In this document: positions 1 through 64,000 of the stretch, in pieces
Numbering within the stretch: the first letter of the stretch is position 1
How the letters are laid out: each line of letters opens with the position of its first letter
From: Bacilli bacterium
GTDB lineage: Bacteria; Bacillota_I; Bacilli_A; ML615J-28; CAG-313
NCBI GenBank assembly: GCA_045536365.1
Contig: JAZSNL010000020.1
Span: 96,767 to 160,766, forward strand
DNA length: 64,000 nucleotides
Direction of reading: 5' to 3'
Program-made: the position numbers and the translations under genes
Notes under the pieces: model-generated
Database searches by the model: none
What the model saw: the letters and a program-made list of their open reading frames with translations, nothing else
What the model was told of the DNA's origin: nothing

Positions 1-2
1 CA

Positions 3-407
3 GAAATTAAACCTGAGTATTTAACTGGTGAATCATTTACATTCACTTTCACAGCATCTGATACTGAATCAGAAGAGTTAACTTATACTGTTTATATAAT
101 AGAAAATAATTCAGAAACTGTTCTTAAAACAGGAACAATTACTGATAATACTGAAAGTGTAACTGTAGGACCTTATTTCTGGACATTTAAAGGACAAATA
201 AAAATAGTAGTTTCAGATGGTAAAAAATCAGATGAAAAAATATATGATGTTTCAATAGTTGATCAAGTAACACCTGAACCTGAACCTACACCAACTCCTA
301 CTCCAAAACCAGAGAAAAAAGGATGTAAAAAGAAACAATTAGAATCACTAACACTACTATTTAGTTTAGGATTATCATTAATATTAATAAGAAAAAGGGA
401 TGAATAA
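3..407 (+). CDS. 3' end of a surface protein (5' truncated): beta-rich Ig-like domain, Pro/Thr linker, KKGCKKK-TM-RKR C-terminal tail
   Basis: Not in the ORF track. Frame 3 is open from the window start to TAA 405-407 and ends ...DQVTPEPEPTPTPTPKPEKKGCKKKQLESLTLLFSLGLSLILIRKRDE*. Confidence 0.85.
   Translation, partial: EIKPEYLTGESFTFTFTASDTESEELTYTVYIIENNSETVLKTGTITDNTESVTVGPYFWTFKGQIKIVVSDGKKSDEKIYDVSIVDQVTPEPEPTPTPTPKPEKKGCKKKQLESLTLLFSLGLSLILIRKRDE
309..407 (+). other. Candidate GC-type C-terminal sorting signal, copy 1
   Basis: PEKKGCKKKQLESLTLLFSLGLSLILIRKRDE*; Gly-Cys codons at 321-326. Confidence 0.7.
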
Positions 408-409
408 AC

Positions 410-1690
410 ATGAAGTTAAAAAAGAATCATAGTAAAGAATATTTAAAATATTGGCATAATAATGAAGAAATTAATATTCCAAGATATCATTTTAATAAAA
501 ATGATATTCGTGGTGTATGGGTTTCAAATGTTGCAAATATAGATACTCCTAGGGGTTTACCTATTGATGAATATCAAGCGTATTTAAAAGATATGGTTGC
601 AAATATTGCGAGTTATAATTTTAATACAATTATCTTCCAAGTAAGACCTTGTAGTGATGCGTATTATCCTTCAAAACTAAATCCATGGTCTCGTTTTATA
701 ACTGGTGAAGAAGGAAAAGATCCTGGATTTGATGTGTTACAATTTGTCATTGATGAAGCTAAAAAATATAATATTAGAGTACATGCGTGGATGAATCCTT
801 ACCGTGTTGCGCAAGTAAGTTTAGAAAAAATGGAAATGACAAAAGAACAATATTTAGAAACTTTACATGAATTAAATTTTGCAAGAAGACATCCAGAACA
901 TACTATTTTAGATGGTGCTGGTAAGGTAATTCTTTCCCCATCTCACCCAGAAGTTATTGAATTTGTAACAGAAACAATAATGGAAGTAGTGGATAACTAT
1001 GATGTTGAAGGTGTTCATATAGATGACTATTTCTATCCTTACGCAAAGATTCCTGAAGAAGCCGAACAAGAAGATTATTTAAAATATCGTGATTTTGAAG
1101 AACAATCATTTGATGATTTTAGAAGAAGCAATGTTAATAAAATGATTAAAAGCATTCATGATGCTATGAAAAAATCGTTTGACAAAAATAATAGAAAAGT
1201 TGACTTTGGTATCAGCCCTTTCGCAATCTATCGTACACATAGTTCAATAGTAGAAGGTGGTTGGGATAAAGGATCTTATCATTCTGCAGGTGCTTTACAA
1301 TGTTATAGTGAGTTATATTCTGATATTTACTTATGGATGAAAGAAGGATGGATTGATTATGTTGTTCCTCAAGTATATTTCCCATTCAGTAGAAAAGATG
1401 TAACTTATCATGACTTAGTATGGTGGTGGAATAATATTTGTGAAGAAACTAAAACTAAACTTTATATTGGTATGGGTATATATCAAATGGGTTCTAAAAA
1501 TGCGGAAGGTGAATTACATCCAGCATGGGATAATCCATTAGAAATTCAAAATCAATTAAAGTTTAATTGTCAATTTGAAAATGTTAGTGGAGTTATTTTC
1601 TTCACTTATAAAGATTTTGTAAAAGGTCAAAATGAAATTAAGAATGAGGCTTTAGATACTGTTAAAAAGTTGTTTAAAGCTAATAAATAA
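410..1690 (+). CDS. Glycoside hydrolase-like family 10 protein (GHL10/DUF187; YddW/DigH/YngK-like), no signal peptide
   Basis: RGVWV, FQVRP.SDAYYPS...PWS, GFDVL, HAWMNPYR, GVHIDDYFYP, FGISPF and GWIDYVVPQVY motifs. Confidence 0.85.
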   Translation: MKLKKNHSKEYLKYWHNNEEINIPRYHFNKNDIRGVWVSNVANIDTPRGLPIDEYQAYLKDMVANIASYNFNTIIFQVRPCSDAYYPSKLNPWSRFITGEEGKDPGFDVLQFVIDEAKKYNIRVHAWMNPYRVAQVSLEKMEMTKEQYLETLHELNFARRHPEHTILDGAGKVILSPSHPEVIEFVTETIMEVVDNYDVEGVHIDDYFYPYAKIPEEAEQEDYLKYRDFEEQSFDDFRRSNVNKMIKSIHDAMKKSFDKNNRKVDFGISPFAIYRTHSSIVEGGWDKGSYHSAGALQCYSELYSDIYLWMKEGWIDYVVPQVYFPFSRKDVTYHDLVWWWNNICEETKTKLYIGMGIYQMGSKNAEGELHPAWDNPLEIQNQLKFNCQFENVSGVIFFTYKDFVKGQNEIKNEALDTVKKLFKANK

Positions 1691-1700
1691 TTAAAAAAAT

Positions 1701-1746
1701 AAGAACAATATGACTAAAATAATTTTAGTTTATATTGTTCTTTTTT
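1701..1746 (+). terminator. Intrinsic terminator
   Basis: AAGAACAATATGACTAAAAT / ATTTTAGTTTATATTGTTCTT imperfect stem followed by a T run. Confidence 0.7.
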
Positions 1747-1785
1747 CTTTTTCTTCTTAAAATTAAATTTTAACTAGTGTTTCAC

Positions 1786-1814
1786 TTGAATAAAAACGTT
1801 TTCTTTGGTATAAT
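1786..1814 (+). promoter_or_regulatory. SigA promoter of the GH20/ABC operon, with a cre/LacI-like site in the spacer
   Basis: TTGAAT(1786)-17 bp-TATAAT(1809) with TGn extension; TAAAAACGTTTTCT at 1791-1804. Confidence 0.7.
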
Positions 1815-1874
1815 AAGTAAAGTAGTATGGGGTTTTTTCTAAACTTAAGAAAACTCGCGAAAGGAGGCCTTAAA

Positions 1875-3701
1875 ATGTATATTTTTCCTAAACCAAAGTT
1901 TGTAGAACAGTATGATAAAATATTTGATACAACAATAGAAAAAGTATCATTAGGGTCTTTTTCTTATAACCTTTTAAGAGAATTAGAAAGTATTTTTAAA
2001 GGTAAGCTTCAAAATGTTAATGAACCTGGTATAAAGACAATTTCTTTTGTCAATAACCTAATGGTTGAACAACAGGGTTATTTATTATTGATGAAGGATG
2101 AACAAATTATTATTGAGGCTTCTACTGATGTCGGTGCTTATTATGCGGTGCAGACATTGAAACAAATATTTAAATCTTCCCCTGTTAATTGTGTTAAGAT
2201 TTATGATTATCCGGATTTGGAAATCAGGGGTATTATGTTAGATATAAGTAGAAATAAAGTTCCTTTAGTTGATACGATAAAACAATTGATAGATGTATTT
2301 AGTAGTTTGAAAATTAATCATTTGGAGCTTTATATTGAAGGGTTTGCGTTAGAGTATAAAAAATATCAAGATATTATTCCACATAAGAATCATCTTAAAC
2401 AAAGTGAATATATTGAAATTGAGAACTACGCAAATGAACGATATATAGATTTAGTACCTAATCAAAATGGATTTGGACATATGGAAGAGTGGCTCGCGTT
2501 AGATGAATTTAAAGATTTAGCTGAGTGTCCGGATGGATTTACTATTTGGGGTAGTCACCGACCGCCTACAACGCTTAATCCTCTTGATGAAAGATCGACT
2601 GAATTAGTTAAGAGTTTGTATGATGAGTTACTTCCAATAAGTACTTCAAAGTATTTCCATATGAACTTTGATGAGCCTTATGAATTAGGCCATGGAAAAA
2701 GTAAAGAATTATGTGATGAATTAAGTAAAGAAGATGTATATATTAACTATTTCACTCCTCTTGCAAGTTATGTGAAGAGTTTCCATAAAACACCGATGTT
2801 GTGGGGAGATGTATTGATTCACAATAAAGATGCGATTTATAAACTGCCTCATGATGTAATATTTGTTGATTGGGGATATCATAAAGCTTATAATTTTGAA
2901 GAACATGCGAAGATGTTAAATAGTTTAGGAATAAGTTATCTTCTTGCTCCAGGTACTTCGACATGGTCTAATTTTACATGTCGATATGAAGATATGTATA
3001 CAACGATTCAAAATAGTGCAGAGGCTGCTAAACAATATAATGGTCTTGGAATATTAACAACTGATTGGGGAGATATAGGTCACTTACAATATTTACCTTT
3101 CAGTATGCCGGGCTTCATTTTAGGGGCTTGTTGCAGTTGGGGATCGATGAATGATGAAGAGTTAAAAATATGTTTAGGTAATCTGTTAGGAAGCTCAGAT
3201 TTAGCGAGTATAATTTATAATCTGTCTCAATATACAAGCCTTGAAGGCGAATATAGAGATTACGGTAGCAGGTTGTTCTCTAGTATTTTATGGGCAGAAC
3301 ATGTTATACGAGAAAAACAAGGATTAGATGTTTATTTTAAAAAAATACAAAATAATATTTTAGAGAAAAAAGCGGTTGAAGATATTAGTAAATTGTTTAA
3401 TGAATCTAAAGAAAAATTGAAGAAGTTGTATAATAATACAATTTGTCAAGAGTTGTCTAATACGATATTTATATTAGAAACTTTACTAGAATTAAATATT
3501 TTCTTTGGTGAGTATTTAAACAATCAATATGATGAACATAAACTAGTTAAAATATCTAAAAAATTAGATCAATATGCTCAAACTCATTATGGACTTTGGT
3601 GTGAGCGTAATTTAGAAGAAGGATACTTTATCAGTATTCAAAAAATTAAAAAAGTTCAAAGAATCTTAGAAATGATACAAATAAAGGAGAAAAGTGTATG
3701 A
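1875..3701 (+). CDS. GH20-family beta-N-acetylhexosaminidase-like protein, no signal peptide
   Basis: GH20b N-domain (GAYYAVQTLKQ), RGIMLDISR, FGHM and catalytic HMNFDEPY. Start moved to ATG 1875 after the AAGGAGG RBS. Confidence 0.8.
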   Translation: MYIFPKPKFVEQYDKIFDTTIEKVSLGSFSYNLLRELESIFKGKLQNVNEPGIKTISFVNNLMVEQQGYLLLMKDEQIIIEASTDVGAYYAVQTLKQIFKSSPVNCVKIYDYPDLEIRGIMLDISRNKVPLVDTIKQLIDVFSSLKINHLELYIEGFALEYKKYQDIIPHKNHLKQSEYIEIENYANERYIDLVPNQNGFGHMEEWLALDEFKDLAECPDGFTIWGSHRPPTTLNPLDERSTELVKSLYDELLPISTSKYFHMNFDEPYELGHGKSKELCDELSKEDVYINYFTPLASYVKSFHKTPMLWGDVLIHNKDAIYKLPHDVIFVDWGYHKAYNFEEHAKMLNSLGISYLLAPGTSTWSNFTCRYEDMYTTIQNSAEAAKQYNGLGILTTDWGDIGHLQYLPFSMPGFILGACCSWGSMNDEELKICLGNLLGSSDLASIIYNLSQYTSLEGEYRDYGSRLFSSILWAEHVIREKQGLDVYFKKIQNNILEKKAVEDISKLFNESKEKLKKLYNNTICQELSNTIFILETLLELNIFFGEYLNNQYDEHKLVKISKKLDQYAQTHYGLWCERNLEEGYFISIQKIKKVQRILEMIQIKEKSV

Positions 3702-6700
3702 GAAAAATTAAGAAGCCCTTTATAGCCTTAATAGTTCTAGTAATTACTTGTTTAGTTGTTGGAACTATAGGGGATCAAATCAAGGCATCTGATGAACCAG
3801 GTTTCACGGCTGGGGATATTTCATCTTATGTTGATAATCCTTATGATGACTATAAAGCAGAAAAACAAGAATATCATCAGACTAAATATGGGGACAAAAC
3901 AGCGTATCCTCAAGTTAATGATATTGTAATTAATGCATATGAGTATTATGGATTTGGTTATACTAGTGAAATGGATGAAAATGGATATCAAAGTGTTAAA
4001 GTTGTAGATAAAAATGGTAAAGAATTACAATACTATGAAAATATTGCAACAGAAGCTATTAATGATAAACTAGTTATCCAAGAAGATGATGGAACAATTA
4101 CTTGGAAAGTTGAAATTGCTGAACCTGGTTTTTATAACATGGTTTTCAGATACTATCCAATTGAAGGTTATAGTTCAGCTATCGAAAGAACTATTGCAAT
4201 AAATGGTGAAGTTCCTTTTAGTTCTGCATCTGCAGTAGCATTCTCAAGAATTTGGGCTGATGCTCCTACAGGATATACTTTAGATGAAAATGGTAATAAA
4301 GTATTTAAAACTGACCTTAGAGGAAATGCAACAAAACCTCAACAAGTAGAAAAGAGATATTTCTTAAATACTTATGCAAAAGATGCTATGGGTTATGAAA
4401 CAGAAAATTTCCAATTCTATTTAGATTCAGGTGTTAACTATATTACTTTCATTTCAATTAAAGAACCTATGTTATTAGATACTGTAACTATTAAACCTGT
4501 TAAAGCTGAAAAAACATATGCTCAATATTTACAAGAAATGGAAGCATTACACGGAAGTGTGGATTCATTCCAAGGTGGATTACAAGCAAGAGTTGAAGCA
4601 GAAAATACTTATACTAAATCTTCTCCTACTTTATATCCTACAACTGATAGATCTTCTTCAAAAACTTACCCTTATAGTTATGATAAAACAATGTTAAATA
4701 CTATTGGTGGTACATCATGGGCAACTGTTGGAGATTGGATTAGTTGGAATATTAATGTTCCTGAAGATGGTTATTATAATATTTCAATGAGAGTTAAACA
4801 AAACACAGTAAAAGGTATGTATTCTACTCGTGTTGTTTATATTGATGATGAAGTTTTATTTGATGAATTAAGTAGTGTTATTTTCCCTTATGATAATAAA
4901 TGGTATAATTATACATTAGGTAATGAACAAGGTGATTTCTTAATTTATTTAGAAAAAGGTGTTCATACATTAAAAATGGAAGTTTCACTTGGTGCTTATT
5001 CTTCATTAATTGAAAGAATTCAAAATGTTATTGATGATTTAAGTGCTATTTACCGTCAAATTATTTCTTATACTACTGTTAATCCAGATAGCAACCGTGA
5101 CTATCAATTAAATAAAAAGTTCCCTACAATGATGGATGAATTTGAAATGTATGCAAAAGAATTAAGAAGTATTTCAGCTGATATCACTGCTATTTCAGGA
5201 ACTAAGAATGATAAGACAGGGGTTATTGATGCAGTAGCAGTACAAATTGAAGACTTCTTAGACAGACCTGGAACAATTCCTGCTCGTTTAGGAACTTTCA
5301 GTACTAATATTTCTTCACTTGGTACAATCTTATTAGATTTAAGATCTGCACCATTACAATTCGACTATATTTCAGCTCATTCAGAAGATGTTGAATTACC
5401 TAAAGCAAATGCTAATTTCTTTAGAAAAATTTGGGATGGTATCGTATCATTCTTTGTATCTTTCTTTATTGATTATTCTGCAATCGGTGAAACTGTAGAA
5501 AGTACAGGTTCAAGAACAATTCAAGTATGGATGACTGCTGGTCGTGACCAAGCTAACGTTATTCGTAACTTAATAGATACAAACTTTAGAAAACAAAATC
5601 CAGAAGTTAATGTTGAATTAAAACTTACTGGTGCTGACGTATTATTAAAAGCAACTTTAGCAGGTATTGGACCTGAAGTTGCGTTAAACGTTGACTCTTC
5701 ACTTGCAGTTAACTATGGTTTAAGAAATGCCGTATTAGATTTAACTACAATTGATGAATTCTGGGATACAATTTATATTATCCCTGATGGATCTAATGAT
5801 TATAAAACTGCTCAAGCAGCTGGTTATGAAAATGTTTATATGGCTAGCTCAATGAGATTATATCAATTCTCTGATTATACAACAGATGCAATGTTTGATA
5901 GTACAAGTGTTTCATCTATTGAATATATGAAAGAAAATATTACAGGTGTTTATGCTTTACCTGAAAAACAAAATTTCTTAATGATGTTCGTACGTGATGA
6001 CGTATTAAAAGATTTAGGATTAGAAGATCAAATTCCTGAAACTTGGGATGATGTATTAGATTTAGTTGCTGAATTACAAACTGAACAATTACAATTCTAT
6101 ATTCCAGTTAATGATGCTGGTGCGACAGCTCTTAACCCAATCTTTGTAAGTCTTTTATATCAAAACGGTGGACAATTATATACAGATGATAACCGTGAAA
6201 CTGCATTATTATCAGAACCTGCAATGGATGCGTTCGAATATTGGACTGAGTTTTATACACTTTACTCATTCCCTAAATCAGCAAATTTCGTAAACCGTTT
6301 CCGTACTGGTGAAATGCCAATCGGTATCTCTTATTATGATTTATATAACACTTTAAGTGTTTCTGCTCCTGAATTAAAAGGTAAATGGTCATTCCATATT
6401 ATTCCTGGTACTGAAAGAGTAATCGTGGATGCACAAGGAAATGAAACTACTTATGTTGACCACACTTCAGTAACTTCTGGTTCTGCGTGTGTTATCTTAA
6501 AAGGTCCTGCATTAAAGAGTGAACAAGCTAAGATGGACTCTTGGGAATTCTTAAAATGGTGGACATCAGCTGATATTCAAGCTCAATTTGGTCGTGAAAT
6601 GGAAGGTATCTTAGGTGCTGCTGCTCGACACAATACAGCTAACGTTATCGCATTACAAGAATTATCTTGGACTTCTGGCGAATTAAGTATCTTAATGGAA

Positions 6701-6895
6701 CAATGGAAACAAACTCATGAAATGCCTAATATAGCAGGTAGTTATATGACAGGTCGTGAAATGGAAAATGCATTCCGTCAAGTAATTAATAACTTATATA
6801 ACGCTAGAGAAGTATTATACGAATACGCATTTAATATCAATAATGAAATTGATCGTAAACGTAAAGAATTTAACTTACCATTAAAAGGAGAATAG
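3698..6895 (+). CDS. Very large carbohydrate ABC solute-binding protein with N-terminal CBM-like beta-sandwich domains
   Basis: Signal peptide; two CBM6/35-like segments (W.V.IAEPGFYN; VEAE...WNINVPEDGYYNI); C-terminal SBP fold (IPETWDD, FRTGEMPIGI, WEFLKWW). Confidence 0.8.
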   Translation: MRKIKKPFIALIVLVITCLVVGTIGDQIKASDEPGFTAGDISSYVDNPYDDYKAEKQEYHQTKYGDKTAYPQVNDIVINAYEYYGFGYTSEMDENGYQSVKVVDKNGKELQYYENIATEAINDKLVIQEDDGTITWKVEIAEPGFYNMVFRYYPIEGYSSAIERTIAINGEVPFSSASAVAFSRIWADAPTGYTLDENGNKVFKTDLRGNATKPQQVEKRYFLNTYAKDAMGYETENFQFYLDSGVNYITFISIKEPMLLDTVTIKPVKAEKTYAQYLQEMEALHGSVDSFQGGLQARVEAENTYTKSSPTLYPTTDRSSSKTYPYSYDKTMLNTIGGTSWATVGDWISWNINVPEDGYYNISMRVKQNTVKGMYSTRVVYIDDEVLFDELSSVIFPYDNKWYNYTLGNEQGDFLIYLEKGVHTLKMEVSLGAYSSLIERIQNVIDDLSAIYRQIISYTTVNPDSNRDYQLNKKFPTMMDEFEMYAKELRSISADITAISGTKNDKTGVIDAVAVQIEDFLDRPGTIPARLGTFSTNISSLGTILLDLRSAPLQFDYISAHSEDVELPKANANFFRKIWDGIVSFFVSFFIDYSAIGETVESTGSRTIQVWMTAGRDQANVIRNLIDTNFRKQNPEVNVELKLTGADVLLKATLAGIGPEVALNVDSSLAVNYGLRNAVLDLTTIDEFWDTIYIIPDGSNDYKTAQAAGYENVYMASSMRLYQFSDYTTDAMFDSTSVSSIEYMKENITGVYALPEKQNFLMMFVRDDVLKDLGLEDQIPETWDDVLDLVAELQTEQLQFYIPVNDAGATALNPIFVSLLYQNGGQLYTDDNRETALLSEPAMDAFEYWTEFYTLYSFPKSANFVNRFRTGEMPIGISYYDLYNTLSVSAPELKGKWSFHIIPGTERVIVDAQGNETTYVDHTSVTSGSACVILKGPALKSEQAKMDSWEFLKWWTSADIQAQFGREMEGILGAAARHNTANVIALQELSWTSGELSILMEQWKQTHEMPNIAGSYMTGREMENAFRQVINNLYNAREVLYEYAFNINNEIDRKRKEFNLPLKGE

Positions 6896-6904
6896 GAGGT
6901 AAAT

Positions 6905-8296
6905 ATGGAAGTCATTTTATATATCTTATTAGGTATTACTATTATCGCTATAACATATTTATTTATTCAAGTTTTAAGTGGTAATAGAAAACAACATCAT
7001 AGTTTTCAAAAAGAATTAAAAGAACGTAAAGTTAAAAAGAAAGCTCAAGAAAAAACAAGAGAAGAAAAAGCCCAAGAAAAAGCTGAATTAAAAGCAGCAA
7101 TGAAAGAACAAAAAGAAAAATGGGCAAAAGAAGATGCAGAATATGAAGCTGCAGTTAAAGTTAGAATTGAAGAATTAAAAATTCAAGTTGCTGAAAGTAA
7201 ACTTAAATTAGATGCTTTAAAATTTGCTTGGGAAGAATCTAAGAAATATCAAAAAGAACATCCTACTGAAGAAACTACAGTTGAAGCAGATGAACAAGCA
7301 TATCGTGAATATTTAACAATTCATGAAAGATTACTTCAAAAATTAAGAATAGAAAAAGATCGTATTTCTTTATATCGTAAAGCAGAAAGATGGAGTAAAC
7401 GTGGTGGACGTCTTCGTCGTCAAATCTTCTTAAATAGACAATATTACTATTTAATTACTCCATATACAGTTTTATTTATTATCTTTACTGTTATTCCTGT
7501 ATTAATGTCACTTGCATTAAGTTTTACATACTTTAACTTATTAGAACCACCAACATTCATTGGTTGGGAAAACTACATGAGATTGTTTGTAGATGATAAA
7601 GTATTTACAATCGCTTTAAAGAATACAGCAATCTTAGCTGTAGTAACAGGTCCTTTAAGTTATATTATGGCATTCGTATTTGCTTGGTTAATTAATGAAT
7701 TAAAACCTTTATTAAGAAGTTTCATGACATTAATTTTCTATGCACCATCTATTTCAGGTAACGTATATCTAGTTTGGAAATTAATTTTCAGTAGTGATAT
7801 TTATGGTTATGCAAATGCGATTTTAACAAGACTTAATATTATTGATGAACCAATTACTTGGTTACAAGATAGTAAATATATTATTTGGATCTTAATCATT
7901 GTTCAATTATGGTTAAGTTTAGGTGTAAGTTTCCTTGCCTTCATTGCTGGTTTACAAGGTTGTGAACGTAGTTATTATGAAGCAGGTGCTATCGATGGTA
8001 TTAAAAACCGTTGGCAAGAATTATGGTATATTACTTTACCACAAATGAAATCACAATTATTATTCGGTGCCGTTATGCAAATTACATCAAGTTTGAGTGT
8101 TGCGGAAGTATCGACTCAGATTGCTGGTTTCCCATCAATTGAATATGCTGGTCATACAATTATTACTCACTTAATGGACTATGGTTCACTAAGAATGGAA
8201 ATGGGTTATGCATCAGCTATTGCGACAATTCTATTTATCATTATGATTGTTGCTAACTTATTAGTAAGAAAGATTTTAAGAAGGGTGGGCTCATAA
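6905..8296 (+). CDS. Carbohydrate ABC permease (MalF-type) with extra N-terminal TM and coiled coil
   Basis: EAA loop YYEAGAIDG...WYITLP; ~170-aa charged N-terminal extension. Confidence 0.9.
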   Translation: MEVILYILLGITIIAITYLFIQVLSGNRKQHHSFQKELKERKVKKKAQEKTREEKAQEKAELKAAMKEQKEKWAKEDAEYEAAVKVRIEELKIQVAESKLKLDALKFAWEESKKYQKEHPTEETTVEADEQAYREYLTIHERLLQKLRIEKDRISLYRKAERWSKRGGRLRRQIFLNRQYYYLITPYTVLFIIFTVIPVLMSLALSFTYFNLLEPPTFIGWENYMRLFVDDKVFTIALKNTAILAVVTGPLSYIMAFVFAWLINELKPLLRSFMTLIFYAPSISGNVYLVWKLIFSSDIYGYANAILTRLNIIDEPITWLQDSKYIIWILIIVQLWLSLGVSFLAFIAGLQGCERSYYEAGAIDGIKNRWQELWYITLPQMKSQLLFGAVMQITSSLSVAEVSTQIAGFPSIEYAGHTIITHLMDYGSLRMEMGYASAIATILFIIMIVANLLVRKILRRVGS

Positions 8297-8297
8297 G

Positions 8298-9323
8298 ATG
8301 GCTATAGAAAAAATCCATGTAGATGATGAACAAGTCAAAGGTGTCGGCCTTTCTAAGAAAGAGCTTGCTCGTCAAAAAAGACAAGAAAGAAAGTTAAAAA
8401 AATTCGGTATCAGAAATGAAGCCGAAATGGGTAAATTAGAATTATTCTTCTATAGAATAGAAAAAAGACGTCGTATTAAAAGACGTAAGAGAGTCAGCAG
8501 AAGTAAAGCTGGTGACATTGCATTATTCTTATTGTTATTATTATTTGGTGCATTTAGTGCTTATCCTCTTGTTTATACAATTTGTGCAGCATTTAAACCT
8601 TTAAATGAATTATTCATTTATCCACCAAAATTATTCGTAGAACATCCTACATTAGATAACTTCTTAGACTTATCAGTTCTAATGGAAGATTCATGGGTTC
8701 CGTTCTCAAGATATTTATTCAATACAGTATTTATTACTTTAGCAGGTACAGTTGGTCACGTATTACTTGCGTCAATGGCAGCTTATCCACTTGCTAAATA
8801 TAATTTCCCTGGTAGTAAGATTGTCTTTGGTTTAGTAGTTTATTCATTAATGTTCTCTGCAACAGTAACTTCTACTCCAAGATATATCGTATTTAGTTGT
8901 ATTGGTTTAATAGATAATCAATTAGCTATTATCGTTCCGGCCTTTGCTTATTCATTAGGTCTATATTTGATGAGACAGTTTATGTCCGATATTAATATGG
9001 AATTAATTGAAGCAGCTAAGATTGACGGTGCAAATGAATTCCAAATTTATTGGAAGATTATTATGCCGCTTGTTAAACCTGCTTGGTTAACATTAATTAT
9101 TCTTTTATTCCAACAATTATGGAATACAGATGGTGGTACTTATATTTATAGTGAACAATTGAAACCTTTAAGTTATGCATTACACCAAATCGTATCTGGT
9201 GGTATTGCAAGAACAGGTACTTCAGCAGCTATCATGTTAATTATGATGATTGTTCCAATTTCAGTATTTATCTTATCTCAAAGCCAAATTATTGAAACAA
9301 TGGCTCACTCAGGTATGAAATAG
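8298..9323 (+). CDS. Carbohydrate ABC permease (MalG-type)
   Basis: ELIEAAKIDGANEFQIYWKIIMP EAA motif; AAYPLAKYNFPG. Confidence 0.9.
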   Translation: MAIEKIHVDDEQVKGVGLSKKELARQKRQERKLKKFGIRNEAEMGKLELFFYRIEKRRRIKRRKRVSRSKAGDIALFLLLLLFGAFSAYPLVYTICAAFKPLNELFIYPPKLFVEHPTLDNFLDLSVLMEDSWVPFSRYLFNTVFITLAGTVGHVLLASMAAYPLAKYNFPGSKIVFGLVVYSLMFSATVTSTPRYIVFSCIGLIDNQLAIIVPAFAYSLGLYLMRQFMSDINMELIEAAKIDGANEFQIYWKIIMPLVKPAWLTLIILLFQQLWNTDGGTYIYSEQLKPLSYALHQIVSGGIARTGTSAAIMLIMMIVPISVFILSQSQIIETMAHSGMK

Positions 9324-9335
9324 GAGGTAGATGGT

Positions 9336-11126
9336 ATGAAAAGAACAAGAAAAATAATTATTACATGTTTAACATTAATTTTATTAGTTTTTAATGCATA
9401 TGGTAGCGTAAATGCTATGTCATATACATATGATTTCTGGAAAAATATTATCCCTTCTACTGAAGGTTTAGCTTATCGTGAAACTTATTATAGTAATACA
9501 ATCTTAGATGAATTTGGTGAAGAAACAAATCTTGTATTAGATACATTAACAGATTTCTCTGTTTATGAAGGTAACATTTATTTATTAGATAGTCGTAAAA
9601 CATATAATAAACAAATGTCATTTGCTGATTTAGCACCTGGTGCTACTACAGCAGTAGCCTCAGTTAGTTCATTAATTATACTTAACCAAAATTTCCAATT
9701 CGTTAAGGAATTAGATGAATTTGAAATGACTGATGCTGTAAAAGAAAAATTAGAAAAATATTATGGATTTACAACTCCATTAAATGAAATTACTTCTGCG
9801 CAATATACAGCACAAGAAGTTCCTGATAAAGCTCCTTATAGTGCTTCAAGTACTGATCCTAATAAAGCAGTATTAAGATTAGATGAAGCTCAAGGTGTTG
9901 AAGTTACAAGTGAAGGTATCTTTATTGCAGATACTGAAAACTCAAGAATTTTAAAATTAAACTCTGAATATGTATGTGTTGATGTTTATTTAACACCTGC
10001 TGATTCAGCATTCACTCAATATAATAAAGAAGGTATTGAGTTCGAAGAAGATGAAACTGCAATTCCATTTAAACCATTAAAAGTTACTGCAGTATCTGAT
10101 GGTAGTATTTATTGTATTAGTAGAGATATTTATGAAGGTATTATCGAGTTCAATTTAGACACTGAATTTAATCGTTTCTTAGGTACAAATACAGTAGTTG
10201 CTAACCCATTAAAGAAATTCTGGGCTAAATTATTCTCTGAAGCTCAACTTTCTACAATGGAACTTGACTTACCTCCAATGTTTACAAATATTTGTGCAGA
10301 TGAAAAAGGATTTATTTATGCAACATCTAAGCCAGATGCTGATGATACAGCAGCTTCTAAAGTTGTAAAAGCAATCAACAAATCTGGTAAAGACGTTATG
10401 AGAAGAAATGGATATGTTTTACCTGACGGTGACGTTGTATATCTATCAACTTCAAATGTTAAAGATGCCGTAACAGGTGCTTCAAGTATTATTGACGTTG
10501 CAATTAGTTCAACTGGTAACTTTACAATTGCAGACGCAAATAGAGGTCGTATTTTTACTTATGATATCGAAGGTAACTTATTATACATTGCTGGTGAACA
10601 ACCTGGTGGTCAAGGTAACTCTGGATCTGGTGGTTTATCAAATAGTATCTTAAATCCTTCAGCAATTAATTATTTATATCGTACAAATGAAGATGGTTCT
10701 TCAGAAGAATTATTATTAGTATTAGACCAAAAATCTTCAAGTATCATTGTTTATGAAACTACAGAATTTGGTGAAACAGTTAATACAGCTACTTATTTAT
10801 ATCAAAATGGTATGATTGAAGAAGCTGAACAATATTGGCGTAAAGCAGAAAAAATGAATACTAACTATGAACTTGCTTATTTAGGTATTGGTAAGAGTTT
10901 ACTTCGTCAAGGTCGTTATGAAGAAGCTATGGAATACTTTAAGAAAGCTCATAATGGTACTTATTATTCTAAAGCATTTAGTAATTATCGTGACAATGTA
11001 TTAAAGGAAAATTTCAGTTGGATAATGACAGTTGCCATTATCGGTGTAGTAGGTATCTTTGTATATAAATACATTAAGTATGTTAATAAAAAACGTAATA
11101 GTGTTCCACAAGGAGGCGATGAATAA
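9336..11126 (+). CDS. Secreted NHL-repeat beta-propeller + TPR protein with C-terminal TM anchor
   Basis: Signal peptide; IFIADTENSRI and IADANRGRIFTYD repeats; TPR-like AYLGIGKSLLRQGRYEEAMEYF; C-terminal TM. Confidence 0.8.
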   Translation: MKRTRKIIITCLTLILLVFNAYGSVNAMSYTYDFWKNIIPSTEGLAYRETYYSNTILDEFGEETNLVLDTLTDFSVYEGNIYLLDSRKTYNKQMSFADLAPGATTAVASVSSLIILNQNFQFVKELDEFEMTDAVKEKLEKYYGFTTPLNEITSAQYTAQEVPDKAPYSASSTDPNKAVLRLDEAQGVEVTSEGIFIADTENSRILKLNSEYVCVDVYLTPADSAFTQYNKEGIEFEEDETAIPFKPLKVTAVSDGSIYCISRDIYEGIIEFNLDTEFNRFLGTNTVVANPLKKFWAKLFSEAQLSTMELDLPPMFTNICADEKGFIYATSKPDADDTAASKVVKAINKSGKDVMRRNGYVLPDGDVVYLSTSNVKDAVTGASSIIDVAISSTGNFTIADANRGRIFTYDIEGNLLYIAGEQPGGQGNSGSGGLSNSILNPSAINYLYRTNEDGSSEELLLVLDQKSSSIIVYETTEFGETVNTATYLYQNGMIEEAEQYWRKAEKMNTNYELAYLGIGKSLLRQGRYEEAMEYFKKAHNGTYYSKAFSNYRDNVLKENFSWIMTVAIIGVVGIFVYKYIKYVNKKRNSVPQGGDE

Positions 11127-11965
11127 TGACAGTATTTATAGTTGCAGCAATTGTAATAGCGGCATTATTAATCGCTATGATTGTTACAACATCAAAAGTA
11201 GGTGCTAGAGAATTAACTCCAAGCTCTGCTTTGGGTGTTGAAACTCGCGAGTATCCACTTGATGAAACTCGTAAAATTATTGATAAAAATTATGATGGTT
11301 ATGATGAAAAACAAAAAGCTCGCAGAGCTAAAGTAAAAGAGTTTTTCTCTCACACATTTAAATTCCCATTATATTTAATGAGCCATCCTATTCAAGGATT
11401 TAATGAATTTAAAACTGAGAAAAAGGCTAGAATGTCAGTTGCAATATTTATTCTAATCTTATTTGTATTAGAGGAAATAGTCGCTTACAAATATTTAGGT
11501 CCTGTTATCAATACAAATAACCCTCAAAAGTTTAACAGTTTAGAAATTTTAGCATTCAGTGTTGGTCCAGTTGTTTTATTAACAGTATCTAACTGGTCTG
11601 TTACAACACTAATGGATGGTAAAGGTAAAATGAAGGAAATCTTCATGTTATGTTGTTATTCATTATTCCCAGTAGTTATGCTTGGTTTCTTACACATTGC
11701 GTTAAGTAATGTTATGATTGAAGATGAAAAACAAATTATCTTAGTATTAAAAATTATATCTTGGGTATTAACTGCTTATATGGCTTTCATGGGCTTAGTA
11801 GTAATCCATGAATATAGTATTATTAAAACAATTGGTTCAATTATTTTGACAGTAGTTGCGGCTTGCGTAATTATGTTCGTATGTCTATTAATATTTGACT
11901 TAGTAGAACAAATTTACGGTTTCATCTATTCTTTATATGATGAAATTTCCGCAAGATACTTCTAG
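11126..11965 (+). CDS. Yip1-domain membrane protein
   Basis: HPIQGF, NWSVTTLMDGKG and CYSLFP motifs; multiple TMs; usual position in this cluster type. Confidence 0.75.
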   Translation: MTVFIVAAIVIAALLIAMIVTTSKVGARELTPSSALGVETREYPLDETRKIIDKNYDGYDEKQKARRAKVKEFFSHTFKFPLYLMSHPIQGFNEFKTEKKARMSVAIFILILFVLEEIVAYKYLGPVINTNNPQKFNSLEILAFSVGPVVLLTVSNWSVTTLMDGKGKMKEIFMLCCYSLFPVVMLGFLHIALSNVMIEDEKQIILVLKIISWVLTAYMAFMGLVVIHEYSIIKTIGSIILTVVAACVIMFVCLLIFDLVEQIYGFIYSLYDEISARYF

Positions 11966-11979
11966 GAGGTGTAGACGTT

Positions 11980-14900
11980 ATGAGAAAGACAGCTTTAGGT
12001 TCACTTCTTAAGAAAATTATTTTATTCGTTTTATTAGTAACAGTCGTTCTTGTAGGTTCAATTTTCTTACTTGATAAATATCCTAGTAAGAAAATTAATG
12101 GTGGTGAAAATGTATATGCTGATGAATATTGGCAAAATTTAGATGGATTCAAACATTATTCAGAATGGGAAGAACCAACTCATAAATATAATTATTTAAA
12201 AGCTGAATATGTATCTCCATTTAAAAACAATATGACATTAGATGAACTTCTTGCGGCTGCAAGATATTATGAAGAGTTATTCACTGTTACAGCTCAATAT
12301 CGTGTTGATAAAACAACAACTTCAAATGAGATTGAAGATGTATTGAAATCGTATTATAAAGGTAATATTTATGAATACGTATTAAACGTATTTGGTAAAT
12401 CTTATTCTGCAGCTAATCCTAGTGCTGCAGCAGCAGCTCATGGAAAATTAGTAGCTTTAGGTTATACTGGAACTGAAGCAGATTTAGTTGCATTAGTTCA
12501 AGACTTAGCTAATTTATCAAAGACTTTTGAAACATTAGTTCAAAATGGAATTAAAGAAGAAAATTGCTACGAATTAATTTCTATTTTATTTAATGATAGT
12601 TTCTTAGAAGAAGGTTCATTATATGCTATCTCTCAAGAAGCTGGTTATACAGGTGATATTAACCAATGGGTATTAGAAATTCTTGGTGTTGTTAAAAATA
12701 ATCCTGCTGATATGTATGCTACTTTAGTTGGATTAGGTTATGCTGGTACAGAAAATGAATTTGTTGAAATCATTAAAAATGTTGACAAGCTTAATGATAA
12801 ATATTTCGATCACGCGTATGCTTTCATGACTGAAATTGAATTTGCAAACCTATTGCTTAATGATACAGGTAATGCAAATAGAAAATCAGCATATGAAATT
12901 GTATCTTCTTACGATGAAGTATTACTTCAAGAATTACAAGCTAAATTAGTTGAATTAACTGCAATAGTAGAAAAGGTTGATCAAAGATTATTAGCTCTTC
13001 CTGGATGGATAGAATATTTAAGAGATACTTTATATGGTGGATACCTAAAAGTATTAGAAAATGATCGTTTTGAATTATATTTCCAAGTTTATAACACATT
13101 CTTTAAACTTGTAGATAAAGAAACAGGCAATGAATGGTATTCAAATCCTGAAGATCCATCTGCAGCACAAAGTGTTATTTTAAGTATTAACTATTCTAAA
13201 TTAGGTGGTGTAGCTGGTACATTTAATAACTATAAAGATTCTGTTGCGGATCATGATATTGATAATACAAGTGATGCATTAGTTCCTAATTTCTATACTA
13301 AATTTGATAAAATTGGTAATAAAATTCAAGTTTATTATGTTATGGAAGACCGTAACATTAATATGAACGCATTCCCTCGTTATATTTCTGCGACTCGTTT
13401 TGAGGAGTTATTAGAAAGAAATAAACAAATTGCAGCAAGCGGTGCAGTTGATAGTAAAGGTGCAAAGATTGTTGATATTAAGAAAGATAAAGATATTCTT
13501 GGTAAACTTACATTATCTTACTTTGGTATCGTTAATGCTGATGATGAATTAAATAAAAAAGGTTATGACTATTATGAATTAGCTGGATATAGTACTGGTT
13601 TAGGTTATACAGCTAAGAAAGAATTATATCGTTGGATGTATGAATGGATGGGTTATACTGCAGAAGATTTAGCTAAAGATAACGCTGAATTTGATGTCCA
13701 AGTTAAAGATACTAAATATGTTATCAGTGCTGGAATTGAATATTCTTTAACTGATGAAGGATTAAAGATTATGGTTCCTGGTAATTCAATTATCGATACT
13801 GAAGATGCTCCTGCAACTACAGTTGATGTATTACCATTCTTTACAGCAGTTGATAATGAAACTGAAGGATATACAATTATTCCTGATGGTTCAGGTGCAT
13901 TATTAAATCATAATAATGGTAAATATGAAGGATATCCAAGTTATACTCAAAGAGTTTATTCAACAGATTTAACTACTGTTTCTGAAGTTAAACAAACAGA
14001 AGCTAATGATGTAATGTTCCCTATGTTTGCAGTTGTTAATACTGAACCTGCTTCAGGTATCTTATATGAATGTGAACAAGGTGGCGGACAATTAAAATTA
14101 AATGCGGACGTTTCTGGTCGTGGTGGAAGTAAATATAATACACAAAGTTTCACTATCTTCTTAAGAGAAATGAAATATATTTATATTGGTCCTTCTTATG
14201 CCCGTAAGGAAATGGCTAAATGGACAACATCAAAAGTTACAGATGATTTCATCTTTAACGCAATTGTATTGGATGAAGAAGAATTAAATTATTCTGCTGT
14301 TGCTAAAAAGTATCGTGAAATTTTAATAGATCGTTATGATTTAGAAGAAAATGATACTACTGATAAAGCAGTTCTTGATTTAGATGTAGTTGGTGCTTAT
14401 GAATTTGATAATAACTTTGCAGGTATTCCTTATACTGATTATGATTCATTAACAACATTTGCTCAATTACAAGAAATGTTAGATGCATATAAAGATTTAG
14501 GTGTTAAAGATATTAATGTATTCTATTTAGGCTGGCGTGATAGTGGTTTATTAAATAAAACATTTAAGAATATTAAAATTAGTAATCTTTTAGGTTCTAA
14601 GAAAGATTTCTTAAAATTAGTTGAAAATAATAAAAGAAATGTTACAATTTATCCTTATTTAAGTTTTGGTTTAGTTAATAAATATCAAGAATCATTTGGT
14701 CAAGCTCATTACACTACAAGAAGTGTAGATGGTAAATATGTTATTTCTTATCCTTATGATTTAAACTCTAACCTTTATAATAAAAAAGGTAATAAAATGA
14801 TGGCTGTTTCTCCACATTACTATCAAGTATTAATGGAAAAACTAGTTAAGAATTATGAAAAAGCATTAGGTATTGAAAGTATCTCTTTAGATTACTTAGG

Positions 14901-15528
14901 ATCAAAACTTTCTGGTGATTATAAGAAAAATCAAGAAGTATTTAAAATCCAAGCTATTCAAGAACAAATTAATGTATTAGAATATGCAAATGCAAATGGA
15001 TTAACAAAGATGAATTTATATGCTCCTTATCCATATGCATTTAAATATGTTGATAATGCGAAAGATATTCCGTATGAAACTACAAAATACGAAATATTAG
15101 ATAACTCAATTCCTTTCTATCAATTAGTAGTTAGTGGTTTATTTGATTATTCTGGTCAAAGCATTAACGCAAATAGTGAAAAAGGAATTCAAGAACATAT
15201 TATGAGAATTATTGAAACTGGTTCAAATATCGCATTTACATTCTCATATGATAATTCTTCTGAATTATTAAATACTGATTATAATACTTATTTCTATACT
15301 ACTTATACTGAATGGTTAGAAGATGTAGAAGAAGTATATAATACAATCGAAGCTACAGGTATTAGTCGTTGTCAATTAACAAAACACGAAATTGTTGGTG
15401 AAAATGTATATCGTGTAACATATACAAACAATGTTGAAACTATTCAAATTGTTCTTAACTATTCTCGTGTAAGTGTTAATGTTGATGGATGGGTAATTCC
15501 TGCAAAGAGTTTCAGAGTAGTAGGATAG
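11980..15528 (+). CDS. DUF5696-family membrane-anchored extracellular protein with long N-terminal insertion
   Basis: N-terminal TM; DKETGNEWYSNP, GYTIIPDGSGAL, YSAVAKKYR and IPFYQLVVSG motifs; cluster context. Confidence 0.7.
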   Translation: MRKTALGSLLKKIILFVLLVTVVLVGSIFLLDKYPSKKINGGENVYADEYWQNLDGFKHYSEWEEPTHKYNYLKAEYVSPFKNNMTLDELLAAARYYEELFTVTAQYRVDKTTTSNEIEDVLKSYYKGNIYEYVLNVFGKSYSAANPSAAAAAHGKLVALGYTGTEADLVALVQDLANLSKTFETLVQNGIKEENCYELISILFNDSFLEEGSLYAISQEAGYTGDINQWVLEILGVVKNNPADMYATLVGLGYAGTENEFVEIIKNVDKLNDKYFDHAYAFMTEIEFANLLLNDTGNANRKSAYEIVSSYDEVLLQELQAKLVELTAIVEKVDQRLLALPGWIEYLRDTLYGGYLKVLENDRFELYFQVYNTFFKLVDKETGNEWYSNPEDPSAAQSVILSINYSKLGGVAGTFNNYKDSVADHDIDNTSDALVPNFYTKFDKIGNKIQVYYVMEDRNINMNAFPRYISATRFEELLERNKQIAASGAVDSKGAKIVDIKKDKDILGKLTLSYFGIVNADDELNKKGYDYYELAGYSTGLGYTAKKELYRWMYEWMGYTAEDLAKDNAEFDVQVKDTKYVISAGIEYSLTDEGLKIMVPGNSIIDTEDAPATTVDVLPFFTAVDNETEGYTIIPDGSGALLNHNNGKYEGYPSYTQRVYSTDLTTVSEVKQTEANDVMFPMFAVVNTEPASGILYECEQGGGQLKLNADVSGRGGSKYNTQSFTIFLREMKYIYIGPSYARKEMAKWTTSKVTDDFIFNAIVLDEEELNYSAVAKKYREILIDRYDLEENDTTDKAVLDLDVVGAYEFDNNFAGIPYTDYDSLTTFAQLQEMLDAYKDLGVKDINVFYLGWRDSGLLNKTFKNIKISNLLGSKKDFLKLVENNKRNVTIYPYLSFGLVNKYQESFGQAHYTTRSVDGKYVISYPYDLNSNLYNKKGNKMMAVSPHYYQVLMEKLVKNYEKALGIESISLDYLGSKLSGDYKKNQEVFKIQAIQEQINVLEYANANGLTKMNLYAPYPYAFKYVDNAKDIPYETTKYEILDNSIPFYQLVVSGLFDYSGQSINANSEKGIQEHIMRIIETGSNIAFTFSYDNSSELLNTDYNTYFYTTYTEWLEDVEEVYNTIEATGISRCQLTKHEIVGENVYRVTYTNNVETIQIVLNYSRVSVNVDGWVIPAKSFRVVG

Positions 15529-15537
15529 GAGGTAGCT

Positions 15538-16668
15538 ATGAAAGAAAAAATAGGTAAATTTTTCAATAAAATTAAAGAATTTTTCCAAAACGTTTTCTCT
15601 AAGTTCATGAGTTGGTATCGTACTTCATGGTTACAAAAAGGTCTATCTATATTCTGGCATTATTTTAGTTATATATTCTGGCCATTTAAATGGTTAAAGT
15701 CAAAGACATATGATAAATTAAGATATGAACAACAAAAAGTTGTTGTATCAATTATCTTTGTTGCTCCTGTGGTAATTGGTTTCTTATTATTCTTCTTATA
15801 TCCGCTTATAATGTCACTTTATTATTCATTAAGTACAGTACAAATTGACAAAGCAACTGGTGAAATGATTATTCACTTTGGTAAAGGTTTCTTATTAGAT
15901 CATAAGAATGCTGGTGATTATACACAACCAATTAATGACTTATTATATAACTATAAATATATTTTCTTTGAAAGTAGTGATTACTACTTAAAAGAATTAG
16001 CAACAACAATCGGTGATACATTTATTGATACAGTTGTTATAACTATCTTTAGTTTATTAGTAGCAGTTTTATTAAATACTAACTTTAAAGGTAGAGGTGC
16101 TGTAAGAGCAATCTTCTTCTTACCAGTTATCTTTAACTCTGAAGCTGTTACAGCTGCAACAGAAACAGCATCATCTGCCGTATCACAAATGGCTGCGGCA
16201 GGCAAAGGTGTATTTGCAGGTATCTTTGATATTAAAGTGTTCCTACAAGGACTTCATGTTCCTCCAACACTAGTAACTTTCCTTGGAAATATCACTTCTA
16301 CAATTTATGATGTTATTTCTTATTCAGGTGTTCAAATCTTAATTTTCTTAGCTGCAATTCAATCTGTTTCTAAACAATTATATGAAGCTGCAACTATGGA
16401 AGGTGCTACTAAATATGAGCAATTCTGGAAAATTACATTACCAATGGTTTCTCCTATGATGATTCCAGTTGTTGTATATTCAGTTGTGGATTCATTCTTA
16501 CGTTCTGATATCAACAATATCATTGATAAATATGGTTCTTCTGGTACTTCAGATTACGGTATTTATTCAGCAATGTCTTGGTCTTATATGATTTCCGCAA
16601 TAGCTTTACTGGGTGTAATGATGTTATTCTTAAGAAAGGTGGTATTCTATTATGACAAGAAAAACTAA
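15538..16668 (+). CDS. Carbohydrate ABC permease (MalF-type), second pair
   Basis: GVQILIFLAAIQSVSKQLYEAATMEGAT.YEQFWKITLP. Confidence 0.9.
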   Translation: MKEKIGKFFNKIKEFFQNVFSKFMSWYRTSWLQKGLSIFWHYFSYIFWPFKWLKSKTYDKLRYEQQKVVVSIIFVAPVVIGFLLFFLYPLIMSLYYSLSTVQIDKATGEMIIHFGKGFLLDHKNAGDYTQPINDLLYNYKYIFFESSDYYLKELATTIGDTFIDTVVITIFSLLVAVLLNTNFKGRGAVRAIFFLPVIFNSEAVTAATETASSAVSQMAAAGKGVFAGIFDIKVFLQGLHVPPTLVTFLGNITSTIYDVISYSGVQILIFLAAIQSVSKQLYEAATMEGATKYEQFWKITLPMVSPMMIPVVVYSVVDSFLRSDINNIIDKYGSSGTSDYGIYSAMSWSYMISAIALLGVMMLFLRKVVFYYDKKN

Positions 16669-17728
16669 TAAGCTTACCATTAAAGAACAATCTCAACAAA
16701 CTTATGCGGCTATTAAAGAAGAATTATCTAATCCAATTCAACGTGCTGTGTTAGGTAGAAAATTTGGTGCTGGTGCAGGTAGTATCTTAAGAGGATTTGT
16801 TTTCTTCGGTTTAGCATTTATTATCTTATTCCCAATTTTTCAACAACTTGTTATGGCGATTAAGAGTCCTGATGATTTACTAGATCCTCTTGTAAACTAT
16901 ATTCCTCAAAATTTATCTACAATTAATATTCAAATTGCGATGAAATTATTGGATTATTGGCGTTCATTATTTAATAACGTTAAAATGGCAACATTAACAA
17001 CAATATTCCAATTATTCTCAACTGCTTTAGCGGGTTACGCTTTTGCAAGATTAAGATTTAAAGGAATTAATATTATCTTCCTAGCAGTTATGTTAACTTT
17101 AATTGTTCCACCTCAAGCAGTATCTTTATCAAGATCTTTATACTTAGCTGATTTTGATATCTTCGGTATCTTTAAAGCATTAACAGGTAGTAGTTTATCT
17201 TTAAAGGGTCAAGGCAAGGATGAAGTATTATATGTAATGGCTGCAACAGGTCAAGGTATTAAAGCAGCATTAGCAGTGTTTATCTTTACACAATTCTTTA
17301 GAGGTATCCCTATTGAATTAGAAGAATCTGCTCAAATTGACGGTGCTGGTGTATTCAGAACTTTCTGGTCTGTAATGTTACCAAATGCTCGTGGTGCAAT
17401 TATAACTGTTGCTTTATTCTCATTTGTATGGCAATGGAATGATAGTTATTATATTCAAATATATCAATTAAATAGTAACGATTTCCCTATCATGACGTTT
17501 AGATTATTGAACGTTGCTGAATGGATTGGTAACCTACTAAAGGACCCACAATTTAAAGATTTCGTTGACGGCCTTGTAAGTAGTGACGATATTAAAGCTA
17601 ATGGTAACTTCTCAGCTGTTATCGCCAATACTTGTGCGTTATTAATGATGACTCCATTATTAATAGCTTACTTATTTGTTCAAAAACAATTCGTTGAAGG
17701 CGTTGAACGTAGTGGTATTGTAGGATAA
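16652..17728 (+). CDS. Carbohydrate ABC permease (MalG-type), second pair
   Basis: ELEESAQIDGAG, FSFVWQWND and QKQFVEGVERSGIVG. Confidence 0.9.
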   Translation: MTRKTNKLTIKEQSQQTYAAIKEELSNPIQRAVLGRKFGAGAGSILRGFVFFGLAFIILFPIFQQLVMAIKSPDDLLDPLVNYIPQNLSTINIQIAMKLLDYWRSLFNNVKMATLTTIFQLFSTALAGYAFARLRFKGINIIFLAVMLTLIVPPQAVSLSRSLYLADFDIFGIFKALTGSSLSLKGQGKDEVLYVMAATGQGIKAALAVFIFTQFFRGIPIELEESAQIDGAGVFRTFWSVMLPNARGAIITVALFSFVWQWNDSYYIQIYQLNSNDFPIMTFRLLNVAEWIGNLLKDPQFKDFVDGLVSSDDIKANGNFSAVIANTCALLMMTPLLIAYLFVQKQFVEGVERSGIVG

Positions 17729-17746
17729 TATTTAATTATAAGGAGA

Positions 17747-18439
17747 ATGGGTATGAAAACAAGTCAAAGAATAAAAGAGAAAATTTTAAATTTTTTGGAT
17801 TATTTATTTAGGCTTGTTATGATCAATGTTTTGATCATCGTGCCTTCATTCTCCTTTATTTTTATATATTCGTATTTTGAAAATGTTCAAGATATATGGT
17901 TATATATTACATTAATCCCTGTGCTGTTATATTTTATTCCTGGTATAGTTGCAGGTTTTGCTTGTGTGAAAATGTATGAAGATAGTGGATGTACTGGTAT
18001 TTTTAAAGAATTTTTTCAATTTTTTAAAAAGTTTTATGTGAAATCGTTAATATTAACTTTAATAGTAGTAGTATCTGGTTTATTATTTGGAAATAGTGCA
18101 ATTTATTTTTATAGTCAAATCTCATATGGTGTTATTAATGTAATTGGCTTTTTTATAAGTGTTTCGGTGATATTGGTAATGTTATTCGCGGTAATACATA
18201 TTCCTTTATCAATAGTGTATTTTGAAAATTTAAGATTAATAGATTGTATAAAAACTGCTTTTTTAATGGCATATAAAAATATTTGGAAAACAATTTTAAT
18301 GATGATTTCGTTAATAATATTAATCTTAATTGATACAACTGTCGTATATTTTATGGCTATAATTGGAATTAGTCTTCCAATATATGTGTTGGTTAAAATA
18401 CCTTTTAGGCAATATATAACCATATATCGTAAATTATAA
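17747..18439 (+). CDS. YesL/DUF624-like membrane protein
   Basis: Multi-TM; FKEFFQFFKKFY segment; typical position after sugar ABC permeases. Confidence 0.65.
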   Translation: MGMKTSQRIKEKILNFLDYLFRLVMINVLIIVPSFSFIFIYSYFENVQDIWLYITLIPVLLYFIPGIVAGFACVKMYEDSGCTGIFKEFFQFFKKFYVKSLILTLIVVVSGLLFGNSAIYFYSQISYGVINVIGFFISVSVILVMLFAVIHIPLSIVYFENLRLIDCIKTAFLMAYKNIWKTILMMISLIILILIDTTVVYFMAIIGISLPIYVLVKIPFRQYITIYRKL

Positions 18440-18458
18440 AAAGAAATGGAGAATAAAT

Positions 18459-20681
18459 ATGAAAAAGTTTTTAAATTATTTACTTACTTTTTTAGTGATG
18501 TTAACTTTAGTATTTGTTGGTGTTAATACAACTAAATTAGATGCATTATATTCATCAAGTACTTTAAGAGAAGCTGAAGAAGCAAAAGTTACTAATCTTG
18601 TTGGTGGTGTAACATTATACAAACAAAGATTAGAAACTCTTTATAATGGTACAGGTGTTAGTGGAAATATTAAAGATTTATGGAATAATCATACTGTACA
18701 ATGGGTTGATTTACCTGCAAGTAATACAGGTGTTAAAGTAGTTACTTGGAGTAAAGGTAATACAAATGGATGGCAAAAAGCTACAGTTAAACAAACAATG
18801 CAGGATTTTGAATCAAAACATCCTGGATGGATTGTTGTAGCTGGTGTTAATGGCGACTTCTTTGATAATTCATCTGGTGGTACTAGTGAACCTACAGGTT
18901 TCTATGTTCAAGATGGCGGTGAAGTTTTCCGTCCTGATCATGCAGGTGCTGGATATCGTTTAACTTTAGGTTGGAATAATGATGGCTCATATATTACTGG
19001 AAGACCTACTCATGATGAAAAAATGACATTACATGTTGGAGATAAAGAATATACAGTTAATTCTGTTAATAGTGCTCCTGCAGCTGAAGGTGTTACTTTA
19101 TTAACAGTAGATGCTTCAAGTGCATATGATTTAACTGGTTATACAGTTTATAAAGTTGACAATGGCGCTTACCGTGTTGCGAGCGGAAATAAGAAATTAT
19201 TTGTTAAAGGTTATGTAGTTTCTCTTGAAGATTCTTTAAGTAGTGTAAAAGCAGAAAAAGGCTATTTCTATCTTGCATCAAAAGATGGTTCATTAGATGG
19301 ATTAAAAGCTGATGATTTTGTAAAAGTTCAATATGATTTAACTGGAAATTGGGCGAATGTTAATAGTGCTGTTGGTTATATTTATCAAGTATTAATTAAT
19401 AATGAACATAAATATGAAAATAATGGTGTTCAATATGATCATTTAGGTGTAAGAGATAATGACTTCATTTATACTACTCATCCTCGTACATTAGTAGGTT
19501 TTAAAGAAGATGGTTCAACAGTATTAATGGTAGTAGATGGTCGTGGAAAAGCTTCAGATTATTTAGAAGGTGCTTCTTTATATCAATGTGGTGAATTATT
19601 ACAACATGCTGGTTGTGTTAATGGATTTAACTTAGATGGTGGAGGTTCTTCAACATTAGTAGTTAGAAATGAACAAGGTGGATTTGATGTTATTAATACA
19701 CCTAGTGATGGTACTGAAAGATATATTGGTAATGCCATTTTATTTGTAATGGAAGATCCTGGAATTAAAACTGACGCAAGTTATTCTGATAGATCTTCTA
19801 TTAAAATTGATATTAATGAAAATACTTATGGTTCATTACAAAATGTTGTTGCGGTAGTAGATGGAAAAGAATATCCATTTACAAGTAATTCATTAGTAAT
19901 TAATGGATTAAATGAAGATACAAAATATCAAGTAAAAGTTAAATATCAAATTAAAGATTATCGTGGAACAGGAAATTGGTTAAATAATGAAACATTAGTT
20001 ACTGCTTATACTGCTCCATTTGTTATGCCATCTAGTGGATTGAAAATAGATAGTAGAAGTATTACAAATGTTGGATTTAAAGTAATTAAAGAAGATTTTG
20101 GACACGCAGCTAACATTAGAAACGTTGTTATTCAAGTAGGAGATAACGTATATCAAATGGGAGATGCGATGGAATTTGTTATTAATGATTTAATTATTGA
20201 TACTGAATATGATGTTTCAATAAGTTATGAAGTTTATGATGAATTAACAGGTAAACTTTATCCAGGATCACTTGATCCAGTTAAAGTGAAAACTGCTTCA
20301 TTTATAGCTCCATCTATTACAAGATTTGAAGAAAAAGGTATCATATCTGAACAATATGTTTTCGCATATACATATGCAGATAAGAGTTCAAAAGTTGAAG
20401 AAGCTTATTTATTAGTAAATGATGTTAAACATATGGCTGATGCAAAATCAGGAAACTTTAGAATTGCTGATATTGATTTAAACAAATCATCTTATACAAT
20501 TAAATTTGTATTAGAATATACAAATGATCAAGGTGAAAAAGTAAAAGTTGAGTCTGAAACAATTACATTAAATCAAATTGTTCAAGAACCTAAAAAAGGT
20601 TGTAAGAAAAAAGCAGAAGCTATTATTTGTTTTACAACTGCAATTGCAGCAATTGGTGTATTATTAAGAAAGAAACATTAA
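18459..20681 (+). CDS. Surface phosphodiester glycosidase (NAGPA/DUF2233 domain) with FN3-like repeats and KKGCKKK-TM-RKK tail
   Basis: Signal peptide; AGVNGDFF, HPRTLVG, MVVDGR, NLDGGGSS and PSDG.ER motifs; FN3-like INGLNEDTKY and INDLIIDTEY. Confidence 0.85.
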   Translation: MKKFLNYLLTFLVMLTLVFVGVNTTKLDALYSSSTLREAEEAKVTNLVGGVTLYKQRLETLYNGTGVSGNIKDLWNNHTVQWVDLPASNTGVKVVTWSKGNTNGWQKATVKQTMQDFESKHPGWIVVAGVNGDFFDNSSGGTSEPTGFYVQDGGEVFRPDHAGAGYRLTLGWNNDGSYITGRPTHDEKMTLHVGDKEYTVNSVNSAPAAEGVTLLTVDASSAYDLTGYTVYKVDNGAYRVASGNKKLFVKGYVVSLEDSLSSVKAEKGYFYLASKDGSLDGLKADDFVKVQYDLTGNWANVNSAVGYIYQVLINNEHKYENNGVQYDHLGVRDNDFIYTTHPRTLVGFKEDGSTVLMVVDGRGKASDYLEGASLYQCGELLQHAGCVNGFNLDGGGSSTLVVRNEQGGFDVINTPSDGTERYIGNAILFVMEDPGIKTDASYSDRSSIKIDINENTYGSLQNVVAVVDGKEYPFTSNSLVINGLNEDTKYQVKVKYQIKDYRGTGNWLNNETLVTAYTAPFVMPSSGLKIDSRSITNVGFKVIKEDFGHAANIRNVVIQVGDNVYQMGDAMEFVINDLIIDTEYDVSISYEVYDELTGKLYPGSLDPVKVKTASFIAPSITRFEEKGIISEQYVFAYTYADKSSKVEEAYLLVNDVKHMADAKSGNFRIADIDLNKSSYTIKFVLEYTNDQGEKVKVESETITLNQIVQEPKKGCKKKAEAIICFTTAIAAIGVLLRKKH
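20583..20681 (+). other. Candidate GC-type C-terminal sorting signal, copy 2
   Basis: QEPKKGCKKKAEAIICFTTAIAAIGVLLRKKH*; Gly-Cys at 20598-20603. Confidence 0.7.
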
Positions 20682-20682
20682 T

Positions 20683-22239
20683 ATGAAAAATATGACTTTG
20701 AAAGAAAAAATAGGTCAAATGATAGGACTTGCTTTTTCTGGAACAGATTATAATGAAGATTTAAAATATCAAGTAGAAGAAATAGGAGTAGGGTTAATAA
20801 TTTATTTTAAAGACAATTGTGCTAATCCTGAACAAATCTTTAATTTGAATAAAGAAATCAATTCACACGCCAAAATAGCCCCATTTATCGCTTTAGACCA
20901 AGAAGGTGGAATGGTAGCAAGGGTTACACAAGGTGTTACTCAATCACCTGGAGCAATGGCAATTTCAGCAACACAAAATGTTAAAAATGCTTATAATATG
21001 GCTTATAATATGGGCGTTGAACTCCGCAAAATAGGTTTTAATTTAAATTTTGCTCCAGTGGGTGATATTAATAATAATCCTAAAAATCCTGTTATTAATG
21101 TAAGATCTTATAGTGAAGATCCTCAAGTAGTAAAAGAATATGTATATGAAGCTGTAAAAGGATATAGTGATGCAGGGATGATGAGTACTATTAAACATTT
21201 CCCTGGTCATGGAGATACTGCTGTAGATTCCCATGTAGGGCTACCTGTTATTGATTTTGATAAAGAAAGATTAGAACAAGTTGAATTAGTTCCTTTCAGA
21301 CTTGCAAAAGAAAAAAATCTTCCCGGTATTATGGCAAGTCATGTATTATATACTAAATATGATGATACATATCCAACTACTTTATCAAAGAAAGTAGTGA
21401 CTGGTTTATTAAGAGAAGAAATTGGATATGATGGATTAGTAGTAACTGATTCACTTACAATGTCAGCTGTTTTTGGTAGATACAGCATTGAAGAAATAGC
21501 TTTACATAGTTTTAATTCTGGTTGTGACATTTTATTACTTTGTGGTGGAAGACAATTAGAAATGCAAAAACAATTTGCAGAAGCTGCATTAAGACTTGCA
21601 GAAGAAGGAAAAATTCCACTTGAAGTAATTGATCGTAGTGTAGAAAGAATTTTACGATATAAGAAAATGTTTAATGCAGGTCAAATGGCAAACTCATTCG
21701 AAGATATTAAAGATGAATTAGAAGTACCTTCTAGCATGCAGGAAGCTCAAAAAGTTGCACAAGATAGTATGACTTTAATTAAAAATGATAATCATTTAAT
21801 CCCTATTAGAAAAGAACAAAAAACATTAGTAGTTTTCCCTCAAATTAAAGTAGTAACTTTAGTTGAAAATGAAGATAATACTCTTAATTCATTAGGTGAT
21901 TTTATGCCGTTTGAAGTAGATAAACATTATATTTCAATTGATCCTACAGAAGAAGAAAAGAAACTTCTTAGAGATAAAGAAAAAGACTATGATGTAATTG
22001 TATATTGTAGTTATAATGCTTGTTTTAATAAAGAACAAGAAGAACTAATTAATAGTTTAAATAAGGATAAATTAATAGTAGTTGCGATAAGAACACCGTA
22101 TGATATTAATGTATTAAATGTACCTACATACCTATGTGCATATGAAGCAAGTGTTTTAAGTTTTCAAGCAATTGCGAATGTTTTATCCGGTAAAAATAAG
22201 GCAACAGGTAAATTACCAGTAACGATAAAGGAGAAATAA
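20683..22239 (+). CDS. nagZ: GH3 beta-N-acetylglucosaminidase, two-domain, cytoplasmic
   Basis: DQEGG.V.R, NagZ signature KHFPGHGDTAVDSH and VTDSL.M; no signal peptide. Confidence 0.9.
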   Translation: MKNMTLKEKIGQMIGLAFSGTDYNEDLKYQVEEIGVGLIIYFKDNCANPEQIFNLNKEINSHAKIAPFIALDQEGGMVARVTQGVTQSPGAMAISATQNVKNAYNMAYNMGVELRKIGFNLNFAPVGDINNNPKNPVINVRSYSEDPQVVKEYVYEAVKGYSDAGMMSTIKHFPGHGDTAVDSHVGLPVIDFDKERLEQVELVPFRLAKEKNLPGIMASHVLYTKYDDTYPTTLSKKVVTGLLREEIGYDGLVVTDSLTMSAVFGRYSIEEIALHSFNSGCDILLLCGGRQLEMQKQFAEAALRLAEEGKIPLEVIDRSVERILRYKKMFNAGQMANSFEDIKDELEVPSSMQEAQKVAQDSMTLIKNDNHLIPIRKEQKTLVVFPQIKVVTLVENEDNTLNSLGDFMPFEVDKHYISIDPTEEEKKLLRDKEKDYDVIVYCSYNACFNKEQEELINSLNKDKLIVVAIRTPYDINVLNVPTYLCAYEASVLSFQAIANVLSGKNKATGKLPVTIKEK

Positions 22240-22242
22240 AAA

Positions 22243-22965
22243 ATGAATGTTATTGTTGTAAAAGACTATCAAGAAATGAGCAAGCTTGGTGCAGAAATAA
22301 TCGCTAAGCAAATTAAAAACAAACCTGATTCAATTTTAGGTCTTGCAACAGGAGGAAGCCCTGTTGGAACATACCAAAATTTAGTTAAGGCTTATCAAAA
22401 TAAAGAAATTTCATTCAAAGAAATTAAAACTTATAACTTAGATGAATATGTTGGTATTCCTCAAACACATCCACAAAGCTATTATTATTTCATGCATGAT
22501 AATTTATTTAATCATGTTGATATCTTAGAAGAAAATGTTCATATTCCTGCTATTTCTTCAGATAATTATGAAGAAGATTGTAAGAAATATAATGAAGCTT
22601 TAAATAGTGTTAAAATTGATTTACAATTATTAGGAATTGGTGGAAATGGTCATATTGGATTCAATGAACCAGGCACTCCATTTGAACAAGAAACTTTCAT
22701 CGTAGAACTAACTGAAAAAACTAGAGAAGATAATAAACGTTTCTTCAATAGTATTGATGAAGTTCCTACTCATGCAATTACAATGGGTATTAAAAACATT
22801 ATGAATAGTTCAAGTATTTTAATGTTAATTAGCGGTGAAGCTAAAGCTGATACAGTTGTGAGATTATTAAAAGGTGAAATTGATCCTTCTTTCCCTGCAT
22901 CAGTTTTACATAATCATAAGAATGTAACTGTTATTATCGATCAAGCTGCTTATTCAAAAATGTAA
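22243..22965 (+). CDS. nagB: Glucosamine-6-phosphate deaminase
   Basis: LGLATGGSP, NLDEYVG, LGIGGNGHIGFNEPG, AITMGI and FPASVL. Confidence 0.95.
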   Translation: MNVIVVKDYQEMSKLGAEIIAKQIKNKPDSILGLATGGSPVGTYQNLVKAYQNKEISFKEIKTYNLDEYVGIPQTHPQSYYYFMHDNLFNHVDILEENVHIPAISSDNYEEDCKKYNEALNSVKIDLQLLGIGGNGHIGFNEPGTPFEQETFIVELTEKTREDNKRFFNSIDEVPTHAITMGIKNIMNSSSILMLISGEAKADTVVRLLKGEIDPSFPASVLHNHKNVTVIIDQAAYSKM

Positions 22966-22969
22966 TATT

Positions 22970-22997
22970 AAAACTCACCTTTGTAGGTGAGTTTTTT
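22970..22997 (+). terminator. Intrinsic terminator ending the ~21-kb GH20-nagB operon
   Basis: AAAACTCACCT-TTGT-AGGTGAGTTTT plus T tract. Confidence 0.85.
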
Positions 22998-23069
22998 ATC
23001 TTGGAAACGCTGAATTAATTGACAAAAATTAAAAAAAGAGTAAAATAATAGTAAATATGAGGTGATTAA

Positions 23070-24140
23070 ATGATTAAGAAAATCTTAAAATCAATTGGTA
23101 TTATATTTGGTGCTTTTTTATTAATTGTAATAGGATACATAACATATATTTTATTAGATTATAAAAGAGTTGAAGATAATCAAGAGTTACCAATCTTTCA
23201 CCAAACAAGTAATGTTGTAAAACTAGAAGCAGAATATAAAATAATAACTTATAATATTGGTTTTGGTGCTTATGAAGATGATTATAGTTTCTTTATGGAT
23301 GGTGGAAAATATTCAAGAGCTTTTTCTAAAGAAAGATTAGAAAAGAATTTAGAAAATATTAAAAACTTTTTAAAGGAACAAAATAGTGATTTTTATTTAC
23401 TTCAAGAAGTTGATGAATTAGGAACAAGATCATATAAAGTAAATCAAAAAGAATTGTTTATTGATGCATTTAATGATTATGAAGCTGTATGGGCTCAAAA
23501 TTATGATAGTTCATATTTGTTTTATCCATTGCATTCACCACATGGTAAAAATAAAGCTGGTATAATTTCCTTAAGCAGATTTGATATTTTATCTTCAAAA
23601 AGAAGAAGTTTGCCAATTGAGACATCATTAATGAAATTTGTTGATTTAGATAGATGTTATAGTGTATCTAGAATTAAAATGGAAAATGGTAAAGAACTTG
23701 TTTTATATAATGTTCATTTATCTGCTTATACTTCTGATGGTAAAATTGCTGAAGAACAATTAGAAATGTTAATTATAGATATGCAGGAAGAATATAATAA
23801 AGGCAATTATGTTGTTTGTGGTGGGGATTTTAATAAAGATTTATCAGGTGATGTAGAGTCTCACTTTGGTATTTCCGGAGAAGAATATACATGGGCTCAA
23901 CCTATTCCTGAAGATATGTTTGATAATAGTAATTTAAGATTAGTATTTGCGTATGATGAGAATACGAAAGTCCCTTCTTGTCGTAATGCTGATGAACCTT
24001 ATCATTCAGAACAGTTTGTTTTAACTGTTGATGGATTTATTGTTTCTGATAATGTAGATATAATTTCTTCTAGAGTAATTGATTTGAAATTTGAATATTC
24101 TGATCATAATCCTGTTGAAATGATATTTAAATTAAAATAG
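23070..24140 (+). CDS. Membrane-anchored endonuclease/exonuclease/phosphatase (EEP) family protein
   Basis: N-terminal TM; TYNIG, LQEVD, NVHL, GGDFN and SDH catalytic motifs. Confidence 0.85.
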   Translation: MIKKILKSIGIIFGAFLLIVIGYITYILLDYKRVEDNQELPIFHQTSNVVKLEAEYKIITYNIGFGAYEDDYSFFMDGGKYSRAFSKERLEKNLENIKNFLKEQNSDFYLLQEVDELGTRSYKVNQKELFIDAFNDYEAVWAQNYDSSYLFYPLHSPHGKNKAGIISLSRFDILSSKRRSLPIETSLMKFVDLDRCYSVSRIKMENGKELVLYNVHLSAYTSDGKIAEEQLEMLIIDMQEEYNKGNYVVCGGDFNKDLSGDVESHFGISGEEYTWAQPIPEDMFDNSNLRLVFAYDENTKVPSCRNADEPYHSEQFVLTVDGFIVSDNVDIISSRVIDLKFEYSDHNPVEMIFKLK

Positions 24141-24151
24141 CGAGGTAGTTT

Positions 24152-24772
24152 ATGAATAGAAAAAAGAAAATATATGAAATGGTTTTATTAAGTTTACTTG
24201 CAACAATAATAGTAGTAATGTCTTTTACACCGATTGGGTTTATTAAAATTCCTGCTCTTGGTTTAGAAATTACGTTTTTAATGATTCCTGTTGCGGTAGG
24301 AGCTATTTTACTTGGTCCTTTATATGGTGCGTTACTTGGATTTATATTTGGTTTTACAAGTTTATTACAATGTGTATTTGGAACAAGTCCTTTTGGTGCA
24401 ACTCTTTTAACTATTAATCCTATTTATACTATTATAGTTTGTGTTGTTTCAAGAACTTTAATGGGTTATTTAACTGGATTAATTTATAAGCTATTAGAGA
24501 AAAAACTTAAAGATAGTGTTGTTTCACATATCATTACTTGTGCTTCATCTGCTATTTTAAATACTTTATTCTTTATGTCTTTGTTATGTCTTTGTTTTTA
24601 TAATACTGAATATTTACAATCAATTGGAACTGGTCTTGGTACATCTAATGTCTTTGCGTTTGTTATTGCTTTTGTAGGTATAAATGGGTTAGTAGAAGCA
24701 GGGGTAAATATTGTAATTGGTGCTGCTGTTTCTAAAGTAATAGCGGTTAATTTTAAGAAAAAGTATAAATAA
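24152..24772 (+). CDS. ECF transporter S component (PanT-like)
   Basis: FTPIGFI...IPVAVGAILLGP.YGA.LG.IFG; ~6 TMs. Confidence 0.8.
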   Translation: MNRKKKIYEMVLLSLLATIIVVMSFTPIGFIKIPALGLEITFLMIPVAVGAILLGPLYGALLGFIFGFTSLLQCVFGTSPFGATLLTINPIYTIIVCVVSRTLMGYLTGLIYKLLEKKLKDSVVSHIITCASSAILNTLFFMSLLCLCFYNTEYLQSIGTGLGTSNVFAFVIAFVGINGLVEAGVNIVIGAAVSKVIAVNFKKKYK

Positions 24773-24793
24773 AAATAATAGTATAATTTTGAA

Positions 24794-24832
24794 TAAAAAA
24801 CGCTTTTTAAATGTAATAAAAAGCGTTTTTTA
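24794..24832 (+). terminator. Perfect 16-bp inverted repeat (terminator; arms also resemble cre/LacI sites)
   Basis: TAAAAAACGCTTTTTA-7 nt-TAAAAAGCGTTTTTTA. Confidence 0.6.
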
Positions 24833-24894
24833 CTTTATTTTTTTATATTGTAAAAAAAAGGAATAAAATTTTTTTGATTTTATGTGTTAAAACC

Positions 24895-24942
24895 TTGCAA
24901 AGCGTTTTCATTTATGCTATAATATAATCGCAAACGCTTTCA
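24895..24942 (+). promoter_or_regulatory. SigA promoter with two cre/LacI-like operators
   Basis: TTGCAA(24895)-17-TATAAT(24918) with TGn; GCAAAGCGTTTTCA 24897-24910 and CGCAAACGCTTTCA 24929-24942. Confidence 0.7.
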
Positions 24943-24966
24943 AAAAATAATAGGAGGAAATAAATT

Positions 24967-27783
24967 ATGAAAAAAGTCTTTGCTGTTATAAGTACATTGT
25001 TACTTACAATTGCTTGCATTGGATTACTTTCTTCTAATGTTAATGCATCTGGTGCATTATTTACAGATCCAGTTGAAGCTGGCGCATTAGAAAAAGATGA
25101 AATTCCAGTGTATATTATGGATAGTATTTACACTACTTTCCCTCAATACTACGATAATAACGCTGTTGCTGACGAAGCTTGGCCAGGTTCAACTCGTATG
25201 TATCCATGGAATGAAGTAAAATTACGTGTAGCTCAATTAGATGAAAATGGTGAAGCTACAGGTATGTATTATGCAATATTCTTCTCAGGTGCATTAAATG
25301 CAACTGATTCAGGTGCTGGTAATAACATTATGTTATTAGATGCTGAAGTTGCTGAAGATGGTACAGTTACTGCTGTTTCTAAGAGAACAAGTAACACTAA
25401 TAAAGAAGGTTACATCGTTGCTGACCACCCTCAAGACCAATCATTATCTCACATTAGTGTTAATATCTCTGATTACGATTTAGTAATTCAACCTACTCAA
25501 TTCTACATTAGCAGTTCTACATCTACTGGTTATGGTTCTCAAATCATGAACAGAAGTATGATCTTCGATGGTGAAGGTCGCGCTATTCGTGGTGTTGGTA
25601 TCAATGAATTCTATGTTGCTCCAACTGATTCTGCATATAAAGGTTACGGATTCGAAGCAGAATTCTGCTACGTTGATGGTGTTGTAACTAAATATGAAGA
25701 CGGTGTTGTTTGTGATAAAGTTAAAGAACAAGTTCTTGATGAATCAGGTAACCCAGTTATGGACGAAAATAACGAACCTTTAATGAAAGACACTGATAAA
25801 GACAACTTCTTATACGAAAGATTCGTATGGGAATGGTTCGAAGAAAAACCTGAAAATGTTAACACTGCTGCTTACCTTTCTGAAGGTTGGGATCCTACTC
25901 TTTGGGATTACTGCTGGGAACAAGATGGCGGTTATATGTGTATCGCATTCAATGGTTCTGCTGGTACTTTAGATTCAATGACTGCTGCTCAAAAAGCTGC
26001 TTACATGGCTAACAATGGTTTAACTGAAGAAACTAATCTTCCTAAACGTGATTGTATCTCTTATGTAAGAGTTCCTGCTGGCGGCTTTATCTATGACTTT
26101 GGTTACTTAGACAATGGTTTAGAAGGCCCTACAACTGCATTCTTCAACATTATACATGGTGGTTACAAACATGGTAGACAATTATTCGGTGAAGAAGAAG
26201 CTAAACACGGTGTTGCTGAAGTTAAAACTGTTAACTTCTCTGCTAAACCTATCTATACAGCTGACGTTGTTAAAAATGGTCAATCTTTACAATTAAAAGA
26301 AGGTACTAACGTTGTTGAAGTTTTAGAAGGAACTAACATTTATCCAAGTTGGATGTTCAACTATGCTGGTTTAGCTAAGATGTATACTCGTCAAGATGAC
26401 GTTACTTCTTACTCTTCAGATACATCTGTATTAGACGTAACTGTTAAATTAAACGGTGCTACAGTTGTTTCTCCAATCAACTGGCCTTATAACGATGCTA
26501 CAGTTCAAGATATGTACAGAGACTTATTCGATGATTTAAGACACTGGTATAAAGGTGACTTAACAATCGATGGTGTTTTAGATGAAAACGGTGAACCTCT
26601 AGTTATTGGTTACTCTGATCCAAGTGTTGCTGTTAAATTCGGTGCTGCAATTGATGATTTAGATGCATTCATCGAAGCATGGTGTGCAACTGTTGTTGAC
26701 TCTTGGGGTCTATTCAATGGTAGCAATACTGGTTTCTTTAACAATGAACACGTTGCTTCTAAATGGTTATTATACACTAACTATATGGATGACTTAATGA
26801 ACGGTGCATTCTGGTCAAGTGCTTGGACTTCTGCAGTTCGTATGAGAAACTACTATCAAGGTACTGATAATTTCCCTGACAAGAGAAATGGTGCTGTATT
26901 AGATAAAACTCCTCAAGTTGCTACAGAACCTAGCTACAACTTCACAGTTGGTGCTGCTCCTTCAAGATATAGCGTTGAATATTCAGTAGTTAACTCTATC
27001 ACTGGTGTTACTGACTCTTTAACAGTATTATTCCAAGTTGTTAACGAATATACTCCAATCGTTGATGTTAATGAAGACGCATTAATCGTTGAACCAGGAT
27101 CTGGTGCTATCGATCGTTATGACTTATTCGTAGCTTACGATGGTCAATATTCTGCAGCTTCTCAAGATATTAGAGGTACAATTATTACTGAACAAGCAGT
27201 AGTTACATCTGAAACATTAGATTTCGATAACCCTGCTGAAGGTAAACACCAAGTTAAGATCGAAGTTACAAGCTTAGGCGGAACTAAGAAAGTTGTTAAA
27301 TATGTTACTCTTGAAGTATTAGATATGACTGCTCCAAATGTTATTGTTAAAGACGTTCTTAAAGTTCCTTACGGAAGTGCATTTGATCCTCGTATGGGTA
27401 TCGAAGTTGCTTATGACACTGTTGATGGTGACTTAATGCAATCAGGTGTTAAATGGTGGGCAGAACAAACCCTTAATAAAGTTGATACATCTAAAGCTGG
27501 TGAAGACTTCAAAGTTACAGTTGCTGTATTCGATGCTGCTGGTAATGAAACTAAAGTTCAATACACAGTTATAGTTGGTGATGCTCCTGCTACATTAGAA
27601 GAAATCGAAAGTTTATTAGATGATAAATTAGCTGCTCTTGAAAGTTTAGAAAACATTGAATTAAAATTAGAAGAAATTAATTCATATGTTAAACCTTCTG
27701 GATGCAAATCTAAATCTTTATTCTTTGTTGAATTCTTAGCAGTTGCTGGTGCTTTAGCTTTAATCTTAAGAAAAAAACACTAA
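24967..27783 (+). CDS. Large secreted surface protein: unrecognised N-terminal region, Ig-like repeats (DUF5011-like), coiled stalk, SGCKSK-TM-RKK tail
   Basis: Signal peptide (..SSNVNA/S); DMTAPNVIV, AYDTVDGDL and DAAGNET Ig-repeat motifs; heptad-like LEEIESLLDDKLAALESLENIELKLEEI. Confidence 0.75.
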   Translation: MKKVFAVISTLLLTIACIGLLSSNVNASGALFTDPVEAGALEKDEIPVYIMDSIYTTFPQYYDNNAVADEAWPGSTRMYPWNEVKLRVAQLDENGEATGMYYAIFFSGALNATDSGAGNNIMLLDAEVAEDGTVTAVSKRTSNTNKEGYIVADHPQDQSLSHISVNISDYDLVIQPTQFYISSSTSTGYGSQIMNRSMIFDGEGRAIRGVGINEFYVAPTDSAYKGYGFEAEFCYVDGVVTKYEDGVVCDKVKEQVLDESGNPVMDENNEPLMKDTDKDNFLYERFVWEWFEEKPENVNTAAYLSEGWDPTLWDYCWEQDGGYMCIAFNGSAGTLDSMTAAQKAAYMANNGLTEETNLPKRDCISYVRVPAGGFIYDFGYLDNGLEGPTTAFFNIIHGGYKHGRQLFGEEEAKHGVAEVKTVNFSAKPIYTADVVKNGQSLQLKEGTNVVEVLEGTNIYPSWMFNYAGLAKMYTRQDDVTSYSSDTSVLDVTVKLNGATVVSPINWPYNDATVQDMYRDLFDDLRHWYKGDLTIDGVLDENGEPLVIGYSDPSVAVKFGAAIDDLDAFIEAWCATVVDSWGLFNGSNTGFFNNEHVASKWLLYTNYMDDLMNGAFWSSAWTSAVRMRNYYQGTDNFPDKRNGAVLDKTPQVATEPSYNFTVGAAPSRYSVEYSVVNSITGVTDSLTVLFQVVNEYTPIVDVNEDALIVEPGSGAIDRYDLFVAYDGQYSAASQDIRGTIITEQAVVTSETLDFDNPAEGKHQVKIEVTSLGGTKKVVKYVTLEVLDMTAPNVIVKDVLKVPYGSAFDPRMGIEVAYDTVDGDLMQSGVKWWAEQTLNKVDTSKAGEDFKVTVAVFDAAGNETKVQYTVIVGDAPATLEEIESLLDDKLAALESLENIELKLEEINSYVKPSGCKSKSLFFVEFLAVAGALALILRKKH
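27688..27783 (+). other. Candidate GC-type C-terminal sorting signal, copy 3
   Basis: VKPSGCKSKSLFFVEFLAVAGALALILRKKH*; Gly-Cys at 27700-27705. Confidence 0.7.
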
Positions 27784-27809
27784 TAACTAAATAAAAACAA
27801 GGAAAGGTT

Positions 27810-27837
27810 GGTGGAGGAGAAATCTTCCACCTTCTTT
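27810..27837 (+). terminator. GC-rich hairpin after the surface-protein gene (weak terminator or mRNA stabiliser)
   Basis: GGTGGAGG-AGAAAT-CTTCCACC followed by TTCTTT. Confidence 0.5.
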
Positions 27838-27845
27838 AAATCAAA

Positions 27846-28814
27846 ATGACAATTCTTACTTATCGAGATTACTTAGAAAAATATAATGATTGTCAAATTC
27901 TCATTCAATTATGGAATGATGAGTATAAAAAAATTTATCCTATTTCAAAAGAATTATTTGAAAGAAACGTGTCAAACATCAATGTTGATTTATCGTTTGT
28001 AGTCATAAATAATAATGAAGTAGTAGGATTTATACTTGCAAAAACTTGGGAAGATGATTTTCCTATTGCAAGTTATCAAGATACAGGATGGATTAGCTTA
28101 TTTTATGTAAAAAAACAATTTCGTAATCAAGGTATTGGTTCTAAACTACTTGATTTAGTTGAAACTGAAATGATAAAACAACATAAAAATATTTTATATT
28201 TAGGAAAAGATTATAATAATTATTTTCCTGGCCTACCTGTAGATTTAAAAAGCCATTTGGAATTCTTTTTAAAGCGAGGATTTGAAAGACCATATGATAC
28301 ATATGATCTGATTAGAAATGAAAAGGATTATCTAACACCTAAACAAGATAAATATAGTTTTAGATTAGCTAATATAAATGATAAAGAAAACATTTTATCT
28401 TTATTAAGAACTAATTGGCCAGGTAGATGGTTAAAAGAAGCTATTGATTATTTTGATAATGGTGGTACAGGTAGAGAATACCTTATCTGTTTGGATGGAG
28501 AGAAAGTTATTGGATTCGCCAAGGTTAACTTTCCCAATACAGATACAAAATTAATAAGTTATAACTTAACTTGGCGAAATCGTTTCAAAGCACTTGGCGG
28601 AATTGGACCTTTAGGAATTGATAAGAATTATCGTAAACAAAATTTAGGTTATGATATTGTTGCTAACGCATGTAATATTTTAACTAATAATTCTGTTTCG
28701 GAAATTATTATTGATTGGACAGGTTTATTAGAATTTTATCGTCATTTTGACTTTGAAGTTTGGAAAACGTATTTTTATTTAAATAAAAATTTGAAAGGAG
28801 AAAAAAATGCGTAA
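27846..28814 (+). CDS. Tandem GNAT N-acetyltransferase
   Basis: Two acetyl-CoA motifs (VKKQFRNQGIGSKLL; IDKNYRKQNLGYDIV); GGIGPLGI and FYRHFDF. Confidence 0.85.
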   Translation: MTILTYRDYLEKYNDCQILIQLWNDEYKKIYPISKELFERNVSNINVDLSFVVINNNEVVGFILAKTWEDDFPIASYQDTGWISLFYVKKQFRNQGIGSKLLDLVETEMIKQHKNILYLGKDYNNYFPGLPVDLKSHLEFFLKRGFERPYDTYDLIRNEKDYLTPKQDKYSFRLANINDKENILSLLRTNWPGRWLKEAIDYFDNGGTGREYLICLDGEKVIGFAKVNFPNTDTKLISYNLTWRNRFKALGGIGPLGIDKNYRKQNLGYDIVANACNILTNNSVSEIIIDWTGLLEFYRHFDFEVWKTYFYLNKNLKGEKNA

Positions 28815-30624
28815 AGTATTAAAATCATTTATGCTTTTATTTGTAGCTGGTTTATTTGTTGTAGCTCTTTCTTCTTGTGGAAAATTAACTATTACAGTTG
28901 AAACTACAATGAAAGTTGGACAAACATATACATTAGCAGCAAGTAAAGATGCTACTTGGGAATCAAGCAATTCTGAAATTTTAAAAATCGAAGGAAACAC
29001 TGCTACTCCTCTAAAAGCTGGTACTGTAGTTGTTACTGCAAAAGCAGGTAAGAAAACTGCTACTGCAACAGTAACTGTTACTGATGGCGGCGATGGACCA
29101 GAACTTCCTACTAAATATCAACCAAAATGGGATTTAAATGCTAAGATGAACTGGAATGGTCAAGGTATGAAATATAGAATCCTTGTTTCTCCAGTTAGTG
29201 AATATGACCCATTTGAAGCTGGTTTCACTGCAACTGGTAATGGTAAAATCATTAAACAAAACCATATGAGATTAGTTGAACAAGCTTACAATATTGATAT
29301 TGAATATTTTGAATGGTCAACTCTTGCAAAGTGGGGTCCTGAACGTGTAAGTTATATTAATGAAAACTACTTATCAAAAGAAATTTTCACTAAGAATGAA
29401 GCTTACGTTGTTCAAATCGCTTGTTCTTGGATTCCAACATTAGTTAAGAACGGTTCTTTAGCAAGTTTATATAACATGTCTTCTGATACTGGTTTCTTCA
29501 TGAACGCTAATGGTGTTAATGAAGGTGATGATCACTATATCCAAAACGATACTTATAATCAAATCACAAGCGTTAACAGCGCTGTTTACGGTTATGTATT
29601 AGGTAATGCTCATGCTGACCAAATGATTTATTATAATATTGACTTAATTAAAGAAATGGGTATGACAGATCCAGTTGAATTATGGTTCAGAGGCGAATGG
29701 ACATTAAGTACATTTGATAAATGGATTCAAGAAGGTCAAACTAATATTAAAAATACTGCAAAAGGTAAATTCGTATTAGATATCGGTTACCCTGAATTCA
29801 CAGTTGGTCTTGTTGGTTCAACAGGTAATAAATTAACTAACACTTCTCCAGCTAATATCTTATTCACTCGTCCAGGTGTTACTAACGTTATTGACAAAAT
29901 CCAATCTTGGTACAAACTTGGTTACTATAATAACCACGGTGTTGCTGACGTTACAACTAACTTCTTAAACGGTGAAACTGTATTACACAGTGGTAGTATT
30001 TGGTTCTTAAGAAATAAAGACCGTTTCAACCCTGAAGTAATTACATTCAAGATCGGTGCTGTTCCTTATCCTACAGCTGATGGTCAAGGTGGTACTCCAA
30101 TCTTAACAACTGATGAAGCAGAAGCTTTAGAAACTGTTAATGGTACTAAATTAACTGACGCTGATGGTAACTACATCTCTGGTGTAGACATGAGTGGTTC
30201 TACATTCCAAGTTCCATTTACTGATGGTTCTTGCTATTCTATCTTAAACGTTCAAAACGGTAAAAATGGTATCACTTCTGAAATCGCATTCCATATCTTA
30301 CACGATTTAATGGGTGCTGAAGGTAAAGATCCATCTGCTGACGTTGAATTAACTCCAGAAGAAGCTTATAAGAACACATTAGAAAAGAAATTAGACTACC
30401 CTATCCATGCTGCAGCTATTCTTTCAACTGAAAATAATATGTATTATGAAATGATCGAAATCGTATCTATGACAGTTGGTAATGGTTCTCACTTCGGTGA
30501 AAATGCATTATGGAAATTAATCCCTGGTATCATCACTAAAGATGTTACTGCAAGAACTGAATTAAATGCTGTTCTTGACATCTATAAAGCTGCATTAAGA
30601 ACAATGGGTTACGTTGTAGCTTAA
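28807..30624 (+). CDS. Lipoprotein: Ig-like (Big_2) domain + sugar ABC-type solute-binding domain
   Basis: Lipobox LSSC; WESSNSEIL...AGTVVVTA; IYYNIDLIKEMGMTDP.EL...GEWT; GAVPYP. Confidence 0.75.
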   Translation: MRKVLKSFMLLFVAGLFVVALSSCGKLTITVETTMKVGQTYTLAASKDATWESSNSEILKIEGNTATPLKAGTVVVTAKAGKKTATATVTVTDGGDGPELPTKYQPKWDLNAKMNWNGQGMKYRILVSPVSEYDPFEAGFTATGNGKIIKQNHMRLVEQAYNIDIEYFEWSTLAKWGPERVSYINENYLSKEIFTKNEAYVVQIACSWIPTLVKNGSLASLYNMSSDTGFFMNANGVNEGDDHYIQNDTYNQITSVNSAVYGYVLGNAHADQMIYYNIDLIKEMGMTDPVELWFRGEWTLSTFDKWIQEGQTNIKNTAKGKFVLDIGYPEFTVGLVGSTGNKLTNTSPANILFTRPGVTNVIDKIQSWYKLGYYNNHGVADVTTNFLNGETVLHSGSIWFLRNKDRFNPEVITFKIGAVPYPTADGQGGTPILTTDEAEALETVNGTKLTDADGNYISGVDMSGSTFQVPFTDGSCYSILNVQNGKNGITSEIAFHILHDLMGAEGKDPSADVELTPEEAYKNTLEKKLDYPIHAAAILSTENNMYYEMIEIVSMTVGNGSHFGENALWKLIPGIITKDVTARTELNAVLDIYKAALRTMGYVVA

Positions 30625-30634
30625 GATTAAAAAT

Positions 30635-30667
30635 AAAAGAGTTTTGATTATTCAAAACTCTTTTTTT
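30635..30667 (+). terminator. Intrinsic terminator
   Basis: AAAAGAGTTTTGA-TTAT-TCAAAACTCTTTT plus T tract. Confidence 0.85.
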
Positions 30668-30729
30668 ATGCATATTAATATTAATAATTTAAAGTTATGT
30701 TATAATACCACCATAAGAGGTGACTAAAT

Positions 30730-33700
30730 ATGAAAAAATATATATATTTATTATTAATCCCACTATTATTTTTATTTGGATGTTATATATCGCCAACATA
30801 TGAATATAGTATTTCATTTTATTTAGATGGAATAAAATTAGATATGGAACCAAAAGGCTACAATACAGGTGATGAATTTAATTTACCTATTGTAAAACCT
30901 TCTAATTCTAATCTTGAATTTGATGGATGGTATGACAATGATAGTTATACTGGTGAAAAAATAACAAAAGTTAATTCTTTTGATACTGGTAATAAAAAGT
31001 TTTTTGCAAGATCAATATTAACAGAAAAAGAAGAATATACAATAAAATACTATATTAATTCATTTGAAGTTATATTTGATTTATCTTCATATTATCAAGG
31101 AGATACAACTATTTTACCAATTCCTGAATTATCAAATAATCAAACATTTGATGGATGGTATTTATATCCTGATTTATCAGGTGATAAAATAACATCACTT
31201 GTTAATCAAACTGGTAATTTGCAACTATTTGGATATGTTGAAAATTATAATAATGAAGAAGATGAATTAAGAAAAGCATTTAATTATGATTCATTTAAAT
31301 TTGATATGATTGATAAAACAAATGGAGAAACATATATTGAATCATATGTAGTTGATGGATTAAATACATCATATTATGCAGATGAAATGACTTCATACTT
31401 AGCCTATGTTAATAATCAATATCGTTATTATTTTGAAGATCTTGATGGATGGTATTATTTAACTGAAGAAGATGAAGATTTTGAATATTGTACACAATAC
31501 TTTTTTACTCTTGATTTATCAGAAGTGAATTTAGATAAATTCATTAAAGTAGATAATTATTATACAGTAACAAGTGATTATTTAGATGAAGTAGGCTTAA
31601 TATTTACAGGATATAATGATAGTTTTAAATCTTTTAAATTATATTTAAAAAATGGATATATATCAAAGATTGAAATTACATCTTCATTCGTATATGAAAA
31701 TCAAACATATAATTCTGAATATTTATTAGAATTTTCTTCTTTTGGTAGTTCTTCAATTGAACTTCCTTCCGCAAAACATTATAACTATACATCTTCTGAA
31801 ACATTAAAAATAGAAGAAGTATATAATTTATATAGTGAAGATGAAGTAACAATAGAAGGTGTTATTACTGGTATTTATGGTAATAATTTCTATATTAGCG
31901 ATGATACTAAAGGAATACTTGTATATATGTCAAATGATGATACTTTTAATAGTATTATCAAAATAGGTAATGTTGTTACTGTTAGTGGAATTGTTAATAT
32001 ATATAAAACAGTTCATCAAATTCAAAATGTTACTTCTATTAGTTTAAGTACTGAAAAATATAACTTAGTAGATATATATTTAAAAGATATTTTACAAAAT
32101 ACTTTAGGTAAATATGTTAATGATATTGTTAATATTGAAAACTTAGAAATTGTTTCGATTCCTAGTTCTCTTCAAAATGGTTATTCTGATCTTTCATTTA
32201 CATGTAAAATAGGAGTAAATGAAGTTGTTGTATTTATATCTAAACATCTTGATTCAAGTTCAAAACAATACATAATTGATAAATTAAATAATTTATCTGC
32301 AGGTGATAGTATTTCTTTATATAATGTTCATATTGGATATTATAATAATTATCAAATTATATTAACAAATAATTCAGAAATACAAAAAGGAATTAAGGAA
32401 GTAATTTCAACAGGAATCGAATTTGAAAAAACAAATTATTCATTCTTAATTAATTCTGAACTTGATGATATTTTAAACCAAATAATAATTTATGAAACGT
32501 TTAGTGATGGATCAAAAGTTAAATTAGAAAATAATGAATATACAGTTTTTACTGATAACTATAGTGTAGGATCAAAAGGCGAATTTACTTTTACATATAA
32601 ATATAATAATTACATAAAAACTTGTAATATTAAAATAGTTGAAACTTCTAATATATCTAAAGAAGAAGTTACAACTCCACCAATTTTAAGTGTTTTAGAC
32701 AAAATGGGATATGATGAATACACAGGACAAACATATGGAATAACAAAAGGACTTCCTTCAATAGGTAATCCAAAAGTACTAGTAATTCCAATTGAATTTA
32801 CTGATTGTCCAGCAAGTAATTCAATGGTTAGTGATTTAGAAACTGCTTTCTTTGGAACAAGTGAACAAACAGGATGGGAAAGTTTAAAGAGTTATTATTA
32901 CAAATCATCATACGGAAAATTAACAATAGATGGGACAGTATTAGAACCATTTAATACTAATCATTCCGTTTCTTATTATAATAATTTATATAAACAATAT
33001 CTTCAAGATTTAGATGACTATTATGATTATAAAACTGATGTATATCCAACAAATGTGGAAAATGAAATAATTAAATCAGCTTTAGAATATTATGATAATC
33101 AAATTAACTATGCAGATTATGACACAGATGCAGATGGATACATTGATTCAATTTATTTTGTATATACAACTAATTATTCAAAAGAAGATGAAACACTATG
33201 GTGGGCTTATACTACTGAGTATGTTACTGATGATTATGAATATTATGATAATGTTGAAGCAGATTTTTATGTTTTTTGTAGTTATCAATTCTTATTTGAT
33301 GATCTTGTAGGAAAAAAAGTAAAATATAATACTGAAACAATTATTCATGAAACAGGTCATTTATTAGGACTTGACGATTATTACGATTATGATGAAACTG
33401 TTGGACCTAATGGAGGTATCGGTGGTGGAGATATGATGGATTACAATGTTGGAGACCATAATGCGTATAGTAAATTGATATTAGGATGGATTTCACCTTA
33501 TATTATTGAAGAAGGTATAACTACTTTAAATTTAAACAGTTTTGCTGAATCGGGAGATGTAGTAATATTATTTAAGAAATGGAATAACTCATTCTTTGAT
33601 GAATATTATATTATTGATTTTTATACTCCTACTAAATTAAATGAATTTGGCAAAGGAGTTAGTGGTTTATTTAGTATATCTGGTATTAGAATATATCATG

Positions 33701-33978
33701 TTATTTCTAGTTTAAATGATCCGAAGGATTGTTTTAGTATATTTGAATTAACAAAATATAATAATTCATATACTAATTTTAGATTAATATCATTAATTGA
33801 AGCAGATGGTAAAAATGATATTAGTAACAATGGATATTCTGAAGATAGTGATTTATTCCAAAAAGGAAATAAATTTATTAATGTTAAATGGTATAATGGA
33901 CAAGCTGCTAATTTTACTATTACTGTTAATGATATAGTAGGTAATTCAACTGCCAATATTACAATTGAATATAAATAA
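30730..33978 (+). CDS. Lipoprotein M6 (immune inhibitor A-like) metalloprotease with InlB B-repeat and OB-fold-like domains
   Basis: Lipobox LFGC; two FDGWY repeats; IEGVITG..GNNFYISD; KVLVIPIEFTD, SLKSYYYKSSYGKL and the zinc motif HETGHLLGLDDYY. Confidence 0.85.
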   Translation: MKKYIYLLLIPLLFLFGCYISPTYEYSISFYLDGIKLDMEPKGYNTGDEFNLPIVKPSNSNLEFDGWYDNDSYTGEKITKVNSFDTGNKKFFARSILTEKEEYTIKYYINSFEVIFDLSSYYQGDTTILPIPELSNNQTFDGWYLYPDLSGDKITSLVNQTGNLQLFGYVENYNNEEDELRKAFNYDSFKFDMIDKTNGETYIESYVVDGLNTSYYADEMTSYLAYVNNQYRYYFEDLDGWYYLTEEDEDFEYCTQYFFTLDLSEVNLDKFIKVDNYYTVTSDYLDEVGLIFTGYNDSFKSFKLYLKNGYISKIEITSSFVYENQTYNSEYLLEFSSFGSSSIELPSAKHYNYTSSETLKIEEVYNLYSEDEVTIEGVITGIYGNNFYISDDTKGILVYMSNDDTFNSIIKIGNVVTVSGIVNIYKTVHQIQNVTSISLSTEKYNLVDIYLKDILQNTLGKYVNDIVNIENLEIVSIPSSLQNGYSDLSFTCKIGVNEVVVFISKHLDSSSKQYIIDKLNNLSAGDSISLYNVHIGYYNNYQIILTNNSEIQKGIKEVISTGIEFEKTNYSFLINSELDDILNQIIIYETFSDGSKVKLENNEYTVFTDNYSVGSKGEFTFTYKYNNYIKTCNIKIVETSNISKEEVTTPPILSVLDKMGYDEYTGQTYGITKGLPSIGNPKVLVIPIEFTDCPASNSMVSDLETAFFGTSEQTGWESLKSYYYKSSYGKLTIDGTVLEPFNTNHSVSYYNNLYKQYLQDLDDYYDYKTDVYPTNVENEIIKSALEYYDNQINYADYDTDADGYIDSIYFVYTTNYSKEDETLWWAYTTEYVTDDYEYYDNVEADFYVFCSYQFLFDDLVGKKVKYNTETIIHETGHLLGLDDYYDYDETVGPNGGIGGGDMMDYNVGDHNAYSKLILGWISPYIIEEGITTLNLNSFAESGDVVILFKKWNNSFFDEYYIIDFYTPTKLNEFGKGVSGLFSISGIRIYHVISSLNDPKDCFSIFELTKYNNSYTNFRLISLIEADGKNDISNNGYSEDSDLFQKGNKFINVKWYNGQAANFTITVNDIVGNSTANITIEYK

Positions 33979-34005
33979 AAAAATAGGAATTTTATTCCTA
34001 TTTTT
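33979..34005. terminator. Bidirectional terminator between convergent genes
   Basis: AAAAATAGGAAT-TTT-ATTCCTATTTTT. Confidence 0.7.
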
Positions 34006-35035
34006 CTTTTGGTATATATATATAAAAAGTAGATCCTTCATTCTCTTTAGAACTCACTGATATTTCCCAACTATGTAATTCAATAATTTTTTTACATATT
34101 GATAAACCAAGTCCAATACCTTGATTATTTTTCATATTATTTCCTTGATAATATTCATCAAATATATGTTCTGCAATTGTTTCATTCATTCCTATTCCTG
34201 TATCAGAAAAAGAAATAGTATACCCGTTTTCTGAAATTGTTGATGTTATTAAAACTTCACCGTTTGGTTCTGTGTATTTCACCGCATTATTTAAAATATT
34301 AATCCATACTTCTTTAATTAACTCTTTGTTTGCGGGGGCATAGATGTGATCTAATTCGATTTCAACTTTAATATTTTTTTCTTCAAATTGGTTATATAAT
34401 AAAATAGCTGATTCTTCTATTGATTCATCTATATATATATTTTCTTTTTGAATATCAATTGAATCAGTATTTAACTTACTAAGTAATAATGTCATATTCG
34501 CAAGATTTGCAAGTCTAGTACTTTCCTCTTTAATAATTAAATAATATTTTCTTTTTTCTTCTTCAGGTAAATCTGGATTGTTACATAGTAATTCAGAAAA
34601 GCCTTTAATTGAAGAAATAGGGGTTTTAAATTCGTGAGAGAAGTTTTTGATAAAGTCTTTTTTTAGTAAGGAAATAGAATTTAATTCTTCAATTATTGTA
34701 TTAATATTTTCTATTAATTCATTAATAAATAAATTATTAGTATCAGCTTCAATTTTTTGACTAAAATCACCATGTGATAATTTTTTGAAACAATCAGAAG
34801 TTTTATTCATAACTTTTTTATATTTTTTAGTCATAAAATGAGTAATGATAGTAGAGATAATAAAACATATGCCTAACGCAAGAATTAAGAAAACTAGACT
34901 ACCGAATTTATCTAATCTAATTCTTAGTAAAAAACAAATATAAACAATTAAAAAAGTAATTAAAATTGATATTAAATAAGCTTGAAATATTGAAAAAGTT
35001 AAACTAAAGAATTTAGAGATCTTTTTATCATTCAT
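33998..35035 (-). CDS. HAMP-domain sensor histidine kinase with very short extracellular loop
   Basis: Two adjacent TMs; H box FSHEFKTPI, N box NILNNAVKY, DTGIG and GIGLGLSI. Confidence 0.93.
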   Translation of the reverse strand: MNDKKISKFFSLTFSIFQAYLISILITFLIVYICFLLRIRLDKFGSLVFLILALGICFIISTIITHFMTKKYKKVMNKTSDCFKKLSHGDFSQKIEADTNNLFINELIENINTIIEELNSISLLKKDFIKNFSHEFKTPISSIKGFSELLCNNPDLPEEEKRKYYLIIKEESTRLANLANMTLLLSKLNTDSIDIQKENIYIDESIEESAILLYNQFEEKNIKVEIELDHIYAPANKELIKEVWINILNNAVKYTEPNGEVLITSTISENGYTISFSDTGIGMNETIAEHIFDEYYQGNNMKNNQGIGLGLSICKKIIELHSWEISVSSKENEGSTFYIYIPKEK

Positions 35036-35705
35036 GTCTTACTCCTTTATATCCTATTCCCATAATTGTTTGAATTTCAATTTCCGGAAATTGTTCTATT
35101 TTTTTTCTAATTTTCAATATGAATACTTTAACAATTGATTCATCAGTATCAGAATTTAATCCCCAAAATTCATGATATAATTGCCATTTAGTAAAAGCTT
35201 TTTCTGGATATGATAAAAGTTTAAATAATATTTCAAATTCTGTTTTAGAAAAATTAACAATTACTTTAGTAACAGTATTAGTAATTGTATGCGTATTATA
35301 ATCTAAAATAATATCTTTTACTTTAATTTGTTTATCTGTACTTATTTTTGCTCTTCTAAAAATAGCATTTATTCTTAATAATAATTCATCTTTATCAAAT
35401 GGTTTTACGATATATTCATCTATTCCTAATTCATAACTTTTTGCTTTATCATCAATTGAAGATTTTGCGGTTACCATAATTATAGGAATATTTTTATTAT
35501 CTTCTCTTATTGATTCAACAAGTTCATTACCGCTCATAATCGGCATCATTTCATCACATATTACCATATCAAAATGTTGATCATAATATATATCTAACGC
35601 ATCACTTCCATTAGTTGAAGTTACAACTTCATAACCTGCTGAAGTAAGGATTGCGGTAAAGAGCTTTAAGATATTTAATTCATCATCGACAACTAATATT
35701 CTCAT
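35028..35705 (-). CDS. OmpR/PhoB-family response regulator
   Basis: ILVVDDE, CDEMMP, VTAK, YIVKPF and winged-helix TIMGIGYK. Confidence 0.95.
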   Translation of the reverse strand: MRILVVDDELNILKLFTAILTSAGYEVVTSTNGSDALDIYYDQHFDMVICDEMMPIMSGNELVESIREDNKNIPIIMVTAKSSIDDKAKSYELGIDEYIVKPFDKDELLLRINAIFRRAKISTDKQIKVKDIILDYNTHTITNTVTKVIVNFSKTEFEILFKLLSYPEKAFTKWQLYHEFWGLNSDTDESIVKVFILKIRKKIEQFPEIEIQTIMGIGYKGVRHE

Positions 35706-35729
35706 CTTAATTCCTCCATTTATAAATAT

Positions 35730-35813
35730 ATTATATCATAATTGGTAAAAATATGGTAAATTTTAAAAAAACTTAAAATGTTAACTATTTGTTAACCACT
35801 ACTATTATATAAT
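35730..35813. promoter_or_regulatory. Divergent promoters, each preceded by a TTWACYA-N4-TTWACYA direct repeat (OmpR-family boxes)
   Basis: Minus strand: TTTACCA-tatt-TTTACCA (35760-35743), then TGA-TATAAT (35735-35730). Plus strand: TTAACTA-tttg-TTAACCA (35781-35798), then TATAAT (35808-35813). Confidence 0.65.
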
Positions 35814-35818
35814 AAAAG

Positions 35819-36103
35819 AGGGTTAACCTAGGAAGGGGGAAAAATTAATTAATAAGTTATTTTTTTGCCGTTTATCTCGTAACTTATTAATTAACAAAAG
35901 CAGCCTTGAAAGACGAGAATGTGTAAACAATAGCTATCCCATTTTACACAAAAACTAATTATCCTTGTTTCGTTGAAAAAGCTTTACCTTTATTAAAATC
36001 TCTATTCATTCGTTATATAGGCTGTTAAATTAATAGAGATGTGGGATAGCTAAAAGCGTATATTTCTCCAAAAAAGTAGTGTTTAATTTAAACACTACTT
36101 TTT
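35819..36103 (+). ncRNA. Candidate structured non-coding RNA (unassigned)
   Basis: Bounded by a -10 element and an intrinsic terminator; no ORF with RBS; several perfect helices of 8-15 bp. Confidence 0.5.
36070..36103 (+). terminator. Intrinsic terminator
   Basis: AAAAAGTAGTGTTTA-ATT-TAAACACTACTTTTT. Confidence 0.8.
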
Positions 36104-36169
36104 ATTTATTATTAATGAAAAAAAGATTAAAATATAGTATAATAATACCAAAAAGAAAAGAGGAACATT

Positions 36170-36889
36170 ATGGAAACTATAAAACTTAGCAATAAAAAAC
36201 CTTTAATGATAGCACATCGTGGATTAAGTAGTTTTGAAAAAGAAAATACAATGGCAGCATTCATAGCCGGAGGAAATCATACATATTATGGTATGGAATG
36301 TGATATACATGTAACAAAAGATAATGTAATCGTAGTATGCCATGATAGTAATTTAGAAAGAGTATCAGGTGTTAATTTAATCATTGAAGAATCTACATAT
36401 GAAGAAATACAAAAAGTAAATTTATATGATGTTAAAAAGGAAAATAATTGGCCTTATTTAAAAGTTCCTACATTTGAAGAATATTTAGATTGTTGTATCA
36501 GATATAATAAAGTTGCGGTAATAGAATTTAAATTTTTATTTAAAGAAGAAGATGTTTATCGTGTAATAGAAATTGTTAAATCAAGAAATTATTTAGATAA
36601 ATGTGTATTTATATCTTTTGTATATGAAAATTTAACTTTTGTTAGAAAATATGATTCTAATATTAATGTTCAGTTTTTACTTGCTGAATATAAAGATGAA
36701 TTAATTGAAAGATGTATTAAAGAATCAGTTGATATTGATATTCATTATAGTTTATTAAATCAAGAAAGAATTGATTATTTACATCAAAATAATTTAAAAA
36801 TTAATGTTTGGACTGTAGATGATCCAGAAATCGGCGAAAAATTATCAGAAATGAAAGTAGATTTTATCACAACTAATCGTTTAGAATAA
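36170..36889 (+). CDS. Glycerophosphodiester phosphodiesterase (GDPD family), cytoplasmic
   Basis: IAHRG...ENTMAAF, ECDIHVTKD..VVCHD, IEFK, VWTVD and ITTN. Confidence 0.92.
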   Translation: METIKLSNKKPLMIAHRGLSSFEKENTMAAFIAGGNHTYYGMECDIHVTKDNVIVVCHDSNLERVSGVNLIIEESTYEEIQKVNLYDVKKENNWPYLKVPTFEEYLDCCIRYNKVAVIEFKFLFKEEDVYRVIEIVKSRNYLDKCVFISFVYENLTFVRKYDSNINVQFLLAEYKDELIERCIKESVDIDIHYSLLNQERIDYLHQNNLKINVWTVDDPEIGEKLSEMKVDFITTNRLE

Positions 36890-36900
36890 GGAAATAAAAT

Positions 36901-38301
36901 ATGATAACTTTAACTGTAGATTCAACTCTAAAATGGGTTGAAGAAAATATTGTATGGGGGATACCATTAATAGTATTAATATTATTAGTAGGTATTGTCT
37001 TAACAATTAAACTCCGTTTTTTACAAGTAAAACATTTAGGCAAATCAATAAAATATATGATTAAAAGCGATGATTAAGGAAACGGGGAAGTATCATCATT
37101 TGGTGCATTATGTGTTTCAATGGCTGCAACACTAGGTACTGGTAAAATTGTCGGTGTTGCGGTGGCAATCTTCGTAGGAGGACCTGGTGCGCTATTTTGG
37201 ATGATTGTTGCTGCGATATTTGGGATGGCTACTAAATATGCAGAAGGTTTTCTTGCGGTAAAATATCGTAAGTTTAATGATGATGGAAGTGTTATGGGTG
37301 GGCCATTTACTTATATCGAAGAGGGTATGGGGTCTAAATATAAATGGCTTGCGAAAGCATTTGCTATCTTTGGTGCGTTAGCAGGAGTTATGGGTATTGG
37401 TACTTTAACACAAATGAATAGTATTACTGAATCTGCAGTAATGGTATTTGATTCTGATAAGTTAAATACAATTAATGTTTTAGGTAATGATATTTCTATT
37501 GTTGCGGTAATAGCAGGGATTATTATTACTATTCCTTCAGCAATAGCAGTAATTGGAGGGATTGAAAGAATTTCTAAAGTATCAGTTATTTTAGTTCCTT
37601 TTATGGCAATTACTTTCTTTCTTGCATGTATAGGGGTTATTATATTTAATATTGAACTTGTTCCAAGTGCTCTCGTTACTATTTTTAAAGAAGCTTTTAA
37701 TTTTAAAGCAGGAATGGGCGCAGCAGCTGGTGTTGGTATTATCTCCGCAATGCGTGAAGGAATATCGAAAGGTATTTTTTCCAATGAAGCTGGTTTAGGA
37801 AGTGCTCCGATTGCACTTGCCTCATCTAAATCAAATGATCCTGTTAAAACAGGTTTAGTTTGTATGTCAGGTACTTTTATTGATACAATGGTACTTTGTT
37901 TAACAATTGGGCTTGGAGTTGTAATGATGGGTTCTTATCAAACATTAAAAGGAATTCCTTGTACGATTGAAACATTTTCAAAAGGTTTAAATGTTTCTGA
38001 GTCTTTTGCTTCTATTATTGTTTTAGTTTGTATAACTACTTTTGCTTTTACAACAATAATAGGTTGGAATGTATATGGTGAAAAGTGCATTGCTTATTTA
38101 ACTAATAATAATAAAAAAGCAGTGTTTATATATAAGATTATATATATATTATTTGTCGCAGTAGCTCCATATTTAACTTTAGAATTAATATGGACAACTT
38201 CATCTATTTTTAATGGTTTAATGGCGTTACCAAATTTAGTTGCTTTACTCGCATTAAGTCCGGTTATTAAAAAGGATACAGAAGAATATTTTAAAAAGTA
38301 A
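36901..38301 (+). pseudogene. Alanine/glycine:cation symporter (AlsT/AGCS family) interrupted by an in-frame TAA at codon 59
   Basis: ATG 36901 reads MITLT...VWGIPLIVLILLVGIVLTIKLRFLQ...KSDD*GNGEVSSFGALCVSMAATLGTG; TAA at 37075-37077; GGPGALFWM and GIFSNEAGLGSAP downstream. Confidence 0.75.
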
Positions 38302-38328
38302 AACAGATTATGCTGTTTTACTTTTTTT
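38293..38328 (+). terminator. Intrinsic terminator
   Basis: AAAAAGTAAAACAG-ATTATG-CTGTTTTACTTTTT. Confidence 0.75.
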
Positions 38329-38372
38329 CATATTTAATTTAATTTATTAATATAATTTATTGAGATGATTAT

Positions 38373-39230
38373 ATGAATAAAAGAATAAAAGAAATTATAT
38401 ATGGATTTATCTTTGGTTTAAGTTGTATTATACCTGGTTTTAGTGGAGGAACAATGTTAGTTATACTAGGTATATATGAAAGCTTTACTAATTCCTTATC
38501 AAAAGTAACAAATAATATTACTATAGCTTTTAAAGAATTAATATTTTATTTTATTGGAACATTTATAGGATCAATAATAGGGGTTATGTTAGTTGAATCA
38601 TTATTATCTAAATATCCATTTATGACATCTAGCTATTTTATTGGATTAATTATTCCAACTATTGTTTTTGTTATAAAGGAAATAAAAAAGAATAAAATTA
38701 CTTTTATTCATTATTTATTGTTTTTTATTTTTTTTATTATTTCAATAATAATTTCTTTTTCAAAGGAATTAAATATTATAAATAATAATTTAAATAATAA
38801 TTTTATATATATTTTATTAATATCAATTATTAGTTCCACCGCATTAATTATTCCTGGAATATCAGGTATGAGTATATTACTAATCTTTGGTTTATATGAT
38901 GAAGTAATCTACAGCGTAAAATCATTATTAAGTGGTGATTGGAATAATTTAAATGTATTAGTACCTTTTATTATTGGGTTTATAATAGGAATAATTTTAA
39001 TTTCTAAATTAATAACGAAAGTATTATTAAATAAGCCGAATCTCATATGGTCAAGTGTTTTCTCCTTATTAATAGTTTCTCCTTTTATAATATATAAAGA
39101 TATATATAATGATAATTATTTATTGTTTAATGAAAATAAAATCTTCCATATAATTCTTTCTTTTATTTTTATTATTCTAGGTATTCTTAGTTTATCAGTA
39201 ATCAAAGAATTAACAAGTAAAAGGAGTTAA
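38373..39230 (+). CDS. DUF368 (PopT-like undecaprenyl-phosphate translocase) membrane protein
   Basis: Duplicated IIPGFSGGT..VILGIY and IIPGISG...LIFGLY motifs. Confidence 0.85.
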   Translation: MNKRIKEIIYGFIFGLSCIIPGFSGGTMLVILGIYESFTNSLSKVTNNITIAFKELIFYFIGTFIGSIIGVMLVESLLSKYPFMTSSYFIGLIIPTIVFVIKEIKKNKITFIHYLLFFIFFIISIIISFSKELNIINNNLNNNFIYILLISIISSTALIIPGISGMSILLIFGLYDEVIYSVKSLLSGDWNNLNVLVPFIIGFIIGIILISKLITKVLLNKPNLIWSSVFSLLIVSPFIIYKDIYNDNYLLFNENKIFHIILSFIFIILGILSLSVIKELTSKRS

Positions 39231-39231
39231 T

Positions 39232-40365
39232 ATGAAAAAGAATCATTTTTTATATCCGATTATTAAAGAATTTTTTAATCCTCGAAAGATTAAAAACATT
39301 AAAAAATTTAAAAATGGTTTAATAAACAAAACATATTTAATTGAATTTGATAATATAAAATATATTATTCAACAAATCAATTCAAATGTATTTAAAAGTC
39401 CAATGGCCGTTATGCATAATATTGATTTAATAACTAATCATTTAAAAAGAAAACTTATTTATGAAGGAAAGAATTTTCAACAATTAACATTAACTTTAAT
39501 TAAAACAAAACATAATGAAAACTTTGTTATTGTTAATGATGAATATTGGCGTTGTTATTTATGTATCGAAGGAATAACTTATGAAGAAACAACAGACCCT
39601 CAAATATTTTATGAAGCAGGAAGAATAATAGGTGAATTTCAATTGTTATTAAAAGATTTTCATACACCACTTTTAAATGACAATATTAGAAATTTTCATA
39701 ATACTCCCTTTCGATATGAGGAATTCCTTGAAAAAGTAATTACTAATAAATATGATAGAAGAAAATACTGTACTTTAGAAATCACACAAATTAATTCAAG
39801 AAGAAATAAGATGGGGATAATAGTTGAAGCCTTAAAAAATAAACAAATTCCTTTAAGAGTAGTTCATAATGATACAAAGTTAAATAATATTATGTTTGAT
39901 AAAAATACAAAAAAATCATTATGTTTAATTGATTTAGATACTACAATGAAAGGATCAATGTTATATGATTTTGGAGATGCGTTAAGAAAAGGAGCTTCAA
40001 CCACAACGGAAGATGATACAAATTTAGATAATGTTAAAATCAATTTTGAACTTGTTTCTTCATTTGTTGAAGGGTTTTTAAAATCAGTAAAATCTATTAT
40101 TACAGATAATGAAATAAAATTATTATATGATGCATATTATATTTTAACATTAGAATTATCCATGAGGTTTTTAACTGATTTTTTGAATAATGATCAATAT
40201 TTTAAAATTGATGAAGAATTAAATAGACCATTTATTAATTTAGAAAGATCAAAAAATCAATTAAAACTGTTGTTTGAAATAGAAAAGAATGAACTTATTA
40301 TTAAAAATATCATAAATGAAAAACTATTATTAATCAAAGGTGATGAAAGTGTTAGAATATCTTAA
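39232..40365 (+). CDS. APH-fold sugar kinase, N-acetylhexosamine 1-kinase (NahK/LnpB)-like
   Basis: GLINKTY, IIQQINSNVF, NFHNTPFR, RVVHNDTKLNNI, LIDLDT, YDFGDALR and RFLTDFLNND.YF. Confidence 0.75.
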   Translation: MKKNHFLYPIIKEFFNPRKIKNIKKFKNGLINKTYLIEFDNIKYIIQQINSNVFKSPMAVMHNIDLITNHLKRKLIYEGKNFQQLTLTLIKTKHNENFVIVNDEYWRCYLCIEGITYEETTDPQIFYEAGRIIGEFQLLLKDFHTPLLNDNIRNFHNTPFRYEEFLEKVITNKYDRRKYCTLEITQINSRRNKMGIIVEALKNKQIPLRVVHNDTKLNNIMFDKNTKKSLCLIDLDTTMKGSMLYDFGDALRKGASTTTEDDTNLDNVKINFELVSSFVEGFLKSVKSIITDNEIKLLYDAYYILTLELSMRFLTDFLNNDQYFKIDEELNRPFINLERSKNQLKLLFEIEKNELIIKNIINEKLLLIKGDESVRIS

Positions 40366-41170
40366 ATATATAATTATTGGATTAGTTCAAGGAATATCAG
40401 AAGTATTACCTATATCATCAAGTGGACATCTAATCATTTTCGAAAAGTTATTTAATATTTCTAATAATGATTTATCATTTGAAATATTCCTGCATTTAGG
40501 TTCTTTAATTGCGGTATTTTTATTTTTATCAAAACATATAAAAAGAATAATAATGTCGATATTTAAATATCTGTTTAAAAAAGATAATGAATGTTATGAT
40601 GATTTTAAGTATTTTCTTTTTTTAATTATTTCAACTATTCCAATTGTTATAGTTACATTAATTTTAAAACCTTTTTTAAAAGATTGTAATAAATTATATA
40701 TAGTAAGTATATGTTTAATAATAAATTCGATTATTATATATACCTTTTCTTTTTGTAAAATTAAAATAAAAAAAGAAGATTTGAAATTTAAAGATTCATT
40801 AATAATAGGATTATTTCAATGTTTAGGGATTTTTCCGGGAATTTCTCGAAGTGGTAGCACAATATCAGGGGGATCTTGTATTGGGTTAGATAAAAAAGAT
40901 AGTGCTGAATATTCCTTTTTTTTATTTATACCATCAGTTATTGGTGCTGTTGTTTTAGAAATGGATAATATAATGAATATTTTTAGTTTGGAAAGAGATT
41001 TGTTTATTTGTTATATGTTATCTTTTATTATAACAATTTTTACTACTTATTTTTCTTTTAAGTTTTTATTAAATATTGTTAAAAAAGGAAAAATTAAATA
41101 TTTTTCATTATATTGTTTAATAATAGGCATTATTCTTTTAATTTATTCAATAACTAATAATTATATCTAG
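40343..41170 (+). CDS. uppP: Undecaprenyl-diphosphate phosphatase
   Basis: GLVQGISEVLPISSSGH and PGISRSGST signatures. Confidence 0.93.
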   Translation: MKVLEYLKYIIIGLVQGISEVLPISSSGHLIIFEKLFNISNNDLSFEIFLHLGSLIAVFLFLSKHIKRIIMSIFKYLFKKDNECYDDFKYFLFLIISTIPIVIVTLILKPFLKDCNKLYIVSICLIINSIIIYTFSFCKIKIKKEDLKFKDSLIIGLFQCLGIFPGISRSGSTISGGSCIGLDKKDSAEYSFFLFIPSVIGAVVLEMDNIMNIFSLERDLFICYMLSFIITIFTTYFSFKFLLNIVKKGKIKYFSLYCLIIGIILLIYSITNNYI

Positions 41171-41179
41171 GAGGTTATT

Positions 41180-42100
41180 TTGGAAGATATTACAGTATTA
41201 ATACTTGCGGCGGGAAAAGGAACAAGAATGAAAACTAATGTTCCTAAATGTTTAACATTATTTCATTATAAACCAATGTTATCATATATATTAAATACAT
41301 TAAATAAAATGAAACTTACTGATATTGGTTTAATTGTTGGATATAAAAAAGAAGAAATTAAAAAACACATAAAAAAGAAAGTAACATATATATACCAAAA
41401 AGAACAATTAGGTACAGGTAATGCGGTGGAAAGCGCTGAAAAATTTTATAAAGGTAAAAATAATAATATTATAATTATTCCTTCAGATATACCTTTAATA
41501 AATGATGATATTTTAAATAAATTAATAAAATATCATATTGATTCATCGAATGATTTAACCATTGTTTCTAATATTATTGATAATCCTTTTGGATATGGAA
41601 GAATATTAAGAAATAAAGAAAATAAGATAATTAGAATAATTGAAGAAAAAGATGCAAATTTTGAAGAAAAGAAAATAAAAGAAATTAACACAGGTATATA
41701 TATAATTAAAGAAAGTGTTTTAACAAAAAATATTAAATTAATTAAAAATAATAATAGTAAAAAAGAATTCTATTTAACAGATATCATAGAAATACTTTTT
41801 AATAATAATTATAAAATAGATTCACTATCTTTTTATAACAATTTTCATTTAACAGGAGTAAATGATTTAGAAAGTTTAATTAATTTAGAATTAAAATATC
41901 AAATGTTTTTAAATAAAGAATTTATTAATAAAGGAATTCATTTAATAAACCCAGATACAATTATTATCGAAGATACTGTTGAAATAGAAGACTTTGTTAC
42001 AATTGATGCTTTTTGTGTAATAAAAGGAAAAACAAAGATTAAAAAAGGTTCATATATAAAACCATATACATATATAATTAACAATAAAATAATAGATTAA
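41180..42100 (+). CDS. glmU: GlmU-like GlcNAc-1-phosphate uridylyltransferase lacking most of the acetyltransferase domain
   Basis: TTG start after GGAGGT; LAAGKGTRMK..PK, QLGTG, GYGRI, EINTG, EFYLTD and GVND; ends at 306 aa after a few hexapeptide turns. Confidence 0.8.
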   Translation: MEDITVLILAAGKGTRMKTNVPKCLTLFHYKPMLSYILNTLNKMKLTDIGLIVGYKKEEIKKHIKKKVTYIYQKEQLGTGNAVESAEKFYKGKNNNIIIIPSDIPLINDDILNKLIKYHIDSSNDLTIVSNIIDNPFGYGRILRNKENKIIRIIEEKDANFEEKKIKEINTGIYIIKESVLTKNIKLIKNNNSKKEFYLTDIIEILFNNNYKIDSLSFYNNFHLTGVNDLESLINLELKYQMFLNKEFINKGIHLINPDTIIIEDTVEIEDFVTIDAFCVIKGKTKIKKGSYIKPYTYIINNKIID

Positions 42101-42155
42101 ATGCATAAATTATTAAATTGTGGTAAAATATTATATATAATATGGAGGTGGCGAA

Positions 42156-43574
42156 ATGAATTATGATGTTATCATAATTGGTGCTGGTGTAGTAGGAGCA
42201 CAGATTGCAAGAAGACTATCTAAATATAAATTAAATATCTTAGTATTAGAAAAAGAAAATGATGTTGGTGATGGATCAAGCTCTGCTAATAGCGCAATCA
42301 TTCATTCAGGATATGACCCTCTTCCTGGGACCCTTAAAGCAAGATTAAATGTTTTAGGAAATCAAATGTATGATGAAATATGTAGTGATTTAGATGTAGA
42401 ATTTAAAAGAATTGGTTCTTTGACATTATCTAATAGTGAAGAAGAAGATGAAATATTAAAAGAATTAGTTTTACGCGCAGAACAAAACAACGTAGAAGTT
42501 AAATTAATAAATCAAGAAGAACTAAGACAAATAGAGCCAAACGTTTCAAAAAGCGCTAGAATGGCCTTATTTGCGCCTACAGCGGGAATTATTAATCCAT
42601 TTGAGTTAGTTGTTGCGTTGATGGAAAATGCGGTTGATAATGGCGTAGAATTGAAATTATCAGAAGAAGTAATAAACATAAAAAGAGAAAATGATTTATT
42701 TACTGTATATACATCAAATAATACTTATTATTCTAATTACATTATTAACGCAAGTGGATTATATTCAGATAAGGTAAATGAAATGATAAATCCTAAATCA
42801 TTTACTATTATACCTACTAAAGGTGAATATACTGTTTTAGACCATTTTGATAAGAATTATGTTAAACACACATTATTTAATGTTCCTTCTAAAAAAGGTA
42901 AGGGGGTACTTGTTTCTCCTACTACTAGTAATAATTACTTAGTAGGACCTTCATCAGAAGTAATATTAGAAAAAGATGATACTTCATGTAATTATGAAAT
43001 ATTACAAAATGTTAAATCAAAAGCATATGATTTAGTTGATATATTAAGAATAGATCAACAAATTAAACAATTTGCGGGGATAAGAGCAGTAAGTGATACA
43101 AAAGATTTTGTTATTGAGGAAACAAGTTATCATTTTATTAATGTAGCGGGTATACAATCACCTGGTCTTGCTTCAAGTCCTGCTATTGCGGTGATGGTTT
43201 GTGATATGATTAAGAATAAGGAAGAAAAAGAAAATTGGAATCCTAAAAGAAGACCACTTGTTAGATTAAATAAAATGAGTTTTGAAGAAAGAAAAGAATT
43301 TGTTTCAAATAATCCATTATTTGGAAAAATTATTTGTCGATGTGAAAAAATAACAGAAGGTGAAATTCTTGATGTAATTAATCGCTCTTGCGGAGCAACA
43401 ACCATAAAAGGTGTTAAGAAAAGAATTAGACCTGGATTTGGCAAATGTCAAGGTGGTTTTTGTCAATCATATGTTTTAGATATATTATCAAGAGAGTTAA
43501 ATAAAGATAAAAAAACGATTACTTATGGTAAAACTGGATCATATATTTTAAAAGGAAGAACTAAAGGTGAATAA
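42156..43574 (+). CDS. FAD-dependent oxidoreductase with C-terminal BFD-like [2Fe-2S] domain (GlpA/LhgO-like)
   Basis: IIGAGVVG, SSANSAIIHSG, GIQSPGL and CRCE...GKCQGGFC. Confidence 0.85.
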   Translation: MNYDVIIIGAGVVGAQIARRLSKYKLNILVLEKENDVGDGSSSANSAIIHSGYDPLPGTLKARLNVLGNQMYDEICSDLDVEFKRIGSLTLSNSEEEDEILKELVLRAEQNNVEVKLINQEELRQIEPNVSKSARMALFAPTAGIINPFELVVALMENAVDNGVELKLSEEVINIKRENDLFTVYTSNNTYYSNYIINASGLYSDKVNEMINPKSFTIIPTKGEYTVLDHFDKNYVKHTLFNVPSKKGKGVLVSPTTSNNYLVGPSSEVILEKDDTSCNYEILQNVKSKAYDLVDILRIDQQIKQFAGIRAVSDTKDFVIEETSYHFINVAGIQSPGLASSPAIAVMVCDMIKNKEEKENWNPKRRPLVRLNKMSFEERKEFVSNNPLFGKIICRCEKITEGEILDVINRSCGATTIKGVKKRIRPGFGKCQGGFCQSYVLDILSRELNKDKKTITYGKTGSYILKGRTKGE

Positions 43575-43575
43575 T

Positions 43576-44838
43576 ATGATGAATTTTTCTGAACAATATG
43601 ATCTTATTATAATAGGTGGAGGAAGCGGTGGAATGGCTGCTGCTATTTCTGCTTATGATAATGGAATTAAAAAAGTTTTAATATTAGAAAAAGAACCATA
43701 TTTAGGAGGAATATTACTTCAATGTATTCATAATGGATTTGGTCTTCATACTTTTAAAGAAGAATTAACAGGACCTGAATATGCATATCGTTTTGTTGAA
43801 GAAGTAGAAAAAAGAAATATTTTATATAAAGTTAATTCAATGGTAATAAATATTGAAAAAGAAAATGATGAGTTATATGTTACTTATTCAAATACTATTG
43901 ATGGGTTAATTAAAGCTAAAACTAAAGCTGTCCTCACCGCAACAGGTTGTTCAGAAAGAACAAGAGGTGCGATATCAACACCAGGAGATCGTCCTAGTGG
44001 AATAATGACAGCTGGTTTGGGACAAAAATATTTAAATATCGAAGGATATATGATTGGTAAAAAAGTCTTTATTTTAGGTAGTGGAGATATCGGCTTAATT
44101 ATGGCAAGAAGAATGACTTTAGAAGGAGCTAAAGTATTAGGTGTTGCGGAGATAATGCCGTATTCTAATGGATTAAACCGTAATATTGTTCAATGTCTCG
44201 AAGATTATGATATACCTTTATATTTAAGTCATACTGTTAAAAGAGTGATAGGTAAAGAAAGATTAGAAAAAATTATTTTATGTAAGGTTGATGAAAAATT
44301 AAATTTCATTGAAGGAACAGAAAAAGAATTTGAAGTAGATACCTTATTATTATCAGTAGGACTTCTTCCTAACAATCCATTACTTAGTTCCTTAGGTGTT
44401 ATTATGAATCCTAAGACAAAAGGACCGATGGTAGATGAAACTTATCAAACATCAGTTAAAGGTGTTTTTGCATGTGGTAATAGTTTACATGTTCATGATT
44501 TGGTTGATTTCGTAACTAATGAAGCGAAATTAGCAGGAGCTTATGCGGCTAAATATATTTTAAATGAATTACATCAAGGTGAAAAAATCTCTATTGTTAA
44601 TGGTAATGGAATTAATTATGTTTTGCCTCAACAAGTTGATTTATTAAATGTTGATAAATTACAAATTAGTTTTAGAGTAAATAAACCATATAAAGATGTC
44701 AAAGTGAAAATATATCAAAATGATGTATTAATAAAAGAAATTAAAAAACAATATTTATTACCTGCTGAAATGGAAAATATTATTATAAATAAAGAATTAA
44801 TAACTTCAAATAATCCAATTAAATTGGAGGTAGAATAA
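43576..44838 (+). CDS. NAD(P)/FAD-dependent oxidoreductase partner subunit
   Basis: IGGGSGG, GGILLQCIHNGFG, ATGCSER, LGSGDIG and GVFACGN. Confidence 0.85.
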   Translation: MMNFSEQYDLIIIGGGSGGMAAAISAYDNGIKKVLILEKEPYLGGILLQCIHNGFGLHTFKEELTGPEYAYRFVEEVEKRNILYKVNSMVINIEKENDELYVTYSNTIDGLIKAKTKAVLTATGCSERTRGAISTPGDRPSGIMTAGLGQKYLNIEGYMIGKKVFILGSGDIGLIMARRMTLEGAKVLGVAEIMPYSNGLNRNIVQCLEDYDIPLYLSHTVKRVIGKERLEKIILCKVDEKLNFIEGTEKEFEVDTLLLSVGLLPNNPLLSSLGVIMNPKTKGPMVDETYQTSVKGVFACGNSLHVHDLVDFVTNEAKLAGAYAAKYILNELHQGEKISIVNGNGINYVLPQQVDLLNVDKLQISFRVNKPYKDVKVKIYQNDVLIKEIKKQYLLPAEMENIIINKELITSNNPIKLEVE

Positions 44839-45185
44839 TGAAAGAATTAATTTGTATTGTATGTCCAAAAGGATGTCATTTAAAAATAGATGATCAAATG
44901 AATGTAACTGGAAATGGTTGTAAAAGAGGAATTGATTACGCTAAAAATGAAGTTACTAATCCAACAAGAATGATTACTTCGACTGTTAAAATTAAAAATG
45001 GTGAAATTGATAGGTTACCTATTAGAACAAATAAACCAATTTCTAAGTCTAAAATATTTGAAGTAATGAAATATCTAAATAATGTTGAAGTATCTGCTCC
45101 AATAAATATTGGTGAAGTTATAGTTTCTCATATTTTAGATACTGATGTAGATATTATTTCAACAAGAAAAGTAGATAAAAAATAA
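44838..45185 (+). CDS. DUF1667 CxxC metal-binding protein
   Basis: CIVCPKGC...GNGCKRG...NPTRMITSTV; third gene of the conserved oxidoreductase triad. Confidence 0.85.
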   Translation: MKELICIVCPKGCHLKIDDQMNVTGNGCKRGIDYAKNEVTNPTRMITSTVKIKNGEIDRLPIRTNKPISKSKIFEVMKYLNNVEVSAPINIGEVIVSHILDTDVDIISTRKVDKK

Positions 45186-45280
45186 ACAATGTATTTTTTG
45201 TAAATATATGAAAAGTATGATATAATAATGAAAGTGTAAAAAAACTTATACTAATGTATAAGTTTTTTTAGGAGGATAAT

Positions 45281-45871
45281 ATGAATTTTAAATTCTTTTT
45301 AGATAGTATATTATTAGGTGTAGGATTAACAATGGATGCTTTTTCTGTTTCTCTTGCGAATGGTTTTAAAGAACCAAATATGAAATTAAAGAAAATATTA
45401 TTAATAAGCGGAATATTTGGTTTATTTCAAATGTTAATGCCATTAATAGGGTGGTTTTTTGTTCATTCATTAGTAGAAAAAATTCAAGTATTAACTTATT
45501 TTATTCCATGGATTGCCCTTGTATTATTATTATATATAGGTGGTAAAATGGTATTTGAGTTCTTTTGTAAGAAAGAGGAAGAAGAAAATTCTAAAGAAAC
45601 AACTTTATCATTTATAATCATACAAGGTATTGCAACATCAATTGATGCATTATCAGTAGGATTTAATATTGCAAATTATCAATTTTCATATGCATTTATT
45701 TCAACTTTAATAATAGGATTAATAACTTTTGGTTTTTGTTTAGTAGGTGTTATTTTAGGTAAAAAATTTGGAACAAAATTTTCTACATATGCTGAACTTA
45801 TCGGAGGTATTATTTTAATATTAATTGGAATAGAAATTTTTGTAACAGGGATGATTGATTTATATGCATAA
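45281..45871 (+). CDS. mntP: Manganese efflux pump MntP family
   Basis: GLTMDAFSVS, FQMLMPLIGW, ATSIDALSVG and AELIGGIILILIG. Confidence 0.88.
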   Translation: MNFKFFLDSILLGVGLTMDAFSVSLANGFKEPNMKLKKILLISGIFGLFQMLMPLIGWFFVHSLVEKIQVLTYFIPWIALVLLLYIGGKMVFEFFCKKEEEENSKETTLSFIIIQGIATSIDALSVGFNIANYQFSYAFISTLIIGLITFGFCLVGVILGKKFGTKFSTYAELIGGIILILIGIEIFVTGMIDLYA

Positions 45872-45875
45872 TAGT

Positions 45876-47468
45876 ATGAAAAAAATTACAACATTTTTGT
45901 TAATCCTGTGGTCAAGTTTTTTAATTTTATTTATTACTTTTGGTTCAAGTGTTGCTTCAAAAGTATATCAGTATGTATTAGAAAAATTGAATCAAGAAGA
46001 ATTTGAAATAGAAGATGTAAATTTTATTCTTGAAGAAGAATATTTAGTCGGTAATTCATATCATTTGAATTATACTGTTTTCCCTCATAATAATATTGAT
46101 CATGGATTAAAATTTGAATCATTGAATCCAGAAATATTTAGTGTATCAAAGGATGGATATATTACAGGATTAAGAACAAGTTCTGATAAAACAACTGGTA
46201 AATTAAGAATAACTTCTTCAAAGGATTTATTATTTGAAAAAATTATTGATTTGAATTTTACCAAAACTTATCCGGATGATATTTTATTAAATCTTAGTTC
46301 TACTTTTAAAAAAGAAAATGATGTTTATATTGTCTATTTAAATACCCCTGTTGATATATTATTTTCAGTTGTAGGTGAACTTAATAAGATTACTGAAAGA
46401 GTACCAGAACTTATTTATGATCATGAAGTGTTTGATAAAACAAGTACATATGTTTTATTACCTAAGAAAAAAGTTGATGAAACTACAATTAGCGTAAAAT
46501 TGAATAATTTCTTAAAGGAAATCAAAGTTAAAGTTATTGATATTGTTGATGATCCTGAAATGTATGAATTAAATTCACAAATAACAAATTTTGTTATGAA
46601 TCAAGGATCAAATGAAGGTGACATATATTATACTGGTTCTAATATTTATGCAAAATTATATAATGGTAATTATAATATTATTGCACCTCATACATTCGCC
46701 TCATCAAATCCTGAGATAGCTAGTGTATCTAATCATTCGATTGTTCCTAAAAAAGCAGGAGAGGTTACTATTACCGCAACGCTTTTTAATGGTGTTAAAG
46801 TTTCTAAAACTATTCAAATTAGAAATAAAATATATTTACCTGAAATAACAGGTTTAGATTTTACAGAAAATAATAGTGTAGATATATATTCAAATGAATC
46901 TGCTTTAATTGATATTGTATTTCCTTTAACTGCTGAATTTACTGATTATCAAATTATATATGATGAAGAAGCCCTTGAACTTAAAAAAATAAGTGAATTT
47001 CAATATCAACTTACCGCAATCCATGAAGGTACACATAGTTTTAAAATTGTTGTTGATGATGGATATAAAACAGAAGAAAGATTATATACTTTAAATGTTA
47101 CTAAAAATAGTAAATTTATATATTTCTTTAGAGTATATTTGCCAACTATTGTGCCAAAGGTTATGGGACATATGGCCTTGTTTGCGGTAGAGGGATTATT
47201 TGTTGTTTTATTTATTGTATTTAATTTATCTAATAAAAAATTAAAGAGTTTTATTTGTTTTGTATCTATTGGAACCTTCTGTGCTGGTATTACAGAGTTT
47301 ATACAACTATTTATACCTGGTAGAAGCGGAAGGTTTGAAGATATGGCTTTTGATTTGGTAGGGTATATATTAGGTTCAATCTTGTTTTATATAATTTATC
47401 AACTTATAAAAGGTATTATTTATTTAATAAAAAAATTATCTGAAAAGAAAGCAAAATGTAAAAATTAG
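45876..47468 (+). CDS. VanZ-family membrane domain fused to a large extracellular Ig-like (Big_2) region
   Basis: N-terminal TM; FESLNPEIFSVSKDG and SSNPEIASV...AGEVTITAT; C-terminal GHMALF...TEFIQLFIPGRSGRFED..FD..G. Start uncertain (45855/45864/45876). Confidence 0.75.
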   Translation: MKKITTFLLILWSSFLILFITFGSSVASKVYQYVLEKLNQEEFEIEDVNFILEEEYLVGNSYHLNYTVFPHNNIDHGLKFESLNPEIFSVSKDGYITGLRTSSDKTTGKLRITSSKDLLFEKIIDLNFTKTYPDDILLNLSSTFKKENDVYIVYLNTPVDILFSVVGELNKITERVPELIYDHEVFDKTSTYVLLPKKKVDETTISVKLNNFLKEIKVKVIDIVDDPEMYELNSQITNFVMNQGSNEGDIYYTGSNIYAKLYNGNYNIIAPHTFASSNPEIASVSNHSIVPKKAGEVTITATLFNGVKVSKTIQIRNKIYLPEITGLDFTENNSVDIYSNESALIDIVFPLTAEFTDYQIIYDEEALELKKISEFQYQLTAIHEGTHSFKIVVDDGYKTEERLYTLNVTKNSKFIYFFRVYLPTIVPKVMGHMALFAVEGLFVVLFIVFNLSNKKLKSFICFVSIGTFCAGITEFIQLFIPGRSGRFEDMAFDLVGYILGSILFYIIYQLIKGIIYLIKKLSEKKAKCKN

Positions 47469-47497
47469 ACTTTATTCAATTATGAATAAAGTCTTTT
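47467..47497 (+). terminator. Intrinsic terminator
   Basis: AGACTTTATTCA-ATTA-TGAATAAAGTCT plus TTT. Confidence 0.7.
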
Positions 47498-47568
47498 ACT
47501 TTTTTACTCATATTTTAACTAACTAATTGTAAAATATGGTATAATAAATAAAAGAAAGGGTGATAAAT

Positions 47569-48390
47569 ATGGAACAACAAGAAAAAAAGATGAAGTCAAA
47601 GTTGTTTATATTTTTTGAATGGGTATTTAATTTATTAGTATCTAATGTTTTAATATTATTACCTATTGTGCCTACAGTTGCTTATTTTAGGTTTTTTGTT
47701 AATGAAGAAAATGCAAGTAGTCCTGTTAATGTTGCGATTTTAGCAATTACTTTAGCTTTATTTGCTGTTTCATTATTCCCTAATATTACCGCATGTACTA
47801 AAACAATGAAAGATGGTATTGAAACTGATATTATATTTAAAACTCATTTTAGAAATTTAAAAGAGTGTTTTAAAAAATCTTTTGTGTTGGGAATAATTTT
47901 CTTTATTATTCTATCTATTATTATTTTTGGATTATTATTCTATATTTTCCAAGATTTTAATTCTATTCACATTGATCAGACTTTATTTGAAAAAATAGGG
48001 GAAAAGGCATCTTCAGCTGGTGTAGTAGTGATGTTTGTTGCGATGATATTTTTATTATTAATGGCTTCAAATGTGCCTTTAATTATTATTAATTTTAAGA
48101 AGTTAACAGTAGGAGAAATAATTAGATCTGCATTTTATCTTGCTTTTAGATATTTCTTAACTACGTTTATATTATTTGTTTTATTAGTATTTTCAGTTGG
48201 TATTGGTATTTTATGTTTTTTAAGTCAAATGGCAATACTGTTATTATTATGGATGATGATAGGTATCTCTTTACCTATTATGTTAGGAACAAAAATTACA
48301 AAACCAATTTTTTATATGTTAGAGAAAAAACAATTTGAAAGAATTATGCATTATGATGAGGAGGATGATTTAGATGATCTTGAATTCTAG
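47569..48390 (+). CDS. YesL/DUF624-like membrane protein heading the MurNAc operon
   Basis: Multi-TM; similar layout to 17747-18439 (N..IL..IVP, GISLP). ATG 47569 follows AGAAAGGG. Confidence 0.6.
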   Translation: MEQQEKKMKSKLFIFFEWVFNLLVSNVLILLPIVPTVAYFRFFVNEENASSPVNVAILAITLALFAVSLFPNITACTKTMKDGIETDIIFKTHFRNLKECFKKSFVLGIIFFIILSIIIFGLLFYIFQDFNSIHIDQTLFEKIGEKASSAGVVVMFVAMIFLLLMASNVPLIIINFKKLTVGEIIRSAFYLAFRYFLTTFILFVLLVFSVGIGILCFLSQMAILLLLWMMIGISLPIMLGTKITKPIFYMLEKKQFERIMHYDEEDDLDDLEF

Positions 48391-49534
48391 AAAAACAATA
48401 TTAGGTATTGAAAGAGTAGATGAATATAAAGAAATTTTTGAAAATAAAAGAATAGGATTAATTACTAATCCTACTGGTATTACAGGAGATTTTGTTTCTT
48501 CTATTGATGTTTTACTTAAAAAAACAAACTTAGTTGCATTATTTTCACCAGAACATGGTGTTCGAGCAAGTCTTCAAGCAGGACAACAATTAAGTACTTA
48601 TACTGATGAAGAAACTGGTTTACCAGTATATAGTTTATATGGTAAATCTAAGAAACCATCTAAAGAAATGATGGATGAACTTGATATTATATCAATTGAT
48701 ATTCAAGATAATGGTTCTAGATATTATACTTTTATTTACACAATGGCTTATTGTATGATGGCTTGTGCTGAATATGATAAAGAGTTTGTTGTATTTGATC
48801 GTCCTAATCCAATTAATGGTTTAAAGGTAGAAGGTAATATTTTAGATGTTGAAAAGTATCGTTCATTTGTTGGATATTATCCAATTGTTCAACGCCATGG
48901 TTTAACAATGGGTGAACTTGCTTTATTATTTAATAAAGAGTTTGGTATTAATTGTAAATTACATGTTATTCCGATGAAAAATTGGGAAAGAAAAATGGAC
49001 TTTGAAGAAACTGGTTTACCTTGGGTAATCCCTACGCCTAATCTTCCTAATATTTCTACTGCTTATGTATATAATGCAACATGTATTTTTGAAGGTACCA
49101 ATGTTTCAGAAGGAAGAGGAACTACAACACCATTTGAACTAGTGGGTGCTCCTTGGATAAAATCAGAAAGATTAGCTGAAGAGTTGAACTCATATAATTT
49201 AGAAGGAGTATACTTTAGACCTCAATACTATACTCCAACTTTCTCAAAATACGCAGGCGAATTATGTGGTGGGGTTTTTGTGCATATAACTAATCGTGAA
49301 AAGTTTAATAGTGTAAAAACTAGTTGGGTAATGTTACATCATATTAGAACAAAATATGCGGATAATTTCAAAATTAGTAAACCTTATGTTGAAGGTCGTC
49401 CTAGTTTATTTGAATTTGAAGCTGGTTGTGATGATGTTATTTTTAATAATACTTCACTTGAAGAACAACTAAATAAGGTAGAACAAGATTCTAAAAAGTT
49501 TGAAGAAATTAGAAAACCTTATTTAATTTACTAG
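48374..49534 (+). CDS. namZ: Exo-beta-N-acetylmuramidase NamZ (DUF1343), no signal peptide
   Basis: GLITNPTG, LFSPEHG, DIQD.G.RYYT, DRPNP, RHGLTMGELA and SEGRGTT.PFE. Confidence 0.9.
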   Translation: MILNSRKTILGIERVDEYKEIFENKRIGLITNPTGITGDFVSSIDVLLKKTNLVALFSPEHGVRASLQAGQQLSTYTDEETGLPVYSLYGKSKKPSKEMMDELDIISIDIQDNGSRYYTFIYTMAYCMMACAEYDKEFVVFDRPNPINGLKVEGNILDVEKYRSFVGYYPIVQRHGLTMGELALLFNKEFGINCKLHVIPMKNWERKMDFEETGLPWVIPTPNLPNISTAYVYNATCIFEGTNVSEGRGTTTPFELVGAPWIKSERLAEELNSYNLEGVYFRPQYYTPTFSKYAGELCGGVFVHITNREKFNSVKTSWVMLHHIRTKYADNFKISKPYVEGRPSLFEFEAGCDDVIFNNTSLEEQLNKVEQDSKKFEEIRKPYLIY

Positions 49535-49542
49535 GTGAGTAT

Positions 49543-50580
49543 ATGTATAAATACGGAGTTTCTATATTTACAGGTTTATCTGATTACACAAGAGAGGAAA
49601 ATCTTAAGTATTTAAAAACTGCAAGTGAAATGGGATGTGAAGTTATTTTTTCATCTGCACATATTAATGAAGCAGAAAAAGAGATTAACGAATTAGAAGA
49701 ATTAGTTACTTTAGCTTCATCTTATGGTATGAAAGTTAGTTTAGATGTATCTAAACCCATGATGAGTAATTTTAATGTTCCTAAAGGATTATATGCGTTA
49801 AGATTAGATTATGGTTTTTCATTAGATGAAATTGTTGAAATGTCTAATAATGCAGAGTTTTTTGTAGAATTAAATGTTTCTGTTTTAAATAAAAATGATA
49901 TTAATGTTTTAATTGAAAAAGGATTAAATATTTCAAGAACCAGAGCAAGCTTTAATTATTATCCTAAGCTTTACACAGGACATGATATACAGACATGTCA
50001 AGATATTATAAATGAATGTCATAAATATAATATTCCTGTACTTGGTTTTCTTCCATCAAAAGTAGGACATCGTCCTCCTTTATATGAAGGATTACCAACA
50101 ATTGAAAATCATCGTTATATTGATCTTGATTTAGCGATTGAAGAAATGAAAGCAATAGGATTTGATGAAATTGCATTTGGTGATGCGTATGCGTCAACTT
50201 TAGAAATTAAAAAGTTAAAAGAACATCAAAATGAAGAATTATATTTATATATGAAAAAGGAACAAAATGTTCCTTTAGAATGTTTAGATATTTTAGAGGG
50301 TATATATCGTATTAGACCTGATTTAAATTCATACATGATTAGAGTTACTTCAAAAAGAGGTAAATATGATATAAAAGAATTTAATACAGTTGAAAGATGT
50401 TATTTAGATGTTACTATAGATAATCTAAATTTTAAAAGATATAAAGGTGAAATTTGTATTGTATTAAAAGATTTACCGAAAGATGAAAGAGTTAATGTTA
50501 TTGGTAAATTATATACAACAGAATTCTTATTAGAGAGCGTTAAAAATAAAAAAAGTTTTAGAATAATTCCCATAGAATAA
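49543..50580 (+). CDS. mupG: MupG-family (DUF871) 6-phospho-N-acetylmuramidase
   Basis: GVSIF, LRLDYGF, NYYPK.YTG, EGLPTIENHR, DN..F.RY.GE and RVNVIG. Confidence 0.85.
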   Translation: MYKYGVSIFTGLSDYTREENLKYLKTASEMGCEVIFSSAHINEAEKEINELEELVTLASSYGMKVSLDVSKPMMSNFNVPKGLYALRLDYGFSLDEIVEMSNNAEFFVELNVSVLNKNDINVLIEKGLNISRTRASFNYYPKLYTGHDIQTCQDIINECHKYNIPVLGFLPSKVGHRPPLYEGLPTIENHRYIDLDLAIEEMKAIGFDEIAFGDAYASTLEIKKLKEHQNEELYLYMKKEQNVPLECLDILEGIYRIRPDLNSYMIRVTSKRGKYDIKEFNTVERCYLDVTIDNLNFKRYKGEICIVLKDLPKDERVNVIGKLYTTEFLLESVKNKKSFRIIPIE

Positions 50581-50591
50581 AGGAGAACAAC

Positions 50592-51710
50592 ATGAGATAT
50601 GCGGTAGGGTTAATGAGCGGAACTTCTCTTGATGGAGTAGATGCGAGTTTAGTATTGATCACAGATGATAGAAAATATCAATTAGTTGAATATATTTTAT
50701 ATCCTTATACGGAAGAGATTAAAAATAAAATATTAGATGCTTCTTCAATTGAAACATCTAATGTTCAAAAAATTTGTAGTTTGAATTTTGAAATAAGCCA
50801 TATTCATGTAGAAGCTATTAAGAAACTTATGGAAAAAGCTAATTTTGATATTAAAGATGTTGACTTTATTGCATATCATGGGCAAACTATTTGGCATAAT
50901 CCTAACAGAACAGAAAAGTATGTTTCTAGTACTTTACAAATAGGAGATGCGAGTGTTATAAGTTATGCTTTTAATAAGATGGTAATAAATAATTTCCGTA
51001 CGGCAGATGTTGCTGCAGGAGGAGAAGGAGCTCCGCTTGTCCCTTATGCGATTTTTAAATTATATCAAAAGGATGATTTATCTGTTGCTTTCCAAAATAT
51101 TGGAGGAATTGGTAATGTAACTTATTTACCAAAAAGTGGTAAAGTAGATGATGTTATTGCGTTTGATACGGGACCTGGTAACATGCTTATTGATGGTGCG
51201 ATGAAAAAGTTATTTAATTTACCTTATGATGATGGTGGGGAAATTGCTTTTAAAGGAAATATTAATATTGATGTTTTAAATTCTTTATTATGTGATGAAT
51301 ATTTTATTCAAATACCTCCTAAAAGTACAGGACGTGAAAAATATAATGAAGAATATTTAAATAGAGTTATTGACAAAGTATTGTTAAAAGGAACGAAAGA
51401 AGATGTTATTACAACCCTTTCTGCTTTTACTGCTGAGTCAATAATTAGTCAAATTAGCTTATATTTACCAGAAATTGATAAATTAATTGTTTCTGGTGGT
51501 GGTGCTCATAATGAATATATTATGAATTATTTACGTGAAAAAACGAATTATATTGTTGAAAAAGCTGAATATATGGATGCGTTAGAATCATTATGTTTTG
51601 TTGTTTTAGGTGATGCGACAATAAATAATGAACCTTCAAACATTCCAAATGTTACAAACGCAAGAGAAAAAGTTATATTAGGTAGTATCACTCTACCTCC
51701 AAGGAGATAA
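50592..51710 (+). CDS. anmK: Anhydro-N-acetylmuramic acid kinase
   Basis: GLMSGTSLDGVD, HGQTIWH, GGEGAPL, NIGGIGN, FDTGPGN and PPKSTGRE. Confidence 0.95.
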   Translation: MRYAVGLMSGTSLDGVDASLVLITDDRKYQLVEYILYPYTEEIKNKILDASSIETSNVQKICSLNFEISHIHVEAIKKLMEKANFDIKDVDFIAYHGQTIWHNPNRTEKYVSSTLQIGDASVISYAFNKMVINNFRTADVAAGGEGAPLVPYAIFKLYQKDDLSVAFQNIGGIGNVTYLPKSGKVDDVIAFDTGPGNMLIDGAMKKLFNLPYDDGGEIAFKGNINIDVLNSLLCDEYFIQIPPKSTGREKYNEEYLNRVIDKVLLKGTKEDVITTLSAFTAESIISQISLYLPEIDKLIVSGGGAHNEYIMNYLREKTNYIVEKAEYMDALESLCFVVLGDATINNEPSNIPNVTNAREKVILGSITLPPRR

Positions 51711-51712
51711 TT

Positions 51713-52618
51713 ATGGACTTAAATAAAATATCAACGGAATTAAGAAATCCTAATACAATGGATATAGATATCGTATCTACGAAAGAAATTTTAGTTAAAA
51801 TTAATAATGAAGATAAAAAAGTAGCTTATGTTATTGAAGAAAAATTAGATCAAATTACTGTAGTTGTAGATAAAATAGTAGAAGCTTTTAATAAAGGTGG
51901 AAGACTAATTTATATGGGTGCTGGAACAAGTGGAAGACTTGGTGTATTAGATGCGGTTGAGTGCCCTCCTACTTACGGAACACCTAAAGAAATGGTAATT
52001 GGTTTAATGGCAGGCGGAATCGATGCGTTAGAGTTTGCGGTGGAAGGTGCAGAAGATAGCGTTGAGCTTGCGGTTGAAGATTTAACAAGGGTTAATGTTA
52101 ATGAAAATGATATTGTTGTTGGTATTGCTGCAAGCGGAAGAACTCCTTATGTAGTAGGTGGTATTAAATTTGCTAAGGAAAAAGGAGCAATGACTTCATG
52201 TATTACAACTAGTTTAAATAGTATTCTTGCCCAAACTGTTGATTATCCAATTGAAGTTGTTACTGGAGCTGAGGCTATTACTGGTTCTACAAGAATGAAA
52301 TCTGGTACTGCTCAAAAGCTTGTTTGTAATATGTTAACTACTGCTAGCATGATTAAAATGGGTAAAGTGTATGAAAATTTAATGATTGATATGCAACCTA
52401 CTAATGAAAAATTAGTTGCAAGAGCAGAAAAAATGTTAATGGAAGTAACTGGATTAGACCGTGAAGGTGCTAAAGAATACATTAAAAAATATGGAAATGT
52501 TAAAAGATCAATGTTTGCGTATTTAACAGGTATTGAAAATATTAGTGTAATCGATGAATATTTAGCTAAAACAAAAGGAAATATTCGTTTAGCATTAAAA
52601 CTTGCTAAGGAGGAGTAA
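51713..52618 (+). CDS. murQ: N-acetylmuramic acid 6-phosphate etherase
   Basis: TE.RNP, GAGTSGRLGVLDA.ECPPT, EGAED and TGSTRMKSGTAQK. Confidence 0.96.
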   Translation: MDLNKISTELRNPNTMDIDIVSTKEILVKINNEDKKVAYVIEEKLDQITVVVDKIVEAFNKGGRLIYMGAGTSGRLGVLDAVECPPTYGTPKEMVIGLMAGGIDALEFAVEGAEDSVELAVEDLTRVNVNENDIVVGIAASGRTPYVVGGIKFAKEKGAMTSCITTSLNSILAQTVDYPIEVVTGAEAITGSTRMKSGTAQKLVCNMLTTASMIKMGKVYENLMIDMQPTNEKLVARAEKMLMEVTGLDREGAKEYIKKYGNVKRSMFAYLTGIENISVIDEYLAKTKGNIRLALKLAKEE

Positions 52619-52622
52619 TTTA

Positions 52623-53369
52623 ATGATAGTTAGACAAATGGAGTTAGTTTCTACTCATAAACATAAGAAATTTACACTTCGTGGATTGTGGACATTACCT
52701 GATGGAATTAGTGAAAGTTTAATTGTTATGTTCCATGGATACACAGGACATAAGAATGAAAATGGATTTTTATTCCGTCATTTATCTAGATTATTAGCTG
52801 AAAAAGGTATTTCAACAATAAGATATGATTTTATGGGTAGTGGTGATAGTGATGGTGAATTTAGTGATATGACTTTCTTTACTGAACTTGAAGATGCAAG
52901 AAATATTATTAATCAAGCTTATATGTTAAATAATTATAAGAATGTTATTGTTCTTGGTTTTTCAATGGGCGGTGCTATTGCAACTAGAGTATCTTTAGAA
53001 TTGCAAGATAAAATAGATAAATTAATTTTATTATCACCTGCCGGATCTATTAATAAAATTGCCGCAAGATCTTTTGAAGGTAATGATTTAGAAGTTTTAG
53101 ATTTAGGTGGATATTATTTACATCGTGATTTCTATGATACTTTAGTAGGATATGACATGTATAAAGATATTGAAACTTTTAAAAAACCTGTTGTAATTAT
53201 TCATGGCGAAGAAGATCAAGCTGTAGATATTTCTTATGGTAAAAAGTATGATGATTTATATCCTCATAGTGTTATGTATACTATTCCTAATTCTCCACAT
53301 TGTTATACAAAGGTTGAGTATCGTGAATTAGTTGATGAATATATATTAAGATTTTTAGGAAAAAAATAA
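52623..53369 (+). CDS. Alpha/beta-fold serine hydrolase (esterase-like)
   Basis: HGYTG, DFMGSGDSDG, nucleophile GFSMG, HGEEDQAV and His in PH. Start moved to ATG 52623 after AGGAG. Confidence 0.88.
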   Translation: MIVRQMELVSTHKHKKFTLRGLWTLPDGISESLIVMFHGYTGHKNENGFLFRHLSRLLAEKGISTIRYDFMGSGDSDGEFSDMTFFTELEDARNIINQAYMLNNYKNVIVLGFSMGGAIATRVSLELQDKIDKLILLSPAGSINKIAARSFEGNDLEVLDLGGYYLHRDFYDTLVGYDMYKDIETFKKPVVIIHGEEDQAVDISYGKKYDDLYPHSVMYTIPNSPHCYTKVEYRELVDEYILRFLGKK

Positions 53370-53396
53370 AAGGCTAGGATTACCTAGCCTTTTTTT
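53368..53396. terminator. Bidirectional intrinsic terminator
   Basis: AAAAGGCTAGG-ATTA-CCTAGCCTTTTTTT between convergent genes. Confidence 0.85.
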
Positions 53397-53405
53397 GAAA
53401 GGAAA

Positions 53406-54404
53406 TTATTTTCTACCTAAACCCATTTTACGTTTCACTTTAGAAACCATTTTAGCGGCAAAATAGCTTGCTTTTTCGCGTCCTTGATTTAAAACTTCAT
53501 CGATATAAGGACTATCAATATATTCTTTGTATTTGTCTTGAATTGGTTTTAAAATGTTAACAACACTATCGGCTACAGCTTTTTTAAATTCACCATATCC
53601 TTTTCCGTTGTATTCTTTTACAATTTCTTCAATTGGTTTACCGCTACAACATGACATAATAGTTAATAAATTAGATACACCTGGTTTATTAATAGGATCA
53701 TATATTATAGATCCTTCACTATCTGTTACTGCTGAAGCGATTTTCTTTCTTATTATATTTTCTTCATCTAATAAGAAGATGCATGCTTTTTGATCAGGGT
53801 CTGATTTTGACATTTTCTTTAAAGGATTTTGTAATGACATTATTTTAGCACCTTGTTTAAAGATTAATGGTTCAGGAACATTAAATGTAGGACTGAAACG
53901 ATTATTAAATCTCTCAGCAAGATTTCTTGATAATTCTAAGTGTTGTTTTTGATCTTCGCCAACTGGTACATAATCGGCGTTATAAAGTAAGATATCTCCA
54001 GCCATTAATACTGGATATGTAAGTAATGCGCTTGATACACCACTTACTTGTTTTTCTTTTTTATCTTTATATTGTGTCATTCTTTCTAATTCACCTAAGT
54101 ATGTTATTGTTTGTAGTAAATATCCCATTTCAGCATGTTCTTTAACTTCTGATTGAATAAATAATGATGTTTTTTCCGGGTCTAATCCACAAGCAAGATA
54201 TACTGCCGCAAGTGAACGGATATTTTTTCTCAATGTTGTTGGATCTTGAGGAACAGTGATTGAATGCAAATCAGCAATAAATACGAAGATATTGCATTCT
54301 TCTTCAAAATTTTCTTGTAAATATACAAAATTTTTGATTGCTCCTAAGAAATTACCTAATGTCATTTGGCCTGATGGTTGAATTCCTGATAATATAGTTT
54401 TCAT
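53406..54404 (-). CDS. trpS: Tryptophan--tRNA ligase
   Basis: SGIQPSG, TLGN, VPVGEDQKQH and KMSKS; true start MKTILSG at 54404 after the AGGAGG RBS. Confidence 0.97.
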   Translation of the reverse strand: MKTILSGIQPSGQMTLGNFLGAIKNFVYLQENFEEECNIFVFIADLHSITVPQDPTTLRKNIRSLAAVYLACGLDPEKTSLFIQSEVKEHAEMGYLLQTITYLGELERMTQYKDKKEKQVSGVSSALLTYPVLMAGDILLYNADYVPVGEDQKQHLELSRNLAERFNNRFSPTFNVPEPLIFKQGAKIMSLQNPLKKMSKSDPDQKACIFLLDEENIIRKKIASAVTDSEGSIIYDPINKPGVSNLLTIMSCCSGKPIEEIVKEYNGKGYGEFKKAVADSVVNILKPIQDKYKEYIDSPYIDEVLNQGREKASYFAAKMVSKVKRKMGLGRK

Positions 54405-54417
54405 AAAAACCTCCTTA

Positions 54418-54642
54418 AAATAAAAAAAGTCCTTTATAGAAAAAGGACGAAAATTCCGTGGTACCACCTTAATTTGAAAACTAAAAGTTTTCCTCATACA
54501 TTTAACGCATAGTTTACGGAAAAGCATTTCCTCTTTTCACATCAAAGGCCCATTCATTAATTGTTAATATAGTATTCCACCAACCTACTACTCTCTATGA
54601 ATAACATTATTAATTACTATTCCTTATCAAATGTTTTAGTTA
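54418..54642 (-). promoter_or_regulatory. Trp T-box riboswitch leader
   Basis: Minus strand: AGTA kink motif, AGAGAG...GGTGGAA stem I, specifier TGG (54552-54550), T-box AAGGTGGTACCACG, then terminator GTCCTTT...AAAGGAC-TTTTTT. Confidence 0.92.
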
Positions 54643-54649
54643 TGCCTTG

Positions 54650-54711
54650 ATTATAATTAAAAGATAAATAAAAGTCAAGCGTTTGACAAAAATAAAAATT
54701 ACTTGTATAAT
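54650..54711. promoter_or_regulatory. Back-to-back SigA promoters (trpS leader on minus, membrane-protein gene on plus)
   Basis: Minus: TTGACT(54678-54673)-17-TATAAT(54655-54650). Plus: TTGACA(54683)-17-TATAAT(54706). Confidence 0.8.
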
Positions 54712-54738
54712 AATAGCAAATTAGATGAGGTGTAGATT

Positions 54739-55431
54739 ATGAAAAGAAAAAATAATAATCAAGAGTTAAAAAATCTTGAAAAAAGTATTTTAAAAAATAG
54801 ATTTATTATGTTAATACCATTAGTGTTATGTGTTGTATTTATTTTCTTAAATGCTATTTCATATGTAGGAACTTATGGTATTAAAGTAGAAACTAAAGAT
54901 TCAAAGACAGAATATATTTTAGAATTTGATGAAGAAGCTACACAAGGTGTATCTTTATTAGATATTATTTTAGGAAATAATCGTGAAACTGAAATTGTTG
55001 GTACTTTAACTGTTAATCAAAATGCTGCTAAGGCAACAGAAGAAACTGTTTTAATTATCTGTCCAACAGTTCCTGGTTTATTAGTTTTTGGTATTTTATT
55101 TATTCTAGGATTAATCTTATCAGTTGTTCCTATTTTTAAATGTTCAAAAGCTAATATGATTCAACTTTGTGTATCTGTATTATTAATAGTAGTATCAGCA
55201 GTATTTATGATGGCTAAGTTAAATGAATTACTACCAGAGTATGCAGAAATTTCTCGTTTATCTGTTTTACAACAAATTGTTGGTAATATTGATCATAAGG
55301 ATATTTCAAATGGTGTAAGTACTGTAGTATCTTATCAATTCATTTTATTAGTAATTAGTGCTGCAGTTCAAGTGTTTTTTGCGGGAGTAAATTTATTTAA
55401 TTATCGTCGTAAAGCACGTTTACAAAAATAG
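54739..55431 (+). CDS. Hypothetical 4-TM membrane protein
   Basis: GAGGTG RBS, own promoter and terminator; four hydrophobic segments; no family recognised. Confidence 0.75.
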   Translation: MKRKNNNQELKNLEKSILKNRFIMLIPLVLCVVFIFLNAISYVGTYGIKVETKDSKTEYILEFDEEATQGVSLLDIILGNNRETEIVGTLTVNQNAAKATEETVLIICPTVPGLLVFGILFILGLILSVVPIFKCSKANMIQLCVSVLLIVVSAVFMMAKLNELLPEYAEISRLSVLQQIVGNIDHKDISNGVSTVVSYQFILLVISAAVQVFFAGVNLFNYRRKARLQK

Positions 55432-55433
55432 GC

Positions 55434-55462
55434 AAGAAAGGTAAAAATTACCTTTCTTTTTT
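55434..55462 (+). terminator. Intrinsic terminator
   Basis: AAGAAAGGTAA-AAA-TTACCTTTCTT plus T tract. Confidence 0.8.
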
Positions 55463-55519
55463 AAATTTATAATGAAAATAAAAAAGTAAAGTAAAGTTTA
55501 GAAAAAAAACAAAAAACAA

Positions 55520-55595
55520 TGTAAGTGTTTTCATTTTGTCGAAAACGTTTACATTGCGTTTTTTGATTGACACTAGTATAAAAATGTAATATAAT
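55520..55595 (+). promoter_or_regulatory. oppA promoter with two upstream cre/LacI-like sites 20 bp apart
   Basis: TGTAAGTGTTTTCA 55520-55533; CGAAAACGTTTACA 55540-55553; TTGACA(55567)-17-TATAAT(55590). Confidence 0.75.
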
Positions 55596-55626
55596 GTTAG
55601 TATCTTTTTGAAAGGAGATATATTTA

Positions 55627-58404
55627 ATGAAAAAAAGAATTTTAGTTTTAGCTGCATTATTTGCTTCTTTATTCGCATTAGCTAGTTGCGGACCTAACCC
55701 AGGTAAGAGCAAATTTACAGTTTCATTTGACGCTGCTGGTGGTACACCTGTTAAATTCCAAACAGTTGAAGAAGGAAAAACAGTTATCAAACCTGCAGAC
55801 CCACTATATGTTCAAGAAGAACGCATTAAAGAATTTTTAGGCTGGCATGATGAAAATGGTAATTTATATGATTTCTCAGCTCCAGTTACTGGTAACGTTA
55901 GTTTAACTGCTAAATGGGCAGAAGAATACGGCGTATTAGCTGGTGGAACTTCTGGTAAATTATATAACTTCAAATATGCTAACGCTGAATATCGTGAATT
56001 ATTATGTGCAACATTAGAACGTTGGTTAATTGATAAAGGTATCTCAATTCCTCTATACTATTCTAACGGTTTAGTAATGTATAATGAACGTATCACTCCT
56101 GCTACAGAAGAATACGTTGCATACATGGGTTATGGTGCATCTTATGGTTCATTCACTGGTGAAGACAACTATCGTACTTCAACTACTGCTATGGCTGACT
56201 CTGCTAACAAATTCGATTACAGATCAGATTCTGACAGTGCTGTTATTGGTATGATCGAAGCTTCTTTATACGTATTTGACTGGAATAAAGACTTCACTGG
56301 TTTCGAAGTATTACCTGAATTAGCAAATGGATTCCCAGTTCCTGTTGCTCAAAACGAAGCTGGCGAATGGGTTGAAACAGAAGAAAATCCAACTTACGAA
56401 TCATTATCTCGTTCTTGGAAAGTTGCTGTTCGTACTGATATGAAATTCTCTGATGGATCTGCTATCACATTAAAGAACTTTGAAGATAACTTAAAGATCT
56501 TATTAGATCCTGAATACAAATACTATCGTGCAAACGCATGTTATTCTGGTTCATTTGTTATTGCAAACGCTAAAAAATATTATGATGGCGAAGTTGCATG
56601 GGAAAAAGTTGGTTTCACTTTTGATGCTGAAAATAACTGCATTATCTATACTTTAACTCAAGAATTATCACAAATCGACTTCATGTATAACACTTCTTCT
56701 TATTTATTTGGTGTTGCTGATAAAGAATTCCATGATTCTTTAGGTAAAGATGGTTTCGGTGCTATCCCTCAAGGTACTACTGAATTTAAATCTGTTAAAG
56801 CTTCTGGTGAATTTATCGTTGATTACTATGAAGATGAAAAACAAGTTCGTTATGTTAAAAACCCTGAATACATTCCAAATCCTTTAAGATATCATGGAAC
56901 AGTATTTAGCAAATTTACAGAAACTAAAGTTGGTTCTGCTGAAGCTGCATGGGAATTATTCTTAGCTGGTGAATTAGATGCTGCATCTGTTCCATCTGCT
57001 GAATATGCTAACTATGTAAATGACCCTCGTGCTAAAGTTTCTCCAGGTGCAACTGTATGGCGTTTATCTGTTAACCAAGCAAGTGATGAATACTTAAAAG
57101 AATTCACTGGCGGTGCTTGGGAAGGTAACGTATTAATGCAAAATAGAAACTTCCAATGGGCATTATACTTTGGTGTTAACCGTAAACACGTTGCAGAAAA
57201 CATCGTTGTTGCTGGTTCTCCTTGCCAATTCTATGTTAACGATACTTACAAAGTAGCTGTTCAAGCTCCTACAGGTTATAGAAGTTCTGAAGCTGCTGCA
57301 TTAGTTGCTGGTACTACTTTAACTGATACTGGTATTGACCTATTAGAAGAATCTTATGGTTATTCTGAAGAAGATGCATTAGCATTCTACATTGCTGCAT
57401 TAGATGAAATCGTTGCTGCACAAAAAGTAGATCCTTCTAAAGCTACTACATTAAAAGTTGAACTTAACAACTGGCCTGCAACTTCTACAGTTCAAGTTAA
57501 CGTAACTAACTACATCGCTCAAGAATATGAAAGAATTTTCAATTCTCAAACTAAATACCCTAACATTAAAGTTGAATTCGAAGTATTAATGACTGACTCT
57601 TCTACTTCATATTATGGCAAACAAATGCTTGCTCAATATGACTTAGCTATGGCTGGTATTTCTGGTGGTGCATTAGATATCCTTGGCTTATTCGACGTTT
57701 GGTCTTCTTCTGATTTAAACGGTTTAAGATTAAGTTTTGGTGTTAACACTGAATCAGTTGTTAAATACGATGACTTAATTTTATGGGATGGCGAATATTG
57801 GACATATGATGCATTAGTTGCTGCTGCATCTGCTCCTGCTTGGATCGTTTGCGGTGCTAAGAATGATAACTATACTGAAGCTGTTTCTGATGCTTCTGCT
57901 AAGATGGATGCATTAAATGCACACGTTGCTGCTGGTCTTGAAGGTGAAGCTGCTGAAGCTTGGGAAGCTACTTATAAGAAAGCTGTTGCTAAATTAGATG
58001 CTGTTGTTACTCCTGCTGAAGCTTACGCTGTATTAGAAGACTTTATCGCTACTGTTGAAGCTCAATTAGGTCAAGAATTATCTGACGCTGATTTAATCGC
58101 TATCTATGGTGCTGGTAACTATGCTGCATGTTTACAATGGGTAGCATTATATGCAGTTGATGGTGGTTTAATTGGAGAAAATCCTGACATCGACGGTGAT
58201 GGACAACCTAACTCTATTTTAGAATGGTTAGAAGCTTATGGATATGTTGATTATGCTGCAGAAGTTAAAGCTTACTTAGAAGCTGCTGAAGCTGCAATCG
58301 CTGCTTGGGAAGCTGAAGGTGGAAAAACTGAAGCTAACTCTGAAGCATTAGCTGCTGCTGCTGCTAATTTAGCTGGTTGGTATAGCTCAATGTGGTCATC
58401 ATAA
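55627..58404 (+). CDS. oppA: Oligopeptide ABC substrate-binding lipoprotein (family 5) with InlB B-repeat and Ala/Glu-rich C-terminal extension
   Basis: Lipobox LASC; TVSFDAAGG...FLGWHDE...LTAKW; PELA, KFSDG.AIT, KNPEY and FLAGELD; upstream of oppBCDF. Confidence 0.8.
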   Translation: MKKRILVLAALFASLFALASCGPNPGKSKFTVSFDAAGGTPVKFQTVEEGKTVIKPADPLYVQEERIKEFLGWHDENGNLYDFSAPVTGNVSLTAKWAEEYGVLAGGTSGKLYNFKYANAEYRELLCATLERWLIDKGISIPLYYSNGLVMYNERITPATEEYVAYMGYGASYGSFTGEDNYRTSTTAMADSANKFDYRSDSDSAVIGMIEASLYVFDWNKDFTGFEVLPELANGFPVPVAQNEAGEWVETEENPTYESLSRSWKVAVRTDMKFSDGSAITLKNFEDNLKILLDPEYKYYRANACYSGSFVIANAKKYYDGEVAWEKVGFTFDAENNCIIYTLTQELSQIDFMYNTSSYLFGVADKEFHDSLGKDGFGAIPQGTTEFKSVKASGEFIVDYYEDEKQVRYVKNPEYIPNPLRYHGTVFSKFTETKVGSAEAAWELFLAGELDAASVPSAEYANYVNDPRAKVSPGATVWRLSVNQASDEYLKEFTGGAWEGNVLMQNRNFQWALYFGVNRKHVAENIVVAGSPCQFYVNDTYKVAVQAPTGYRSSEAAALVAGTTLTDTGIDLLEESYGYSEEDALAFYIAALDEIVAAQKVDPSKATTLKVELNNWPATSTVQVNVTNYIAQEYERIFNSQTKYPNIKVEFEVLMTDSSTSYYGKQMLAQYDLAMAGISGGALDILGLFDVWSSSDLNGLRLSFGVNTESVVKYDDLILWDGEYWTYDALVAAASAPAWIVCGAKNDNYTEAVSDASAKMDALNAHVAAGLEGEAAEAWEATYKKAVAKLDAVVTPAEAYAVLEDFIATVEAQLGQELSDADLIAIYGAGNYAACLQWVALYAVDGGLIGENPDIDGDGQPNSILEWLEAYGYVDYAAEVKAYLEAAEAAIAAWEAEGGKTEANSEALAAAAANLAGWYSSMWSS

Positions 58405-58440
58405 TTATTGGTAAACAATAATTTCCTAAATAATTAAAAT

Positions 58441-58470
58441 TAAGGCCAACTATATTGGTTGGCCTTATTT
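58441..58470 (+). terminator. Terminator or stabilising hairpin after oppA
   Basis: TAAGGCCAAC...GTTGGCCTTA plus TTT. Confidence 0.75.
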
Positions 58471-58506
58471 CTTTATAAAAGGCAATAATAAAAGTTTTTC
58501 GATATT

Positions 58507-58570
58507 ATTGCAACAATTTAATATTTGTAGTATAATATATAAAATAACAAACAAATATAATTGTTGCAAT
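58507..58570 (+). promoter_or_regulatory. Internal oppB promoter enclosed in a long inverted repeat
   Basis: TTGCAA(58508)-17-TATAAT(58531); arms ATTGCAACAATT-TA-ATATTTGT and ACAAATAT-AATTGTTGCAAT. Confidence 0.6.
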
Positions 58571-58607
58571 GCTATTAAAAAGCATGTAAAGAAAGGATTA
58601 GTAGATT

Positions 58608-59687
58608 ATGTTAAAATATGCATTAAAGAGATTAGTGTTAATATTTTTTACACTATTAATTATCTTGACAATCACATATATTTTGATGATGAAATTGCCA
58701 AGATATATTACAGATATGAAAGCACTAGAAGAACCTGCAACTTTAGATACTTACATGTCTGTTGAAGTAAAAAATGGTTATTATGAAAAGTTTGTGTATT
58801 ATTTAACACCTGAAGAAATGGAAGCTGCAGGTAATAAAAATTACGCAATTGAAAAAGATGAAACTATTTCATATGTAACTATTTATGATTATGTGAAGGG
58901 TGTTAAAACAACTTATTCAAGAACACCAATTTTAAAACAATATGGAAAATGGCTAATCAATGCTGTTCAAGGTGACTGGGGTCAATCAGAACAATATCGT
59001 CGTGGTCATGCTACATGGGATATTATGGTTCCTAGATTTGCGGTTAATATTAAGATTAACATTTGGGCATCATTAATTTCAGTTCCTGTTGGTATTTTAA
59101 TTGGTTGTTTAATTGCTTTAAGAAAGAATAGTTTAATTGACCAAGTAGTTATGGTTGGATCATTAATATTCTCTTCTGTACCAAGTTTCGTTATTATCAC
59201 ATTTATGATGTTAGGTGCTAAGTATGTTGGTTTACCTTCTCAATTCCCTACATCAGATAATATGACATGGCTTGCTTATATCATACCGGTAACTGCTCTT
59301 GCGATTGGTCCTATTGGTGGTTATACTCGTGTTGTTAGAAATGAGTTAGCAGAAGTTATGACTTCTGACTTCGTATTATTAGCTAGAACTAAGGGCTTAA
59401 CTACTTCTCAAACTATTGTAAGACATGCTTTTAGAAATGCGATGGTTATTTATATTCCTGCTATTTTTGGTGAAATTATCGGTTTACTTTCTGGTTCATT
59501 AGTATTAGAAAGAATTTATGGTATACCTGGTATTGGTCCATTATTCCTAGAAGCTATTAACAGAAAAGACTATAACTTAATTATGACAATTCTTGCGTTC
59601 GAAGTTTGTATTGGTCTATGTTTTGGATTATTTGCAGACTTAATGTATGGGGTTATTGACCCACGTATCAGAATTGGTTCAAGATAG
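58608..59687 (+). CDS. oppB: Oligopeptide ABC permease
   Basis: MLKYALKRL, QYGKW...GDWGQS, ARTKGL...IVRHAFRNA and DPRIR. Confidence 0.92.
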   Translation: MLKYALKRLVLIFFTLLIILTITYILMMKLPRYITDMKALEEPATLDTYMSVEVKNGYYEKFVYYLTPEEMEAAGNKNYAIEKDETISYVTIYDYVKGVKTTYSRTPILKQYGKWLINAVQGDWGQSEQYRRGHATWDIMVPRFAVNIKINIWASLISVPVGILIGCLIALRKNSLIDQVVMVGSLIFSSVPSFVIITFMMLGAKYVGLPSQFPTSDNMTWLAYIIPVTALAIGPIGGYTRVVRNELAEVMTSDFVLLARTKGLTTSQTIVRHAFRNAMVIYIPAIFGEIIGLLSGSLVLERIYGIPGIGPLFLEAINRKDYNLIMTILAFEVCIGLCFGLFADLMYGVIDPRIRIGSR

Positions 59688-59701
59688 GAGGCTGAGTAAT
59701 T

Positions 59702-61687
59702 ATGACATTATCATTTCTTTTAATAATTATCGGTACTGGATTATCTTTAATCGCGAGTGTAATTGGATTAGTTTTATCAATTTCTGGATTAGAAGGTTGG
59801 ATTATTCCTACAATCTTATTTATCATTGCTTTTATTTTAATGACTATAATTTTAATTAAAGCAATTGTTAAATTAGTAACTGACCCTGCTAAAAAAGAAA
59901 GATTCTTAGCAGAAGCAAGTGTAGATAGATATGCTCCTTTTGAATCAGAAGATGTTGTTGATGAAGTTATTGAAAATAAATTTGAAAAAGAAGAAGAAGG
60001 TTCATTTGAATTAGTTCAAGCAAATTCTAAAATCTTTGATAAGAAATTTGATACAAAAGCTGTTGGTTATTGGGCTGATGCGGTTAAACGTTTCTGCCGT
60101 AACAAAGCTAGTTTAGTTTGTTTCTTCTTACTTGCTGTTTTAATTTTATTATCTATTTTTGGTGCTTCATTGAGTAAGTATTCTCCTACTCAACCTGCTC
60201 ATGATAGATTCGTTAAATTATCTCCTAAATGGCCATTACTTGAAAAACTTGGTATTTTAGATGGTAAAACAGCTATTAATAGTGAAGCTATCAACTTAAA
60301 TGCAATCGTATTCGTTAATGAAGAAGAAAAGGCTGCATTTAAAGCAAAATATCCTGAAGTATTCAAGGATGTAAAAGAAGAATTTTATAAAGAACAAGAT
60401 TATGAATTAGAATTAGTTACTAAATCAGTTCAATATGATTCACGTTTTGTTTCTAAAGTTGGAAAACCTACTTATGTTGAACGTCGAGTATTTAAATATG
60501 ATGAAAACAATAAAGTAATCTATGTGACTTGTCCTACATGTAATAATGTAGATGGTGAAAAAGAACATTGTGATGAATGTAAAGGCTTAGGCGAAATTGA
60601 ATCATTTGAATTACAATGTTATTATACTGTTAAATTCACATATGATAAGTATGCATTCTTAATGCAACCTTATAATGTAACTGAACTTTCTACTGCAAAA
60701 GTTACAGAGTATTTAAATAAATTACTTGAAAATGAAGGTAAAGAACCTATCACTGAAGGTTATGTTAAGACTTTATCTGAAGAAATTTTCAGAAAAGGCC
60801 CTCAAACATCTGCAGGTACTTCATTTAAAACAGGTGTTTATTACGAAGAATATACTTCAATCAATGATGTTATTGCTTCAAGATTAGGTATATCTGCTTC
60901 TGATATGACTTTAAAAATTACAGCAGGTGCTAAGACTAATATGGGCTTTAACTTTAGAATGACTATTGATCCTGTAGCTGCTGGTGAAATTGATGAACAT
61001 ACTTATTTCATTTTTGGTACAGATGCAATTGGTCGTGATATGTGGGCTCGTATTTGGTCAGGTTTAGGCTTATCAATGATTATTGGTTTAGTTGTTGGTA
61101 TTTTCTCAATTGTATTCGGTATTTGTTGGGGTGCTATTTCAGGTTATTATGGTGGCTTAGCAGATATTATTATGGAAAGATTTACTGATATTTTAGTAAA
61201 TGTTCCTTCAATGATTATTTTAACATTATTAAATTTATATATAGGTAATAATAAAGGAAGCGTCTTAGTATTTATATTAGCGTTAATTATGACAAGTTGG
61301 GTAGGTATTGCAAGTAGAACTCGTATCCAATTCTATCGTTATAAGAATAGAGAATATGTTCTTGCTTCAAGAACAATGGGTGCTAAAGATAGAAGACTTA
61401 TCTTCAAACATATCTTACCTAATGGTATTGGTCCACTTGTAAACTCTGCAGTTTCAATTATCCCTGCTTCAATGAGATTTGAAACTTCAATGTCTTACTT
61501 AGGTATTGCTTCAATGTCTGAAAACTCAATTGGTCAAATCATTTCATCAGCTAATGACTATGTAAATTCACCACAAGCATATTTATTAGTTATTCCATCA
61601 ATTATTTTCTCAATTATCATGGTATCATTCAGTGTCATGGGATTAGGTCTTCGTGATGCTTTAAATCCAGCATTAAGAGGTTCATAG
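59702..61687 (+). CDS. oppC: Oligopeptide ABC permease with large insertions
   Basis: YWADAVKRFCRNK, FGTDAIGRD, REYVLASRTMGA, KHILPN and GLRDALNP. Confidence 0.9.
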   Translation: MTLSFLLIIIGTGLSLIASVIGLVLSISGLEGWIIPTILFIIAFILMTIILIKAIVKLVTDPAKKERFLAEASVDRYAPFESEDVVDEVIENKFEKEEEGSFELVQANSKIFDKKFDTKAVGYWADAVKRFCRNKASLVCFFLLAVLILLSIFGASLSKYSPTQPAHDRFVKLSPKWPLLEKLGILDGKTAINSEAINLNAIVFVNEEEKAAFKAKYPEVFKDVKEEFYKEQDYELELVTKSVQYDSRFVSKVGKPTYVERRVFKYDENNKVIYVTCPTCNNVDGEKEHCDECKGLGEIESFELQCYYTVKFTYDKYAFLMQPYNVTELSTAKVTEYLNKLLENEGKEPITEGYVKTLSEEIFRKGPQTSAGTSFKTGVYYEEYTSINDVIASRLGISASDMTLKITAGAKTNMGFNFRMTIDPVAAGEIDEHTYFIFGTDAIGRDMWARIWSGLGLSMIIGLVVGIFSIVFGICWGAISGYYGGLADIIMERFTDILVNVPSMIILTLLNLYIGNNKGSVLVFILALIMTSWVGIASRTRIQFYRYKNREYVLASRTMGAKDRRLIFKHILPNGIGPLVNSAVSIIPASMRFETSMSYLGIASMSENSIGQIISSANDYVNSPQAYLLVIPSIIFSIIMVSFSVMGLGLRDALNPALRGS

Positions 61688-61688
61688 T

Positions 61689-62786
61689 ATGGCAAATAGA
61701 GAATTATTATCAAAAGAATTAAAAAATAGAGAAACTAAAGTTCCTCTACTTCCTAAAGGTACAATTTTAAGAGTTAAGAACTTAACTATTTCATTTAAAA
61801 CTCCAAGTGGAATGGTAAGAGCAGTTCGTGATGTAAGTTTTGATTTACATCGTGGTGAAACTCTATGTATCGTTGGTGAATCAGGAAGTGGTAAATCAGT
61901 AACAAGCCGTGCAATTATGGGTATTCTTGCAACAAACGGTGTTATTGAAGATGGACATATTTATTTTAAAGGTCAAGAATTATTAGAAAAAAATGAAAGA
62001 GGATATTATAAAATCCGTGGTATTGATATTGGTATGATCTTCCAAGATCCATTATCAAGTTTAAATCCTATTAAGAGAATTGGTAAACAATTAACTGAAA
62101 CATTAGTTTTAAATCATGGTTTTAATGAAGTTGAAGCTAAAGAAGAAGCATTAAGATTAATGAGAGAAGTTGGTATTCCAGAACCTGAAAAACGTTTCTC
62201 ACAATATCCTTTCCAATTTTCTGGTGGTATGAGACAAAGAATTGTTATCGCAATCGCTCTTTCTACTAATCCTGAGGTTCTTATTTGTGATGAACCTACA
62301 ACAGCGTTAGACGTTACAATTCAAGCTCAAATCTTAGATTTAATTAATAAATTAAAAAGGGAAAGAAACTTATCAATTATCTTTATTACACATGACTTAG
62401 GTGTTGTTGCAAACATGGCAGATAGAATTGCTGTTATGTACGCTGGTAAAATTGTTGAATATGGTACTTCAGAAGAAGTATTCTATGATGCACGTCATCC
62501 ATATACATGGGCATTACTTGAATCAATGCCATCACTTGCAGAAAGTAAACAAAAATTATCTGCAATTCCAGGTACTCCACCTAACATGATTTATCCACCA
62601 AAAGGTGATGCATTCGCAGATCGTAATAGATTCGCGTTAAAAATTGACTATGAAAAACAACCTCCAATGTTTAAAATAACAGATACTCATTATGCTGCAA
62701 CATGGTTATTACATCCAGATGCACCAAAAATTGAAAATCCTGTTAAAGGTCGTTTTATGAGTCAAAGAGAAGGAGGAGCTGAATAA
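61689..62786 (+). CDS. oppD: Oligopeptide ABC ATP-binding protein
   Basis: GESGSGKS, IFQDP, FSGGMRQR, DEPTTALD and HPYT. Confidence 0.95.
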   Translation: MANRELLSKELKNRETKVPLLPKGTILRVKNLTISFKTPSGMVRAVRDVSFDLHRGETLCIVGESGSGKSVTSRAIMGILATNGVIEDGHIYFKGQELLEKNERGYYKIRGIDIGMIFQDPLSSLNPIKRIGKQLTETLVLNHGFNEVEAKEEALRLMREVGIPEPEKRFSQYPFQFSGGMRQRIVIAIALSTNPEVLICDEPTTALDVTIQAQILDLINKLKRERNLSIIFITHDLGVVANMADRIAVMYAGKIVEYGTSEEVFYDARHPYTWALLESMPSLAESKQKLSAIPGTPPNMIYPPKGDAFADRNRFALKIDYEKQPPMFKITDTHYAATWLLHPDAPKIENPVKGRFMSQREGGAE

Positions 62787-64000
62787 TGGAAGAAAAAGTA
62801 TTAGTTCAAGAACAAGCTACTCCAGAAGCTGCAGAAAAAATATTAGAGTTGAAAAATGTTAGACAATATTTTAAAGTAGGTGCAGGTAAAAATAAGATTA
62901 TAGTTAAAGCTGTTCATAATGTAAGCTTTTCTGTTAACAAAGGTGAAGTATTTGGTTTAGTAGGTGAATCTGGTTGTGGTAAAACAACAACAGGTCGTTC
63001 AATTATTAAACTTTATAATATCACTGATGGTGAAATCTATTTTAAAGGCGTAAGAATTTCTGCTGGTTTTAGAGCTCATAATGAATTATTAAAACTTTAT
63101 AAAAAAGGACCTAGATTATTAGAAAAACATATTAAAGCTTTCTTTAATTCTTCATCAATTGAAAGATTAGATGCTGATAAATTTGGCGTTGAAGAAGTTG
63201 AAAGAGTAATTTCTGATAAAAACCTTTTAGATAAAATTTTACAAATTCGCAGTGAAATCGCTCAAATTGAAGAAACAATAGTTTTACTTAAAGCTCAATA
63301 CAATAACTTCTTACAAGCTTTAGAAGATAAATATGAAAAACATAAAGACTTCACAACAGATGAAAAACATCTATTAGGTGAAGAAGCTAATAAAATTTAT
63401 CCTTATGTTGAAAAAGTAAGACAATTAAAATATCAAGAATTTGCTTTATTAGGTTCATATGCAAAACAATGGATAGCAGATGCTAAAATAGATAATGTTC
63501 GTAATCCAGAAATTATGAATAATATCCAAATGATCTTCCAAGATCCTATTGATTCATTAGACCCACGTATGACTGTTAGAGAAATCATTGCTGAAGGTAT
63601 GATTATTAATGGCGAAAAAGACCAAGAATTAATTACTAAAAAAGTTAATGATGCTTTAGAATTAGTTGGTCTATTACCTGACCATGCTGGTCGTTATCCA
63701 CATGAATTCTCAGGTGGTCAAAGACAAAGAATTGGTATTGCTAGAGCATTAGTAATTAATCCAGAAGTTATTATTGCTGACGAACCTATTAGTGCCCTTG
63801 ACGTTTCAATTCAAGCTCAAGTAATTAACTTATTAAATGACTTACGTCAAAAGTTCCAATTGACAATAGTATTTATTGCCCACAACTTATCAGTTGTTAA
63901 ATACTTCTGTGATCGTATTGGTGTTATGTATTTTGGACGTTTAGTAGAAATTGCTACAGCAGAAGAATTATTCGCTCATCCTCTACATCCATATACTAAA
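62786..64000 (+). CDS. oppF: Oligopeptide ABC ATP-binding protein with helical insertion (3' truncated)
   Basis: Not in the ORF track. ATG overlaps the oppD stop (TAATG); GESGCGKTT, QMIFQDP, FSGGQRQRIGIARAL, DEPISALD and HPYT at the window end. Confidence 0.93.
   Translation, partial: MEEKVLVQEQATPEAAEKILELKNVRQYFKVGAGKNKIIVKAVHNVSFSVNKGEVFGLVGESGCGKTTTGRSIIKLYNITDGEIYFKGVRISAGFRAHNELLKLYKKGPRLLEKHIKAFFNSSSIERLDADKFGVEEVERVISDKNLLDKILQIRSEIAQIEETIVLLKAQYNNFLQALEDKYEKHKDFTTDEKHLLGEEANKIYPYVEKVRQLKYQEFALLGSYAKQWIADAKIDNVRNPEIMNNIQMIFQDPIDSLDPRMTVREIIAEGMIINGEKDQELITKKVNDALELVGLLPDHAGRYPHEFSGGQRQRIGIARALVINPEVIIADEPISALDVSIQAQVINLLNDLRQKFQLTIVFIAHNLSVVKYFCDRIGVMYFGRLVEIATAEELFAHPLHPYTK

What the first reader, a model, noticed from the sequence alone, without database searches (positions are those of the whole stretch)
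309..27783. Shared [KS]GCK[KS]K-TM-RK[KR] C-terminal signal on three dissimilar surface proteins: candidate undescribed Cys-dependent protein-sorting system
Seen in sequence: three proteins with different visible bodies end almost identically. They are the partial protein at 3-407 (PEKKGCKKKQLESLTLLFSLGLSLILIRKRDE*), the phosphodiester glycosidase (EPKKGCKKKAEAIICFTTAIAAIGVLLRKKH*) and the 938-aa Ig-repeat protein (KPSGCKSKSLFFVEFLAVAGALALILRKKH*). Each has a Pro-containing lead-in, an invariant Gly-Cys-Lys, a hydrophobic helix and a basic stop-transfer tail. None has LPXTG, and both complete proteins have N-terminal signal peptides. Established: motif + TM + basic cluster is the layout of LPXTG, PEP-CTERM and GlyGly-CTERM signals, and of the Cys-bearing MYXO-CTERM and Synerg-CTERM signals that are thought to be cleaved and/or lipidated. 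Inference: this lineage anchors surface enzymes through a Cys-modified C-terminal tag, roughly an inverted lipoprotein signal, which would suit a cell with little or no wall for sortase to use. I see no processing enzyme in this window.
Basis: partly seen in the sequence, partly recalled or inferred. Interest (0 to 1): 0.85.

Follow-up and report, generated by a model that had tools for sequence, protein, structure and literature searches.

The report
Cysteine-bearing C-terminal anchor tag on surface enzymes
Secreted sugar- and phosphate-cleaving enzymes of an uncultured, sortase-less gut bacterial lineage all end in the same short tag (a Gly-Cys motif, one membrane helix, a basic tail), which looks like a new relative of the cysteine-containing sorting signals of myxobacteria, though the enzyme that reads it is not identified.

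Summary
The genome holds nine such proteins, all with signal peptides. The bodies comprise 4 NAGPA phosphodiester glycosidases, 2 GHL10, a purple-acid-phosphatase-like enzyme, a transglutaminase-like protein and the 938-aa Ig-like protein.

The tag ([KS][KG]-G-C-[KG]-K, a 3-6 residue spacer, a Ser/Thr-rich helix, [RK]KK[HK]) occurs in 21 of 22 near-complete genomes of the same family and 11 of 29 of the sister family. It is sporadic elsewhere in the phylum sample. Among 1.84 billion representatives it gives 138 hits, of which 136 have the Cys. Cys is the only invariant column in both the tail alignment and the full-length carrier alignment. No NCBIfam or Pfam CTERM model reaches its cutoff.

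The genome has no sortase, rhomboid or exosortase. It has one Lgt and one conserved, catalytically intact CPBP (Rce1-like) protease. That CPBP is housekeeping across the phylum, present with or without the tag, so co-occurrence gives no support. The cell does have a wall (two PBP hits, spoIVA).

Best reading: a new, unmodelled member of the Cys-containing tripartite C-terminal signal class (MYXO-CTERM-like). It is probably lipidated on Cys and perhaps cleaved, but the mechanism is unproven. A plain uncleaved anchor remains a serious rival.

The parts
3..407 (+). C-terminal 134 aa of a 725-aa secreted GHL10 glycosyl-hydrolase-like protein (whole gene G000:C8:94996-97173), ending in the tag
   Evidence: PF02638 GHL10 E 1.4e-44 on the whole protein
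309..404 (+). Tag copy 1: PEKK-GC-KKK motif, hydrophobic helix, RKRDE tail; the stop codon follows at 405-407
   Evidence: Cys to C-terminus 26 residues
18459..20681 (+). 740-aa secreted NAGPA phosphodiester glycosidase with signal peptide and tag
   Evidence: (PF09992 E 3.3e-32)
20583..20678 (+). Tag copy 2: EPKK-GC-KKK motif, helix, RKKH tail
24967..27783 (+). 938-aa secreted protein (P0001). The C-terminal part has weak bacterial Ig-like matches; the N-terminal 600 aa match no family. Signal peptide and tag present.
   Evidence: Big_3_2 E 0.023 and Bact_surface_Ig-like E 0.024, both below cutoff; Atlas look-alikes are Ig-like surface proteins, scores below 0.9
27685..27780 (+). Tag copy 3: KPS-GC-KSK motif, helix, RKKH tail

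Best explanation
The tail is a lineage-restricted tripartite C-terminal sorting/anchoring domain of the Cys-containing class, whose known members are MYXO-CTERM, Synerg-CTERM, JDVT-CTERM and CGP-CTERM.

Shown: it sits at the extreme C-terminus of Sec-exported surface enzymes. Its layout is a basic lead-in, a near-invariant Gly, an invariant Cys, a 3-6 residue basic/polar spacer, a Ser/Thr-rich helix of about 17 residues, and 3-6 basic residues before the stop. It recurs on several unrelated catalytic bodies in each genome and is kept under selection across two families.

Inferred mechanism:
1. After export, the helix holds the protein in the membrane with the Cys at the outer face.
2. The thiol is lipidated by a housekeeping acyltransferase. 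The single Lgt is the obvious candidate.
3. The helix is then clipped off distal to the Cys by the one conserved glutamic intramembrane protease, CPBP-2 (G000:C31:132104-133102).
4. The enzyme is left as a C-terminally lipid-anchored surface protein whose flanking lysines sit on the anionic membrane surface.

Because both enzymes would be housekeeping genes, the tag's patchy distribution would reflect the substrates rather than a dedicated enzyme. In this walled lineage, where sortase is almost absent, the tag takes the place that LPXTG has elsewhere.
For: Architecture and recurrence:
- 9 tagged proteins in G000, all with signal peptides.
- By my reading, 9 of about 11 proteins that combine a signal peptide with a single C-terminal helix carry the G-C motif.
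- At least 5 unrelated body types.

Conservation:
- Cys is the only invariant column among 33 tails from 25 genomes and among 62 full-length carriers over 2419 columns.
- 136 of 138 global hits have the Cys, and 135 have [GK]C.
- 5 of 5 NAGPA paralogues found by body similarity alone keep it.
- Tail DNA is diverged.

Geometry:
- Cys to C-terminus is 25-27 residues in 128 of 136 hits, and 3-6 residues follow the hydrophobic core in 133 of 136. The profile itself favours these lengths.
- Helix cores hold 18.5% Ser+Thr against 10.2% in 1271 polytopic helix cores of the same genome; 0 of 5000 random sets reach that value.

Distribution: f1 21/22, f2 11/29, other families 9/347.

Concerted change: the one tag-negative f1 genome (G009) carries a different, Cys-less, Gly-rich tail on 3 of 3 NAGPA homologues and on 3 further large proteins. 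Tag-negative f2 genomes have no C-terminal helix on 9 of 9 NAGPA homologues.

Machinery:
- No sortase, rhomboid or exosortase in G000.
- Sortase in 2 of 61 relatives; rhomboid in 0 of 5 f1 genomes.
- Lgt present, and classic N-terminal lipoboxes occur in the window.
- CPBP-2 has invariant EExxxR, FxxxH and HxxxN in 19 of 19 orthologues.
- From the match counts I count several tag-rich genomes with exactly one PF02517 match, at the CPBP-2 place.

Precedent: MrtX (a CPBP) cleaves MYXO-CTERM in a Cys-dependent way, also in E. coli, with Lgt proposed as the lipidating enzyme (PMC11980579, abstract and passages).

Resemblance: some tails show the GCGC/GCSC doublet typical of MYXO-CTERM. One tail hits TIGR03382 GC_trans_RRR at E 0.0015.
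Against: - No direct evidence of lipidation or cleavage.
- CPBP-2 does not co-occur with the tag. It is found in 56 of 61 relatives, including tag-negative ones. PF02517 is in 60 of 61. The CPBP-2 profile scores alike in tag-positive (47-138 bits) and tag-negative (24-138 bits) genomes of other families.
- In the published systems the cognate CPBP and the signal co-occur strictly.
- CPBP-2 matches no myxosortase model near its cutoff: MrtJ 24.9 bits against 75, MroQ 25.5 against 270.
- No tail reaches the cutoff of any Cys-CTERM model.
- A charged 3-6 residue spacer separates the Cys from the helix, whereas Synerg-CTERM has none.
- The motif is not a lipobox: positions -2 and -3 are Lys and the topology is inverted.
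- No processing gene lies next to tagged genes in the loci examined.
- G009 shows that a Cys-less helix can serve the same enzymes.
Confidence: 0.38

Rival explanations
1. Plain type-I membrane anchor. The helix stays on the mature protein and is never cleaved. The conserved juxtamembrane Gly-Cys and lysines serve another purpose, such as S-acylation without cleavage, a disulfide-linked dimer, or contact with anionic lipid or teichoic acid.
For: - No tag-correlated protease was found.
- The same enzyme families work with a Cys-less helix in G009.
- C-terminal helix anchoring is a simple solution for a sortase-less cell.
- A charged spacer keeps the Cys outside the bilayer.
Against: - A structural anchor does not explain why Cys is the only invariant residue in 33 tails and 62 full-length carriers and is present in 136 of 138 global hits.
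- It does not explain why no carrier ever has a cytoplasmic extension beyond a few basic residues.
- It does not explain why four or five lysines sit on the outer flank of a helix. That this is against the positive-inside rule is my inference; I did not quantify it.
Confidence: 0.33
2. A sorting signal read by an enzyme of an unrecognised family, not by CPBP-2 or Lgt. Examples would be a novel intramembrane protease or a transpeptidase that links the Cys or the new C-terminus to a wall polymer, acting as a functional substitute for sortase.
For: - Sortase is almost absent from the order while the wall is present.
- The tag distribution is patchy (f2 11/29, and G009 negative), as expected if a dedicated gene is gained and lost.
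- CPBP-2 fails the co-occurrence test.
- G000 has 166 polytopic membrane proteins by my crude count, and most were not examined.
Against: - No candidate was found.
- No conserved neighbour of tagged genes in the loci examined.
- The transglutaminase-like tagged protein is not conserved as an orthologue.
- The idea is purely by elimination.
Confidence: 0.17
3. No sorting function. The tail is a hitch-hiking C-terminal module inherited within a few expanding paralogous families that share stalk domains, and its likeness reflects common descent.
For: - Globally, 37 of 62 full-length carriers are NAGPA, 9 are metallophosphoesterases and 7 are GHL10.
- In G000, 6 of 9 belong to two families, and several share 100-200 residue C-terminal stalk similarity.
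Against: - The tail also sits on bodies with no detectable similarity, namely P0001 and the transglutaminase-like protein.
- The remaining tail positions have drifted to 20-50% identity and the DNA to 33-82%, while Cys stays fixed.
- All tails changed together in G009.
Confidence: 0.07

Closest known systems
MYXO-CTERM (TIGR03901; older model TIGR03382 'GC_trans_RRR') with myxosortase MrtX/MrtC/MrtP
   Same: - Tripartite C-terminal signal with an invariant Cys after Gly.
- Occasional GCGC/GCSC doublet.
- One helix and a basic end.
- Dozens of carriers with N-terminal signal peptides.
- A CPBP protease and Lgt are both encoded in the genome.
   Different: - The host is a walled Bacilli-type cell with spore genes beside the CPBP gene. 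Whether it has an outer membrane or a T2SS was not tested.
- Lys-rich flanks and a charged spacer between the Cys and the helix.
- A Lys-rich rather than Arg-rich tail in f1.
- The models score below cutoff: 1 of 33 tails each, at E 0.0015 and E 0.059.
- The CPBP present is ubiquitous and does not track the signal.
Synerg-CTERM (TIGR04564) with MrtS; JDVT-CTERM (NF033191) with MrtJ; CGP-CTERM with MrtA
   Same: Single invariant Cys ending a short Gly/Ser-containing motif, then a helix and a basic cluster. These signals are proposed to be processed by CPBP-family proteases (Haft 2023 preprint).
   Different: - Synerg-CTERM has no spacer and an invariant Pro in the helix.
- JDVT has a DP motif and usually one adjacent target per genome.
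- CGP has an invariant GP after the Cys.
- None of these features is seen here.
- Only 2 of 33 tails touch Synerg-CTERM (best E 0.05) and 1 of 33 touches JDVT (E 0.053).
LPXTG / sortase cell-wall anchoring
   Same: Same overall layout (motif, helix, basic tail) on surface enzymes and Ig-like proteins of Gram-positive-type bacteria. The TM+basic part gives weak LPXTG_anchor hits in 6 of 33 tails. Atlas look-alikes of P0001 include LPXTG-anchored proteins, at scores below 0.9.
   Different: No LPXTG-like motif in any of the 9 proteins. No sortase in G000, and sortase in only 2 of 61 relatives.
N-terminal bacterial lipoprotein signal (lipobox, Lgt/LspA)
   Same: A Cys preceded by a small residue (Gly) at the outer face of a single membrane helix. 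Lgt is present, and normal lipoboxes (LSSCG, LFGCY, LASCG) occur in the window.
   Different: The helix follows the Cys rather than preceding it. Positions -2 and -3 are Lys, not Leu/Ala/Ser. The signal is at the C-terminus.
Eukaryotic polybasic-CAAX (K-Ras4B type) processed by Rce1 (comparison recalled, not tested)
   Same: A lysine cluster next to a Cys that is lipidated and then cleaved distally by a CPBP-family protease. That Rce1 belongs to the CPBP family, and that it acts after lipidation, is stated.
   Different: Here about 25 residues, including a helix, follow the Cys instead of three. The compartment is extracytoplasmic. No prenyltransferase was looked for.

Membership tests
[quoted passage not shown] | Short signature motif, one hydrophobic helix and a basic cluster at the extreme C-terminus | tested here: met
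   134 of 138 have a basic end; 3-6 residues after the core in 133 of 136
[quoted passage not shown] | Invariant Cys in the signature motif | tested here: met
   Cys is the only invariant column in A2 (33 tails) and A5 (62 proteins). 136 of 138 global hits have it, and 5 of 5 body-based orthologues keep it.
[quoted passage not shown] | Carriers are exported proteins (N-terminal signal peptide) of several unrelated families per genome | tested here: met
   9 of 9 in G000. 55 of 63 full-length-like global hits have an N-terminal hydrophobic stretch. Body families.
[quoted passage not shown] | Score above the curated cutoff of TIGR03901, TIGR03382, TIGR04564, NF033191 or the CGP-CTERM model | tested here: not met
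   At most 1-2 of 33 tails hit these models at E 0.0015-0.06, and none reaches a cutoff.
[quoted passage not shown] | A cognate CPBP (PF02517) protease whose presence tracks the signal | tested here: not met
   A catalytically intact CPBP is present but does not track the tag. CPBP-2 is in 56 of 61 relatives and PF02517 in 60 of 61. Scores are equal in tag-positive and tag-negative genomes. CPBP-1 is in 7 of 61 and is unrelated to the tag.
[quoted passage not shown] | Cys-dependent cleavage and lipid attachment of the mature protein | not testable with these tools
   Needs mass spectrometry or mutants. The complex prediction gave no verdict (see Tried and rejected).
LPXTG / sortase | LPXTG-type motif before the helix, and a sortase gene | tested here: not met
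   No motif in 9 of 9 proteins. PF04203 has 0 hits in G000 and is in 2 of 61 relatives.
GlyGly-CTERM / rhombosortase | Rhomboid-family protease and a Gly-Gly motif | tested here: not met
   PF01694 has 0 hits in G000 (95.66% complete) and in 0 of 5 f1 genomes. The control rang in 14 of 14 reference genomes.
PEP-CTERM / exosortase, PGF-CTERM / archaeosortase | Exosortase/archaeosortase gene (PF09721) | tested here: not met
   0 hits in G000
Bacterial lipoprotein lipobox | L-[AS]-[GA]-C directly after an N-terminal signal helix | tested here: not met
   Only the Gly at -1 agrees. Positions -2 and -3 are Lys or another polar residue, and the helix follows the Cys.

The most novel reading that the evidence does not exclude
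This is the first Cys-CTERM sorting system of a Gram-positive-type, walled Bacillota lineage, and it needs no dedicated sortase-like enzyme. The tag exploits the housekeeping Lgt and the single housekeeping CPBP protease to turn Sec-exported enzymes into C-terminally lipidated 'reverse lipoproteins'. The retained polybasic KKGC end would hold them on the anionic membrane surface, a prokaryotic extracytoplasmic counterpart of the polybasic-CAAX/Rce1 pathway. If so, the many orphan CPBP proteases of Firmicutes could have C-terminal processing of surface proteins as a general function.
Probability: 0.28. Interest if true: 0.75.

Novelty: new variant of a known kind. Interest (0 to 1): 0.58.

Why it matters
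C-terminal sorting signals decide which proteins a bacterium shows on its surface. In Firmicutes the textbook answer is sortase/LPXTG. This uncultured gut lineage is almost sortase-free (2 of 61 genomes) yet walled. It displays its glycan- and phosphodiester-cleaving enzymes through a different, Cys-centred tag that no current annotation model recognises, so these proteins are presumably annotated without any anchor call.

The four Cys-CTERM signals whose hosts are named in the sections I read belong to Myxococcota, Synergistota and the archaeal Thermococcales. A version in the Bacilli/Mollicutes-related phylum would widen the class.

It would also give a tractable test of two open points of the MYXO-CTERM model: whether Lgt lipidates an inverted substrate, and whether a generic CPBP cleaves it. 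The test would be a short tag fused to a reporter.

Practically, an HMM built from alignment A2 would improve surface-proteome prediction in these gut MAGs.

Tried and rejected
Candidate enzymes rejected:
- CPBP-1 (G000:C36:3947-4663). It is present in only 7 of 61 relatives, and those in f1 (G002, G011) are not the tag-rich genomes.
- The tagged transglutaminase-like protein. Its matches in relatives fall almost entirely on a Cys-rich repeat (residues about 410-490), not on the catalytic core, so there is no conserved orthologue.
- Rhomboid, exosortase and sortase. None is in G000.

Other approaches that gave nothing:
- Gene neighbourhood. The next gene after tagged genes in nine f2 loci is mostly an ABC substrate-binding lipoprotein. 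One locus has a SipW-like signal peptidase fragment two genes away, which I judged incidental.
- Complex prediction of CPBP-2 (alignment A3) with a tail (alignment A2). No verdict: score 0.01, below the mark, and the controls were not run. This is not evidence either way.
- The odd 32-46 aa open frames carrying tags in G325 and G332 are contig ends inside repeats, not mini-genes.
- The protein Atlas search for P0001 gave only sub-0.9 Ig-like look-alikes.
- Whole-proteome phylogenetic profiling could not be done.

Limits of naming and literature:
- I did not name the order. The only organism labels seen are 'Bacilli bacterium' and 'uncultured Staphylococcaceae bacterium' on two related MAG records. 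My guess that the phylum is the GTDB Bacillota_I/Bacilli_A group (Erysipelotrichales plus Mollicutes relatives) is recalled from memory plus the small genome sizes. It is not a tool result.
- Searches for the motif strings and for CTERM/sorting terms found no description of this tag. Supplementary tables of the Haft and Guo papers were not seen and could list related signals.

Full report
OBSERVATION

The window is G000:C8:96767-160766 of a 1.71-Mb, 36-contig genome with about 29% GC, 95.66% complete.
- ORF 3..407 (partial);
- ORF 18459..20681 (740 aa, Pfam NAGPA E 3.3e-32);
- ORF 24967..27783 (938 aa, only weak Ig-like matches).

The partial protein is the end of a 725-aa GHL10 protein.

A regex scan of all 3958 stop-to-stop frames of at least 60 aa gave 10 passes. 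Eight are large proteins and two are spurious short frames. A profile search added a ninth (C22:34227-37850, 1207 aa, GHL10-like).

All nine begin with a signal-peptide-like segment, and none has an LPXTG-like motif. Their bodies are four NAGPA paralogues, two GHL10, a purple-acid-phosphatase-like metallophosphoesterase, a transglutaminase-like protein and the Ig-like P0001. By my reading, only two other proteins of the genome combine a signal peptide with a single C-terminal helix and lack the Gly-Cys.

ANATOMY

In the eight-tail alignment G, C and two K of GCKxK are invariant, as is one K of the end.

With 25 further tails from relatives, Cys is the only invariant column. Variants are KKGCKK, KKKCGK, KGGC[TG]K, KKGCGC, and GC[NKG] followed by small residues in the sister family.

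The Cys lies 2-6 residues before the 17-residue hydrophobic core, mostly 4-5. It lies 24-27 residues from the stop in G000. The helix cores are rich in Ser and Thr: 18.5% against 10.2% in 1271 polytopic helix cores of the same genome, and 0 of 5000 random sets reach that value. Many have a Glu near the helix start; this is seen in the printed tails and was not counted.

The tail DNA has diverged (33-82% identity in the motif region, with synonymous differences), so the likeness is maintained rather than recent.

DISTRIBUTION

The narrow profile (A1) hit 29 of 61 relatives.

The broader profile (A2) was run on 399 scored genomes at least 90% complete. It hit 21 of 22 in the window's family (f1), 11 of 29 in the sister family (f2) and 9 of 347 in 28 other families. 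The 'phylum' sample drew on almost the same families and added no new positive family.

Nine tails fetched from six of the outlying genomes all have G-C, a helix and a basic end. Two weak hits that covered only the helix part were different: one had no Cys and one had NCAC.

Because the profile contains the Cys, these counts are biased towards it. The unbiased checks are these:
- NAGPA homologues found by body similarity in two other MAGs carry the tag in 5 of 5 cases.
- In the one tag-negative f1 genome (G009), 3 of 3 NAGPA homologues end in a different, Cys-less, Gly-rich helix plus LKRKK. Three further large proteins there share this tail, and two do in G002.
- In four tag-negative f2 genomes, 9 of 9 NAGPA homologues have no C-terminal helix at all.

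Against 1.84 billion cluster representatives the profile found 138 proteins at E up to 0.001:
- 136 have a Cys in the motif zone, and 135 have [GK]C.
- 134 have a basic end, and nearly all matches end at the C-terminus.
- One hit (P0007) is a low-complexity false hit.
- 63 look full-length, and 55 of those have an N-terminal hydrophobic stretch.

Pfam on 62 of those 63 gave NAGPA 37, Flg_new repeats 10, Metallophos 9, GHL10 7, Big_2 5 and hyaluronate-lyase N-domain 3. Cys is the only invariant column of their 2419-column alignment. Cys to C-terminus is 25-27 residues in 128 of 136.

IS IT A KNOWN SIGNAL?

No NCBIfam (release 20.0) or Pfam model reaches its cutoff on the whole proteins or on the tails. 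Scanning all 33 tails at E up to 10 gave only scattered sub-threshold hits, mostly to the helix and basic part:
- LPXTG_anchor 6 of 33;
- Loki-CTERM 5;
- Rumino_NPXTG 4;
- Heimdall-CTERM 4;
- Synerg-CTERM 2;
- GC_trans_RRR 1 (E 0.0015);
- MYXO-CTERM 1;
- JDVT-CTERM 1.

Four literature searches found no description of this tag.

The closest described class is the Cys-containing tripartite signals of Haft (bioRxiv 10.1101/2023.06.07.544157; abstract, discussion and two results sections read). It was experimentally confirmed for MYXO-CTERM/MrtX by Guo, Haft and Wall (PMC11980579; abstract and passages read). Their model is Sec export, an Lgt-like lipidation of the Cys despite 'inverted topology' and 'absence of a defined lipobox', then cleavage distal to the Cys by a CPBP intramembrane protease.

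MACHINERY IN THIS GENOME

G000 has no sortase, no rhomboid and no exosortase. It has one Lgt, two PBP transpeptidase hits and two PF02517 CPBP genes.

Sortase occurs in 2 of 61 relatives, and rhomboid in 0 of 5 f1 genomes.

CPBP-1 is found in 7 of 61 relatives and does not follow the tag.

CPBP-2 (332 aa) lies next to an HU-like gene and to frames that I read by eye as spoIVA and gerM-like. Findings on it:
- It is found in 56 of 61 relatives.
- From the match counts I count several tag-rich genomes in which it is the only PF02517 gene.
- It keeps EExxxR, FxxxH and HxxxN in 19 of 19 orthologues.
- Many orthologues have an N-terminal zinc-ribbon-like CxxC...CxxC.
- It is equally present in tag-negative genomes of the order. 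Its profile scores alike in tag-positive and tag-negative genomes of three other families: f13 137.7 against 138.1 bits, f19 100.9 against 94.0, f9 100.0 and 47.2 against 75.3.
- It matches no myxosortase model near its cutoff.

So the defining co-occurrence of the published systems is not met. What can be said is that CPBP-2 and Lgt are the only members of known relevant families, and that both are housekeeping.

INTERPRETATION

That the tail is a functional, modular C-terminal anchoring/sorting domain with a chemically important Cys is well supported.

How it works is inferred. I favour the published Cys-CTERM scheme run by housekeeping enzymes, at 0.38. The grounds are as follows:
- the Cys invariance with a small neighbour;
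- the fixed geometry;
- the absence of any cytoplasmic extension;
- the Ser/Thr-rich helix;
- the concerted tail replacement in G009;
- the E. coli result for MrtX, which implies a generic lipidating enzyme.

The lysines on the outer flank would then remain on the mature protein next to the lipid. This is reminiscent of polybasic-CAAX proteins, a comparison I recall rather than tested.

The plain uncleaved anchor is nearly as likely (0.33). An unknown dedicated enzyme (0.17) and mere hitch-hiking (0.07) remain.

CONTEXT

The tagged genes of the window sit in a glycan-utilisation cluster:
- an intracellular GHL10;
- a GH20;
- a 1065-aa solute-binding protein with CBM6;
- ABC permeases;
- an NHL/TPR protein;
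- a Yip1 protein;
- DUF5696;
- a GH3;
- an EEP-family protein;
- an ECF S-component;
- a NagB-like deaminase, which I read by eye.

The tag therefore marks the extracellular enzymes of the locus. Classical N-terminal lipoproteins also occur in the window.

VERDICT

The feature is real, recurrent and unmodelled. It is a new variant of a known kind of signal. The processing chemistry and enzyme are unresolved.

Noticed in passing
L118:1120-1239(-), L123:1114-1233(-), L128:97-216(-), L135-L137 (genome G009, same family): The one tag-negative genome of the family carries a different shared tail on the orthologous NAGPA enzymes and three other large proteins: a Cys-less, Gly/Ala-rich helix followed by FFLKRKK, sometimes preceded by GL[PS]TGA. 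The genome has no sortase or rhomboid hit. This looks like a wholesale swap of anchor type.
   Followed up: partly
L119-L122, L124, L126, L127, L129 (genomes G049, G053, G056, G057): NAGPA homologues of tag-negative sister-family genomes have signal peptides but no C-terminal helix. They end in a similar short peptide (…N-x-[ILM]-x-x-[IL]-[LFW]-[NKE]-like), possibly another kind of C-terminal element.
   Followed up: no
L069-L071, L075, L077, L079, L081, L085 (CPBP-2 orthologues): Many orthologues of the housekeeping CPBP protease begin with a zinc-ribbon-like CxxC...CxxC segment that the G000 copy lacks. The N-terminal parts vary while the catalytic core is fixed.
   Followed up: partly
L001:2737-3288(+); G000:C20:29015-30574, residues about 410-490; L053, L055, L067: A Cys-rich repeat of about 70 residues (T-C-x-x-C-G type) often precedes the tag and is widespread in relatives, including proteins of 1500-3900 aa. 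It breaks assemblies, so tags appear in tiny frames at contig ends in G325 and G332.
   Followed up: partly
window 410-24772: The tagged genes belong to a glycan-utilisation cluster: intracellular GHL10, GH20, a 1065-aa SBP with CBM6, two permease pairs, an NHL/TPR protein, Yip1, DUF5696, a DUF624-like membrane protein without a Pfam hit, GH3, a NagB-like gene, EEP and an ECF S-component. Synteny from permease through NAGPA, GH3 and NagB is kept in two other MAGs (L039, L040).
   Followed up: partly
window 32001-48000: G+C drops to 24-25% here, against 28-34% in the rest of the window. I did not look for a cause.
   Followed up: no
alignment A2 (tails), e.g. window 20583-20678: Many tails have a Glu at the very start of the helix (LESL, AEAI, MEVM, MEIV, AELV, IELI), about 5-7 residues after the Cys. 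It was not counted or tested.
   Followed up: no
L064:1-1301(-) (genome G037): Downstream of a tagged metallophosphoesterase lie a TasA/camelysin-like secreted protein and a SipW-like signal peptidase fragment. G037 is also one of the two sortase-positive relatives.
   Followed up: no

Follow-up and report, generated by a model that had tools for sequence, protein, structure and literature searches.

What does a bacterium gain from a chromosomal region crowded with enzymes that act on GlcNAc and MurNAc, the amino sugars of peptidoglycan: the recycling of its own wall, or food from the walls of others? I considered this question for a stretch of 64,000 nucleotides (the window), together with the rest of the host genome, which is 95.66% complete in 36 contigs. 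Gene identities were taken from Pfam and NCBIfam profiles, and topology was called by a simple hydropathy scan for hydrophobic N-termini. All features listed between 3 and 53369 lie on the forward strand.

Gene content of the window

The window opens on the C-terminus (3–407) of a 725-aa GHL10 paralogue that begins upstream (G000:C8:94996-97173; Pfam GHL10 152.9 bits for the full ORF) and that, because of its N-terminal hydrophobic anchor, is a candidate extracellular peptidoglycan-cutting enzyme. This second, membrane-anchored GHL10 is accompanied directly upstream of the window by a beta-lactamase-family (PBP4B-like) hydrolase, a PIG-L deacetylase and an M19 dipeptidase. The GHL10 glycosidase-like protein inside the window (410–1690; Pfam 222 bits) lacks a signal peptide, is predicted to be cytoplasmic and is a close homologue of Clostridium difficile Cwp19 (PDB 5OQ2, E 1.5e-70, residues 16–406), whose GHL10 domain is described in PMC6016235 as giving 1,6-anhydro-muropeptides.

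There follows a tightly packed unit of 13 genes (1827–22965), with every gap 19 bp or less. It begins with a predicted cytoplasmic GH20 beta-N-acetylhexosaminidase (1827–3701), for which no informative near relative was found, and a giant membrane-anchored sugar-binding protein (3698–6895) with SBP_bac_8 at residues 700–965, a sub-threshold hint of CBM6/35 in its N-terminal extension and, as nearest solved relative, a binder of beta-1,2-glucan (E 5e-8). Two pairs of CUT1-type ABC permeases (BPD_transp_1; 6905–8296 and 8298–9323, then 15538–16668 and 16652–17728) flank three further proteins: a surface protein with NHL and TPR repeats, a signal peptide and a C-terminal anchor (9336–11126), a multi-pass membrane protein of the Yip1 family (11126–11965), both members of the recurring cassette, and a membrane-anchored DUF5696 protein of 1182 aa (11980–15528; Pfam 442 bits). 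The last shows remote but collinear homology to GH129 glycosidases (profile matches to PDB 5OPQ, E 3.8e-10, and 5WZN, E 1.6e-4), and a permissive Pfam scan of its N-terminus gave no signal of a solute-binding protein. The GH129 enzymes, its sole structural kin, have alpha-GalNAc or anhydro-galactose as substrates and not peptidoglycan, a point that counts against the pathway proposed below.

The unit continues with a 7-TM membrane protein weakly resembling DUF624/YesL (17747–18439; 18.4 bits, under the cut-off), a surface-anchored protein with a NAGPA (phosphodiester glycosidase) domain (18459–20681) and a cytoplasmic, NagZ-like GH3 exo-beta-N-acetylglucosaminidase (20683–22239; NF003740 205.3 bits against a cut-off of 207). 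It closes with the glucosamine-6-phosphate deaminase NagB (22243–22965; TIGR00502 299.7 against 236.9), directly followed by a terminator-like hairpin of 11 pairs and a T-run (22970–22995).

GlmA acts on de-N-acetylated muropeptides. A tandem-GNAT protein of this type (27846–28814), a predicted glucosamine/glucosaminide N-acetyltransferase, aligns over its full length (residues 14–320) with PDB 5KF1 (E 4.8e-47), which is GlmA (PMC10936415). It precedes a lipoprotein with an Ig-like domain (28807–30624), the counterpart of a Big_2 protein found 3' of the GNAT gene in relatives.

The MurNAc unit is opened by a DUF624 membrane protein (47560–48390) and comprises the exo-beta-N-acetylmuramidase NamZ, without a signal peptide (48374–49534), the 6-phospho-N-acetylmuramidase MupG (49543–50580), the anhydro-MurNAc kinase AnmK (50592–51710; NF007148 426.9 against 387) and the MurNAc-6-phosphate etherase MurQ (51713–52618; TIGR00274 343.9 against 302). 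The next gene, for an alpha/beta-hydrolase (52602–53369), lies 3' of MurQ in G034 and G037 as well. In the hydropathy scan a hydrophobic N-terminus is seen in the sugar-binding protein, DUF5696, NAGPA, the NHL/TPR protein and the 725-aa GHL10, but not in the 426-aa GHL10, GH20, GH3, NagB, NamZ, MupG, AnmK or MurQ.

The preliminary description had named GHL10, GH20, nagZ, nagB, the tandem GNAT, namZ, mupG, anmK, murQ and four permeases, and the profiles place each of them where it had been reported. It had also counted two sugar-binding proteins, but the SBP_bac_8 protein is the only one of sugar type within 410–53369; the window's second binding protein, of Opp type (SBP_bac_5, 55627–58404), falls beyond that span. 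Its observation that no PTS is visible extends to the whole host genome (95.66% complete), where neither PF02378 (EIIC) nor PF00381 (HPr) found a match. As it had said, nagA and an amidase are absent from the window; NagA occurs twice elsewhere in the genome (C20, 357 bits; C6, 325 bits), and a gene for a MalK-type ATPase lies outside the window on C26. To call the pathway window-wide was an overstatement: the genes are real and clustered, but they are interrupted by stretches totalling about 22 kb in which other genes predominate (23.0–27.8 kb and 30.7–47.5 kb), and terminator-like hairpins mark off at least five units, so co-regulation of the locus should not be assumed.

A predicted route from GlcNAc to UDP-GlcNAc

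Within the second of these intervening stretches lies an operon (38373–42100) that had been overlooked. It encodes a membrane protein of the polyprenyl-phosphate translocase family (PopT-like, PF04018; 38373–39230), a homologue of N-acetylhexosamine 1-kinase, NahK (39232–40365; PDB 4OCU/4WH1/4OCJ, E 4e-71, residues 4–353), the undecaprenyl-diphosphate phosphatase UppP/BacA (40340–41170) and a shortened GlmU that consists of the GlcNAc-1-P uridylyltransferase part alone (41180–42100; profile positions 2–302 of 452). From its sequence, this is the predicted anabolic end of the system, leading from GlcNAc through GlcNAc-1-P to UDP-GlcNAc. The usual partner of NahK is the GNB/LNB phosphorylase (GH112), for which none of 41 genomes exceeded the cut-off, in a search that had no positive control among 14 control genomes.

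The standard route to UDP-GlcNAc is not apparent in the host genome. The best match to GlmS is the SIS domain of MurQ (27.6 bits against a cut-off of 418), and tblastn with the GlmS of a relative, G002, found nothing. The best match to GlmM (92.7 bits against 447.6) is a 572-aa phosphohexomutase of the PGM family, placed between a ROK kinase and PGI, and no GlmU acetyltransferase domain was found in the genome. Such genes might sit in gaps of the assembly, but almost no member of the family or order has GlmS, GlmM or the GlmU acetyltransferase domain, which argues otherwise. A genome without these three needs a net import of amino sugar; in all likelihood the host is auxotrophic for amino sugars and makes its wall from those it scavenges.

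The host does have the genes for a wall. The preliminary description had thought the locus would be striking if the host lacked wall synthesis, but the pathway is present from MurA onward: MurA-like, MurB, the Mur ligases, MraY, MurG-like and two PBPs, with the MurA-, MurC- and MurG-like matches scoring under their curated cut-offs. This uncultured gut bacterium of small genome thus still makes a wall, yet seems unable to make the amino sugars for it.

The locus in relatives and metagenomes

The comparison set, drawn from the family and order, numbers 41 genomes with the host's own, and since kin are not independent the counts overstate the support they give. GlmS exceeds its cut-off in one (G002), which has no match to NahK, NamZ or MurQ. 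NahK is found in 35, GlmU in truncated form in 28 and at full length in one; no more than 120 bp separate the genes for NahK and truncated GlmU in 8 genomes, and no more than 2.4 kb in 12. Among the 32 genomes with MraY or a PBP, one has GlmS and 29 have NahK (the two exceptions are 70% and 80% complete). NamZ and MurQ co-occur in the identical 36 of 41, and DUF5696 is present in 40, with one to four copies per relative.

The two clusters of the window, capture/import and MurNAc, form one contiguous locus on one strand in G027, G034, G037 and G040, in the order Yip1, DUF5696, two permeases, GH3, NagB, GlmA-type GNAT (adjoining NagB on its 3' side), Ig-like protein, DUF624, NamZ, GH3, MupG, BadF-type kinase, AnmK, MurQ, hydrolase. 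Some of these are fused: GH3–MupG in G027 and G040, GH3–MupG–kinase in G037 and DUF624–NamZ in G027. Upstream, an LD-carboxypeptidase adjoins GHL10 in G034 and G040, and G034 has the beta-lactamase-family hydrolase and M19 dipeptidase seen in the host. By tblastn, neither the BadF-type kinase nor the LD-carboxypeptidase of relatives has a match in the host genome; with these missing, the host has no evident way to supply MupG with its 6-phospho substrate or to make MurNAc-6-P from free MurNAc.

DUF5696 belongs to a large family, with 3665 representatives at E of 0.001 or better. Among 31 long metagenomic loci, the NHL/TPR surface protein was found in all 31 and a NAGPA homologue in 14. In a set of 22 distinct loci at least 15 kb long, the neighbours within 10 kb of DUF5696 include GH3 (18/22), NagB (14/22), NamZ (11/22) and MurQ (8/22); NamZ and GH3 recur even at about 30% DUF5696 identity. 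The contiguity in four relatives and the recurrence of GH3, NagB, NamZ and MurQ beside DUF5696 in independent loci indicate clustering beyond chance.

Probable peptidoglycan scavenging and its alternatives

On balance, the window probably contains most of a lineage-typical locus for the uptake and dismantling of external glycan of the peptidoglycan type (GlcNAc/MurNAc), plus the operon that would supply the host's wall with UDP-GlcNAc made directly from the released GlcNAc. Anchored GHL10 (Cwp19-like), the giant tethered sugar-binding protein, DUF5696 (GH129-like), NAGPA and the NHL/TPR proteins would cut and capture foreign wall fragments at the surface, and the two CUT1-type permease pairs, to judge by their family, would import the oligomers with the MalK-type ATPase encoded elsewhere. 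Family membership and the missing signal peptides suggest that the exo-lytic cascade, which operates outside the cell in B. subtilis, would here run inside. Cytoplasmic GHL10 would cut the glycan, perhaps with 1,6-anhydro-MurNAc at the new ends; the PBP4B-like hydrolase and M19 dipeptidase (in relatives also the LD-carboxypeptidase) would handle stem peptides; GlmA would re-acetylate GlcN residues; and GH3 and GH20 would remove GlcNAc, NamZ MurNAc. AnmK and MurQ would convert anhydro-MurNAc to GlcNAc-6-P, which NagA and NagB would pass to glycolysis. On the anabolic branch NahK would supply GlcNAc-1-P and truncated GlmU UDP-GlcNAc, with UppP and the PopT-like protein recycling the lipid carrier.

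The first cluster (sugar-binding protein, permeases, DUF5696, NAGPA, GH20, GH3 and NagB) might instead target some other GlcNAc/GalNAc glycan, for example chitin from fungi, mucin or N-glycans from the host, or exopolysaccharide or teichoic-acid decorations from bacteria, leaving the NamZ–MurQ unit alone specific to peptidoglycan and the two co-located because both feed the amino-sugar pool. I consider this unlikely, though it has points in its favour: the remote kinship of DUF5696 with GH129 alpha-glycosidases (atlas leads are GH101/GH129/GH31, 0.85–0.88), the lack of specificity in the GH20 and SBP comparisons, the sub-threshold CBM6/35 hint in the SBP, the GlcNAc phosphodiesters that the Pfam description gives as substrates of NAGPA-type enzymes, the several substrates suggested by so large a family with one to four copies per relative, and the half of the distinct metagenomic loci (11/22) without NamZ within 10 kb. 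Against it stand the cassette's contiguity with NamZ, MupG, AnmK and MurQ, preceded in two relatives by LD-carboxypeptidase and Cwp19-like GHL10; the NamZ and GH3 that do accompany even divergent DUF5696; the GlmA-type acetyltransferase, with its presumed muropeptide substrate, as part of the locus; and the absence of any chitinase or GH112 seen there.

Ordinary recycling of the host's own wall turnover, of the kind known from B. subtilis and E. coli and requiring no particular reliance on other species, would suit a host that makes a wall and the enzymes NagZ, NamZ, AnmK and MurQ, classical for recycling (PMC8054146). It is nevertheless quite improbable: without GlmS, GlmM and a GlmU acetyltransferase, recycling gives no net supply for growth, and the locus encodes several large surface proteins along with an anchored GHL10. 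It is just as doubtful that there is no auxotrophy at all, with NagB aminating in an ammonia-rich gut to give GlcN-6-P, the GNAT acetylating it, the phosphohexomutase yielding GlcNAc-1-P by a eukaryote-like route, and NahK serving as auxiliary salvage only. The tandem GNAT does lie directly 3' of NagB in relatives, a PGM-family mutase exists, and GlcNAc-1-P is all that truncated GlmU needs; but the mutase sits in a glucose context, and NahK is adjacent to truncated GlmU in 8–12 genomes and unmatched in the sole genome with GlmS. The GNAT moreover resembles GlmA, which I take to be a glucosamine/glucosaminide acetyltransferase and not one for GlcN-6-P. According to PMC5902328, Akkermansia muciniphila requires GlcNAc, and its NagB was incapable of amination under physiological conditions.

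Genome comparison thus supports ABC import as a means of foraging on foreign peptidoglycan, in line with what had first been proposed: foraging over mere self-recycling, import independent of a PTS, and NagZ, NamZ, AnmK and MurQ in the cytoplasm. Besides the missing biosynthetic genes and the contiguous locus with its peptide-stem enzymes, the support comes from nine relatives (92–98% complete) in which MraY, PBP and MurG-like proteins are all missing: eight of them keep NamZ and MurQ, and all nine the DUF5696 cassette, which also weighs against the recycling reading. Six of the nine also keep NahK, so UDP-GlcNAc serves more than peptidoglycan.

Organization of the locus

Searches with Pfam and NCBIfam profiles bear out the genes named in the preliminary description and confirm its observation that scavenging genes are clustered in the window, where nearly all genes are on the + strand. 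A first group comprises a GHL10 protein (410-1690, +), a GH20 protein (1827-3701, +), a 1065-aa SBP_bac_8 binding protein (SBP; 3698-6895), two pairs of permeases (6905-9323 and 15538-17728), a DUF5696 protein of 1182 aa (11980-15528), listed together with an NHL/TPR protein and a Yip1 protein, a protein with a NAGPA domain (18459-20681), a NagZ-like GH3 protein (20683-22239), and NagB (22243-22965). A GNAT protein follows (27846-28814), and a second group encodes DUF624, NamZ, MupG, AnmK, MurQ and an alpha/beta-hydrolase (47560-53369). Two sugar-binding proteins had been counted within 410-53369, where I find one of the sugar type.

Intergenic gaps are no longer than 19 bp in 1827-22965, 11 bp in 47560-53369, and 9 bp in 38373-42100, and no strong hairpin was found on the + strand inside the first of these stretches. 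Terminator-like hairpins lie directly 3' of nagB (22970-22995) and 3' of the genes for an ECF-S component (24794-24832), a 938-aa protein (27810-27831), an alanine symporter (38293-38326) and a VanZ-like protein (47467-47494). Since these hairpins fall between groups of genes, the window consists of several transcription units, not one. The genes of the proposed window-wide pathway are therefore present, but they are divided by the hairpins and by genes with no evident link to them: a two-component system, a GDPD, the alanine symporter, a glycerol-3-phosphate oxidase/dehydrogenase trio, and MntP. Promoter-like matches are not commoner in the window than in shuffled sequence. Contigs from metatranscriptomic run X1 (93-95% identical) bridge NamZ-MupG and AnmK-MurQ-hydrolase, a weak hint of expression at most, since contigs are no proof of transcripts and may stem from carried-over DNA. 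The stretch 38404-42009 has no cover by X1 contigs and is covered by the DNA-type runs X3 and X4, which says nothing on its expression.

In four relatives (G027, G034, G037 and G040) the genes of the locus are contiguous on one strand, in the order Yip1, DUF5696, two permeases, GH3, NagB, tandem GNAT and Ig-like surface protein, and then DUF624, NamZ, a second GH3, MupG, a BadF-type kinase, AnmK, MurQ and alpha/beta-hydrolase. Upstream lie GH20, the giant SBP, two permeases and a TPR-like protein, preceded by GHL10 and QueH. There is also an LD-carboxypeptidase, next to GHL10 in G034 and G040 and next to QueH in G037. Farther upstream G034 has another tandem GNAT, a hydrolase of the beta-lactamase family whose best match, PBP4B, stays below the cut-off, and an M19 dipeptidase. 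The genome that contains the window, at C8:96767-160766 (1.71 Mb in 36 contigs, G+C about 29%), has, directly upstream of it, a beta-lactamase-family hydrolase with 51% identity to that of G034, a PIG-L deacetylase, an M19 dipeptidase, and a 725-aa GHL10 protein with an N-terminal anchor, whose C-terminal tail is the window ORF at 3-407. Of the window's proteins, the GNAT and the 605-aa lipoprotein are the counterparts of the GNAT and the Ig-like protein in the relatives. The contiguity in relatives and the matching genes in the window indicate that both groups descend from a single ancestral locus that is broken in the window at about 23.0-27.8 kb and 30.7-47.5 kb.

Some of the neighboring genes deserve mention in their own right. 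QueH (epoxyqueuosine reductase), absent from the window, is a neighbor of GH20, adjoining or close by, in each of the four relatives (L033:9977-10618, with counterparts in the extracted loci L034, L035 and L036; in G034 between GHL10 and GH20). Between nagB and the gene of the 938-aa Ig-like surface protein is a two-gene unit (23070-24772) encoding a membrane-anchored protein of the EEP family (endonuclease/exonuclease/phosphatase) and the ECF-transporter S component. The insert that separates the halves of the locus holds the gene of a 1082-aa lipoprotein (30730-33978) whose M6 (immune-inhibitor-A-like) metalloprotease domain scores just under the cut-off (103 vs. 110.8 bits). Directly after the locus lies an Opp-type ABC system (55627-64000), which could import stem peptides or muropeptides. 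It includes a 925-aa SBP_bac_5 lipoprotein with a Listeria-Bacteroides repeat, two ATPases, and two permeases of enlarged size, one of them 661 aa long.

Predicted enzymes for the dismantling of wall glycan

By a simple hydropathy scan, used in place of a dedicated signal-peptide predictor, the 426-aa GHL10 protein, GH20, GH3, NagB, NamZ, MupG, AnmK and MurQ have no hydrophobic N-terminus, and the SBP, NHL/TPR, DUF5696, NAGPA and EEP-family proteins are anchored or lipidated, as are the 938-aa Ig-like protein, the 605-aa lipoprotein and the 1082-aa M6-like lipoprotein. NamZ has a two-domain build (PF07075, 284 bits; PF20732, 163 bits) and in its N-terminus is unlike the secreted founding member from Bacillus subtilis; secretion is not a trait of the family. 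MurQ exceeds its equivalog cut-off (TIGR00274, 343.9 vs. 302), AnmK exceeds one cut-off (NF007148, 426.9 vs. 387) and falls just under another (NF007142, 427.4 vs. 435), and the NagZ-like GH3 protein scores 205.3 against a cut-off of 207 (NF003740), with 279 bits for the Pfam GH3 N-domain.

MupG is represented by both domains (MupG_N, 176 bits; MupG_C, 79.8 bits). The provision of its substrate, MurNAc-6P-GlcNAc, through the PTS (MurP) is ruled against, as neither EIIC nor HPr found a match in this genome, which is 95.66% complete. Some relatives carry fusions: GH3-MupG in G027 and G040 (849 aa, L025:14031-16580; 871 aa, L029:438-3053) and GH3-MupG-BadF-type kinase in G037 (1177 aa, L028:3501-7034). 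The fusions imply a putative cytoplasmic kinase route to MurNAc-6P-GlcNAc that would need no PTS. In G027, a wall-less relative with a 1.0 Mb genome, NamZ has 617 aa and starts with six predicted transmembrane segments (L025:12185-14038), apparently a DUF624-NamZ fusion, and the NamZ ORFs of G028 and G039 have 557-576 aa. Neither the BadF-type MurNAc/GlcNAc kinase nor the LD-carboxypeptidase of the relatives gave a tblastn match in the genome of the window; the supply of AnmK matters because the kinase has no match.

The GHL10 proteins may be comparable to DigH of Escherichia coli. The 426-aa protein matches the catalytic domain of Cwp19 from Clostridioides difficile (5OQ2) with E 1.5e-70. The GHL10 domain of Cwp19 is described as releasing 1,6-anhydro-muropeptides, along with products carrying peptide-free MurNAc (PMC6016235), and a Cwp19-like activity here would supply the substrate of AnmK without PTS or MurNAc kinase. 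Cwp19 is a secreted S-layer autolysin with CWB2 repeats (PMC6016235), whereas the two GHL10 proteins considered here, one cytoplasmic and one membrane-anchored, are both part of a catabolic locus. A third GHL10 gene lies on contig C22 and a third GH3 gene on C31; a second amino-sugar cluster (L039, C6:76970-81600) encodes NagA, GH3 and a DUF4838/GH67N-like protein. A literature search on GlmA/MurK found no paper. GlmA reportedly acts on GlcN-MurNAc from de-N-acetylated walls. The tandem GNAT protein matches the structure 5KF1, which is GlmA (PMC10936415), over its full length (residues 14-320, E 4.8e-47). Like the match to Cwp19, this one hints at peptidoglycan specifically.

Among the closest known arrangements is the murQ-murR-murP-amiE-nagZ-namZ operon of B. 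subtilis (PMC8054146), in which a NagZ-type GH3, NamZ and MurQ are likewise encoded together, with a beta-lactamase-family hydrolase nearby in both cases, and which shares the logic of exo-lytic enzymes that strip the glycan of GlcNAc, peptide and MurNAc one after another. In B. subtilis, however, NagZ, AmiE and NamZ are reported to be secreted and the monosaccharides to enter through the PTS protein MurP (PMC8054146). Here there are no signal peptides, no PTS was found, and the transporters are ABC permeases, which leaves the breakdown of oligomers to the cytoplasm; MupG and AnmK are extra members of the set, and a MurR was not seen. The account of the B. subtilis enzymes has NamZ missing wherever MupG is present (PMC8054146), a pattern broken by this lineage, in which the two are neighbors. 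The predicted cascade of NagZ and NamZ would be all-cytoplasmic and PTS-free, and NamZ and MupG coexist in it, even fused to partners.

Wall synthesis and a proposed source of UDP-GlcNAc

The preliminary description thought the locus striking if the host lacked wall synthesis. That holds for relatives carrying the same locus but fails for this genome, where a wall-less host is ruled out by a MurA-like protein (344 bits, below the cut-off of 392.7), MurB with an adjoining MurG-like protein (194.5 bits, below the cut-off of 250), five proteins with Mur_ligase_M, MraY (258 bits, over the cut-off) and two PBP transpeptidases. One Mur ligase (423 aa), just upstream of the window, is MurC-like (274 bits against a cut-off of 335). 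I considered it as Mpl, the ligase of murein-peptide recycling, but it scores better as MurC (274 vs. 89 bits) and was not counted as a recycling gene. NagA and Amidase_3 are each present in two copies in the genome, and one MalK-type ATPase has a good score.

What the genome lacks are genes for amino sugars. The sole match to GlmS is the SIS domain of MurQ (27.6 bits vs. 418), although the same model finds GlmS in 14 of 14 controls, and tblastn with the GlmS of a relative found no match. A phosphohexomutase of about 572-575 aa, between a ROK kinase and PGI, was rejected as GlmM (92.7 bits, cut-off 447.6). GlmU is represented by window positions 41180-42100 alone, which cover positions 2-302 of the 452 in the profile. 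The host has a wall but appears unable to make its own amino sugars, and is a probable auxotroph.

The truncated GlmU belongs to an operon (38373-42100) that encodes, in order, a PopT-like PF04018 protein, a NahK homologue, UppP, and the truncated GlmU. The NahK homologue matches the Bifidobacterium NahK structures 4OCU/4WH1/4OCJ over its full length (residues 4-353, E 4e-71), with identical H-N-D-T-K-L-N-N and D-L-D stretches. The uridylyltransferase domain of GlmU is present (TIGR01173 positions 2-300; PDB GlmU, E 1.6e-57), and at 285 bits against a cut-off of 366.85 the protein is not filed as GlmU. The C-terminal left-handed beta-helix acetyltransferase domain is absent: the ORF ends at profile position 302/452, and the next gene begins 55 bp later. 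NahK converts GlcNAc to GlcNAc-1-P (PMC6264712), and E. coli GlmU cut at residue 331 has served as an enzyme with uridylyltransferase activity only (PMC4358021). By homology and context the pair would therefore lead from GlcNAc through GlcNAc-1-P to UDP-GlcNAc, where the wall pathway retained by the host begins, and UppP and the PopT-like protein beside it would provide two functions of lipid-carrier recycling.

In bifidobacteria NahK belongs to the catabolism of GNB/LNB, a role considered for the homologue here. But the GNB/LNB phosphorylase GH112 (PF09508) was over the cut-off in none of 41 genomes, in a search that had no positive control, and the partners of the kinase (truncated GlmU, UppP, PopT-like) place it in the supply of wall precursors, not in the catabolism of milk or mucin sugars. 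The nearest named records with NahK, two MAGs called 'Acholeplasmatales bacterium' and 'uncultured Bacilli bacterium' (57% identity), both have NahK followed by a nucleotidyltransferase. A literature search, covering few subscription journals, found no natural route combining NahK and truncated GlmU; the papers listed on NahK with GlmU, auxotrophy, peptidoglycan or salvage concerned only engineered or bifidobacterial uses. The operon is flanked by a cytoplasmic GDPD (36170-36889) and a trio of glycerol-3-phosphate oxidase-like, Pyr_redox_2 and DUF1667 proteins (42156-45185), which suggests use of glycerophosphodiesters, possibly teichoic-acid or lipid head groups.

The proposed salvage has analogues elsewhere. 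Tannerella forsythia is a MurNAc auxotroph dependent on the wall material of its neighbors, and in Pseudomonas the AmgK-MurU shortcut bypasses de novo synthesis by an APH-family anomeric sugar kinase and a nucleotidyltransferase. Dependence on neighbors' walls and a kinase-nucleotidyltransferase bypass would be common to those systems and this one. As the host has MurA-like and MurB proteins, the missing step is UDP-GlcNAc, however, rather than UDP-MurNAc, and its kinase is nearest NahK and its transferase nearest GlmU, instead of AmgK and MurU. In the missing genes, a close parallel is Capnocytophaga canimorsus (PMC4358021), described as a natural GlcNAc auxotroph that builds peptidoglycan from foraged GlcNAc: both it and the genome of the window (95.66% complete) lack GlmM and the GlmU acetyltransferase and have a monofunctional GlcNAc-1-P uridylyltransferase. 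C. canimorsus is one of the Bacteroidota and forages on N-glycans and mucin of its host by means of Sus-like PULs (PMC4358021), whereas here are Bacilli with ABC import, a truncated enzyme clearly derived from GlmU with a NahK homologue as operon partner, and foraged material that appears to be bacterial wall. Akkermansia muciniphila also has no GlmS; its NagB is catabolic and GlcNAc is needed for its peptidoglycan (PMC5902328). Its source of amino sugars is mucin, and a NahK/truncated-GlmU operon is not described in the available text of that paper.

Distribution among relatives and in metagenomes

The genome of the window was compared with 24 genomes of the same family and 16 of the same order, kin that do not count as independent. 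Over these 41 genomes GlmS passes the cut-off in one (G002), full-length GlmU occurs in one, truncated GlmU in 28, and the NahK homologue in 35, within 120 bp of truncated GlmU in eight genomes and within 2.4 kb in 12. MraY is found in 31, a PBP transpeptidase in 32, and MurG-like proteins, all below the curated cut-off, in 32. MurQ passes the cut-off in 36, the same 36 that have NamZ. DUF5696 is present in 40 (and in 0/14 controls), HPr in eight. Among the 32 genomes with MraY or PBP, GlmS is found in one and NahK in 29; two have neither and are 70% and 80% complete. In G002, the one genome with GlmS, NahK, NamZ and MurQ found no match. The distribution is consistent with amino-sugar auxotrophy across the order. 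In G025 (C27), G032 (C40) and G035 (C5), which belong to one genus of the sister family, the NahK/truncated-GlmU pair is followed by a MurG-like gene at a distance of 2-6 kb.

Were the locus concerned with recycling of the cell's own wall, it should have little use in a cell without one. MraY, PBP and MurG-like proteins are all absent from nine genomes (92-98% complete), yet NamZ and MurQ are kept in eight of the nine and DUF5696 in all nine. Self-recycling cannot be the use of these genes in a wall-less cell, and their retention is the strongest support for foraging, coming from the relatives and not from the genome of the window itself. One of the nine, G009, is nonetheless the only genome of the 41 with full-length GlmU (497.6 bits), and it also keeps NahK, NamZ and MurQ. 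Foraging on peptidoglycan through ABC import, as the preliminary description proposed, is thus supported by comparative evidence, and may be extended by the anabolic bypass and the order-wide auxotrophy; it is its window-wide extent that is overstated.

Surveys of gut Bacilli of the RF39/RFN20/ML615J-28 type report unexplained holes in the synthesis of peptidoglycan precursors (PMC7301438, PMC10868615). RF39, ML615J-28 and some RFN20 are predicted to miss precursor steps and to need scavenged muropeptides (PMC10868615; glmS, glmU and glmM are not mentioned in its available text), and two of four RF39/RFN20 genomes are reported to be without genes for UDP-GlcNAc synthesis (PMC7301438). The mix of walled and wall-less RF39-type lineages in these surveys resembles that in the 41 genomes. 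The locus offers a concrete candidate answer to those holes, an apparatus for uptake and dismantling with a two-enzyme shortcut to UDP-GlcNAc, and with it a cheap, direct hypothesis for cultivating lineages without cultured members by supplementing the medium with GlcNAc, muropeptides or sacculi. Ecologically, it suggests cross-feeding on bacterial wall material in the gut.

The locus also gives a first functional context for a widespread, uncharacterized Firmicute cassette. A profile of 86 DUF5696 sequences matches 5OPQ (E 3.8e-10) along three stretches, collinear but each weak by itself, and 5WZN with E 1.6e-4, which would make DUF5696 a remote, collinear relative of GH129. Leads from the atlas are GH101, GH129 and GH31, all below 0.9. 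As these families cut alpha-linked sugars, DUF5696 may act on wall polymers beyond the glycan backbone or on non-bacterial glycans. A second binding protein in its N-terminal region gave no Pfam signal, no informative close relatives of the SBP or of GH20 were found, and the literature search, covering few subscription journals, found no paper on DUF5696. I put forward a broader picture tentatively, as one that is rather doubtful: that the cell walls of neighbors feed a whole order of gut Bacilli with small genomes, wall-less members eating the imported glycan and walled members, rid of GlmS, GlmM and half of GlmU, building their wall from scavenged GlcNAc by way of NahK and truncated GlmU; that the eight-gene cassette (giant SBP, two permease pairs, NHL/TPR, Yip1, DUF5696, YesL-like) is a machine for capture and import of peptidoglycan oligomers; and that DUF5696 proteins form a novel family that hydrolyzes cell-wall glycans at the surface.

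The DUF5696 family has 3665 representatives at E 0.001 or better. A metagenomic search, based on 16 closer sequences, provided 66 loci from the best 80 of 294 matches and, resting on two peptide patterns, is biased to this subfamily. Those of at least 15 kb number 31, forming 22 clusters at 90% identity. The DUF5696 gene is accompanied by an SBP in 29 of the 31 and by NHL/TPR and Yip1 in every one. Counted per cluster within 10 kb of DUF5696, GH3 is found in 18 of 22 (the four without it have short downstream flanks), NagB in 14, NamZ in 11, MurQ in eight and GlmA in four. The link of DUF5696 loci to enzymes of amino sugars and MurNAc is frequent, not universal.
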